Notes under the pieces: generated by a model
The model's input: the letters and a program-made list of their open reading frames with translations, nothing else
Told to the model about the DNA's origin: nothing
Databases searched by the model: none
Assembly: GCA_976226885.1 (NCBI GenBank)
Contig: OZ320313.1
Coordinates: 113,336,001 to 113,400,000, forward strand
Length of the DNA stretch: 64,000 nt
DNA from: Iphione sp. A-MEVVRFRX5
Lineage: Eukaryota
Reading direction: 5' to 3'
Part shown: piece by piece, positions 1 to 64,000 of the stretch
Layout: each line of letters starts with the position of its first letter
How positions within the stretch are numbered: the stretch's first letter is position 1
Position numbers and translations under genes: made by a program

Positions 1-1640
1 AGAGAAGAGTACGTCGCAGTATGTTACTTCAGTGTAGCTAGGTCAAGTTTACCTGCATCTCTCTACCCTAAATTTATCCACCTCAGAGAAACATAAATCT
101 AGAGATTCTTCTTTTTTTACCTGTCAAGACAGGTGCAGGCTGCTTGATTTTTCTCTGTTGTTTTTTTTCTTCAGATAGACACGTACCTCTCAGTATTAAA
201 TACATGTAGTATGCTCTAGATGTTGGCAGGTTATTTCTGATTTTTAGTACACGTGTATATAGTGTCAGTCGTTTGCCCCTCATGCAGTCTACAGCCTGCA
301 GGATATTACACATCAAGCACTAGAATATCCTACTGAGACTCTGAAGGGACCCACCACTCTCTGCCCGGTACAAGCCATTTACTTTCAAGTGTGCATCTGG
401 CTCGATGGCTGGTATAGGCCCCTAGTTGTTTGTGTTCTCCTCCGTGTGTGCGTGTAATGTCAGAAGGTATTGAAGCGCACTTGTCCTCTTGTGTGTGGTT
501 CGAGCGAGGGAATGTTTTGGTTGCAGACTAGGGACGTCTCACGGGCGTCAACCAGGGGAGGGAATTGTTTACCGGCAGGACGGACCAGCTGGCCGCTGTT
601 GACCGATGGATCAGACTGACTATTGAAGGAGAAAAGAGAGAGAATAGTTGACGGGCGCTTATTATTTCTCGCCCACATGACAAAAATTAGCCCTGGCCTT
701 GGCCGCAGACAGATCAATCCGAACTCGACTGGCAGTCATTGAGCTTGGGATGGTGTCCGCCCATCGCGCTGCGCTGTATCACCAACTCTCCACTTCCATA
801 AGCAGCGGTTTCCCCACCGGGAGCCTAGAAGTGGTCAATGTTATTAAGGCATGGGAATGTCAAGGGGGTTAACATTGACAGGCCCACTGAATGGGCGCCT
901 GCAAGCGGAACGGGTCACAGAAGGTGACCGACGTCAACTTTCTCGTCGATGGCCATAACGATAAGCATATTGCAGACTAAAGCAGGCTTCGACTGGGTTC
1001 CCCAGTTGTGCCTAAGAAGCAGCTATCAGTAGAGAACACTCATTGCGCAGCACTATAGCATATATTTAGGTTACAGCATGTACGTGGACTTGAGCATGTA
1101 AACAATGTAGTTGTCGCCTTCCTTTCAGTCACTTAGTGATCAGGTTCCCCGCTGTATTGTTCTTATACATGTATGTAACATCACTTCAGAGATAAATCGT
1201 GCAATATCGAATTGACCTATAAAATAATGCAACAGACACTTGTGTTAAATTGCACGTCCAGGAGCCAGCAAAGGAGCGTTGGAGATGTCTTTGACTGTGG
1301 GTGATAAAATTGATGCAGCCATCTATTTGACCTCTGATGTTAACCCCACGGTGGGTTTTATGGGGAGAATATGATAACGGTACGCCTTTTAAAGTTCTCC
1401 TTCGGGAGGGTGAGTAAACAGCCACACCAAGCCGCACGATGTGCCACCAGAGCGTATTAATTCCCAAGCACGTCCCAGCTCTTGTCATCGTGTCAAGTTC
1501 GGGAAGGCCGCTGAAGACTGGATGCTCAAGAGTATATTTGCGTACATTGTACTCTTACATGGCACAGCTATTCGTTGTACACTACCGACAGATACGAATA
1601 TTATTTACAAAGCGACATGTGCGTACCAACTCATGTATTT

Positions 1641-1688
1641 TCAATGTCAGTTTTTGATGAATTCTCAATGTCAGTTTTTGATGAATTC
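1641..1688. repeat. Perfect 24-bp tandem duplication
   Basis: tcaatgtcagtttttgatgaattc x2. Confidence 0.95.
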
Positions 1689-4399
1689 CTTTATAAAGTT
1701 CTGTTTAGGAAATATATGATGATTGAAAAAAACTGATTTCTTTCAACTTGAATGTGACATTGCTCATACCCCGTAGTACAGAGGAAGATTAAGTGCTGTC
1801 ATTTGAGCTTGACCAGAATGGTATAAGAGCTGCAGGTCTGCTTGTGACTGGTCACAATGAGGGATGACATCCGAGTATACAAGTAGTATAAGCGTAGGGG
1901 CCTCTGCACCAGAGCGATATTAGAAGATTGCCTTGCGCTGACGACACATTGTAGTCCTCGAAATAACGTATGCCAGTATTGACCAGTTAGACACCAGGGT
2001 AGCGCGTCTTGGGTAGTATGACGCCAGACTCTCTGGAGACGCAACTGTCTGTCTGTAATCCCTTTTTTTGTCAAAGAGAATGTTTAAATTATCTTGCCTC
2101 AGATATCGCCCATCCCATTCCCATGGCGATATCGATAGGCATGTGATAAAATCTGTATTGCTTACCAGAACTGAAGTGAAAACGTAAGAGGATGAGGCGC
2201 ATGGACCGAACAAAGGAATTCTTTTTTTTTTGGTGTGTGCGTCGCTGTATCTGAGACATATTGACAAACATCTATCAGGCCAATTGTACTTGCTGTGAGC
2301 AAATGAATCCATGGTAGATCGGCGCTCCCTGCGTTTCCAGGCCGCTCAGGGTGAGATTGGTTACGTATATAGGCACGGGGTTTCTTGTGCTTCGGCCAGC
2401 TCAAAATAGAAATGGCAGGCTCCATCTGGAGGTAATCAGTTCCTCTCTGAATGTTGAAACGTGGCGTTTTTCACCGTAGGTCGACTGACCCTCTTCCATC
2501 TTTCGAAATCTTATCTGTTCACCCCGGATTAAATAAGACATCCATAGTATATGTGAAGCGCAGAACTGACTATTTCTGTTTCTCTTGCTTTCATTTTATT
2601 GTTTTATTTGTTTTGGCAATGTGATAGTATATGTTGCCTCAACAGCACGCATCCAAATCAAGTATGAGGGTATTTGAGTTATCTTTATGTTAACAGTAAA
2701 GAAACTTTCGCACGTTCACAACCGAAAAGTGCACGCGATGAAAAGTCAGTGGACAGAGAATATAACATATAAGCGATATACATGTGGGAAGTGATATGGT
2801 AGATAGATTGTTGATGGTAGGACAGGTGTTACAGTTGTATTCCAGTGTTTGATGAAAACAACACATGCAACACATGATCACATTTCGAAAAAAAAGTCCT
2901 TGCATTTCCTTTTTCCCCAAACCGTGTTTGAATGACCTAATTCGTCTTCGTTTTTTTTAACCGATTACCTATTAATATTAGCACGTTTCGGGGCCTCTGT
3001 GGGCAAACCATTACGGCCGATCCTAGTGACCTTTGCACATGAGTCACTCGCAGCAGCCGGACGCCACGCATGACCCAGAAGCCGTGAGTGATGATCACGA
3101 ACCCAAGCTGGTGGCAGGTGGGTCACACAATAACGCGCCAGAATAGAGGCAAAGCCCTCTTCCACTTTGTTGGATGCTTCATGCATATTCGGCTGTTCAG
3201 ACGTGTTGAACGTTAATAGTTTCTTGGTACATGACCATTTGTACGAGACTGACGTTTTGCATGGGCAAATATATGTGTGTGTGTACCTCGAATATAATAG
3301 CTTTCAGGGAGTCTACTCGAACTATGTACATTGGAAGGTAATTTGAGACAAGGACGTGACAAGCTTAATACCAAGGACGTTATCATTTCGTGTCATTTTC
3401 GACTTTTCCTTTTTTTCTGATAGACACTTAGGGCGGATAACAACATTAGCCGATTGGAGTACTTGAACATGCATATGAAACCTTATTGCTACATGCACGC
3501 CGAAGTGCCCTGAGGCCTCGTGCAGTAAGGGAAGTAGAGGGGGGTGGGTGGGTTGACCGACACACACTGGGAACCACCAGGTTTGCCTGATTGGCGCCAT
3601 GGAGACAATGCACATCCCACCCCGTCTCTAGGAGACCCAGGGTGGTTGCAGTGTGTGCGGACGAGGGCGCCTGACTTGCGGCATTTCGACCCACCTACTC
3701 TCGCTTAATGCAATTTTACTGTCCTTGTTGACGTAGAACGCTCTCATTTGTTTGCATCCTGCTGCGGACCATTTGTGCGTCTGTCCAAAACTGTGCACCA
3801 GGAGCCTCCGCGGTCAGCAAACCGATCCAGTTGTTTTCAGGGTTACCTCAGTGGCCACCTTCGCAGAGAATCCTACAGTTATACATGCATAAATATACGA
3901 GCTATGTTCATATCCGTCTCCGAGCAGAAAACATATCATATCATGTTGGCGTCCACAGATGGGAATCCATATACACCCTGTATGTTGTAGTCCTCTAAGA
4001 AGAATGTATGGTGCCGCTCAGGTTGTAGTTGTAGAGTGAGCTTATTCAGTCCGTGTTTACTTTGCGGACAAAAATAGCAGCACAACTTAACTGTTATTTC
4101 GACTGAAAACGAGCGTGGCAAATCCTTCGCTAAGCTTTAGACAATCAGTTATGCGATTCTCCGAGTAAAGACTGTTGTAGTTGTCTTTGAACGAGTTGTT
4201 TCCGGTTGGGATTTCAAGATAGTTTTTTGGGGGTCGGTATTGTGAGGCGCCCCCTATTGTCGTCGGCAAGGTTTACACCCGGCCACACTGCTTTGTTTAC
4301 TGTGGAGGAGTCAATAGCCTCGCAGCCTCGCTCGACTCAGCGGATTTGTACCTCCGTCAGGCTCTGGCAGGAAGCCGAAAGGTTGAAACACTGCAAAGT

Positions 4400-5420
4400 G
4401 AAAGCCTTTTTTTAAAACGGCCCATATCCTCATCACATGTTTCTCCTGTTCGGAATGGGAAATCTACCTATGTACAGGTAGATGATAGGGCTCTGTTTAG
4501 ATGTGCCAAGAGGAGGAACTAGGAGGAGCATAGAGGCGACTCTGGTGATTGAAAGGCCTGATTCCACGTTGTTTGCAGGTTCGTTCTGGTATAATGGCCT
4601 GTTTTGGTCGACCAGTTTGCCCGTCGCTGAAATCCCTAGAGCAGAGATAAGCCCTGAAATCCGTTCCGTGAAAATTGTTCACAACATATACATTGTAGTT
4701 AACTACATGTATTAAATAATCGGTCTTCAAGAGGGAACTGGTATGATTCGTTAATGCCTACTAGGGGTTTCTGAGTTATGAGCCATAGCTTGAATCGGCC
4801 AGACCAAGTTAGCTTGCAGCATGACTATCTAGGCCAAAGATGATTTATGTAATATGGAGGTTACAATGTGCATGGATTAAATAGGGTGTAGTGATAAGTG
4901 GGATTGCTTATATTGAGTTGAGTAGCAGTCAGGGTTTATGAGCCGTGGTTAAGATTAGCCAGGCTCAGCAGTTATAGCTGGAAATTGGTGGACTACACTA
5001 TTAAATTCATCTGAATGAAATTGTGTATGATGGTAAGATATATCTAACTTATCTTGGAAGGACTTATAATTTATGTCTTGCACACATGCCCTACATTGTT
5101 TGCCTTGAACAATCCATGGTATAGAAGTAATGTAATTGACGAATTGATACGTGTAGCTAAGGATAATCTGTCAAGTATGGAGGTTATACTGTGCAGTCAG
5201 GACTCTGAAACATAGAAGTTACTCAGATGCTGTAATGGTAAGTGCCAATCACCCAAGGGGGTGCTAGCCATTGCCAGGATCAGTCGGTTTTCATGGTCGT
5301 TTAAGTTGATCTAGTAAAAAATTTAAGTTGACATAGCAGGATGGTTAAGGTAGACCTGTCAGTTGGAGAAGTTAAATTGCGAATGCGTCAAATTAATGAC
5401 CTTTTTAAATTTGTATTATG
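4400..5420 (-). pseudogene. Possible heavily degraded LRR(-LRRCT/Ig) gene remnant
   Basis: Minus-strand fragments across frameshifts and stops: DAFA.., VYLNH, NLH..LDRLSL, NYITSIP, KLDISY, KLWL..QKP, CSRDFSDG/KLVD..NEP. A + strand repeat atatggaggttacaatgtgca / gtatggaggttatactgtgca occurs at about 4852 and 5175. Could be chance. Confidence 0.25.
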
Positions 5421-8400
5421 TTGTTCTTTTTTCTTTCTGTAACTGAGGTCAGATCACAAACTTTATAGTATTATAAGACATTGAGACTCAATAAACTTTA
5501 AATCAATCGATCATTCAAGTAATTTTGCAGAACGACAGCGAAGGAGGGAAACCTGGTTTTCTATATGGGTAATCTTGCATGTTGCTTCTAGAAACAAAAT
5601 GTTGTTAAAGACATTAATCCTCCATAGGATAAAGAAGAATGTAGTTGCAGTCTGAATTGTTAATTTTCTTGAAAGCTGTAGGCGCGAGTCAGAAATACCG
5701 TTTAACCTTATAAGAGTTTGTCATTGAGTAAGTAAATCCCGATCCAACTTCTCGGTAGCCAGAAACATTGCAATTCCATCGCAGCCAGACGAACCTCCAC
5801 GGTACCTTTTAGACGGAAGAAGCTGCCGGTGAATATATACGTAAAAAAAAGGACTCAGAACCAATCTATTAAACCAACACAAATTGATTACGAAGCACAC
5901 GCTAGTCTTTTCCGGAGGGGCCTTCAAAGGTCACGACCGGACGTGTAGTAGGGCCTACCAGTGAGCTTGTAGATTCATTAAGCGACTCCTAGCGGCCGTC
6001 TCGGAGGGCATCTGTTCGAGTAGTAACGATGTAGCCGAGCCCATGGATGCCAGCCTCTCCTCGTCCACGTACTCCCTACCACGCGTAAAGGTGTACTGTC
6101 CTCCAGGGCTGAAGGGTCACTGAGGTGAGTGACTTAGTTAAGAGCGGAGTTCATGTCAAGGACACTATTTGAGCGTTGTGAATTGACATACGCCAGCCTT
6201 TCCTTCACTGCAAGGCAGAAACTCGTCCCGGACTCGGGACTGCAGCCAATCACCGGTACTCTAGAGTAGAAGGTACAGGCCACTGCAGCTTTTAGTAATT
6301 GGTCGTGCATCTACATGTAAGTGGATAACCTGTCTGTCTGACTGTGGCATGTCTGTGAGGATTGCTTGTTAGGCACTAGCCACTCCACTCTGAACGGCAT
6401 GCTCTGACAGTGGCGGCATGCTTGCAGGAAGCATCTGTATCAATTAATACCGCCGCTTTGAGGCTGTCCTGGATAGACCCAGGGTCTAACTAGGCTCACG
6501 GTAATGGCGGCATGCTCTCTCCCGCCTGCGGCAGCTCCATGATGCATCACGCGGTATGCCAAGAGTGGGATCTCCGAAGACTACTTCACGTGTATTCCCC
6601 GGCCCAATCACTCCCGCCTGGGATCGGCCTCATGTATCTCTGTCTTAGATAATCGCCGTCTATTCACGTGCAGGGCCCGCCGAGGCCAGCCGAGGCGGTC
6701 GGCTATTTCCGTCCGCCAGTAGCCCCCCCCCCAGGTCTGTCGTCGCTCGGAGGTAACGTCTCACTTGTGTTGCTTTTCCCTGAGCGCCTTGTAGGCGTTA
6801 ATTCCATAGCCCCCTTACCTGCCCACTGCCGCCGTCCCAAGATAAAGCTGATCAATTGAGGGGCCTGGAGGACTCTGTGCATGTGCTGCAACCCCCCCCC
6901 CCCGCAACCTCCTCTGGGGCCGCGCCTTTTATGAGCGATAGGCTGGAAGAGCAGTACCTACCATCTAAGCGGGTCTGGACGAGTGAGATTTTCACTCTGG
7001 AGACAATCGCAACGGTGGACTTGGAGACATTAACGATTGCGTGCGCCGAGATGGACAAGCCCTCGGACTGACTCCGGTTGCTCCGTGACGTTGACGTTGT
7101 CAAATGGCTGCATACCATTTTAGTGATAAAGTGGCCCCATAAAAGCAGTATAATCCTTTTATACAATAAAATTCCATTACTTCGTGATGTATCGATGTTG
7201 GCTAGTCAGTTAAAAAGATAATTGATCGGTTTTAAGCCACACCTAGTCGATAGCGGCGTGTTTTTTTTAAAACGCTACAGAAGATATTTACGAAGGACGT
7301 AAGTGCTCATATTTACAGACGTCTCACACAATGTCATGCGGTGCAATAGGCTCGGGCTTTCTCGAGTTTGTGATGACTGACATGGCACGTCAGCGGTCTG
7401 CGTGCTACAGCCGTTTGGTTTTTAAACGCCATTGATGTAAACGCACTTTCATAGACGGTTCCTGGCCCTTGTTTACTCTTAAAGTAGATAACTGTAGATT
7501 TTTAGTCGGAGGAGAGTAAGAACTCCACCAGAGCGCCCTAGTGCTAGTAGACAAGATCCTGGCCGGCTGTCGGCGAGGCTATCTGACTGGCTCGGGCGTG
7601 AGTGAAGAAACAGAACCCAAACGCTGAGACTGGAGAGACTGCTTACAATATTCTACCCATGGGCTAGTTGGAGGTAAGCTTCACAGCGAGTAACAACAGA
7701 TAACGCTGTGAGGCAGTGGTAATGTTACTTCATCGCATTTCAAGGGCACGTTAAGGTTTATAAATACTAAGAAGGGAACATTCTCAACAAAGCATTCGAT
7801 AATCATAGGTTCATTCTTTAAAGTGGTGACAAGTTTGGATGGTGATGTTACAGTTGGTACAGGTGGTGATTACTTTTGCGCCAAACTTTCAGGAATGACT
7901 AAGAAAAAAAATAAATAAAAACCGAAAATGATCCCGACCAGAGGTAGAACCAAATGTCTGTGTAAAGTGAACATGCCTGATGTGAGGTGGATCCACGGTC
8001 GCAACAGAGTCTACACAAATTACCCAAACTTGCCCCTCAATGCCCTTGTCTGCGTCCATCTGTACGCCGAAAATTTGAATACTCCGACTGGTGCTGCGCA
8101 GCTGTATTTATGAATATTTATACTACTCGTTCCAATTTTGCCACTCCTGGTTATTTTGGTCTGCTGGAGGCGATACTTCTACCCAAGAAGCAAGAGGGGA
8201 CGAGAGATATCGCCCTCACCCCCCCTCGCCCCTGCTCGATGTGTGTATGTATGTCTATGTGTTAACAGTCTTCGTTCTATGTCAAGCACATGGCAGGCAG
8301 GCCCGGTACTAAGTTCATGGCGCGCACACGCTGATCATCAGTCACTAGCGATGGGGTTGCGCGAGTGGATTTTAGGGGGTTCTGCACTCCCGGGCAAGTC

Positions 8401-8999
8401 TGCCGACCGTAAATTACGGTAGATCTACCAAAGACTGCTGCATCCCTCGTGGGGCCGGAAGCGTAGGTGGGTCTCTTCCCCCCCCCCCTTTACATTTGCC
8501 TGTAAGAACGATACACCTCGTGGCTATCTTCAGGCCGCCCTACCGGGCTCAAGCCCCGCTACAAAGACCTTTACTTGACAAGAGTGAGAAAAGGGGAATA
8601 GTTTCTTGGCCGCCCTCGGAGGTCTCTCCGGGTCACACCTGCGGTCATTTAAAGGTCAAATGTAGAGGTAAAGAGGGACCTTCATGTAATGAATTTCGTC
8701 CCTTTTATACGATTCATGACATTCATTGGAAGTGCTCCTCAAAAGATAGTCATACTATACGTACCACATTGGTGTGAACTTTAGACTCTGCCCCCCCCCC
8801 CCCTTTTTATTGAAACGAAGGACTGTCGCACGACACCAGATCATCCACGATAGAGGGCACATATCGTCGACATAAGTATCTGTACATATTGTGCGACGTG
8901 GAGCATGGAGGAGTTCTGTAACGCGGACATAGGAGGACATTGCCCGCCGTCATTTCGATCCTATCAGATGATGGCCCCTTGGGTGGCGACCGACCAGGC

Positions 9000-9800
9000 T
9001 TGCTATAACCGAGGCGTCTAGTAATATTCACTTTTGGCCAAGCTATCGGTGTCGGCAGAATTCACTCAGGGTGGATTGAGCTGTGCCGTCTAAAAGCCCG
9101 GCGTGCTGGCACACATCTCTTTTCTTGGCTCATCTGCCTCCTTTATGGTCCCGCAGGACCTCGCCCAGAGGTTATCTGATCCGCGGCTGATCCTTGAGCC
9201 CAGCGCTTCATTAGAGGTCGCATCCCTGTCCTCTACTCCAATCACCCGGCCACGCTCCTCACCGGTCGTAACCCGTCCCGCCTTCCTCCTTCAGCTTAGG
9301 CTGATGCTCTGTTTGGTGGCCTGTTTTTCTCTCGCGCGGTTGCTCCCGCTATGGCTCTTGCTCCATGGTTCACATGATCGAACGTTCAGAGGTGTTGGGC
9401 TGGCGGTGTTGGCGGCGGCGGCGGCGGCATTGGTCGTCTTATGCAGGCTCTCCCCCGGCACTGCTAACAGTTGACCTCAACAACAACAACAGCCACCACT
9501 ACCACCACCACCAACTGCCACAGCGACTCGTAGCACCACCACCACCACTACGGTGGTACAAATGCAGCCTGCCAAATCCAGCAGCGAGATACCTGGCTGA
9601 GGTTTGGAGTCAGTCGACCATGCGTGCGCTCGCTCGGCGCACACAGCCCTCCCCCGTGTCGCCCCGGATCTAACAGCGGGACGGATAGCCGCTAGTCACC
9701 GCCTACTGTATGACCCTCCGGCTTTATGACCACAGAGACAGCCTGGTGGTCGTCGTGCTGCAGGTTGGTCGACTTCCAGCACGCTGTGGGAGGATTTTAC
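9000..9800 (+). promoter_or_regulatory. CpG/GC-rich promoter-like island with a possible short first exon (9710-9763)
   Basis: GC- and CpG-rich stretch with GGC and CAA/CCA triplet runs. ATG 9710 after an in-frame TAG gives MTLRLYDHRDSLVVVVLQ|gttggt (phase 0, weak donor). Confidence 0.3.
9478..9551. repeat. Compound CAA/CCA triplet microsatellite
   Basis: caacaacaacaac...caccaccacca...caccaccaccaccac. Confidence 0.8.
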
Positions 9801-12800
9801 CTCGGCAATTTCGCGTGAACGTGGCAGGCAGTTAAGAAGGCAGGGAGTGGGAAAGTCCAGATTGAAGGGAACTAAGACGTATCTTCTGTCAGGTAACTAT
9901 GCATTCCACCACTCACGTATAGGCCCGCCAAGATTAATGACTTCCAGCGAGTTTGCTCACCCCTTTCCGTCGCAGTGGCTTAGCATCAGTGAATGTTAAC
10001 TTTTTTAACCTCGTGAATTTGGTGTGCCAAATGCAGCGATACTTGGGGCCAAGGTTTACGTGCGATTGTTGTCAGTACATGTAGCGTAATCCGTTAAGTA
10101 TATGCACTCGTTTGTGGGGCTTAGTCACGTAGTATTTATAAGTGGAAATCGCTACAGATCACTTAACACAACACAGATCTAGGCACTCAGTGAGATTGCA
10201 AAGTTGAGCGAAATGCCTTTCGATATGCATTGGCCGTGTATAAGCCATTCTTTTGTTACGGGTAATATCCGTAAGCCCTCGATGGTGCTAATAATAATGA
10301 GAATCAAACAGCCGCTTTCTGTGCAAGCAGTCGTTTTCCCCCCTTTATCATGCATATAAGCCAGCGTTGAGGAGTGGAGCAGGTGGCTGGGACGAGGTCG
10401 TCTGATTTCTGCAGGTTTGGTATGTCATTGGTGAATTACACGTACCACCCAGACAGGGCGCGTGGATCATTCGGGGGTAATAGAGGGGAGGCCAGTGCTG
10501 TCTGCCATGCCCAAACTTCTTAGTTCGTGTATGTATGTAGGACAGGCAGCTACATGCAGTGTATCAGATGCATTTCAGGTGCCCATACGTTGATGAAATA
10601 CATGGGGTGTGAATTTACATGTACAAATGTACATGCTCTTCCGAGTCATTCCAGCTTTAAATAAACAATATATCGTAGTGACCGCAGAAGAAAGATTTTC
10701 CGAAAGTTTGTATTTCGACAAGTACCATATTCATACTACCCAGCAGGGCTTACTGAAAACCATGCAGGCACGCCCAGATCTCGACTTGTGGGCCTCTTTA
10801 TGTAAACAGATCCATTGCCGAGTCTCCGACAGGTGTGCTGGGCACCCCGATAACACAGGCTCATGTTTACTCCCATGCCATCTTTCCCAAGGTGCTATCG
10901 AAGACTTGTTTGACATTCCTAAGCTTGCTACTTTGTTCGAAGCAGGTACATTTGGGTGGATCATGTAACTTACACAGAGTTCAAAAGTTGACCTCGGTTT
11001 GTATTGTGGTTATGTCCAACATGGTACATAACATCCGGCTAGCAGGTTCTCGAACCTGGCTAAATATTTAACTCTGTTCACTGGTGTGGTGTAAAGATGT
11101 CTTGATTAAAAAACGAAAAATGATCTGTGTTACAGATCTTGCCCAAATTCCGATATGAATGTTTTCTAGACAGAAGTACTGGAGGTTTACCTCGGTGGTT
11201 CTTGTCTCATATCACCTCATAAATGTTTTGCGTATATTTGTAAAACGTGAACAAACACACTCACACACAACATATCACTCAATACACCATATATACACTG
11301 GGTAGTAGTTGGTGTGTAAATGTATAAAAGTAGGGCTCAGACAGCATGTTTCTTTCGTAACAGGGAATGCGTACACACTGTGTAAGTGTAGTACAAATAA
11401 CGCAGCACCCGACAGATAAATACATCTATCAAACGTATCCGTCTTCTTCATTGCACACGGTCCAAACAGTGCCAGGAAGTTGATAGATATTGATCGTAAC
11501 ATGTTTGTGCCAAGGGAAGTGTCATGTGTGGGCTAACTGAAGAGTATATACTAAGGAAAAGGAAACTTACCCCATAGTGATTACTGGTGTAGAATAGATG
11601 GCTGGACGAACGTTTGTACACTTCATGTATTTTTTTTTCTGGTCACAAGTTTGGACACATTTGCACTCGTGGAGGAGACGGACAGTTGGATCTCGGGATC
11701 TGTTAACTCTGTGGGTAGATTAAAGACACATACTCTAAACATTAGAGGCACACAACTGTAGGAGACCTTCACACTGACTCGTCGAGTCCACTAAAATGTA
11801 GGTGTTGTTTTTTTTTTCTTCCATCATGACCATGCGCATGCAGGTACAGAGCGAGAGTCTAATACGTTTTATCTGCATATCTGTAAATTTAAGAGCGTGA
11901 TCAAACTATACGTGTACGATACATAACAGAAACATCCACAGGGTGGCACGCGTACACATACAAAGGTAGAAGTTTGACACATGGTCTGCATGCCTGCGGG
12001 TTTCAATCAGTGCTCACCTTGACCTACCTGATTACATACACGTACAGTGTATATATGTACATAACTCATATTCCCTCACTAGGCTGAAAGTGGGTGCTTT
12101 TATGTCTCGAATAATTAATAGCTTGCAGTAATTCCGACGTCACGCATCGTCTAACACAGCTTTTTTTCAGGTAGGGAAGAGCCTTGATTTAAGGGTGAGT
12201 AACACGAGTAAAGTATACGAAAATACAAAAGGAAGTCCTAGATCTAGATTTAGGCAGGTACCATGCTGTGCAGTGCTTCTTTAAACATTGCGTTGCAAAC
12301 AGCGTTCGGTGGCTTACCACCAACAACGGAGTGCTTCAGGTGAATAGGTGGGATTGCTGTGCAACATGTTATTGACAAGCCATCGACGAAAAGAGACCTA
12401 ATTTCCATCTGTCATGATATTGTAGTTGATGTCATGTCTACATTATTGTGCGGTGAAGTCTGACTTTTACACGGCTTTTAGGAGTACTCCCTTTTGTGCA
12501 GTGTTCTCTGACCGCAATTCACGCTAAAGTATAGATATTCAACAAACCGATATATTTTTAATTCTTTTTTTTTCAGTCTTGAAATAGGATTGTTGGCTCA
12601 GGGTGAATTTGAAGCACATTCGTACGTATATTACAGAAAGTCATGAGAAAGACTAACAAGTAAAGGAAGTATAGACAAAAAGCTTAGAAAGAAAACTGAA
12701 GTTGCTGCAGTAATGAATAACACTTCTTGTTTTTTCGTATGTCTCTCCTAATTTTATGCTCACAGTCGTTCAGTAGCAGTGATACATTTCTCAGTGAAGA

Positions 12801-15800
12801 AATAGCTGAAATCATGTCTAATTTCCATGTAACCATGTTTTCATGGCTATGGTTCCTGCCATTTTGCCCTGTCTCCTTATTGTCACTCTATTTTTTGTAG
12901 TTCTATACTAAACATGGACATGGACCAATCTGTCCGTGTTTGTCCGAGCTAGAACTAACCCATGTGGATACATGGAAACACTGCAGTTGTTAACAATAGT
13001 CCCCAAATTACATGGACCAACACATATGAACACAGTTCCGTGGAGACATTGATAAATAGAAATTAGGCCCAAGTCCTGAGAAACGGAGGGGTTCACTCTA
13101 AGTTCTCCATGGGTTCCTCCTGTAAATTACCCGTGAGATTGTAATTTTCTGCTTCACGTCAAATGTATGAGTAAGCGACAATATAACTGCTGTCAAGGTT
13201 ACTGGACGTCTAATTTGAGAAGTGCCCCTAATGATGATAGCATTATTTAATGGATTGTCATTACTTATTTTACTCTACCGGTCTTTGTCTTTGTTTACTT
13301 TTACCTTGTCTACGGGAAATTCATGTGTCAATTTCATACACTTTGGACGGGATGGAACAACTATTTAATGATTCCCAGAAATTAAAAGTCACTGTTTCAA
13401 TTTCTGGACGCAGAGCGTAGAAACGTGGTTTGTGACAGCCAACTTCGGTTCGCTAATCGGTGAATATATTTTATTTATCAAACAAATGTGTTGGGTTTTC
13501 GTAGCAAATGAGTGAGGCATCTAGTGTTGTGGGTGCTTCATTCAATCAGGGCGTGTCAGTTCTTAAAACACTCATCGATTCTTGTTTAGGTAATATGCCA
13601 TACTTGGGACACTGATTGCAGCAGCTGACGCTAACCCGGCCCACCCCTTGGGAAACGTCAGGCTGCTGTGGCCACCTGTCCTACGGACATGGTGGCGTCA
13701 AGGAGGGATAATCTCATTAAGATCCTGACGCACAGTGTTGCCGGATCCATTCCACACTACGCAGTAAATGAATAAATGGAAGCGGTAGGACCGACTCCCC
13801 TCGACCTCGCCCTATCCTGCCAGGCGGCGGAATGGCCTAGCCTATTATTCACCTCAGCTGGACACAACGGTCACGAACACTGTACTACACATTCATCATG
13901 CAGATAGAGCCTGATATTATTGGGTCCTTGTCCTCATGCGAATAAATGGCAGCCAGAAAGTAGGTTGCATTCACGACCCCTCGTAAAGTATGTGCTGACA
14001 TCTGTTTTCTGCTGACTTTCTTGTTGTTATATGGTCAGTGGCTTGATGTATAAGACGGGGATAGACTTAGGCTAAGTTTCCATTTATGTGTGTAAGCGTG
14101 CCAGTTTGTGCATGTTTCAGTGCGTGTTTTGGGGGAGCAATGACTTACAGGAGGAGTGTACACATGCATGCTGTCTGTGCATTTCCATGCATGGCCATGT
14201 TTATAAAATGGGAGCTGTCCTATTTTCCACAGAACATAGCCTGTGTTTGGCACATGAATTTTGGCCAGAATCATTATAGCAGGCATGTAAATGGGAAAAC
14301 ATGGTGAATACACACTTCGTTGCATGTATACAGTGATTATCAGATTAAGAGAAACATACCCCAATACATTCTCATATGCACAGACATGCATACATACGTA
14401 CATGGACATCCAGCCTTAGCCTAAACTAGATCAGTCTTTCGCTTTGGATTTTGATTAGTGAGGCACTGCAGTATTGTTCTTTGTTCCATCTGTTGCCTTC
14501 TTTCTAAATAGCACACCAGCATATGGGGGTATGAAATATTCCGCATGAAATGCCATCCATGCTGGTCCCTGAAAACTATTGTATACGCAGCTCAGTGTAG
14601 CTGTATCTGTGTTAATTTATATTTGTTTATAAGTCCACCGTAGATTGTAAGAACATTTACGGTATAACATAGAAGTTGTTTTAATAGCAAACATGTTGTT
14701 AACAAGCCATTAGTTTGGCTTGGTTAATCTACCCGAAGATGCTGTGTTGATTTAATTAATGACATGAGTCCATACAGATTCAGTCTCGGCAAGCCTGGGA
14801 TTCTACGTGCATCAGGATCGAGAGAGGGAAGTTTTGAATATATAATTTATCTTTTCAGTTGAGCTGTCGTCGCGTCCGCTTTGTTATTTTCAGACGTTTT
14901 AACAGCTTAGAAGAAACCTAAGAGCTATTGGCGGTCTTTTCGCCTCCTTCCAGCTTACGTTCTGGGCCCTAGTTATGGAGTGTTGCCTTTAGCGGCCGGA
15001 TGTAGGGCTATTTATCCAGGCTATTAGGAGGCCTTACCCTTTTGATTCTGCGTTAGCGCAATACCTCTACACACATAGAGTACATAACTAGGCATTGTGG
15101 ACAGCAAATATAGAGTGGTGACCGGCGGAGCTAATATAACATATACTTGTGTAGGAAAAGTTAGTGGCACTGCAGATTTTAGTGGAAGGCTTAGAGACAG
15201 GTAATTTGAAATCATCACAATCGAAGCCTGCCAGGCTTAAAACATTTTAGTGCACATCGTTTTGGAGAGGTTGTCATGCGAAGCAGCTATATGTCACGTT
15301 GTCTCGAGGGCACTTGTACCTGCTTGTTTCTTTCCATCAGTATTTTGCTATTGCACCGGCAACAGCGGAGAGAACATTGTGTGCTTCAAGCGTGTCTTCG
15401 TATGAACTATTGGGATTTCTGTTAGTTTTGTCCGTGATTGTCACGTCAACATGTGTATAGATATGCTAAAAATGTGTAGGCTAGTTGGACAACATGTCTG
15501 ACGTGTATCCACGAACCCCAGGCATGCCGTACATCGTGACAACTTAAGCGTTGTTGTACACATTCAGTAGGTACATAGTTTCTTCTCTATTCACATGGCA
15601 TTGTCTCTCATGGATTGTCCTTTGACATTTGGTTTGGTTTACTTTTTTGTTGAGTTTTTGTGATTTTCCTTTTCATACTTCACATCGGTTTCTTTTTCCA
15701 TAAAGAGGTATATATGTATTTGCACCATGTAAATGCAGTTTCCCGAGTAGTGGGAAAATATGGGGGATAGTATTTCTAACAATGACATTACCATAACATC

Positions 15801-16421
15801 AAAAAGAGAACTGCTTCAAGAGATTGAAGTGGAACTAAAGACATGACCTCAGGTTCAGCGTGGTGGCAGCTACGCTTTTTTAAAGAACCTCTGGATATTG
15901 TTGGATCGTGTTATATGGAGTGTGACGTTGGAGACATGAAGCTGAACACGGAACGATACAAAAGCAACATGGATTTTTTTTGCGCTAGTGATTATAGAAT
16001 TTCCTACATGTGATCACCAAAATTGTGACGCTAAAGATTGTATCCTCATAGATGTACTTCTGTGTTGTCAGTGTAAAAAAAAAAAAAACCTTCTACTACA
16101 TCCTACCACTGACCACAGAAAATGAGAAACATGTCAAGGTCAATACATGTTATTTGGAAGAGATAAACATTCCTTTATTTTTATGCAGAAACCTCTCATT
16201 GTAAAAGATTTAGAAGTACATGTAGTCTCTGTATGAAAAGCCTTCACTGCTAGACGTAGGTACAAAATGGACCAGTCCTGATTTTTCCCGAGTAAAAGAT
16301 TAGTAGGTAAGTGTGTGGAAAACTGTGTGTTTCCTGTCTGTGGAGAGACCGATTGGTACGAGTCAACCTTAGGAAACATCGGACGACTTCAGGCATGTCG
16401 AGGTGGCGTGTGTACTGAGGT

Positions 16422-16523
16422 ATGGGGTCGTTACAGAGCCACGATCATAATCAGTCTGATAGTAGTAACGAAGACAGTAACAGTTCATCGCGACCTCTAC
16501 ACCCTGATGTAACGGCGGCCAAG
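16422..16523 (+). CDS. Candidate alternative first exon (phase 0) upstream of the PDZ exon
   Basis: First ATG after an in-frame TGA; MGSLQSHDHNQSDSSNEDSNSSSRPLHPDVTAAK|gtgaac; biased S/D/N composition; compatible with the phase-0 acceptor at 19536. Not homology-supported. Confidence 0.3.
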
Positions 16524-17037
16524 GTGAACTCTGCTTTCTGAGAATGGTAGGCATGTCAGAAAATCTAACTCGCTACCAGTGGAGGAGCGTCCGACGCAGG
16601 ATTCCATTGGTGGTGGTGATTTATTTCTCCGTATGGTGTAAACAGGAAAATCAGTTCGTCAAAATGCAGGGTCAGCGAACACCAAGGGTATACTGTTAGT
16701 ATGATAAATTGTAGATCGGTTGCTGGATAGCTGTTCCACTAGTATTTACTCGAAGGCGTAAGTACAGTTTTGGTTGCCTTTTCATCACCATGTTCCATTA
16801 ATAAAAAAATACTTCGGATTTTCCCAAAGTCTTCTGAAAGTTGCTTTGACATGTTCCTGACCATCATATGCAGGTATGCCTCTCTTCACAAAGTATATGT
16901 GTTCAGGGTTTCAGTTCACTTTTGGGAACTTCGTTATCAAGGTATACATGTAGCATTCTTGCCTTGATTTCCATGGTGACTGGTTTAATATTAATTCAGA
17001 AATTCTTCATTGTCTCCCATCTCCCAAAGGAGGGCGG

Positions 17038-17103
17038 AGGATCATCACCTTATTGGTCTGTCTCCTCCTAAGGATCCTCACCTTATTGGTGTGTCTCTTC
17101 CTA
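17038..17103. repeat. 33-bp tandem duplication, 3 mismatches
   Basis: aggatcatcaccttattggtctgtctcctccta / aggatcctcaccttattggtgtgtctcttccta. Confidence 0.9.
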
Positions 17104-19535
17104 AATCATGTTTGAAATACTCTGATTTTTTTTGATGTGATGTTTCTTCATGTAGACTCGTGCTGCTGGTTAAATAAATGTATTTTGATCAGTCAGTCGG
17201 TGTGTAGATTTCAAGGGATGAAGCTATATCATAGTCTGCTCACCCTTATTATTATAGCAGTACAACTCTTATGCTTGTTGTCTGCCTTTTAAGTGAGTTC
17301 TTAAAGAGCATGGTTTAAAAACGGGCTCAGTCTGCACAGCAAGGAAAACGTCGTTGTAAAGAGGCTTCGTTCTCGGAGGTTATCAGTGCCGGTATAGCTG
17401 TATCTTCCGATGGTTACAGTGGCACACTGATAGACGTAAATAGTGTGATCGGTGTAGTTCACAAGTAGCATCGGTTGTAAGCACGATACACACGGATAGA
17501 AATGATTTGATAAACATTAACGTGGTGTGTACATCGATATAAACGAGATGGTGCTCATTAACGAAAGGAAATGAGTGTCCAGGGTGGGTCGGTCACTTGA
17601 CCAAGTGCAAGCAAGAATAATATCTGTAAATTCATGAAATATGTGAAAATATGTATCAGTAAAAGAACGGGTATCAGTTCAAATCAGATTCCTGTCATTT
17701 TTCTGTGTTATACCCACCCAAGCTCAGATTTTTAAAAAATCGATTATAGCATAAAAATGATCCTTCTATAGGAGAGTGACATGTTTGTTCCATGTCATGC
17801 GACCAGCGTTATGTTAGTACAAAGGAAAACAAGTACAAGTGGTCAGGCCCTGCATGCAAGTGGCCTTTTAACACTTAAAGCACATCAGTTTCTGTCGTGA
17901 TAATACATCAGCTGGGCCTCTTAAAGGTCTCGGGCAAGAGAGGGCGAGACAGAGATGATATAAATCATAGCAGCGTCGCCTAAGATTCTAAGCTATTGAT
18001 TTTTCTTATCCCCATTTCTCCTCGGCAGTTGTTGGGAAAAATCCAATCTTCGGAGATGCGCTAAGGACATTAATAGCTGCGACGTCTGCCAATGAAGTCA
18101 TTGCCCTCATTGGGCTATTGTGAAAGCTAGAACCCCGGCCACAATTAGATTTTCTTGTTAAAAGGGCGTTTGTTGTCGACGTTTTACTGGAGAAAGTTTG
18201 ATAGGTAATTGGTTTGGAGATGTCCGTACTGGGGGTGACTTTGACACCAGGCGCACATTAGCTTCTCGGGCGTGACCTGGGCCAGGATTCCCTCGTCAGC
18301 ACGAAAGCTGCTGCTTTCATTGTCGTGTGTTGAATACATGCAAACCGGACCCGGTCATCAGGCAGTGCCGCGAGTATCCATGTGAATGCAGCCTGCTGCA
18401 GCCAATGCATTTATCCATTAGGAGGCAGCAAGCGTTTGCCAATATATCGTCCGGTTACAAACTCCCATTCTTGCCAGTGCACGGAGGGATAGCTAGAACA
18501 GTATGGGGCATGACCTGCTCCGCATGTGAGGCTAGTTTGGAATGACTTTGCAGATACAAGCCGGGTTGGCCCTTTCACATGATATCTTTGTCCTTAGGAG
18601 GTTCTGTTAGAACTTCGGAATCACAGTGCAACGCGAAATAGTATTATATCACGAGCGGGTAGGCATATCGTGTGCACTTTGTGCGGTAACTAGAGCCTGC
18701 GAGGGTCACTTTTCTCTATGTTGGGTGTGCCCTAACGTCTCACGTTCCTCATTGTCGCCCAGACTGCGCCAAATGTATCTTGATAACACTCGATCTTAAT
18801 ATCGAGCAGTTGGTTATCAAGTAGCTGCTCGGAGTGTTAGCTCATGAGCAACGCGTTATTTGCTCAGCTGCATAGATGAGGGGTGCCCATATCAACACTG
18901 TGGAGGAGTGAACTTAATCCTACTTTATATTTAAATGGTTCTGATCAGGAGTAAATGAGATCCATACCGGATCATTTCTCGATTCGAACCGATTGTTAAA
19001 GTACGTAGAATTTGAATATTGATAGACAGGTCAACAGCCAGGCTTTTATTTCCGACAAGGAAGGACTGAATTAACCATTGTCACCCATGACAATTTGATA
19101 TAGATTAGCTGCACAAAGACAGACTACATTGAGGCTGCCTGGTTGTGGAAATAGTATGGAGTAAATGTTATGACTGCGCAATGTCAACATATTTATTATA
19201 GTGGAAGCAGGGTGCCGCCCTAGGCATTCTGAATGAACTGTCGGTGGAGACCGATATTACAAGTCTGATAGCATCAGTTAGTGACTAGTGACTTTGAGTG
19301 TCAGTGTCATACTGAGATGGCGTTCTCCGCCTCTGCCCGACACCTCCACTTATTTCATAGACACACAGTTGCTGCACTGGGTCGACATCCCCAGGAATGT
19401 TAGCGATTTTATCTCTTTCACCAGTACCCACCAATGGTGTATTCTGTGCACTCTTTATCGTACTCTTTGTTTAGCCAATCACGATAGACGTTGTTTTCAC
19501 TTTTATTATAGAAGCTGTATTTTTTCCCCTTGCAG

Positions 19536-19687
19536 ATAAATCCCAACAGTAAAGCTTACAACGAGGGAATCAAAGTCGGGGATTACGTAGACAACATTAA
19601 TGGCGACTCAACGCAAAATATTATGCACAATGAAGCCCTGCAACTCATAAGAAACGCTTCTGACAAGCTTGAACTGGAACTCAGACG
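19536..19687 (+). CDS. Exon encoding the C-terminal two-thirds of a PDZ domain (PDLIM/SYNPO2-type)
   Basis: tttttccccttgcag|ATA...CG|gtgagt; 152 nt, phase 0 to 2. INPNSKAYNEGIKVGDYVDNINGDSTQNIMHNEALQLIRNASDKLELELRR has the PDZ hallmarks (SKA, G-D, ING, H-EA helix) and aligns gaplessly with ZASP/PDLIM and SYNPO2 PDZ as I recall them. Confidence 0.93.
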
Positions 19688-22600
19688 GTGAGTAATTATA
19701 ATAACGTCGCGCGATTAGAGAGTCAAGTACAAAAGGTGCAATTTTTGTTGGGAACAGACTAAAGCACAGGTCTCCAGATTTATTTCAAGAAGCTTCTTCC
19801 GAGGAGAAACGATGCATATAATTTATTCATGAATATTATTTAGGACGGCTCGCTTACTATCGCTTTTCTCTCTGTCTCTTCGAGCCAGGGTTTCCTTTTA
19901 TTCTAACATTAGGCGAGATGTGGTGTCGTCTTGGAAGTTAACATAATGCGTTGCTTCGGCTGGGAATCCATGTGGAAATTGCGATATGGTCTTCTACCAA
20001 CAGGCACCTCCCAGGCTCAGCGGCTGTTTATTCTCACGGCCCGTCCTCACAGGTCTCTCTCTTCCTGCTTACCCTGTTCTCTCTATATTATACAGTGAAT
20101 TTCTCAGCCACTGGATCAGAACCGGCATGTAGCACACATGCCCTGTTATATGTGGAGTTATGTCGTGAAATAGGCAAAAAAATCAGCGATTAGAAAAAAA
20201 CTAAATTGCAGTCGTTCGCACGGAAGCATTTCTGATAGCGCACGTCTATTACCTTTGTGTGGGAGCTACAATGTATGGGCTTAGCTGTTTTGAAATGAAA
20301 GCTCTCTTGCATTGTCTGCAGCGTGATCATTTCCGTAGTAAATAATCCCCCCTCGTCTTTTTCCCCTCCCTTTTTGACCTTCGTATCTCTCAGTAATACA
20401 CTGGGTATTGAGCACCAGGCCGATATGCTGTTTATATGTTTTGTGTACCATGTATGTGTTTCTTATGTAATTTAAAGTCCCAGGAAGGCCAGGCTAAATG
20501 CTGTTGACAAATAATGCAAATGCCAAGTACATGCATCTGGCGTTTCACATTGAATCACTCCAGACTCATCTTTATGGAGAGATACAGGCACAGAATGAAA
20601 AGAGTTGCCTGATGCATTATGATTCAAGAGTGTCTTTTAGTAAACACATTTTTTTTGTCATTCTCATACGTTTTAGAACAGTTGAATGTCATTATTTTGA
20701 CTCTGTTCTTGGCCTCCGCTGTGGGGACCGGTCTGGTGTGTGTGGTCTGTGGTCTTTCCTTTTTTATACAGCTTGGATACACAACGTTTCAGATGACAGT
20801 GATGTCTGCCGAAACAATGGCCGCTGTGCGCGCTGGGTAGTGCGCCGGGGAGAATCTTTAGTAAATCTGATCGCTGTCCACATGGTGGGCCAGAGTAAAG
20901 ATTAGACGGTGCGTGAGCACGACAAAAGCGTTCCCGCGTGCAAAGCTGCCATAATTTACTCTGAATATGTGTGGGATGTCGGAACGTTCCGCCAGATTTA
21001 CTTTCCCCCGCCGCCTACCCCGGCGTAGCAATACCAGCGCTCTTGCCGCAACCGTTTTGCCACAATTTGCGACCGTCGATGATAAAGGCCATTCAGAGAT
21101 AGGTTCACAACTTGCAGGTCAGATGGGTCTTTGGCTGATCCTTGCCGGGACAGTTTTTTTTAGTGTACACGCACACGCACTTCCTTCTGTGAAACACAGC
21201 TATGGACACCGTCCAAAGTATAGCAGCGTAGTGAATACATGTCCGTGTACATTACTCTGAAATCTGTCACAAAGTAGACCAAACAAGGCTCTAACGAGCA
21301 TGAGCTAATTTTTCTGTTCGCTGGAATGAGCGACAAAAGAGTGGAGGGAAATGGCAAGGCTGCTCCGCTGATGACTTTTGCTGCTTGTCAAATCTGACGA
21401 GTAAAGGGTGAAGTTGAATCATTCAGGTAGCCCATACCTAGCCTTTTGCTTGATTGCTGGTATACATGTAGATGTATAACATTATTAGCATCGTGATATC
21501 TACCAAAAGGCATGCAGTAGGCGCCAGTGATTTTTTTTCATCTTATTGCTGTCCCCCACCTCTTAGAGATGAGCGACTCTGGGAATACTGCTGTTCGACT
21601 GTTTGACCCCCCGTCATGATCTTGTGGGTCTGTATCCTCCTAAACCATCGTATTATATGCTGTGATTACATATATTTAATAAGACAATTCGGTTCTTTGT
21701 CATTCTAGAACTGTGGAGTATACATGTACAGTAATTCAGAGGGTTAGAGGGTGTTGGAAATAGCATGTTTTTATATAAGGGAAGCGGAGAGGGAGAAAAA
21801 AGAGAGACACATTGGTAGACAGACGGATGGAGACAAAGAAAAACCAGACGCACAAACAAAAACACAAACAGACACAGAGTCTAGTAGCATTAAACAAATT
21901 TTTCACAAACAGATTGGTAGAGGAAAGGTAGTATTATTGAGAGCTCTTAGAACTTTTCATTTGAAAATATTTTAAAGGCATTTCATACTTAGGAAATTGG
22001 TAACTGAAGAAATCGATTTTTCTCTCACATACTCACATGGAAGTTTAGGAGGGTTTACTTGTTTTCTTCTTGTCTGACGGTTTCCTGCAAGAATTTGTAG
22101 AATTTGTGGAAATATTGTTCTGCTGTATATACGTCCCTCGCTTTACATATTTTGAAGGTAGTGCCGGAGCAATACTTCGGTGATTTTTTGGGAGGTATTC
22201 CAGTTTCACAGCCTCGGCAGTGCTCCCATACACCTCGCGGGGAACCACTACAGAGAGCTACCAATTGGTTTCCCTGTAGAGCGCGTTCTTCATCGTCCCT
22301 CATCACAGAGCTCAACGACTGCCAAGAATATACCACTTGTACATGTAAAAAATACTTTGCGGCACCAAAAAGCGTTTACTGTCATAGAGTCTATGAATCT
22401 CTTTGATTGCCTGGGATAGTGTGGCTTAGTATTTATCAGTTCTGCCGGTGGCAAGTCAAGATGCGGAGTTCTGCACCGATCGCCAGTTATTAAACTTCGA
22501 CTGTTTTAAAATGGCACGTCGTTTCAGTTGCCCACAAAGCCGGAATGTTCTGTGGGATGTAAGCGGGGCCCTTTGGAGAACACATTTCTAGTTTTTAGCA

Positions 22601-25600
22601 CTGAACAGCTCAGGCCGAAATGGTGTACTTGTCACTAGACAATACCCGGGGAAAACGTCAATGAGCGGGAACTGCAATTCCGCTGACAGTGCAGTGAATG
22701 CTACCAGAGTACTGCCACCTTCGCCGGCATCACACCGCAGGAACGTCTAGACAACTGAACGATAAAAAGCGAGGATGGGGTTGGGGAGAGATAATGTCAT
22801 CGTCACCTTGGTTCTAGATTTAATTACAAAGACAGGCCGAGATCCATATTCAGGCATGATCAATTAGATTTGGTGTACGTTTCCCAGGACGGAGTGAAAT
22901 GGATTCGGGATTGATTGGAGCGAGGCACGTGCGAAGAGCACTGTTAACCCTTGACCTTTCCACGCTTCCCATCCTGCCCGCATTTTGCCCCCAGCCCCCC
23001 ACCCCCAACCTCACCCCCACCCACCTGGCCGGGGCTCAGAGAGGCTAACCGGTCGGTCAGTTGTCTCCACGCCAGTAGTGTATACACTCGGTGGTTTGTT
23101 GCTGGCGTTTTATTGACTGCCACAACATACCATGACCAGGCCCCCGACCAGACAACCGGCATCATTTGGGGGAAACTGTGTACACTAGGATCATTGCTGC
23201 ATCAATAGATTTGGTCATGGTTACAAGCCACGCCAGACAAACTTGTGCTTGATGGGTGTTTTATTGACTGGGTGGCCGTGTTTGTCATCTCGGCGAAATG
23301 AATGCAGCCTGCTACAATACAAACGTCAATGGTGCGGTGTGTTTTAAGCTTCAAATGATAAGAACATGTTTTATCCTGGCGTGAAAAGTGGAAGTTCTTA
23401 TGTACAGATGATCTGTCTGGATATTCCGCTACTACACGTGCAGGTATTTATAGACATTTTTATTTCCACTCAAGGCTGATTATACGTTGAAATTTGTCCG
23501 TTTTCGGTCGTCCAGGAAAATAAATTTATCTCATATGCTTATTGATGTGCCGGAACTCAGTCAATCGATGGGTAATTTCCGAAGAGACATTTCTTATCTG
23601 AAAACCCCGACTACTGGGAATCTTGCTCCATTCAGTCGGTAGCATCCCACGAAGCGGATTGGCATGATTTAAAATGTGGGCTCAGAGATGCTGTTTCACC
23701 GGGGCCCTAAATTTAGACCCGAGTAGTGGCTGGGTTGTATTGGTTGAAGTTTGGAGGACGTAAAGGACTTAACCCGCTGGTAAACCAGGCCGGGTGGAGA
23801 GGTCGGGTGGCCAGGTGTGGTAGGCAGGAAGTGGGATGAAGGCTGCGAGGGGCCGACCTGACTAGGGGTCTGTAGACCTCTGGTGGCAGAGACAGACAGC
23901 TGGGATTCATGCTTCGCAATTTGAAAGATCGGATACTCGGCTGGGTTATATATTTGATCAGCAAACCTCGCCAGGGCTCGCGTGTCGCTAACGACCATGT
24001 ACACCGTGAGGCTAACCAACCAGCAGGACAGGCAGAAATTGGTGATTTGAAATTCACCTTTGTGGTGTTCTTTTCACCATAAAGAGGCTGTTGGTGCATT
24101 TCGTGATCAAACCAGTAGGATGTGATAATTTGAAGAACACATCTAAGTGTTGTTTCAGAACAAAATTGTCTAAATGACTAGCTGAGATCATAGGTCATGT
24201 ACATATATATAAATGGGAATGCTTCCAGGCATTTATGCGTCAACAGTGGCAGTTATTGCAGTGAAGGGCTGGCCGCTGCTCCATGGCATGTGTCTTTAGC
24301 AGAGCAGAACGTCTGGTTTACATGCCATCCATGATCTAGGTTAAACATAAATGTCGGCTCGCCCTCACAGGCCTCCGGCCAGAATATCAGGTAACATTGA
24401 CACAAAATTTGTGATTCATCATGATAGCTTCCCCATTAAGATATGTATTCCTTATTTGACTCTGTCTCGCGGAAATCCCAATCTCTACAATCTCGGCGTT
24501 CTTGTGTTGAAATACTGCTCAACACCACACGGTAACACCATTAACGGCCTAGGGATACGTGTAATTGTGATTGGCGTTCGTTTACACGATAAATTACCGA
24601 GAGGATATGGACAATAGTTGTGCTTAGCGTCATTAGCAGACACCAACTTCATGTTTCGCACTTGTGTAGCTAATTAGCCTCTTTATTTCAAGTATACCCC
24701 ATATATGCACAGTGAGTTACATCGCTCGCTTTAAACTTAGCCATGGAATTAATTTAATTTAGTCATACAATTATTATGGAAACACGGCACAGTTCGAATA
24801 CTGGTCGTCTTGGAGAGAACAGGAAACCAGAGATGCTACACTCCCATTAGCGCAGTAGTTCAGACGCCCAGAGTCACGTGGCCCGCGGCTTTGATCCCGC
24901 CCAGAGTATCCCGTTAATTGTGTTAGACGGCGCCAGGTGGAGCTTCAGCGTAGCGTTCCTTATCACTTGCGGACGGCCTCCTGGCATCCTTACCTCCAGG
25001 CCGGGCGGCCTACCTGCGCCGTGCAGGGAACAGTGCTCAGCAGCAGCAGGTCTGGCGCACGCACTTCTGAGTGCCCTGTTGCCCTTCGCCTGGCCCAGAT
25101 ACAGCTGCTAGCGAGGGTGGCCGGATCCAACGCGTGCTCTGTGTCCAGCCAGGTCCCCAAGACTTTCTTATCTAGACCTAATTGACGGCACGCTTTCTCA
25201 TCACGCAAATTAGCACTGCCTATCCAGGACGTTAACCCATGTGCAGCGTAGGCGGAAGAGGTGGCGTGACATAGGTCAAACGACTCTTCATGGGTAGAAT
25301 AATGATTGGTTATGCAGGTATGAAATTCTCGGTGACTAGCAACCACTTCGCGCTATATATACGCCTACAAGTCAGTCACAGCTTCGATATGGTAGACCCG
25401 TGTACCAAATTGATGTGTGCATATATGTATACATATAGGGCCTACGTGTATGCAATATTAGTATGTGCAGGTAAAAGGCTCTTTGAAAAATGGAAGAATA
25501 ACTGGGATTTCTGGTAAGTGTACATAGTGCAGGGTCGCTAGCAGCCACACTAGACCACGACTGTTGGTTCATGTCAGTTATCGCATAATTAGACAGACAC

Positions 25601-28600
25601 TAATGATTTTGAAAGACAAATAGTCCACTGGAAGACGAAACGAATCGAGCCTGGGAAGTAGGTTTGACGTGCATAATTCAATTGGCACAGACTCAGCGTT
25701 CTGCTGAGTTACGTTGTAGTCCCATTTGATCTATCTACTATAAGAGGCGGCATAACTTAATTTTGGCAGTCGTACCCGTCTGTATGGGAGAGAATGGATT
25801 GGGGATGAAGTGCTGAGGCACAGGTAGCAGTAGCCAAGACTTCGGAGGCATTTACATATTGAAAGCAATCAGGTTTGAAACACACTGTAAATACTTGTGA
25901 TTTGGTTTTGCATATATGGTTAAGCTACATAGATGTCCTAAAGGCCCTTGGCGTTTTATTTTGCGTTTTAAGGAAGACGGCGTGCACTTTGCCAGACTCT
26001 TGTAGCTTGTATTTTACCATTTCGTTTCGAAACGTCTTCTGTAACATAAACGACAGTATCTTAACTTGGTAAGCTAAAAAAACAACAAAAACATATTTTT
26101 TTAAAAATAGTCTCCAGTAGTGAAACGATGCAGTCAGTCAACACGTGGTGGATTCACTGAGGACAAGGATAAAACTATATTTATGTTCCTGTTTCAACCT
26201 GCCGAGAACGACTTTGATTGAAATATTGCATCATCTCATCTATTTTAATCAGTGTTTGGTGTTAACGATGTGTTCGGTTTTATTGTCGCACGAGTCTATT
26301 GATAGAGAATAGCATCTAACGGAATGTAACTGGAACGTCACATTAATGGAGTGCACCTATTCCCATCTAATGTCCTTCCATCTGTTTTTATTAACGCTAA
26401 TGCTAAGGTACCTCTTAAACGGACCGGCCTGCCTTCTGTTTTTCCAGGGGATCTTTAAGTAACACATTGCCAAGGGCCAAGGGCCGGCTCAACGGGGACG
26501 TTAACCACAACCTTCCCGGGTACTGGAGCGGTGACGAAGGCGAATTCAACGGTAAGCATATTCATTCAGGAAGCCGAGCTATTTATCAGACACCTTAGCA
26601 GTTAATTACAGACCTTCATGCGTCACACGGCTTGTTTGATGAGGTTAGCATTATTGTTGTGTAGAGGCTGGAAAGAGAAAGCTGAAAATCAATCAGTGTG
26701 TGATTTCATATTTATGAGAGTTCCCTTCGTTAGTTGGTGGCGGATGTCCCCGCCAGCGGAAAGATTTCATCAATGCCAGCGACAAACACGAAGGTCTATT
26801 CTTTACAGTGAAGCGCCACCTTCGCTTCTATTTGCATAATAATTTGAGAAAAAAAGTACGGTTTTGGACACTGTTCACTAAGGTTCAGTCAATGTCGTAC
26901 AAAACCAAAGCTTTTCCACTACTAAAGTTTCGTTCACATACTAAAGCATCGACAATATTGACTTCTTTCCTAAATGTGATTTTTTTGCACCGCTTTTTCA
27001 TACAAGCGCAAACTGTTCTTCGTCTTTTTACCTGATAGTTGTACTAATAAATTAATTCTACTCACGCTTTATAAACAGAATCAAAGGGTGCATTAGAACT
27101 ATTTTCATTTGGAAGAGTAATGCTACTGGGACACATCTACTTAGCAACAAATGTTAGGCAAAATCCATTCGAAATCAGTGAACGTAAAATTCAACAGTTT
27201 CCTCGTTCATTAACGGACTTTGCGTAAATAAACAAGTAACTACACTTCAGTTAAGATGTTTATCTAACCGTCATTCATTCATGTTGAGGAAATGTTTACC
27301 ATCCTTTTCCCCCCCATCTGAGTATTTTGTATTGTCGATCTCCTTTCCCATCACTCTGCCAGTTGTCAATGATTGGTTCTCTCCCGTATGGACTCGCCAC
27401 GTTCGGACGCCATTTTTTGTTAACGGTGACGAGGGATTGAGAGCTGCCAATCATTGCTGGCGTGTACCATGGTTGTCAACCCGCACCTGCATAACGCTCC
27501 TTTGCCATTGTGTTTTTTTTGCTGTTTTTCACTTTCACGCAGGTCTGTGCAAACCCGTCTTTTCTACGATAGCCTTGGACATTGGCACCTTGAATCACGC
27601 GGCTGACGATATGTCAGGATCGTCGTCAGATTCGCAGAGCAGTATCATTCTGGCCAATGGGGCGGCCACACGTCCACACGGGGCCCAGCCCGTTCCCAAC
27701 GGGGCGGGTCCAAGAGCCTCGCCCCTCAATCCGTCCAGCTCTGTCTGGTCTCCCTTCGGTCAGTGCCGTGACGTGGTGTGCTGTGTCTACTACTACTACT
27801 ACTACCACCACTTCTACCACCATTACTACTTACTACTACTTCTACTACTCACAAACACACCACCACCCCCTTCCCCCCTCCCCGGTTATACCAACTACAC
27901 CCGGTAGCTCCGAGAAATTCCCCTATTGCTGGGCACATCTGTGATTCGGTTACGTTGCCTATCATTTTTGATTTTGGTTAAATCTACGTTCATACTCGCT
28001 CTCTCATATAATCACACGATATGGACATATTTCTGATTCTAATTTGACAATATTAGGTATAAGGATCTAATAACCCTTTTTTTTACAATGTCACCAGTCT
28101 GAGAATATTTCTCTCTAAAATTAATGGGACTTCGACGTAAATTAAGTTTGGTTCGATATAACTATCCAGTGTATTCATGACGTGTGACCATATCGAAATA
28201 ACTTTTCCTCATCAGTCTTCCCGGTTTTCTCTTGCTAACGCAATTAGTGCTTCTATTCAATCTCACATTCACACTGATCTCTTTAACTTCGACGTAGGAG
28301 AGTAGTAGATGGTCGCTGGGCTTTCGACTCTAGTTAAGGAATCTTGGTGCATCATCAGCACAGAACAATGCCGCACTGCATACCGACACTACCTTGTCAA
28401 ATTCATCTTGCGCACTCCTTTCAAGGACCTGACTGAGGGAAGTCGCTTGGCATGATTAGACGATATCGTTGTATGAGGAGAATATATTTAGAGTGGCTGT
28501 TTGACAACGTGCAGTAGCTGGTCGTATGAAACGAGTGGTAGAGCACTGAAATGCTAAACCATCGAGGTGAAAGAAAATCGTCATACCAGCTGTGCCTCGA

Positions 28601-31600
28601 GTGGGTAGTTTACTGGTCTTGTGTGCTAATTGAAACTGGACACAAGTCTGTCCAAGCGTATTAATTTTAACAAAGAACGGGTGCTTATCACCCAGGTATA
28701 GAATAAACAGGATATCAAGGGTGTAATATATATTACGTATGATAAAAGTATTGGTCAGCTGGTTATCTTGTTCGTGGGGTTTCGTTGTCGAAGTAACTTT
28801 AAAGACGTACTACCCGGAGCCTTGGTGTTAAACATACATGTACATAGTTCACGGATCCGCCGGACATGGCAAGAAAAACGAATGTGCATGGAGGCATGGG
28901 CTGCTTGTCTTCGTGGTTTTAACGAGTTGTAAAGCGAATAGCATTATTTTCCTCCACAAATGGCAGGAATAAGTGAGTGCATGTAGCCCGATGTTGTTGT
29001 TGTTTTTTTCCCCATCGAAACCGAAGGTTTCCTATCTGTCTTCATTTTCGGCTGTTATCAGTGTTAAAAGTTTGACTAAGGGCGGAGTCGGAAACCATGA
29101 CCCTCATTGGTAGAAATGCACCTGCTGCACTGACTGAGTGGCACTGCAGGTCGCTGCGTGCGATCACCGAATACCATGTAATCAGGGTACTTAGGAGGGG
29201 AGCCCGACATAAAGCTGTCACCGCCAAGCATGGACCAATCTATTAATGGCTAGTTGGACTCTGTCTGCCCGTTCCCATTTTGATTATACCTAACAGACTC
29301 GTCGCCTCTGCATCCAGAGCACATGGCCGAACTGACTTTGCGCTCACACAGGCTTTCATTGGCTATAATCTTTCATCTCATTAACAGCGTCGTTATGGAT
29401 GCACTCTCAGGCAAATTGGATAAAAAGCGTGGTACTCGCCTCGTTATACATACGCAGTATTTAATCATGCGCTGCAAGTAATTATCAAAAATTTCCGTAT
29501 TCATTCAAGGCTATCAGTTTTCCAGCGTGTGTTTGCGTCTTTGTAATTGGCAGCCAAGCTTTTTTTAGAACATGGCCTTTATTTACATTATTTTAATGGG
29601 AACAAGGTAAACTCAATGCAAAAAGACGTAAGCATCTTTGAAGGCATTAGCCATGGGCTTACGAAAATTAAATGGATCTGAGCGGAGGCAAATGTTAGAT
29701 ACGATGGGATCTTTAGCAGTTCCTCTGTACCATAAACGTCTATGGGCTGTAGAATTTCAATTTTTCAAGAGCAAACTGAAGTCTCCTTTAAAGGGTGGCA
29801 TTCGCTTTTAGGGGCTAAACGGTGCAAGCTGCGTTCCTCATGAGGGCACGCTGTGAGCTGCCTAGTGCGGGCATTTGTCAGGCTTGACGGAGCAACTCAG
29901 GCACGTCAAATAGGAGAGTGGTGGTTGTGAACGCTAGTAGTGCACAAGCACAAGACAAATTGCCCCAAAATGATCCCACCCAGCTTGACCAAACTTGCGT
30001 AAAACATTCGTTTAAGTTGAAGTAGAGACATAAAATGTAATCCAGAATCATGCGTGACAGTTCCAGACAGTTAAGAAGATGAATGAGAAGGAGACCACAT
30101 GAAGGTTTTTAATAAACAGAAGATGAAACAGAACCGGAAAAATAGTGAAAACATTATCGTAGGGAATAAGATACTGATTGCTTAACCTGGACTTTCCGTC
30201 GTTTTTCTAATGAGACTATGGTACTGGTTTACTGTATTATACATTACTATTTGTATAGAAGTAAGTGTTTTTAGCTCGGCTTGAAGATCCGTAAATCACT
30301 GAATTAAAATAGAAAATGTAGGAGAATGCTTTAGATCCTTGTATAACTTTGGATCCATGTATAAAGGTCGCTTGGAATTAAAAGGCTTAGCCATTAGCGT
30401 TCGATGGCTGAGAGGGGCGATTCCATTTAGATAGGCAGGCGCATTTTAGCCACGCACTAAACGCTGAGTACCCTGCAGCTTATTTAGATGAGAAAAGCAT
30501 TTTATATCCATGATAATACTTGAAAGAATTACTTATCAGTTCTATATACTGTGCTCGAAATTAGTTTCTTCCCATAGTTACCCCTGCAGTCCCTTGTGAG
30601 GAAAACCTCGGTAATCAAGTATACACGCATACCCAGTGTATCAGCTGAACAAAGCGTTCGGACTTTTGGAGCTGCTGGAGAGGACGGCTACACGTAGATA
30701 GACTTCGAATGCCTCTACGTGTACCCGCCGTGCGCTCTTCGCTGCAACATTGAGTAGCTGTCTAAGGTGGGGTTGTAAATGGATCCTTTCAGCTTAGATG
30801 GACAAGCCAACTGCCAGAGGGACGCAGGTAGAGCCATCAGTTGCTTTCTTCTTCGTGCTTAAAAAATTACCCGAACTAGTCACGCCTCTAGAATGACAAA
30901 ACTAGAAATTGGAGCTATTGGGATTGATGTTTGCAATCAGGGATATTCTTCACATGGTATGTGGTCTTATTTACTATAATGATGGTTAAAACGGTCAGTT
31001 TAATTATTTCCATTGCCGATAACAGCCAGTTGGGGTTTGGTGGGTCGTTTGAAATTGTTGAGTTAAATAAGCAAAATAATTTTTTTTCTGGTTGAAAAGG
31101 GAGAAGGAAAATGGGAACAAATGAGATCGGAAGACCTCCAGATGGGCTCTCTGGCTGGGTCGGTTTCGCTGACAGAATTGCGGTGATTTTATTATCACTC
31201 TCCCGCTGTTTGCCCTAGCCAGCCACGCGACAGCCCGGGTGTTGCACAGCGATGGGACTTCATTCTAATGACTTCGAGGTGTAATGGACAAAACTTGTCG
31301 GTTTTCCCTGATTATCCACTAGCAGGACGAACCTTTGGATCCGCAGTAATGCTGTTAAATGCCCCGACTTCCCCTTTTCCATTGTGCTGATAGAACAGAC
31401 ACTGGTGGCTGGGGTAAGAGAGGATTATTTCGTGGTGCCTTACTCTTTCTGTTTGTTTTGTATAAAAGTACTCAAGGCTAATTTCTTCAAATACGTGTAT
31501 GTAAAAGGCATGCTTTTTGGTAATTGGGAAGTATCAAAGGACGTGTAAGTAAGTGTGTTGGTTTTGTTTTGCCCCTCCTCTTGTATCAGTCTATATACCT

Positions 31601-34600
31601 TCCTTTGCGGTGCAATAAATGCTCAGGTGTTTTACTGTAATGTAGCTTTAACCTTAGCAAAGCAATATAAGCAACCGGCCTTAGTACTGTATAATATAAG
31701 AAGTTTCGGTCTGTCGTTTTTTTCTTCTTTAGTTTATCTGTTTAGTGTAAACATGAGCTGGCACTGCGTCCGGAGGTCTGTATATGTTAGCATTAGCCAT
31801 GCTGCCTTCAGGAAGAGCAGAACGTTTTAAAAAGAGCTGCTCATTAGGGCGCTAATGATGGCGGTCCTCTCCCGACCTTCTCCAGGCGGGGCTTCCATTC
31901 ACAGCCGCCGTTTCTGACGAGCAGACAAAAGCCTCTCTTCTCATGCTGCCCCCAAGCACCTTTCCTCTCACACCATATCCATTGCTAGCGATAAGAACAC
32001 CCATTATGCGCACCGTGTTTTTTTTAGTATCATAAGAAATCATATCGCCGATGGCGGTACAACAACAGCGGAGTTTAATCGCTTGCCTGCATGCTTTTTC
32101 TTATGTATTCCTCGAATTTAGGAGAGAACCGGACGGTCAGCTACAAGCCAGTGTCTTTCGGAGGACCCCGTCCTAGTTCGTATTCGTCGCCATCCACCCC
32201 TACTCCACTTCAACAACACCAACATCAGCTTGAACAGCAGCACCTGCACCAGCAACCTCTACAGCAGTATATGGAACCACAAAGCGGTGAGTAGATTGAA
32301 ACTAGACCTGACAGCCTGGTTTTCTCTCAAAACAAGGCGTTTCGCTTTCAGGTTTTTTGAAATGTAATACAGTGTATATATTTTTTTCAGCACCTAGCGC
32401 GAAGAAGCATTATTAACCAAATTGATTTGTAATCGGACCATGTTCGATGAAAGTGGTATTTTAGCAGTCTCCTACAGAGTTGAGGGACTTCTTATGATCT
32501 TATTGTTGAATCTTGTGTTGTGACAACTAGATTTTTTAAAATCCGGAATGTAAGACAAGTGCTGAGCAAGACAAGACAAGCATTGTTAGTTTTTGCCATT
32601 TAGGAAACGTTCGGTAGCATTAAATAGGCGTCGTTCAACGCTATAATATGTCAGGAGTCATTGTACACGTATGCATACAGTGTGCGTCGGCACAAATAGG
32701 ATTATTTCTCGCGTGTATCTTAAACGAACGTGAAAGGACGCTTACCAAGCTGTCAGGCCTTTTCATGCTGTTCTCACATGATCGCACTGGGAATTGAGTT
32801 ATTGTGGTCCTCAGTCCTATCCATAGTTTGCCCGTCTCTTAATAGCACGAAGCTGGGCCGCGTACTCATAATAATGATTGATGCAATAGTCATTCTAACT
32901 GAGATTTACGGTCGGTTGATCCTCGTGCTGTTGGTGGCAGCCAACCGACCAGGACCGTCGGTTCTTCCGGTAGAACGCAGGTCGTAGAACTGCTGGGCGT
33001 AGCTCTACGTCTCATAGGAAAGGTAACCCGAGTAAGAGTAGTCCTAAAGTTATTACTTTGCAGTATTTACCATCGTTTTCCTTATAAAGTTGACCCGCAG
33101 GATGGCAGTGGAATGCTTTGGAGGCTTTGCAAGCCTTTTTCGAAATGTGTACATCAAACCTTTGTAAAGGATCATACGATTCTTTCTCGTTCTTATAAGC
33201 GAATTGATGAAAAAAAACCATGACCCTAAAATATGTATGTATTCCTTGTACCCAGACTCACTTGAAGCCATTCCTTGTGGTATAATTTTACACCTGAACC
33301 TCGCTTTATATTGTGGACTGTTCCGAGAACAGCATCATATCCTCCTTTTGGCGAAGTTGTCGAAGTTCACATATAATTACCTCTAATGATCTTTAAGGGT
33401 CTTCCTCTCCGCAATTTAGAACCATTCCAAAAACGGGGACGGCAGTGCACTCAGGTGAGGCAGCGCAGAACGAAAGCGACGGCCTGTGTGTAGTGGGCCC
33501 TCACTTGAAAGGCAAAAACTAATTGGGCCTTGTTGGAAATTAGATAAAACAAATGGATCTGTCATCGACGCAGACACCGCTACAATGATTCAATCACAGC
33601 CTCGATTGCTGCCACTGTCTGATAGCATTTTTCCACCTGCAGCCCCTCGTGCAGAGGCATGGCCGCCATTGTCTTGATGCCGATGTGCAGTGGATTGGAA
33701 CTTGCCTCGCAATTACAATTTCTCGGCACATCAAAAGAGGCCCGCTTCAAAGTCTGTATTAGCGAAACTAATGCGCCGTATGAATATAAAGTAATTCCTA
33801 TCGATGGTGCTCCGCCAGTCCCAAGCCCGCAATGTCAAACGATCACTTTACCTGGAAATTATTTATATGAGGCTAAATTTGCTGTAATGTTGGCAGATTT
33901 GTGTCGCTTGTTGATAGTATGAGACATTTGATTTCGTAAAGGGTTCTCATTGAAGACATACTATGGAGCGGTGGCGTGTGTACACCTGCAGTAAAGGAGC
34001 ACTATACGGAAGGAGCTGAGGCTATAGTCTCAAGTGGGCGCCCACTCTCGAGAGGCTTGGGCGACGGGGGTGGAGGGTTGGGGGTGGGGGGTATCCCTCA
34101 ACAGGCCCGTCACATCGGATGTAATCTCCCTGATTGGCTGACGATGATGGATCTCTCTGCCCCCATTCCTTTACATTCGGCCTCATTCCCGCTCGCGCCC
34201 CGAATCATCCCCACCTCTCCGCGCCAACCTCTAATAACGCCCGAAACATGTTCCCTACAATCCTGTTGCGGTCTTGAATGGCCATCCGGACCTCAGCTTC
34301 AAACACAGACATACACAAGCAACCACTTAACATTCATAGTCGTTTTCACCTGCTTTTGACAGCTGCCAGCATGTGGAATTCAAACAGATTTCGTATTGTC
34401 ATCCGAAAAGAATGCTCTGATGAAGACCTGCATTCTGTACTTTCCCCTCCACCATTCAGCTGTATAGGACTGGTTTTTATGCTGTTCTATCCAATTCGTT
34501 CCCCGAACTAGTCAGGCGCAATGAAGCAAACTAATTTCGCGGGTTGTCCGCCCTTGAAGTAGCGTCGCTTAGGCAGTTATTCAAATAGAATGGATTAAAG

Positions 34601-37600
34601 ACGCAAAACTCCGCTATTCAGGTTTGGGTAGTGTGATGTTCTCGGCATCTTTTAACATGTGGGTCTCATTTATTCTGTGGTATGTGTCCTTCAACAGACG
34701 GCCTAGTGGAGTGAATATCGACATTCTTTTCATTCATGTGACAGTATTTGTTAAAAAAAATCGTTTTGTCTCACCATGTACCAAGGCACGTTGCCTGTTC
34801 GTCAAAACTGGGTACATGTATATTGTTTGTAGCAGGTTTAGTCCGTGTTGATCATTTGAAGAATAAAAGGTATTTCAAAGCAAGTTAATAATATGATTGC
34901 GAACGTATTGATTCTGGCCACGAAACATCACTACTACGTTCTCGTTGAACTAAAACGTAGGTTAGGCAGAACAATTTTACAGATCAGTTGGATATGTATT
35001 CATACTTCTGTTCATCGTTAATTTATGTTCCGTTTCGAGATGTTGCGTACCATTTATATTCTGTCTCTTTTGTACGACTCTGCAGTTAATAGTCTTATAT
35101 AGTGACTCTTGTCTTGATGCTTTGTGAATTACCTCCCACCCCCCCACCTCCTTCCGGCTTTGACTGACTACCTGTTGTTTTTATCCTAGTTGTTTCTCCT
35201 CGCGCTTTAACTTTTGGCACCTCTTCTTGGCATCTGTTATAGCATTAGAGCTGCGGCCACCCTCCTACAGCCAGGTGATGGCCGGGAGTAAGCGGGTGGC
35301 GCCACGAGGGGGCGCCTCGGAGGGCTGGCAGCCCCCGCCAACCGCGCGCCAGGCCACGCGCTTCAATGGTAAACCTGTGTGACTTTGTTTCCGTAGATTG
35401 ATCAGCCGTCCGAGTGTGCCACTGCCTGCCTATCAGTGTCAAGCTGTCACCGCACTGACACAGCCTTACTCCCCCTCTCCCCCCTCTCCCTCCCCCCACC
35501 CATCCGCACGCGAATTGACTGTGAAAGAAAGAGGGATGACAGAAAAAGATCTTGACGTCAAGTTTAAAGTGAAGGATCCTCCTTCTTCTTCAAGAAAGAA
35601 TGATTTAAAACGGTGGACTGTCGTTTCAAAATTCCATCAACAGCCAGTCGTTTCTGGAAGAATTGATAAGATTAATGTCATCCCTGTACCCATTAGAAAA
35701 TTAAAGTGCATGAAAAGGGTTGCCTCTGACATGCTTAGTTTTCACCTTATTTGGAAAGTTGTGCTATAAAGAGCAGAGATACTTCATCAACACTAATCCT
35801 GTCTTGATATGAAGGTAGTTTCTAGAGGTATTGCCTTATCCACTTACATACGCATCTTTTGTCTTAGTTTTAGTTTTAGTTTTATTTTAAGTTTGGATCA
35901 TTTTCCGGTATAAAAATGATGTTCCTGTCTCGGTGTCTGTATGATTCGTTATATGCCGGTCTTATTTCCATCAGTATTTTATATAGGTTTGAGGAAGTAT
36001 GTACAGATATAACAAAAAATACTCGAATGTTATATCTTCACATGTAAACGCTTAAGACTATGAACGACATAAATTGTCATGAAAAAAGGTAGAGATTTTT
36101 GAAAGAGACAAACTTTTTGGATAACAAACACATATAGCAAAAGATTAATAATCCAAGAAAACTCCGAACGAGTTAACAGGTACACTAGAAAAATATGTCC
36201 GAAGTGACACGCCCATTTGACAAAGATTAAATCGTCAAGATTTTTTTAGGGTCAGATACATTTAGTAACCTCCTTTTTTATTCTTCATTGTAAATACTAC
36301 ACATGAGCACTTGTGTAAATGACACCCCGAATGTTCAAAAGCGAATAGCCTCATTTTTGCCCCGAAGCAATCTGCGTGACTGTAGATTACAGAGAAGCAT
36401 GGCATGTTTGTCTTCTGAGAGCTGAAAATGCCGTAAATGATAGTGAAGGAATACATTTTGTTCTTGCCCTTTTTACATCTTTACATTTGTATTTTCGTGC
36501 GCTGGAAGGACTGAAAAGGATGTGGTGATACGCACAGCTGTTTGCTGTAGGTGGTGTAGGATAGCCTTTATAAAGTCGGTTGTGCAGATTTTAGCATTTT
36601 TCCTCACGAGTTCAGATATGCGGATGCATTATGTCGGTTCCCTCTATGCGGTCTTTACATTACCTTTCTCTACACCTGTTCTTTTTACCCCTTCAGGGTC
36701 CTTATCTGCTAAAATATTCATCATGAAAGCTGGATACTGCCCGTCTCCCGCTTTTCCCCCATCACCAATGACCATCAGGCATTTATATTTCAGAGTCTGT
36801 TTGAAGTCATTCCTTTCGATTTTATGTAGATCTCAAGCAAACANNNNNNNNNNNNNNNNNNNNNNNNNNNNNNNNNNNNNNNNNNNNNNNNNNNNNNNNN
36901 NNNNNNNNNNNNNNNNNNNNNNNNNNNNNNNNNNNNNNNNNNNNNNNNNNNNNNNNNNNNNNNNNNNNNNNNNNNNNNNNNNNNNNNNNNNNNNNNNNNN
37001 NNNNNNNNNNNNNNNNNNNNNNNNNNNNNNNNNNNNNNNNNNNNNNNNNNNNNNNNNNNNNNNNNNNNGCCTGTTATTGACGAAGGGTGTTTCTCTTTAC
37101 AGTACTGGTTCGGTTCATATTGGCCTGACATACTCATATACATCAACACCCACGGAAAGTCAAGAATATATAACAAACTTTCCTTTCCTTTGAAGTGAAG
37201 GCTTGTGAGTCAGTGACCGATTTATTACTCTGTCGTTTCATATCGCAGTTTTTTTTTGCATGGTATTAACGTCACTCATTCAGTGCGAAACATATTTCAT
37301 ATTATTACAAACGTTTCACATATGTACATACATATTTCTCACATTTTTCTACCCGCAGTTCTTCCGACATGTGATGATGTGAAGACATTCAGCATTCTCT
37401 TTTATCTCCTTGCCTTATATGTGATCATTTTAATTTATGGGTGGGACAACTTATATGGCAGGGTCTACAACCTACTCAACCTGTCTCACCCACACCTAAG
37501 AACTTGTCAGGGATATCGATAGACTGAGCTTTCAGCGCCAGACCTGGCACTAGTATTAAATGGGCCCCTCCTGTATCTCATCATGATGCAGACCAGGCCC

Positions 37601-40600
37601 AGCTCACCCCGGTTCGCCTCCCCCAACCACACATACTACCTTTCGGCAAATTTGATTAACACCCCATAACGCTTCTTTCATGACGCCCATGAAATGGCAA
37701 CGTAATCCGTCTCACGCGTCCGAACGGTCATATCCGATTACCTTCGAGGCTAATAAGTTTGGCAAATTAATTCTCTGCATATCATACCGACGGGGCATGC
37801 AGTGTTGGCACCAGTGAGACGACGCATTGTCTTGTAAGTGATATATCTCTCATGCAAATCGCCACAGCAGCACCACTGTGAAAACTTGGGGATGTCCTTC
37901 AACTTTTACGGTGTGCTTTCACTTCGTTGGGATTTGGACGTATGCCTTGTCTGGAACAAGTCATTATACTTTCTCTAAAATGAACAAAATTTCATCCGGT
38001 GTGGCATCATGGCAGAATTGTGCACAAAAAGGCGGCCATACGTTCACGACTAAATTTCAGGGTGGCCTTTCCCGCAACGAATCTTGTTACTGCCAAGCGT
38101 CTTGGTGTCAATCGTACTAGTGTGATGCTGTACAGTCGTATGATGTATACTCTTTCAGCCGACGGGCTTAACCAGCCCCTCTTACAGGCCCCCAGAGGAC
38201 CTCAGGGCCCCGCCGCTAGGCCCTTGTCGCCGACCCCTTACAGGAAGCCATCGCCATCGCGCCGACCGGACGACTACATCCGGTCGGCGACGATGCCGAC
38301 GCGGCGCACTCAGGGGCCGCCGAGCTCGCCCAGCTCCAAGTCGAAGGGCCTGGCCCTCTTCCTCAAGCGGCAGCGGAAATGTACCGACGCCGAAGACGAG
38401 ATGCAGCACTTCGCCGACACGGACGAGCCTGAAGCGCCGCCGCCCTCGGGCCCGCCTGCCGACCTCGTGCCCCGCGGCAGGGTGGAGCCCACCCCTGCCA
38501 TCAAGGCGCTCCGAGGTACTGGTGCTGCCAGTAAATGGCACCAGCGGTGCATGCTGCAACCAACCCTTGTGCCCCCCCCCCCTCAGAGACCAACATGCTT
38601 TGGTCATTTACCATCCGACGCATGCTTTGAACTGCTTGCCACTGGCTGGTGTCAATGCTCGAGTCGCCCCACCCGGAGTGGAGTGAGCTCGTCGTGTTGG
38701 TTGAAGACTGCCAAGTGGATACTCACCAATGCTGATGTTAAACAAACTGACCGCTTTGTTTCTTCCCTCACAGTGCCTCGGCAGACGTACCATGATGTCA
38801 TAGCGTCGTCATGACGTCACGACCAATTCGTCCGCTGTTTTATATCTTTGTTCCATTATCCTTCATGTAACACTGCTCTAGTCTTACTGTTTACAGTTCA
38901 TGTTTACTATATGTATATCCATTGTGACGACTGCATGGGGAAAATGTTTTTAACAACGTGTCTGTATTGACTGTGTACTGCTTGATGATTGACATCTAAC
39001 CATTCAACGACTCAAATGTCACCAAAAGGACACGAAGACGTACACATGCAACAAAGAAAAATGTCAAACCTACCTGAGACTTAATTTGACATATTGTTGT
39101 ATTTTGACATTTTGGCCCAATATGTTTAAACGTGGAAGATAGCATTTTGTTGGAAACCTTTCGTTCGGAAAGAAAAAGTAGCCAGGAGATGGGGCCTGTC
39201 TTTTGCTATTTTCAAACACATTTAAACACATTTTACAAAATAGGTAAAACTAAAAAAGAAAATGTATAGAAATAGCGAGTCACCCGAGTTAAAGTAATAA
39301 GACAACGTAATTTTGTCCAACTATAGTGAACAGTGAGCAAGCCGACCTCAGTCAGCCCCAATCCGCCACGAACCCAAGCACCTCCACCACCCTAAGTCCC
39401 AGGCCGTCACCGCCAGCCGCTCACCGAGCTTCTCCTAAGCCAGGTGAGTTCAGAGGAGTAGCTCAGTTCAGTAGAAAGTAGTTAGTACCAAGTAGGTCTA
39501 CACGTGTAGTTGTTGTCACCGTGTTTTTGTCGTTCGAGTGCTGTTTAGTGTTGCACACAGACATTGGAAAAAGATCACCAAAAATAAACTAGTGGCTTCG
39601 ATGGTTGTCGAGTTGTTGAATGTGTTAATGGGCATGGGCAACATAGACGAGACGGCTGTCTCCGTTTTCATGTGACATTAATCGGATTGTTTTCACAAAA
39701 TTTGTGCTGTAATTTTATCTATATCTAAAAAAGTTTCGTCCGTTCACCATAGGTGTTTTTGGCATGTGACACAATCCCTCTAATACTTTGACAGTCGCTG
39801 TTCCACTGATGTGATTTTTCTATTTTTTTTGTTTTTTGGTAAATTCGTTTTTGTTGCACGCCTGCTGTATTTTGTGTTCACCAGAAGGGGACTCACCTGT
39901 GCATCACCTGACCGATGACCACAACAGGACGACTGGAAGGACCATCCGTGGCATTCTCAAACAGCCCGCCCCCCTCACACAGAGAGGGGCGGGGGGCCCC
40001 GTCAAGGCTGAGGGGGATAGAGCCTCGGTCAACTTTTCTCTCTCGCCCACCATGAAAGAGACCCTGGCCAATGGGCATGTGGTGGCCGAATCGCCACAGT
40101 TGCCCGGTCACCGAAACTCTAACCCTCCTGCTGAGTGTCGCTCTAACCCAGCACCCACAATACCTGACTCCTCCCTGGGTGCCCGCGTCCCTAGCAAGGA
40201 CCGGGGCCTTGCGGTGAACGGCCCGAGTGGCTTGTCCCGCCCCAATGCTCAGGACCTTAGCGTGCCTCACCCTGACATTATTGAGGACGAAGTTGAAGTC
40301 ACTGACAGTACAGATGTGACGGTAGAGGTGACTAACCACCAACAGCAGGTGACAGATGGGTGGCCGCTGGCTCCATCTAGTGATAACCATGGTCAGGGCA
40401 GTGGAGGAGTACCTGAGGCTAGTGTAATAGCCGCCGCGCCTAGACCAGGTGAGTGATAGTGTGAGGGTCGAGGGCAATCAGGCGCACTGCACAAAGGCTT
40501 GGTATGGTGAAGGTCGGCTAGCGCCAGAGAAAGTAGTATAGGGAGTGACATTTGTAGCAGCAGTTCATAAGAATCTTGCATGACGTGACTTAACGACATT

Positions 40601-43600
40601 CTCGTTAAGAGAAACAGTGGATGTCGAATCATTAACACAGTTTTCGACGAATGAAAGGAAATTCGGAAAGTTCAGTGAAAAAAAATCTTTGTCTATTTAT
40701 TTCAGCACATGTTAGCCATTTGGACTTTCTCCCACCAGCGACCTGAAATGATGATCATAGTAATTAAGTTTGGTGAAGGGTCAGCGCCTCTTTGTTTTCC
40801 TCAACACTAATCTTATAGGAAGAGACTACCAAATCTGCATGACTCCATCCTCTAATTAAGACTTCCTCTCCTCATGCATTTTTACAAAGCACCCAAGTCA
40901 CGCCGTAAGGAGGAATTCATATTATTCCCTACTTTTTAATAAACTAGTTGGCCTTTGATTTATGCACATACCTCATGTCAAGTTCAACAGGCAGCAGTAT
41001 TGTTCATACACACTCATATGTTGACATATGTTCCAGACGTTATCGCAATATATATTACCTTATATGTAAGTTTGAAACGGTAAGGATTCCGATTCGTGGC
41101 CATAAGTGTAAATTAGCTGCCTGTTTTCACTTTGGAAACAAACTAGATTTTAGTCAATTCACTTGAATCTTCAAGAACCAGGCCTGGGTTTACTATCGTG
41201 GTACGGTTTGCTTATCTAATCATCACTTTGTTTTGTTTTCAGTTCATAGCAACCTCCTTTGATTTGGATGACAACAAACCTACCTTTCTCCTTACTGACA
41301 TAAGCATGCCCCTTGCACCGGTCTTCCTGTCTGTCCTTCCTCGTCGCTGTTTAGACGTTCATCCTTCTCAAATCTAAATGTTTCCAGGTGTCTGGACGCC
41401 CGGTGCAAAACCTGATCTTGGAAAACACAGGGAAGTGCAAGAGGAGGAGGATCAGTTGGAGGAGACGAAGCCTGGCGCGAACGAGGCCAACAATGCCAGG
41501 CCACTGGTGTGGTCGCCGTCTGGTCAGCAGAGCCCATCTAAGAAGGAGTACCGGCCCGTGCGGATAGAGAGCGCCACTTTACCCAAGACGTCAGCGGACG
41601 CTGGCAAGGTCAGTTCATGTCTGCCCTCAGTAATTTCAGGTCGTGGGTCTAGTGCCCTACCTTCTAAGTGGCGGTAGATCTGTCAAAAGATTGATAACTT
41701 CAGAGATGGGATTGTAGATTGTCTTTTTTATGATAGTCGTGAGACATAGTGGTCGAGTGATGATAGCACTGTCACAGTGATAGTCGTCCTTATATATACG
41801 ACCAGAAAAAGCATTCATTTCTCTTTGGTCCCTCGCCTGATAGAGGGTGGGGGTCCCTAGGAATGCTGCTGTCCAAGCATCTGACCAGCCGTCAGTACAT
41901 GTATCTTGTTTTGTTCAGTTCAAAACCTTTATGTCCTGTGCATTGCCTTTTTGGTGTTTTATCACAGTACATATATGTATACAATGTACTTGTATTTGTT
42001 GTCCCCCGCCTCATAGAGGGGGGGACATTAGGAATGCTGTCAGCTGGTGTCCCGACCATCCGTCACACTGTTGTGGGTTTTATAAGTCTTAAACCCTTCA
42101 CTCAAAAAAACTGATTTTAATATATGATATTGGTATATATGGCCCCATGGCACTGGGTAATTTTGGTAGTAATTCAAATATTTTGAAGGTGAAATTATGC
42201 CAATTTTACTCTTTTCCTAACACACCTACAAACATACATACCTGGTTCAGGGGTTCCTAGGTCTGACAATGCACATACATACACACTCAATGCTCAGTCA
42301 TGCAGAACCGAGGGTTTGTAGCAGTCTGGTGCTCAGTGAGGCAGAACCGAGGGGGCTGTGCCCGGTCAGGCAGAACCGAGAGTTGTAAACCTGAAGGACT
42401 TAAATAAGTCTAGCCAACTACCCCCAAAACAAGCTGCCAATCAAAGTGGTTGTAAGGAGAGAGAGACCCTACACACACACACACACACACACACTCATTT
42501 CTCTCTCTTTCTCTCCCCCCCCCCCCCCCATCTTTATGGGCAGTTGATGGCGGGGGACAATAGACCTCACAGGTCCACAATCTTGTTACTGTCTGAATCT
42601 AAATTTAGTCCCTTTTCATATAATTCAAATCTGAAAAAGAAGAGGAAAAAGAGAATAAGTATGTAGGTGTTGCCATATGTACACATTGGGAGATCAATTT
42701 GCAGTTGCAATCTAGCATGAAACCTTGTGATCTACGGAACACACAACTAGCAAGGGAGGTGTGCCGTGAAACTGAATGGTTCTTGTTTAATAATACGTAA
42801 CCGCAAACTTAATATATGTTCATGTGTAGATAGTATCAAGAAAGCCTGAGAAAGAGGGAGAGATACCTCTCTGACTGAATGACTATCGTTCCAATGGATT
42901 ACACTTAAGAATGAGGATTTGGGAGATACTTCTACCTGGTTGAAGCCAAGAAAACCCTGGATATGAGTAGCTTTCGTGAAAATAGGAAAATCAGCCCCCC
43001 CCCCCCCCCCAAGGCACATGATACTTGTACCTGTATGTTGTGGAATGACTGCTATTAACGTCAAAACGAAAGATCCGTCCCTGCGTTATAACACCTAGTA
43101 CGCCTATATCCTTCCAGGGTGCCGACCTTCTTAAACCAGAGGATAGTTTCGCATGGAAGCCGAGCGGCCGCACCACAACGGCGACTAGCACGGGGACGAC
43201 AGTTACCATGACGACGACGACGCCGTCGCTAGCGCCGGCTGCCACGTCGCCCACCTGGAACGGAACCATCAGCCATTTCTCCGAGACGCGCAGCGGACTA
43301 CCCACACCGCAGAGCCCCACCATCACCCTCTTACAAAAGAGCAGAGGTAAGGCACATGTCATCGCTCGAGGTAGAGTGCACAGCTAGGAACAAGTACCCA
43401 CAGTGTCAAAATCACCATGCACACAACCCAGCACACTTGGCTCAAACAAGCAAACAAGATGTGGATTTTGATGATTATTACAATGTGCGTATATATATTA
43501 AGTTGTTTAGTTGATTTATGTCTTGTTATTCATTTGTTTCAATTGTGTTTCAAATAAACAAAATATAAATAATCTCATCACACAAAGACATGGTGACATT

Positions 43601-46600
43601 TTTCTAATACCTCTAATAACAGAGTTTTAACATCTTCGTTTGATGAGTAAATAATACGATTTTAAAAATATTTGATTTGAACAGCAAATCCTTACTCCAG
43701 ATAGTAATATTTTCCTACTTATTATTTGGTACCCTTTGGGTTTTCACAGAGTTACTACATGTATTTAGTGTAATATTAATGTCTTGTTTATGTGAACTAA
43801 GCTATGTAGATCTGCACACTGGAGAACATGATAAAAAAAAGTAGATGAACAATACACAGATCTAATTTCAGTTATTAATATTGAATTCTCTTGTAATTGA
43901 AAGCATCTGTTAATCACAATGATATTTTCTGTAGATGATTACATGTATACATGGATATACATGTATTCTCTATCATAGGAACTTCTGTTAGCGTCTCCTC
44001 TACCTGGGGTTCTTTTTATTCGTTGGTGTTTTAGTCAGATATAGATAAGTCTGTAGTATGTTGCTTTCGAGCCTAAGAATTTCACAGTTGCACCTCCAGC
44101 ATAACCTCTTATAAGCACAACGCAGAATTCCCTCTGTGTGTCTGCACTTTTCATTCTGGTGAACAGTATGCTTTAAATTAGTGATGACGGGTTGTCCTTT
44201 GGTTGACTTTCCTTTTTTTCCCAAAGCTTTATTTTGGGGTTTTTATTCGTCTCTTATAATTTCCTTTTTATTGAGTATAGCAAGACTCGAGCTTGCCCAC
44301 CAAGTTGTCAAAGTATACTATCGGTGTTTGCAGCGAAAAATTCGTACATCGCTCCTAGTGAATCAAGTTACACATTTAGCGAGTCGAGCGTGCCGCCCAG
44401 CGAGTCCAGTTTTGCCATGAGTGAGTGTAGTGAGATTAGTGAGACATGTAGCGAGCTTAGTGAGACCCGCTCGACAACGGACATTTCTGACATGAGTGGT
44501 CTCTACTGTGTGCTGCCCTATGGCACCAAGGACAAGTTAGCTGAGCTGCCCATCCAGCTGGCCAGTCAGCCGACCAGCCGACCTGCCGTAATAGTGGAGG
44601 AGGAGGTCCCTTCGTCTACCAGGAGCGCGCCCTGCTCCCCCCAGGTGGAGACGCGCAGCGAGCTGCTCAACCTCCGCAGCCCCGAGCCCAAGAGTGCCAC
44701 CAGCTCGCCCAGGATTAAGGTGAAGAAAGCGCCACCCCCGAAGGTAGCCGCCAAACCACAAAAGATCGTGGTGCCTCGTGTCCCATGGCGGCGACCCAAC
44801 GCCACGTTATGGGAGTCGGAGCATAACGGTCTTCCCGTGTGGATTGCCGAGCCCTGGATAGGGCAGAAGCCTACCTCGCCGACACCACGGACCATCGTGG
44901 CGGAGTCCAAGAAGACTCCCGAACCGCCCATGTCACCCATACCGGCCGAGGGGATAGCCGTCGGCGAGATTCATGTGACATCGACGAAGAGTGCGCCGTC
45001 CTCGCCGCAGGTGACGGTGAGGAGTCAAGCTCGATTGGACTCTCTGAAGCCCAAGAGTGAACCGTCGTCGCCGGCGACCACGAGGACCATCCGCACCACG
45101 ACTCCCGTACGTGGCGTCAAAGCGCGTCGACAGCAGATCGTACCCATGCCTGACCCCACCCCGGTACCCGTCGTCATCCCTTGCACACCGCCCGGCTCGC
45201 CGGCCACCAGCGCCCGCAGCTTTAGCCAGGCCAGCGATAGCCACAGCTTCATGGACTCGCCTCCCGAGTCGCCCGAGCCCGGCGATTTCAGATCGGACTG
45301 GCGGTTCCCACAGCAGCTACCAACCTTGCGGCGGAGCACGTCCAAACCCGAGCCGGTGCATGTGCCCTTGGAGAAGCTGAAGGACGTGCCGCTGGCCACG
45401 CCGGCGGGAGCGCGACGACCCGCCACCCCGCCACCGGAAAGGCTGCTCAGTAAGACGCCGCCCATCCGCCTGCAGCGCAGCAAGAGCACGCCGGACCACC
45501 GTAGGCATTCCGTGCTTTCCTTGTGTGGCCTCATCCTTACATTACAACAGCATGGTGTTCGATATAATCATCAACACACTGGGAGATTCAAATCAATATG
45601 CTTTTTTTCGGTGATGTTTTTTTTTTTGTACACAATGACAACAAAAAGCAAACATTCGATCCACCACATCAACCAGTTTAAAATCCTTTGTTCAGCGTGC
45701 AACCCACTGCGCGATAAAACAATTGATTTCCATTTCCCTTCGAGTGTTGACCTGGAACCTAGGTTCTATGTTGCCCTGCTCCATGGTAACACTGTATAAC
45801 ACTTGTTATATATTTTTTGAGGTGGTATAATTACCAATGCACAGAGCACGTATATCGTTTCACTCCCTGTTATCCCCGTTCAACGTTCATCCCAGCTTTT
45901 AATCGTTGGTTCCTGCGGGAGCCGTATTCCAGCGAAAGACACTGAGACTCATTTGTACGTGCGCTCCAGTTGACAGTCTTATGTATCCCTCGCGCCCGCC
46001 ATTCCCAGCCTCCAGTCCAACGTCCAACCCGCTTGTGTTGTGCACCATCCATGTCAACCACGTCTAACTGTGGCGCTGGCAATATCAGCAAACGCGGAAG
46101 TATTTCTCGTTCGTGAATGCTCGTTCGTTAACAATAGTTTCTCGGATGGCTTATTGTTTAATTAGCTTTGAACACGAAAGTTATTCTGATAGGACCATTT
46201 ATTAACCAACGTAGGGAAATCACAACAGTTAAAAAAATAGACAGGTATTTCTTAAAGCATTAATTATGTGAAAAAGTCTCCCTTTTCAAGAATGCCTTCC
46301 AGTTACTTAATGCCTTTTCACCTGTCAGCAAGGTTGGAATGTTTTATTTTCCTGTCATAATATGTGTCGTTGTAAAAGGACAAGGAAAACAACTTGTTAG
46401 AATTCTTCTGCTTTGCGAATAAATCCCCCCCCCCCCATCTTGGAAATATTTTACTATAATTTAGATTTTTCTCAGCGTAAAAACACGTCAGCATAACAGC
46501 AGGAAAACAGAGAAGTTGCTCTTCATCCTTCCAAGCAATTTTAATTTGTCTTTAGTTTAGAAGCACAGTTTCTCTGGTATTACAAGCAAACACTTTAGTT

Positions 46601-49600
46601 ACACTCTCTGGTGTATTCAGCTTACGTCCGCAGTTCATGACAGTGTGGGTGTAGCCAGTCATTCTCGTGGTCGTTAGATGAGTTTTCCTAGTAATAAGCT
46701 GCTCTTCATTTATGTATCAACTCACAGCTCATACTCTCAGTCTATCACATGCAGATAATAATCATACAGTAATGCACAGTATTTTAGATTTCATGGCACA
46801 GTATGTTCTTGATTTCTATTGATTTTCGAAAATAGTCCGTAGGGGATTTAATTTGATTTTAGTTAAGGCACCGTTGTCTCTTATCGTCAGAGGTTGTGGC
46901 ACCTAGGAAGTTATTACGACGTAAACTACATGGTTAGCCTTAAATGGCATCTGTCTCGCATGAACTAGTCCTCCGTGAACTTTCTTGAAGACAGTGTTTC
47001 TGTTCTGTTCTCTTCTTTTATCATTCATTATAGAGTTACCCGACTGTAAAGTCTACAGAATGAAATAGTTACAGAAGACATTTTCAGAAAATTAAACATA
47101 TACATGTACAGATTCACAAATATGTTCGGGGGGGGGGGGGGGGGCTCCTTGTCAGTGCTATGAAAAGGGAAGCCCGGAAATGATGCTGAAATTTTGGTGT
47201 TTTGTGTGCAGACAGATCATTTGACTTTTGGTTGGTTCATACCGGTCCAACAACATTTTTAGACTTTGAATGAAATGTTCCCTCCTCCGTTTGATATTGG
47301 TTTCTCCTTGTACACTTTAAACAGTTCATACTGTATTCGGTGCGTGCTGTACCGTATACACGTATACGCATACGTATGCCTACCGCCCGGTCTATCGAAG
47401 GAAAGATCAGCGTCTGTAATGTTGTAGAGCTTGGTGGGCACAGCGATAAGGGGGTATATGTACTTTCAGACGACGAGCCCACCAAAGACGTGCTGCCACC
47501 TGGTATGAGTTCTGTTATGGTCACTGGTAAGAGCCTCCGCCTGCCACTCCACACCCTCCTCCTCCGTGCGTCTTGCCTTCTCCTAACCGCTACCTAACAA
47601 CTACTGTAATCTATTAGCACTGCTTTAAGGAGTGTAATATTGGTGGCTTTCCGTTCAAAAGCCTTCGTTGTTATTCCCACCACTACCACAATGTCACTAG
47701 CACAACTATCTCTACTACCACTTGCTCTGTATACGTCACCACCACCAACACCACCACCACCATCGCTGACACGTCTACAGGGCACAGCCACCACCACCGC
47801 CACTACAGGTTACAGCCATTATTTTGGGAAATTTCCATCAAACAGCGATCATGTTAGTAATAACAGCTCTTCATGAAAAAAAAACCTGCAAGAGTTTCAT
47901 ATAGAGATACTCCGCCGAAATGTATCTTCACTTAGTTTTTATGTTTTGTTCCCCGAGTTTGGTTTCTTTTGTACTAATATAATTTCGAGTGATAAGTTAG
48001 CAAGACGCGAATCGAATATTTCTTGTCCCAGTCGTTTTTCTTTTGCACTGTATACGAAGTTATTTGGTATGTAAAGGCTGAACTGAAAAAAGTTTACTTT
48101 CAGTTTGTGTGTGTGTGAACTAGAATAGATTTTGCATTATTAGTGTAACTGTTCCATAAAGTTGCTTCTTTCAGCTTCTCTAGTGGACAAGCTGAGATAT
48201 CCTCACAGAATTAATGTTACCTTTTTAGGCATCGGTCAAGCATTCCTTTGTGATTACGTCATTGAAATATTTTGCACTTTTTGCTTTATCCCTTGGCTCT
48301 ATATTTTGTGTACCAATTAACCATTTACCACCAAATTACGAGGACTTCGGTAGCTGAACTAAGTTTAAATGGTGTTGGAAGGTTCCTGCTTTCAGACCCT
48401 TGCCATAAAATTTAGTACATACTCTATTTGATTTATTTATACTTACCAATCTGTCAATCATGCCGTTGAATAATATATGTAGAGATTAAAGATTTTAACT
48501 AGTCCTTTAATTTTTTGTGGTCATATGTGACCTTACTAATGAATATGAAAGTAAATATTTTGACAGGACGCCCCGTATGACCATGCTTTAATCTCTATGT
48601 GACCATCCTTTACGTGTGCGCGGTCTGGGCAACAGTTACACTTCATTCATTTTTCCTATTATGTCTTCCGTTTGGGTCATTTATTGTCAGCTTATCCTCT
48701 ACATTTGGCCTTTAAAACGCTGTGGGGACATTTAAATGTTTGTGTTGCATGTTTCTATTATTCCGTCATGCACAGTTGGGATTTTTAGCCTCTTCTCTCC
48801 CCCCGGTAATATTTTTGTTTTGTGATATTTTTTTTTATTTGCCGCCCAGTCTTAATCACGGACCTATAACAATCTTGAAGCCGAGTGGACAGGTAACGTA
48901 AGGATGGGTAGCAGTATACAGGATGGTCACGTCGAGCGGCCAGCTTGTTTAGGAGGGTAATGTTTTGTGTCAAGTATCATGTCGAGCACGCGTCCACACA
49001 TGTATGTCCCGCTATATATTCGAAGTTAGACATTGGTATGGTTTTAAGACTTGCCAGACTATAACTACACACCCACCTTTTGGAACTACACTGTACATAT
49101 ATGTATATATAATCCTCTTGCGACTTAAATATATAATCTTCTTACAAGTTTAAATAGATACCCCCAGAATCAGTCCCGATTACACTTGGTCTGGCTGTCT
49201 TTCAAGTACCATATGATAAGATGCTGAGTCCCAGGCAGTTCGGTGACGCTTCTATGAAGGTGACCTCACTGCCCTGTCTAAATCTGAACCCGGTAAGTTG
49301 GTACCATCGACTCTAGCTCGTACACTTGCTTGCAGAGGGCCAGCTGCCCAAGGGGGCAGTCTACATAGGCAGCAAGGAGACAGTGGACGGCGACGTGCAG
49401 CATACTGATTCGTACTACGTCCTGCCCGGGGAGACCACGACCAGCACGACGCGCGTGGAGAAGAAGGCCCCACGTTATGCCGGCGTCGGTCCCAAGGACA
49501 AGGACACAGGCATGCCTGTCAGCCTGAGAACGGTCAGTCCAAGATTACCACCCCCATCCCCCTCAACACACTCAATGTTGATTTTCCTTACAATAGTGTC

Positions 49601-52600
49601 TGAGGATATGAACACCCTCTTATCTTAGGTTAACTGCTTATTTCTGGTTTTGTGGTGGATGTGGGTCTGCAAACACTGGCAGTTACCGTTGCGCTGACAG
49701 GTGAACATATGAAAAAAATATCCTTTTTAATATTGTTCCATGACGCCAGTTCTGTTACTGCAAAATGACTTTGTAATCTCCCGCGACATAGGCAAGAATG
49801 CATCCATATAGGATATACATGTATCCAGATATTTAGAAATTAAAGGAAAAGGCCGACGTAACCTTGAAAGCTCTATACCCTTCTGACCCCTCTTGCTGAC
49901 TTTCTGCGCCCATCTGCCAGAAATATGCTGTTTGTATAAAAAGCTATTCCTTGTAGTAATCTTAGTGGCCCGCCGACTGAACTGTGGCAGGCTTCTAAAC
50001 CTCGGTCAGCCAGGACATTCAGTTATCAGGGAGAATACGACGTAGGTAACCGATAGGATCTTGATAGATACACATTGATTGATGAGATAAAAAAAGTCCT
50101 GTGGACATGCCGTTTAGGTATCTCCTGTTTCTTATTGATGCACAAAAACTACATACGAAATGGGAGCTCTTCTAGATAGTGCCACAAACCAGACTTCATA
50201 GCGTGCAGAAGGTTGCCTAAGTTCTATTGTTCTAAAGCGAACATTAAGATTGGTGACCTAGTTTCAACGTAGATATGACAGGATTTTAATTTAAGTCTGT
50301 ACGTTAAATCGAAATGCTGCTGGTATTCGAGATTCACATGGTACTTTATTGTCACAAATAACCGTAAATACAAAACTGGGTGGTCTTCCTCCAGACATCT
50401 TGGACGACAAATTATAATGACTCAGTGAGTAGTTTGAAGCCGTGCGCTGAACGTATACTTAAGGGATCTTGTCCATTCAATGAAAGGGTATATTGTACTG
50501 TATTTGCAAAGGTTTACAATTCTGAAGTCTGGACCGGTGATCAGTCACAACCGACAGACGATGCATCCAGCACTAGGTGCCCTAAAAATAACACATGCTG
50601 TGAAAGTGATATTCGCCCTGTGTGACCCCTCCCTGCTTGCCTTCTATACTACCAAACCACAGGAAATGATTTATACATATACACATATGTATATATATAT
50701 CATTTTTAATACCAGTGCTAGTCCCAGGTTCCGACCTGACTGATGACATATATATATATATATATATCGGACCATACCTAGAGAAATATTAAATCGCGGA
50801 ATATTTTGTGGTGGAAGGGCTGACCAGGACAACAATACCATCTACCGGTCTCAGCGGGTGCATATATCCGCGGCTCTAATAACTACCGTCCAGCAGCTAG
50901 CTTACCTACAGCGACCTTTGGCAACTGCTCAGCTACACCTGCTACTTGGCCGCTCGATTATTCGCCCGTGTGCGGATCCGTACCTTTTTGTTCAGCCTAC
51001 CTGAAACTGAACCTGTTCGGTTTTCACAGAGGTCGTTGATTTTGGCTGCGCTAAAACTTGGTTCGCTGGTGTCATGATAGCAACTGGAGCTGACTCGTGG
51101 CCCCCCTAACCCGTGTGTAGATGGTGGCACTTTCACCACGTCTGAGACAACCGTAGCATCCAGACGGAAGGAGGAACGATCATTGGATCTGGCAGCGAGT
51201 CAGGGACAGCGCGGCCGACCATTGGCATCGCCTCTCCATATTCCACTTTAAGAGAGGCCAGACCCCAAGTGTATTGTTCTGAGGCACCGGGTGCCGTCGT
51301 CCCGTAAAAAAAAGAAGAGGCCAGAAAGTCGGCATACACCGACGGCAGTGACAGAACCTATGGCTGTCCAAGGTATTTTGAGATCTTTTAGCCCGAGCCG
51401 CCAGGTCGGTGAATAGAGACAGTTGCAATTAGATCACCGCTAGGGTCAGGTTTATCACGCGTCGTTATTATAACTATACAAATCACGTGGGCTTCAGGCC
51501 AGACTTGTTGACCGCGAGCCATAAGTTGGTAGTCGGACATGACAGCGCTCCTCCAGGCTATAACGGAACAAGAGGGCCGCGGGTTTGAAACGCCTGCATT
51601 CTGCACCACTTCACGAGTCGTGTATCGGCAGTTTCCGTCGCGCACAGGAGCCGTACCCATACAAAAAGCCCCGCGATAAGGAGCTTATTGTGTGCAGGAT
51701 GATGGCGCACAGGCCCTTGACGGCAATAGTGGATTAACCAAGGTATTGAGAAGGTTGGCTTTTCATGCCGAAAGACCTGGTTACGGATTTACCGAAGAGC
51801 CCAGCTTTGCGTGCCTATGAACACATCGACGATCCTTTGTTTGTTGTTGTTGCTTTTTTTCTTTTTAACCACTGCATCTCCATCGATTTGGGAGACTACG
51901 GCCATTCGAGTGAGGGCCCGAAATGAATGTTTTATTGCTATAATGGTCGCAGGTGTGTGCATTATTCCTCGGTGGACGACGAAAAATTGACCGACTTGCA
52001 GTTGCTGGTATGAATGAATAGCTGGAGCAAATGCACACTCTAGGAGGATATCGACGAAGGGAGGAGGCACGGTGCACCGTTTAGTACAACGGCTTAGTCT
52101 GTGAGGAATTGTGGGCGGGCTATAATGGACATGGATTGTAATATGAAATACGTCCGTTGAATCAAGTATTTAAGACCAGTCTTGCATGGATTGCCCTGAC
52201 GTGGTTGGACCGACAAGTCTACCCCTGTGCGACCGTCTATATCACATCAGGTCCGAGCGGACCTTTGGTCAGCGGACCTCTCAGGGAGGTGTGTCAGCAG
52301 AGCTACGTGGACAGCCTTTACACCATTCCAGGAATCAAGTGCTTCTTTCCTTGGGACAACGTCAGCGAATTTCTACTAGCATCTGGAATTGTTGCACTGG
52401 TGCAAAGTGTTTTTGTTGATGTCGTAGCGATGTGTTGGTTCAAGAACGCGTAGAGAATGACACCATGAGCTCCACCTACACTAAACGGGGAGCTGGAACC
52501 CCCAAGGAGTGTCACTGTGTCCGCTGCCTTATTTTAGAGGAGGCGGAGGGAAAAAACAATCGCCGTCAGAGGCGCCACCGTCGACCCCTTCACACTAATG

Positions 52601-55600
52601 ACGGAAGGACTTATCACGATGGGAAGACGGAGACACCCATCACATCCCGCTCCCAGGTTTACTTATGTACCGTGTACCTAGATCTGTAGTAATCATTTGG
52701 TAACAATCTGCACATGGCCTGTAAGTGAGGTTACTGGTGCACCAGAGCTTATATAAAGTCCTACTAAGTTTTGTTTCCTTTTCCCTATGCAGGAAATTTA
52801 TTGATCGTTATTTTCAGCTAAACTTTATAATTCCAAAGATTTTATTCGGTTACTGATCCATTCAGGCATTTCGTAGTAACATGAGTTTATGAGGCCATTA
52901 AGCTGCAGGAAGCCCCTTCCAATGAAAACAAAATCGTCCGTATGTTAACAGTTTAAAAAATGTCAATAATGTTGGCGTTGCACTCACGCTGGGCCGAACT
53001 TCTGTTTGTACTGGGAGATTAAGTCCCACTGAATGGTCTGGTCAGTCATTAGTTCCAGCCCCCATGGTCTGAGGGTGCATGGCCTCCCCGCCCTAATCCC
53101 CTCTCTGTGCAGTACATTATTCCATTAATGGATCGCCGCGATCAGACATTCCACCTGCTGTTTGGTAGGGCTCCGTAGTTCTATTATGTTTCTGTCCCGT
53201 ATTGCTGGTATGTAGTAGCAGAGACGGAACCATGACCCGTAATGACCTTTTTAAAGCTGACAGAGGACCTTGTCACAAAAAGAATCTTATGATTAAGATA
53301 TTATTAAAATTGTATAAATCTAAAAGAATACAACAAAGACTGTCACCAAGCACTATGGAAATGATCGGTTCGTAGAGACGAGTTGTCAATAAACATTTGC
53401 TCTTGTATGTAGGCCAACAACTTGATATAATGGTCAGATTATCTTTCGAACCTGCTTGCCCTTTAAGCTGAAATGGTAGTTTACCATATATTGGTATTCG
53501 TATGTTTCTTTGCTATTTTACAGACTATTGATGAGAGCAACCAGAAGGAATGGTATAAGCAAATGTACAAGACACTTCACACAGAACACAAACCTAAGGA
53601 GAAGGGTAAGGATCTGACTACTTTTGTAAAGTCATTTTGGATTGCAAATCCCAGATTCTAACAGAAATGTGTAATATTAACCTCAGTTTCATCCATGCTG
53701 TATTTCGCTACTAACCGCTATCAGTAATTCACTTAAATGCAAAATGTATCATAGTGTTAACCGTACCTTAGAATTAGTATGAAAAGTTTATCTAGTCATA
53801 ACAAGTTGATATTAACTTGCTTACAGATGAGGAGGAGGGAGATGATAACTCCAATGATGCCTCAGCCGCACACACACTAACCACAGGTGTTTTCACTCGC
53901 CATTAAAAATGTTGTTCTATTTTAAATCCATTCTGTTTTGTCAACAACTGAATGTCAAAAGCCATGTGATACCCTTCACGGAATCTATTCCTTTTTTTCA
54001 TATTCAGAAAAAGAAACGTTAATCCGATAGTATCGGTGCCTCTGTGTCTGTGTGTCATACGAAACTGACTTTCAGTCAAAATATCATTTGCATATATACA
54101 TGTACACAGATGAAAAAATCGTTTTAGTTATTACGCGGTCATTACCCACTTGCAAGTCATGTAGTAGGAATAATTTAAAGCAGAATCTAATCGCAGCATG
54201 ATAATTACTTTGCCCTAGCAGAAGCAAAAGCAAAGGGGTGCATGGTTTTAAAAACTCAGTCGTTAGACCCCTCCAGCGGTGTGCTATATATAACACTTCA
54301 TCACTTTATCTGTGGACTTTCGCATGTTCGAACTGCCCTCAGCGCTCTTACTAGTACACCATACGGTGCAGATCTATTGGCAGCTTTTTCCCTATCAATC
54401 ACCACTCCTCCAGATCACCTCGCGAGTTAATAAACTTACCTTCACATCTATCTTCGTTTTATGTTGCCTCCAGGCTCCAAAAACCTCGCACATTCACACA
54501 CACACACACAGACACGCACACACACACACACAGCCTCTTCTCCTCAGGTGGCGCTGAATCTTGTCCTTATAGTCCCACAAAGCAATTCTCTTGCAATATC
54601 AAGGGTAGAAGGACATCGATAATTGCCTTAACTATCGTCCCTTTTGTCGCTGTCTCCGTCTCCTCACACACCATATTTTGGTGGATCATTTGACCTGGAG
54701 TGTTACTTTTTCTAAAAACCTTCCCCTCTTTTGTTTCTGGATGTCGAAACGTGGGATTTAGTCAATGGTGAAAGTTTGTTTGAAGGATCATTATCTTTTA
54801 TGTTAGTATGTTCTTGATTCCATTAAGATCTCTCTTCATGTCCAGATACTTGCCAATTCTCCTAATCGTTTCTTCAAATGACTTTCTTAAGGAGTGCTTG
54901 TGAGAAGCGTCTAGAAAGCTGTATGCTACTTCGCATGCGATTTAGGAAATTCAAAAATTTATGCCTCAGAAAATGCTTCATGTAGTCGAAATTAGGCTTT
55001 CACTTTTCACACGAGTGCTTGTAGAAATGCTTTGCATACTCATTCAGACAATTTTGTAAAGTTTGGATACAGACGAAATATTAATTTTAAGATAGAAAAG
55101 AAGAATGTCCCTCTATCGATTTATAATCAACGTCTGACTAACGAATTCGGGATTGCTTTTTATTCAGATTAGGTCATTCTTAACATCATTATGAGGAGTC
55201 TGATATGTTTAGCATAAGTAGGACCACAGTTGACATAATGTAATGGGATTTTATTCCGACAATGTTAATGCCTTAGCTGAGACGAACACCTACAAGCCAA
55301 CCTATGTCTTCCCAGAAGATGACACATCATCAGAGAAAGAAGGTAAATTGACTTAAGTCAAAGATAAACAAGCAAGGGAGGATTAGTGACCAGGCCACAT
55401 ACACCAAGCAATTTCCCGGCATTCATACAGCATTAGCAGATGAATGCACATAATAATACTCTGGCATACGACAATTTTTTTCTATCAATATTCTGCTTTT
55501 GACGCTTTTTCTTGGAAAGAAACAAAGGGCCCGGACATTAATTCAGATAAACGTAACAACTATCTGTAATCTTTTCATCATTGAAACAATCTTGTTTTTA

Positions 55601-58011
55601 CTGCGTTTGGTAATTTTATTGATTTTTGCTGCTCCGTATTGTCTGTCACAGTCATAATCCGCACAATTCTCACCGATTGTGACATTGCAATTCGCTGCTT
55701 TGGTGCACCGTTCAGTGGTCTTATTTACACATACCGTAGAACCTCAGAATGGGGACACCAGTGACTCGACATCCCTCAACTGGGCACACTTTTGGTTGAA
55801 TAGCTCCTTATTTGGGATATACATGTATATGGTAATATCCAGAACTGGGAACACACCCTGAATGGGGACATTTTCATTGAGAGTGTCCCCAGTTCTGAGG
55901 TTCAGTTGTATATACCAATATACATATATATATGTGTGTGTGCATACACAAATATGTATACACCCATTCACATACATAGGTGAGACGTGGCTATGTCTTT
56001 CTCCCATGAAGTGAAAAAAAAACCATTCACATACATGTATATATTTATTCATGTACACGTATGCACATGTGCCCGTCATGGTTATTGCCCAAGTTACTAA
56101 AGGCTTGTTCCCTCGTTTCGCCTCTCTGCAGAGCCTAACCCATACCGGCCCAGCTACGAGTTCCCCAATAAACGCAAAGGCTCAGGTAAGTCGCCATGAC
56201 AACTCCTCCTGTGTGCCGTAGATAATGTTTCAAACTTACACTAGGTGGAAGCACCGTCAATAGCCTTTCACACTTTTACTTCCAATTTCAGCTGAGCCTT
56301 TAAACTTGTAGAGGTGCATGTATCCTGCTGGAGCTGAAAGGATTAACGTCCTGTCGGAAGCCATTTTTCTTTATATTCTCACTGCATTATCACAAAAAAT
56401 AGTACCCATAGTTAAAGATTGATGTAACACGAAGCAAGAGTCGATGCGATCATCGACTTTATTGTCAACTACTTGAATGCCCTAGTAAAAAGACGTGCAC
56501 ACGGAAACTTGTGTGGACTGTGTCCTGTCGTGCATGGTCACCTTTCTGTGGGATAAAGCATTGCCAAGTAGTGGCCTATGGTCTCCTTCCTCTTTTTGAT
56601 TGACACGCCGCCGGAGTGGCAGCCTGTGTGTGATACCCATGCTTGTTGGCCGCTTCCCAGGCCAGGTATGCCCCGCTGTAGGAAAGGGCTTTATGTGTCG
56701 GCCAGCCTGCCATCTGGCAGGCGGTGTCGGAGTACGCGTGCCTGACATCCAAAGGGGCAAATCAAGTAAGAGGGGGCGAGGGAGGGGAGGAGGGGGAGGT
56801 GGTGTGTGTGTGTGTGGGGGTCTGGGGGCGGACCTGTTACATAGAGCACAAGCACACAAAGGACCACTCCTTCAGGCTTTTATTCACAGAATTCTGCTCA
56901 GTATAGCACAGACACGTGTTCGTAGGGCGGACAAGTAGCGCCACACAGAAGCACTCACGTTTGGTTTTATTAGGTTTCTTTAATAGCTGTCACGTTATCT
57001 TCATCTCCAGCTCGTGACCGTGAAGTATGTAACCTCATAAAAGAAAAAGTGTGAAATCTAAACATACTGAAGAGTGAGGTATTATTATTATTGATTAAAA
57101 GTAGATTTAAAAACACATGTAACGATCACTTAATTTCCTTTGCTTTTGGTAAATTAGCTTAAATTGACATGCCGTGTTGTATGATTATTTTGACAGTTGC
57201 AAAGCATCATTAGAGACTTCCTCAGGTGTATACAGTAACTCTTGAAAGGCGCATCCTGGTAAAAGCGCCCCGCCCACCCCTAACCGCGCCTAAGTTTTCA
57301 GTGCTGGAGTCACATGTGCATATTGTACGAGTAGAGCGACATCTGATGCTGCGGGCGGATGAGGTAAGGTATGGAATTGACCTGCAGCTTGCTCGTCTTA
57401 CAAGTCGACCCCCCCCCCCCCCGTTCCCACTCCTCTAACTCAGTCTGGCAGGAAATATGATCAGCACCCACCAATCGTGGCTGTGGTTGGCAGTCGGGGA
57501 GGGGAGTTAGAGGCGGGGGGTGGTAAGGGTGGGATGAGGGTGAACCAAATGGGGTCCTTGTCATACGAGGTGGGCTCAGCATGCCCGAAGGCACTGGGCT
57601 TTCAACTGGAGCCCACCCCAGTAGACCACACACGAAGAATAGCTTCTTTAGCTCATTATGAATTTACCTGCTACAATATTCATGAGCTGCCGCTTCTTAT
57701 TGGTCGAAAGGAACAGGCCTGGCGTACTTTGTCCCTGTAGCTCGTGGAAGTGGAGGTATAATGGTGTTTTGATTCAATTTTTTTAAGAAACGGAAACCTT
57801 TGCCCTTAGGAAACAAAATCCAAGTCCGTGTTACAGAGAACACGACAAAGGAAATTGATTATACGTTTGAAGCGACTGTGAGCCCATAGTTTATTGTTAA
57901 TTGTGTAACGTCATCCTACGAGCAAATGGTATTAAACTATTTTTATTTTCTTCCAGACGATACGACTAAGTCGTTGGATCGCTATACGGTGACTGGCATG
58001 GGACGTAAAGG
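19536..58011 (+). CDS. SORBS: Multi-exon gene, partial at both ends: PDZ + disordered region + SoHo domain, SORBS/CAP/ArgBP2/vinexin family adaptor
   Basis: Exons 19536-19687, 26448-26551, 27543-27758, 32122-32286, 35243-35368, 38159-38515, 39327-39443, 39885-40448, 41388-41608, 43118-43346, 49336-49532, 53524-53605, 53827-53886, 55277-55342, 56132-56185 and 57957-58011 all have AG/GT borders and join in frame without stops (2765 nt). A SoHo signature is formed across 49336-49532 + 53524-53605. The symbol is family-level only. Confidence 0.8.
24848..24898 (+). mobile_element. Possible degenerate tRNA-derived SINE head
   Basis: A-box-like TAGCGCAGTAG (24848) and B-box-like GCTTTGATCCC (24888) at tRNA-like spacing. 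Mismatched boxes; no cloverleaf or tail recognised. Confidence 0.25.
26448..26551 (+). CDS. Internal exon following the PDZ
   Basis: ttctgtttttccag|G...G|gtaagc; 104 nt, phase 2 to 1; (R)GSLSNTLPRAKGRLNGDVNHNLPGYWSGDEGEFN(G). Confidence 0.8.
27543..27758 (+). CDS. Internal symmetric exon (phase 1-1), S/G/P-rich, ends in VWSPF
   Basis: tttcactttcacgcag|...|gtcagt; 216 nt; GLCKPVFSTIALDIG...ASPLNPSSSVWSPF; lies within track ORF 27281-27907. Confidence 0.8.
27787..27850. repeat. Compound TAC/CAC triplet microsatellite
   Basis: ctactactactactactaccaccacttctaccaccattactacttactactacttctactactc; intronic, just after the exon donor. Confidence 0.85.
32122..32286 (+). CDS. Internal symmetric exon (1-1), YKPVSF motif and Q/H-rich tract
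   Basis: ttcctcgaatttag|...|gtgagt; 165 nt; GENRTVSYKPVSFGGPRPSSYSSPSTPTPLQQHQHQLEQQHLHQQPLQQYMEPQS. Confidence 0.85.
34070..34145 (+). promoter_or_regulatory. Possible internal promoter elements (G-rich GC/GT boxes, then ATTGG next to TGACG)
   Basis: ggggtggagggttgggggtgggggg followed by tgattggctgacg (reverse CCAAT adjacent to a CRE half-site). Motif-level evidence only. Confidence 0.2.
35243..35368 (+). CDS. Internal symmetric exon (1-1) with PPxY motif
   Basis: ctcttcttggcatctgttatag|...|gtaaac; 126 nt GC-rich island; (A)LELRPPSYSQVMAGSKRVAPRGGASEGWQPPPTARQATRFN. Absent from the ORF track in this frame because it has no start codon. Confidence 0.8.
36844..37068. other. Assembly gap (225 N)
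   Basis: Run of N. It lies in the intron between exons 35243-35368 and 38159-38515 and could hide a small exon. Confidence 1.
38159..38515 (+). CDS. Internal symmetric exon (1-1) with synaptopodin/myozenin-like SKGLALFLKRQRK motif
   Basis: tatactctttcag|...|gtactg; 357 nt; very high GC3 coding-like composition; inside track ORF 37999-38814. The donor is weaker than consensus. Confidence 0.85.
39327..39443 (+). CDS. Internal symmetric exon (1-1), S/P/T-rich
   Basis: ttttgtccaactatag|...|gtgagt; 117 nt; VNSEQADLSQPQSATNPSTSTTLSPRPSPPAAHRASPKP. The nearby downstream AG (39333) gives a stop, so it was rejected. Confidence 0.75.
39885..40448 (+). CDS. Internal symmetric exon (1-1), disordered
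   Basis: tattttgtgttcaccag|...|gtgagt; 564 nt; EGDSPVHHLTDD...VIAAAPRP; track ORF 39836-40456. Confidence 0.85.
41388..41608 (+). CDS. Internal exon (1 to 0) with VWTPG, VWSPSG and YRPV motifs
   Basis: ctaaatgtttccag|...AAG|gtcagt; 221 nt; GVWTPGAKPDLGKHREVQEEEDQLEETKPGANEANNARPLVWSPSGQQSPSKKEYRPVRIESATLPKTSADAGK. Confidence 0.88.
41828..42065 (+). mobile_element. Two imperfect direct copies (about 65 bp, 173 bp apart) resembling HINE/Helentron-type ends
   Basis: 41828-41894 and 42001-42065 share gtccc..gcct.atagaggg..taggaatgctg...gacca.ccgtca. The second copy forms a hairpin gtccccc(g)cctc-ata-gagg-gggggac after a T-rich run. The family assignment is inference. Confidence 0.4.
42471..42494. 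repeat. (AC)12 microsatellite
   Basis: Direct read. Confidence 0.95.
43118..43346 (+). CDS. Internal exon (0 to 1), T-rich, ends in PQSPTITLLQKSR
   Basis: cctatatccttccag|GGT...AGAG|gtaagg; 229 nt; GADLLKPEDSFAWKPSGRTTTATSTG...LPTPQSPTITLLQKSR. Missed by the ORF track on + because it has no start. Confidence 0.9.
44334..45500 (+). CDS. Large symmetric (1-1) exon, 389 codons, S/P/T/R-rich; probably a cassette
   Basis: tcggtgtttgcag|CG...CACC|gtaggc; 1167 nt (multiple of 3); core of track ORF 44234-45799. Composition turns AT-rich shortly after the donor. Confidence 0.8.
47470..47502 (+). CDS. Candidate 33-nt symmetric microexon
   Basis: tatgtactttcag|ACGACGAGCCCACCAAAGACGTGCTGCCACCTG|gtatga; (D/H)DEPTKDVLPP; preserves frame. 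Supported only by splice signals. Confidence 0.5.
47736..47805. repeat. Imperfect CCA triplet repeat
   Basis: caccaccaccaacaccaccaccaccatc...ccaccaccaccgccac. Confidence 0.7.
49336..49532 (+). CDS. SORBS: Exon (1 to 0) encoding the N-terminal half of the SoHo domain
   Basis: acacttgcttgcag|...ACG|gtcagt; 197 nt; EGQLPKGAVYIG...VEKKAPRYAGVGPKDKDTGMPVSLRT matches ArgBP2 [22 protein letters not shown] (recalled). Confidence 0.95.
50748..50767. repeat. (AT)n microsatellite
   Basis: Direct read. Confidence 0.9.
52538..52656 (+). CDS. Candidate alternative exon (1 to 0), or 3' part of an alternative first exon (ATG 52465), splicing into mid-SoHo
   Basis: ccgctgccttattttag|AG...CAG|gtttac; 119 nt; (E)EAEGKNNRRQRRHRRPLHTNDGRTYHDGKTETPITSRSQ. 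Same phases as 49336-49532 and a similar C-terminal end. The donor is weak. Confidence 0.4.
53524..53605 (+). CDS. SORBS: Exon (0 to 1) encoding the C-terminal half of the SoHo domain
   Basis: tttgctattttacag|ACT...AAGG|gtaagg; 82 nt; TIDESNQKEWYKQMYKTLHTEHKPKEK matches the SoHo core TVDRPKDWYKTMFKQIH. Confidence 0.95.
53827..53886 (+). CDS. Acidic symmetric microexon (1-1)
   Basis: aacttgcttacag|...|gtgttt; 60 nt; DEEEGDDNSNDASAAHTLTT. An acidic stretch follows SoHo in vertebrate SORBS proteins (recalled). Confidence 0.7.
54495..54532. repeat. Imperfect (CA)n microsatellite
   Basis: cacacacacacacacagacacgcacacacacacacaca. Confidence 0.9.
55277..55342 (+). CDS. Symmetric microexon (1-1) with YKPTYVFP motif
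   Basis: gttaatgccttag|...|gtaaat; 66 nt; AETNTYKPTYVFPEDDTSSEKE. Confidence 0.8.
55734..55908. mobile_element. 175-bp MITE, Tc1/mariner-pogo-like
   Basis: Terminal inverted repeats: ccgtagaacctcagaatggggacac versus the reverse complement of the right end, caactgaacctcagaactggggacac. Flanked by TA on both sides (55732-55733, 55909-55910). No ORF. Confidence 0.8.
56132..56185 (+). CDS. Symmetric microexon (1-1) with YRPSYEFP motif
   Basis: tttcgcctctctgcag|...|gtaagt (near-perfect sites); 54 nt; EPNPYRPSYEFPNKRKGS. Confidence 0.8.
57957..58011 (+). CDS. Microexon (1 to 2)
   Basis: tttttattttcttccag|...GG|gtaagt; 55 nt; DDTTKSLDRYTVTGMGRK(G). Confidence 0.7.
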
Positions 58012-61000
58012 GTAAGTGTTTATCTGATGACGGACGTGGAGACTGATGCAAAGCCTGCTTTAATAACCTACTTGCGTGTATGCTATCTGAAGTTTAGGAA
58101 GACGAATTGTTAACAGAAGGAGATATATAGAGCAACAAGTAGGTTTAAAAGATGTACCTGTCCACAGGAAATAATCGAATCTGACCTATGTAATCTTAGA
58201 GTCGGATCAATCTGTGTGTTAGTTACAAACGTATTTACCCAGAAGGACACCATGAGGAAGGTGCACTAGTGATCGTCTGGAATACTGGGGCGTCAAACAC
58301 CAGTTACTTGTTTCTGAGTTTCATTTAACGCATCCCTTCACACTCTATAAATCGTAACGTTAGACTTAGAAACAACTTTTAACTTAATCATTTAAGCGCA
58401 AACTAAGATGTTCGGTATACCATATGTCGGCTCAAGTCAAAAGTCGAATAGTGTCCATTTGTGATACTAGGTGGCACCATGGCGCACGGCCTGTGAAGTG
58501 CAGATTGTACATATTTATTATTAAACATACACTCTTCTCAGCTATCCATGCATAATAATAGCTGGCGAAGTTGCCTGTTTTATTACTAGAGCTTTCCTTT
58601 CTGATAGTCTAGGAGTAAACCTGTATGATTTCAATTAGATGTAGATTGATTCCGCTGCGAACGCGCAAAGGCGAGAGGTAAACACTGGCTGTGAAGCAAG
58701 GTAGTTAAAACTTTCTTTACAGTGAAAGGAGAACCTTGGTGGGATATCATTTAACAGGAGGACAACTCTGTGACCGAAGTTGAGCCACGAAGCGTCAAGG
58801 TGTCCACATCCACCTTGTGTCAGACAATTGTTGCAGACAGAATATCCAATTCATGTACATTGTACATGTCGAAGGCTTCGACCGAAATTCAATGTAATGA
58901 TTTAAATCTCACAAGTGGATGAAAGAAAAAGAGACAGAGTGCAGCCATTTGTTAAAATTGTTGAAGACATGCGTTGTCTGGCAGCTTTAAGTTCGCTGTC
59001 CGTCTATCTCACCAGTGTTGCCCAGTTCGAATGCCGATACCTGAAGAGACATGACCAAAGCGGCTTATCTAGGTGATATTATCTGGTAGTCATCCCGTTA
59101 TGTATTCATCACTTGATTGCAGAAGCTCACACTCTGTCGCGCCGTAATAGGTATCTCAGGACCGAGTAGCAGCTTTTTGTTATCTATCCACTAGGAAACA
59201 GAATTCTTTCTGGATAACCCAGCCGACTTGACTGCTTGCGTCAGTTAAAGATAATAACGCAGTGTGTAAACATACATGTACAGTCGTTTTCATAGGTGGG
59301 TGAACATTCCCAATAGTAAACCTGCCTACCTGGGCCTATTTACCTGTTTATAATGGATCACTGAATCCAAGAATTATGCCTTTTCCAAAGTGTTGCCCTC
59401 CTTTCTAAGTGGTCGCGTTAGAGCATTTTTATTCTAAAGTTGTGATTACAGTTCCAAACTACACACTGTGAACAGTATTCTATATATGAGTTGGATACTA
59501 ATTCTGTACTTTTAACGTGGAGATACCTCGGACTTGGTGCTGGGGATCATGTAGTCTGGCCGACTGACCGTTGGCGGAGAACCAAATGGCACATGCTGCC
59601 GCCGGCCGCCGCCCCATTCCTCGCACCACGGGGACGTGGGGAATGGGAGGGAGGGGCGGGGGGCCAACGTGATATCACGTTGCCAGGCAACTGGTAGAAC
59701 ATAACGAAATTCTTCTCATAAATTCTCGACCTGTTCAGCTGTTTAAGTGTGCCTAACGTCGGGGGTGAATGCGATGTCAGGCTCCGTTGATGCTTGACAG
59801 ACTGCCTCTCATCCATATATCTACGATTAGGCAGCATCCTTTTGCAAAACAGATCGTTTTATTGTCATATCCTGACAGAAGTTTGGGTCAGTTTCAACAG
59901 ACATCCAGCTGCGAGACTACAGTTTGTCAGAAGAATTAGTTTTGAATGTCCTGTTCGTCTACCAGGTCCGTCTTTCCTGGAAAATTAAAGGCCATATTTA
60001 CGACGATATTAATCTTGTTTTGCAGAATACGTTATCGTCCTCTTGAAAGTTTTTTTTCTTATACATGATAGGGAAGCCTTATCGTTCTCACGCAGTCGCG
60101 ATTCCCGAATGACAGTTATTAGCTTAGATAAGGATAAAAAAAATTATATGTGTACCTTATTTCGAGAGCTCATATCGATCTTGGTATATAATGCCATTGT
60201 GCCGCTTGAAAGTGTGACTTGCATCTGTCAATATTATATAAAATTCATCCAGTGTACATGTAAAATTATTCGAATTTTACAGGCAGATTTTGTACTGGCC
60301 ACAACATTTTGATATTCTTGACCTAGGAACACCTGGGACGTGAGACGTTAAATGACCTCTGTGTAGAGTGTCATTCCTGGACGTACAGCCAGTTTCCCCC
60401 GTTGTGAGGGGAAAAGTTAAATTTGCAATGTGAAAAAAAGACCAACTCTAGTATAATTTTGTCGTTGCTGTCACCAAAAATAGTATGCATTCAGCAGGGA
60501 CTGTGGCTGTGCCTTGGCGGGCTCCATGGTTTCGGGCGTCCTTTTCAATACATTGTAGATGCAAGAATAAAGTTTTATAGCAGCCAGGAAACTTGAATTC
60601 ACTGAAACAAAGCACACGTCGAGGAAGATGGCGGGGCATGCTTCCAATTAGGAGTTGCAGTGATGCGGATACTTTATGACTCTTACTTGGTGTCTTCCAG
60701 CAGCAGGGATCACTTGATCATGTCGACTCATTAACTTACTAAAGAAAAACGCACGCACAGGACCAGTCACTACGAGCTGACTTTCAAGTGGCGTAAGTGC
60801 TTTTCAGTACCTACCGATAAGAGAGTAATGAAGGATGAATGGGAGCATTGGCTCATATTGGAGGCAATGCGAACCCACCCTGCGGCGGTAGAAAATATTA
60901 ATTGGTGTTCGACATCGTAACGGTTGGCCTTGATGGTTTAATTTGTGTGTTGGTCGGAACGCTTGGCCAGCAAAGGCCAAATGGCAGCGCGCCTCCTGGC

Positions 61001-61149
61001 GGCATTGGTGAGCGTCAGCTGGTCAATCTCCTCACGGGACCCCCTCCCGCTCCCCTCCCCTAACAGTGAACTGCCCATCTCCGAACATTTATATATAGTG
61101 TCAACAGAATCACAATGTGTCTGTCCCACATGGGTAGGAGTCCTCCGCC

Positions 61150-61208
61150 TGAAAGTCAACCCCCCCCCCCCCCCACACACACACACAGACACACACGTTG
61201 AAAGTCAA
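61150..61208. repeat. C15-(AC)n tract flanked by a 10-bp direct repeat
   Basis: TGAAAGTCAA (61150-61159) + 39-bp C/AC tract + TGAAAGTCAA (61199-61208). Confidence 0.8.
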
Positions 61209-62419
61209 GACTTCGCGTCCATTTGGGTTAAGGGAACAGACCAGAGGGACCTGGCTGTAGTAGCCAGTTGTGCGACTTCATTTTTGATGAAAAGAACATT
61301 GAACAGACATGAATGGAGCCAAAGAAAACGACGGAGATATGACCCAGAATTATCTATCGTGGCATAAAATGGATTAGAAGCTGAGTCTTGACTACAAAGT
61401 TATCTACACAGCATCCATATGTTTCAAGCGGATTGCACCACGGATCATCAGGGCTTTATAAGATATGAACGCAGTCATTTTGAACTTTTCCCCAGAGCTC
61501 AATCCTCCAGTTTTCCACAGAGAAATATTATTTTCTGTGCAATATTTCGGCGGTTGCGGACCTTATTAAGGGTCCGCATCCAGCTGCCGCCAGCACTTCA
61601 AGCGTTAACAAGCCTCTGAGAGAGTGGATCGGGCCATGGTCGCGACCAGGGGCATGCCAGGAGCATACCCATCACTTTACTGCCTCCTATTCTCGCCTGC
61701 GGCTATATAATAGGCCAGAGTGCAGTGGGAGAATTGCTTTGATAAAACGCTCAAATCTACCAGATCGATAGCACCTTCACCACTGGTCTCAGGCAGGCTT
61801 AGCCTGGTATTTTCATCTCTTTGAAGACCCATTCGCCTTCTTTAACACCATTGAGATACACGTAGATATGCGCATTACTTTTGTGAAACAATTTCACAAA
61901 GGCTTCGATACAAGGAAAAATCATATCTATGGTAATCCAGACCTTATTCAGTTGGATGGGTATATTTCCATCGCATCGCCATTGCTGCCCTGACCGCCTG
62001 AGGTATTGAACATTGCAAATTGAGGTTTACCATTCATTGCGGATTTAATGGAAAATCATTGTCGCAGTCTGCTGGCCTGGCAGATCAATCGTCAGGCAGA
62101 AATGTGTGCCTATCAGCTGGAGTCCCTCAGTCACTGTCACTTCCTCGGTGGCATCGATCCACGAAGGCCAAGGATGTAGTGGCAGAATGTGTTGAGTGTC
62201 AGTCAACGGGGGATGCAGTGATCATGGTGGCTCAATAATCGAACCCCTGCTGGTGATGTTAAGGGCAGGCGGTAGCAGGTCATACTTAGGCGTCTTACTG
62301 TTCGATAATCATCAGTCTCTGGACTGTAATTATTCTCATCGACCTTGAGCAGTCGCGTGGGCCTCACACGTCCAGGATGGCCATGTGATGATCACAAAGC
62401 GCTTTATTCCCTCCCGCAG

Positions 62420-62483
62420 CCGTGAACGGGTCAGGTACTATGGCAAGTGTACCACGAACTGAAGAGAAACGGCTTCCAGCACA
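62420..62483 (+). CDS. Candidate exon (1 to 2) or alternative first exon (ATG 62440)
   Basis: ctttattccctcccgcag|...CA|gtaagt; 64 nt; (A)VNGSGTMASVPRTEEKRLPA. Strong splice sites, and same phases as 57957-58011. Confidence 0.5.
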
Positions 62484-62970
62484 GTAAGTTTTCATTCGCG
62501 AGGAGTAGGTTAACATTGACATACTACCGCATACATTGCTTTTTAGGAGTCGGCCGCGACAAAGGTATGCTTGTTGTATTGGAGCTCACATATTTTGAGG
62601 AAATTTGAATTAATACGCTAGAGACACATCTATATTACTCATGACATACAACATTTATATTTTTGAAAAATGGCCGTTTGGAGGATGTCATCAAGAGCTC
62701 CTTGTTGGATCCGGCGTTTGTAATCACAGGAAATCATTTCAGTCCGACACTGCCTTCATCGATGAACATTACTCCCTTGGCGTTTTAAGATTGACTGCCA
62801 AATGGCTCCACTTGTTTGAACAGATTGTAGCATTTTGTCATCAGCCAACACCATTCGAGATGATACTACAGCCTTGTCAACTTTCCTCAATGTTGTGACG
62901 ACTTTTGTCTTGATTTCCTATCTCTCACTACACGGAGGGTCTCGGAAGCCCCAGACAGGAAGACAGGGGA

Positions 62971-63059
62971 ATGTCTCAGCAGGATTTCAGGAATAAGTAC
63001 AATGCTGTTGTGGCCTCATTGCAGAAGTACTATGAATGTATGTACGGAACAGAACCACG
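62971..63059 (+). CDS. Candidate alternative first coding exon ending in phase 2
   Basis: MSQQDFRNKYNAVVASLQKYYECMYGTEP(R)|gtatgt; in-frame stop upstream at 62911-62913; no good pyrimidine-rich acceptor. Confidence 0.4.
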
Positions 63060-63580
63060 GTATGTCTAACATTGTTACCCCACTTACCTCTCGAAAGTTA
63101 CAACCACTTATGTGGAAATGTACAGCATGTTAAGAAGGCAGACTGATAGACCGTTTGGCGAGGTGCCTTATAATGCACTAAGCTACGACAGTTTTAATAT
63201 TGGAATATAAACACTGTCAATAGGGCTTAAATAATGTCTCATTACTTTAGCATACTAGTGACGTAATTCTGTGATCGGCCGGCTGTGAGAATTTGATCTT
63301 AGAATGTTCTGGCACCCCTGTTGAAGATGGCCATGCTCTGTGCTGTGTGATGAAATAAGGAGAGTTGACCGTGATGTCAGTTTGATTAAAGGGGGGCGGG
63401 GGTGTATTGACCGTACCGTCTGGTGCTGGTGGTAATTCGAGGACAACTGAGTTGTAGTGCGATATTGTGTAACATGTCCCACTGCATTCCCGCCGCCGGG
63501 ATGGGGCGCCGATTGAGCGGACCTGTGCGGTGAGTCTGTCGCCGCCAGCCGCCTTTACACGCCTGTCGATGGTGTCGTAA

Positions 63581-63672
63581 GGGTGTGTGGGTGTGTGTGT
63601 GTGTGTGGGGGGGGGGGGGGGGTTCGGTCGGCAGGGTTAGGGGTGGGTGGGTTGTGTGTGTGTGGGGGGGGG
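63581..63672. repeat. Compound (GT)n-poly-G tract, two units
   Basis: gggtgtgtgggtgtgtgtgtgtgtgt-G16 ... gtgtgtgtgt-G9. Confidence 0.85.
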
Positions 63673-64000
63673 TCGTCTGGACTACGGGCGGAATGTATAG
63701 CATGCAACACAAGACTTCTGAAATGCGGGACAGCTGCTTTACTAGATACCCTTTTGTTGTTAACATTTTTACATGTACAGTTGGCATACCAGTCTCCCAT
63801 ACTACTAGGCATGAACTTACGTCGACGAATCATTAGTTTTAGAGATACTCTCCCGCCTGTTTTTCGCAATAAACGGATTTTTACAAATTGGATTTTTTTC
63901 CATTTTTTTTGGGGGGGGCGGGAAAACTTGATAGATCGTTAGATTCATTCATAAAGTGAAATGTTGAGGACAAAGATGTAAAGTTAATAAGGAGCACATG

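Follow-up and report, generated by a model that had tools for sequence, protein, structure and literature searches.

A SORBS/CAP locus of Iphione sp. that probably encodes an N-terminal PDZ domain and a long disordered region ahead of its SoHo and SH3 domains

Z-discs, stress fibres and adhesion sites bring together three distinct kinds of scaffold: the SORBS, PDLIM/ZASP and synaptopodin-2 proteins. The SORBS family is defined by a sorbin homology (SoHo) domain plus three SH3 domains (PMC2453138), and is not known to include a PDZ domain. A preliminary description of one stretch of Iphione sp. DNA had proposed that a single reading frame joins a synaptopodin-2-like half, opening with a PDZ domain, to a SORBS half, and we asked whether the locus holds such a gene and where its N-terminal half may come from. 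A natural protein of this kind would reveal which scaffold functions can work in cis, and its gene would offer a genomic reference point for how the vertebrate SORBS-PDLIM and SYNPO-MYOZ neighbourhoods arose. We analysed the window (the whole stretch of 64,000 nt; 44.7% G+C, with a single run of N at 36844-37068) together with 60 kb upstream and 100 kb downstream of it; all positions are given in window coordinates, and genome-wide searches covered the 1.18-Gb assembly in its 89 contigs. The locus is best read, with good though not complete confidence, as one gene of ~132 kb encoding a PDZ domain, a disordered region, SoHo and three SH3 domains. The proposed gene would run from -23.7 kb to +108.1 kb, and the frame described earlier is its 5' half. 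Full-text searches of the literature gave no description of the PDZ-SoHo-SH3 combination, which may nevertheless already be annotated somewhere.

The C-terminal half belongs to the SORBS family, an assignment settled by three SH3 domains lying downstream on the same strand, in exons at ~99.7, 103.7 and 108.0 kb. These matched Pfam SH3_1, SH3_2 and SH3_9 (E from 3e-5 down to 4.5e-14), and a stop codon follows the third at 108102-108104. The SoHo domain had been called unambiguous; this holds for the family, through the SH3 domains, and not for the profile score. Exon 15 reached 21.3 bits against Pfam Sorb (profile positions 22-40 of 42), below the cut-off of 27. The shortfall is due to an intron that interrupts the domain; the scan used the exon 15 peptide alone, the first part of the domain being on exon 14. 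The counterpart of exon 15 in a related species scored 20.7 bits against the same cut-off. A whole-genome search with the Sorb profile was uninformative, being blank even at this locus, and a search of the whole assembly with exon peptides was used instead; in it the exon 14 peptide was single-copy. This locus is thus the only SORBS/CAP orthologue detected in the genome. Downstream of the SoHo exons lies a giant open exon (76129-82059, 5.9 kb, phase 1-to-1), optional, with no Pfam domain and with 34-50% identity to single-exon open reading frames in about ten other genomes. The gene thus resembles SORBS1/2/3 (CAP/ponsin, ArgBP2, vinexin) and Drosophila CAP in having SoHo followed by three C-terminal SH3 domains, extended disordered regions and an optional exon of giant size, here in a single orthologue. 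It departs from them at the 5' end, where the predicted frame opens with a PDZ domain followed by ~1,100 additional disordered residues that bear conserved motifs.

These additional exons were delimited by comparison with related species. All plus-strand open segments were searched by tblastn against the genomic loci of relatives, namely ENA ERZ25767047 (two haplotigs) and Logan ERR14368248 and ERR14368249, and exon boundaries were fixed where acceptor and donor phases matched in the window and in the relative, phase being the number of bases of a split codon carried into and out of an exon. The resulting exons, with the one assembly gap among them, are as follows.

Exon 1, -23737..-23645, plus strand: first half of the PDZ domain, with the ATG; upstream of the window; phase 0 out
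Exon 2, 19536..19687, plus strand: second half of the PDZ domain; phase 0 to 2; pyrimidine-rich AG acceptor, GTGAGT donor
Exon 3, 26448..26551, plus strand: phase 2 to 1; 74% identity in the relative; both splice sites strong in both species
Exon 4, 27543..27758, plus strand: SSDSQSSIILANG and VWSPFG; phase 1 to 1; 61% identity in the relative
Exon 5, 32122..32286, plus strand: Q-rich, starting GENRTVSYKP; phase 1 to 1
Exon 6, 35243..35368, plus strand: conserved PPSYSQVM; phase 1 to 1; E 7e-12 to the relative
Assembly gap, 36844..37068, no strand: within the intron between exons 6 and 7
Exon 7, 38159..38515, plus strand: the SKGLALFLKRQRK exon; phase 1 to 1; 63-70% identity in two relatives
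Exon 8, 39327..39443, plus strand: short and conserved; phase 1 to 1
Exon 9, 39885..40448, plus strand: disordered; phase 1 to 1; 31-32% identity in the relative; strong donors
Exon 10, 41388..41608, plus strand: VWTPG, VWSPSG and KKEYRPVRIESATLP; phase 1 to 0
Exon 11, 43118..43346, plus strand: AWKPSG; phase 0 to 1; 61-80% identity in two relatives
Exon 12, 44334..45500, plus strand: 1,167 nt, disordered; phase 1 to 1; two homologues
Exon 13, 47470..47526, plus strand: 57 nt; phase 1 to 1; conserved in a Logan contig
Exon 14, 49336..49532, plus strand: first part of the SoHo region, KAPRYAGVGPKDKDTGMPVSLRT; phase 1 to 0; 75% identity in the relative
Exon 15, 53524..53605, plus strand: second part of the SoHo domain, KEWYKQMYKTLH; phase 0 to 1
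Exon 16, 57957..58011, plus strand: 55 nt, after the SoHo domain; phase 1 to 2; strong acceptor, GTAAGT donor

The PDZ, PPSY, SKGLALFLKRQRK, VWxP and SoHo exons of the preliminary description all lie where it had placed them and have readable splice sites. From the VWxP exons onward these sites are conserved in the relative, except for exon 16, which was read from the window sequence alone and ends exactly where the frame described earlier ends. Exons 3, 5, 8, 9, 11, 12 and 13 are additions to that set. Exons 3 to 15, thirteen in all, gave collinear, same-strand tblastn matches in the relatives. Each of exons 3 to 15 has both an acceptor and a donor, and twelve of them are conserved in ERZ25767047, collinear on one strand; the other, exon 13, was matched only in a short Logan contig of the second relative. 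Several boundaries could be read closely. The acceptor of exon 4, cag/GTCTGTGCA, is conserved in the relative; the donor of exon 8 has a score of 8.1 in the window, and the same score in each of the two relatives compared; and exon 11 holds a highly conserved block, TSPTWNGTIS..SGLPTPQSPTITLLQKSR. A possible artefact, in which the PPSY codons of exon 6 would belong to the polypyrimidine tract of an acceptor further on, at 35271, was discarded, since in the relative, as in the window, a strong acceptor precedes the conserved PPSYSQVM. The assembly gap needs no coding content, because the outgoing phase of exon 6 and the incoming phase of exon 7 agree (both 1); its flanks carry no coding signal or conservation, and no exon abuts it.

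Together, exons 1 to 15 amount to 3,847 nt, which read as 1,282 codons uninterrupted by a stop, and the phases agree at 14 of 14 junctions, three of them not of phase 1. The claim of a stop-free, phase-compatible chain from PDZ to SoHo is therefore borne out. By itself, the phase 1-to-1 agreement among most of these exons is weak evidence for a single gene, and would be found whichever gene owned them. The same DNA could accordingly be read as two adjacent genes on one strand, a synaptopodin-2-like gene with the PDZ domain and disordered region that ends somewhere between exons 3 and 13, and a separate SORBS gene with an unseen first exon; a first or last exon may be small and weakly conserved, and so escape comparisons of the kind made here. 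Against this, all the conserved exons from 3 to 15 are internal ones, 12 of the 13 having both splice sites in the main relative, and the junctions at which agreement is not trivial, between exons 10 and 11 and between exons 14 and 15 (phase 0), fit too. Moreover, when 19-59 kb of the window were compared with the relative by blastn, similarity was confined to the chain exons, so that neither a conserved terminal or first exon nor any other conserved DNA appeared between exons 3 and 15, in agreement with the earlier claim that no terminal exon separates the halves. In the relative, exons 7 to 15 occupy just 19 kb on one strand. Nor did the 224 kb examined contain a LIM domain or any other ending that a separate PDZ gene might use. 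We regard two genes as decidedly unlikely.

The link between the PDZ pair and the rest of the chain involves the junction of exons 2 and 3. The PDZ exon needs onward splicing, because reading past its donor meets a stop at once, and exon 3, alone among the exons, begins in phase 2, as it does in both species, matching the phase-2 end of exon 2. Synteny walks in the relatives did not bring the two exons together: exon 2 was absent within 11.7 kb upstream of exon 3 in one relative, and exon 3 was absent within 20 kb downstream of exon 2 in another. The PDZ exon and giant exon of ERZ26052378 are on two contigs of similar size, maybe haplotigs, and the comparison is uninformative. No spliced model of the protein was found in protein databases; the relatives returned there for the giant exon and for exons 2, 7 and 12 are single-exon open reading frame calls on genomic DNA. 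With its splice sites and phases conserved and with no other conserved exon in between, the frame from PDZ to SoHo likely belongs to a single gene, as had been proposed; the exons, their phases and their conservation are read directly, and from these we infer that they are spliced together.

The PDZ domain itself is divided between two exons. Exon 2 matches Pfam PDZ (2e-8) over profile positions 32-80 only, the second half of the domain. In exon 1 the ATG stands in a good context, an in-frame stop lies 4 codons before it, and 31 codons lead from it to an AAG/gtaagc donor; the exon joins exon 2 in phase 0 across an intron of 43 kb to give a complete PDZ domain (residues 1-82). Searched against the PDB, the 31 residues of exon 1 matched only PDLIM7, ZASP/LDB3, PDLIM5, PDLIM3, PDLIM4, PDLIM1 and PDLIM2, plus Shroom4 (best E = 2.3e-7), with Met1 aligned to Met1 of ZASP, while exon 2 matches many PDZ classes, PDLIM7, PDLIM1 and PDLIM2 included. 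The exon 1 matches thus place the domain in the PWGFRL class of N-terminal PDZ domains, a feature of the PDLIM/ZASP (ALP/Enigma) proteins. The predicted protein most likely opens with a complete PDZ domain of the PDLIM/ZASP/SYNPO2 class. Its likeness to PDLIM/ZASP proteins, with PDLIM7, ZASP/LDB3 and PDLIM5 as the best PDB matches of exon 1, does not extend to the C-terminal LIM domains, which are absent here: the LIM zinc-finger pattern was found on neither strand from -60 to +164 kb (224 kb).

Elsewhere in the genome, the closest paralogue of exon 1 (63% identity) is on contig C10, 28053514-28053594, minus strand. It is an internal PDZ exon of PWGFTLQGG type with an intron position after ...IAK as in exon 1; the 50 kb downstream of it contain no LIM motif, and it was set aside as uninformative. 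Within intron 1, the stretches 5980-7068 and 9151-9667 are among several that show a codon usage resembling that of the gene's exons; they may represent alternative first exons, or simply noise. A more distant relative, ERZ25069853, has an intronic 455-codon frame resembling a membrane protein 1 kb downstream of its exon 2 homologue, unrelated to anything in the window.

An intron of 43 kb and exons that are cassette-like in phase also suit a different view of the single gene, in which the PDZ exons form an alternative 5' end that is seldom used and the main products are ordinary SoHo and three-SH3 proteins made from internal promoters. In vertebrates, SORBS transcripts arise from several promoters and are heavily subject to alternative splicing, intron 1 here has candidate coding-like stretches at 6.8-7.1 and 9.2-9.7 kb, and internal promoters could indeed make forms without PDZ the main products. 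A promoter search by CpG and GC profile gave peaks that merely track the coding exons. On the other hand, at least five related genomes or runs contain open reading frame fragments corresponding to exon 2, almost all of which end at its donor, and this exon and the islands of the N-terminal half are 57-85% identical in several species, which points to selection on the encoded protein. In addition, no conserved exon initiated by an ATG was seen between exons 2 and 15. A rarely used PDZ end is a possibility that we take seriously and consider somewhat unlikely. Since most exons are of phase 1 to 1, many isoforms with and without parts of the N-terminal half are to be expected. Annotators should also note that SORBS orthologues in this clade may be 5'-truncated, because the first PDZ exon sits 43 kb upstream of the second.

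The N-terminal half had been described as synaptopodin-2-like. In layout it is so: as in SYNPO2 and SYNPO2L, a PDZ domain at the very N-terminus is followed by a long disordered region with a PPxY motif, here the conserved PPSYSQVM. SYNPO2 carries KG..LF.KRQ-type and W-x-P motifs comparable to those of the N-terminal half, which has a ~55-residue island around (K/R)GLALFLKRQ(R/K)K conserved in three species, the exon 7 block reading (K/R)GLALFLKRQ(R/K)KCTDA..DE ... AIKALR, and four copies of W-(S/T/K)-P-(S/G), a motif with no copy in the giant exon. The PDZ domain of SYNPO2 itself spans F6-S88 (PMC10405370), and PPPY and PPSY are preferred ligands of the BAG3 WW domain, the route by which SYNPO2 is recruited (PMC3672301).

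Beyond PDZ class and short motifs, the similarity stops. Pfam, Calsarcin (PF05556) included, gave nothing at E up to 1 on exons 4-7, 9, 10 and 12. A phmmer search of exon 7 against 1.84 billion proteins returned no synaptopodin or myozenin match, only two open reading frame fragments from close relatives and two spurious repeat proteins, and the Atlas had no usable match for exon 7 or exon 12. A PDZ-plus-PPxY layout is necessary but not sufficient for membership of the synaptopodin family, and the likeness to synaptopodin-2 lies in architecture and short motifs and does not amount to demonstrated homology. The C-terminal half also sets the gene apart from SYNPO2 and SYNPO2L, being SORBS.

A better SYNPO2-like candidate is the neighbouring gene, which lies downstream on the opposite strand, convergent with the SORBS gene, and has the following features.

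Neighbour gene, window ~138.4 to 116.0 kb (116036-138423), minus strand: has its own N-terminal PDZ
Neighbour PDZ exon 1, ~138.36 kb, minus strand: 31 codons, from ATG to AAG/gt
Neighbour PDZ exon 2, 126676-126828, minus strand: Pfam PDZ; 152 nt, phases 0 to 2
Neighbour large exons, 119.5-120.5 and 116.0-117.5 kb, minus strand: KWTPSGG and IWNPSGG repeats

The large exons have W-(T/N)-P-S-G-G repeats and two motifs of the KG..LF.KRR...W type, resembling those of synaptopodin-2; Pfam gave nothing on either of them. The gene's nearest Atlas clusters (scores 0.89-0.90) carry Pfam Calsarcin, one being named synaptopodin, and we take the calsarcin/synaptopodin character suggested in this way as lead-level evidence only. 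The neighbour has no SoHo or SH3 domains. Its PDZ exons have the same structure as exons 1 and 2 of the SORBS gene (31 codons, then a 152-nt exon, phases 0 to 2), whereas the PDZ sequences are only 37-50% identical, and besides the PDZ no similarity between the neighbour and the N-terminal half of the SORBS gene was found by blastp.

The neighbour bears directly on the origin of the N-terminal half. The preliminary description had offered two explanations, an ancestral composite whose halves became separate vertebrate families and a fusion specific to the lineage. Vertebrate PDLIM genes adjoin SORBS genes, the PDLIM gene being downstream of SORBS and not at its 5' end. The SORB and PDLIM families map to the same human 4/5/8/10 paralogon (PMC2453138), and this, with the SYNPO2-type motifs of the N-terminal half, would be in keeping with a bilaterian PDZ-SYNPO2-SORBS gene that later split into the vertebrate SYNPO2 and SORBS families. 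Such an ancestor is weakened by the presence, at the same locus, of a separate PDZ gene with better synaptopodin/calsarcin-type motifs, to which the N-terminal half has no significant similarity outside the PDZ exons, and by the lack of similarity between this half and synaptopodin-family proteins. Fly, nematode and vertebrate SORBS proteins are also not known to have a PDZ domain. We therefore hold an ancestral composite to be very improbable. The lineage-specific alternative fits better, because a separate synaptopodin-like PDZ gene adjoins: the N-terminal module was most likely acquired by exon shuffling or fusion within the lineage, possibly from a duplicate of the neighbour gene. A further reading, which we put forward tentatively and think unlikely, is that an ancestral cluster of scaffold genes for muscle and adhesion, with SORBS beside PDZ-led genes of synaptopodin/calsarcin type, survives at this locus, that a 5' module of PDZ plus motifs was copied or shuffled onto SORBS within it, and that the vertebrate SORBS-PDLIM and SYNPO-MYOZ adjacencies are remnants of that cluster. 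Were this so, one polypeptide would unite the functions of vertebrate SORBS, PDLIM and SYNPO2.

As predicted from the DNA, the full-length protein of the single-gene reading would start at Met1 with the PDZ domain and continue through ~1,100 disordered residues, in which PPSY, KGLALFLKRQ, repeated W-x-P-S/G and KKEYRPVRIESATLP form conserved islands, to SoHo, the optional giant exon and the three SH3 domains. The binding functions that we infer from these parts are those of their known counterparts. The SoHo and SH3 end would have the usual SORBS role at adhesion sites, with vinculin-type and other proline-rich partners; the PDZ end may dock to C-terminal tails such as that of alpha-actinin, in the manner of PDLIM/SYNPO2-type proteins; and PPSY could dock WW-domain proteins. 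Upstream of the proposed gene, 8 kb from exon 1, we also observed a retrotransposon-like open frame of 2,382 codons (-40182 to -31868), with a gag-like CCHC motif upstream of the frame.
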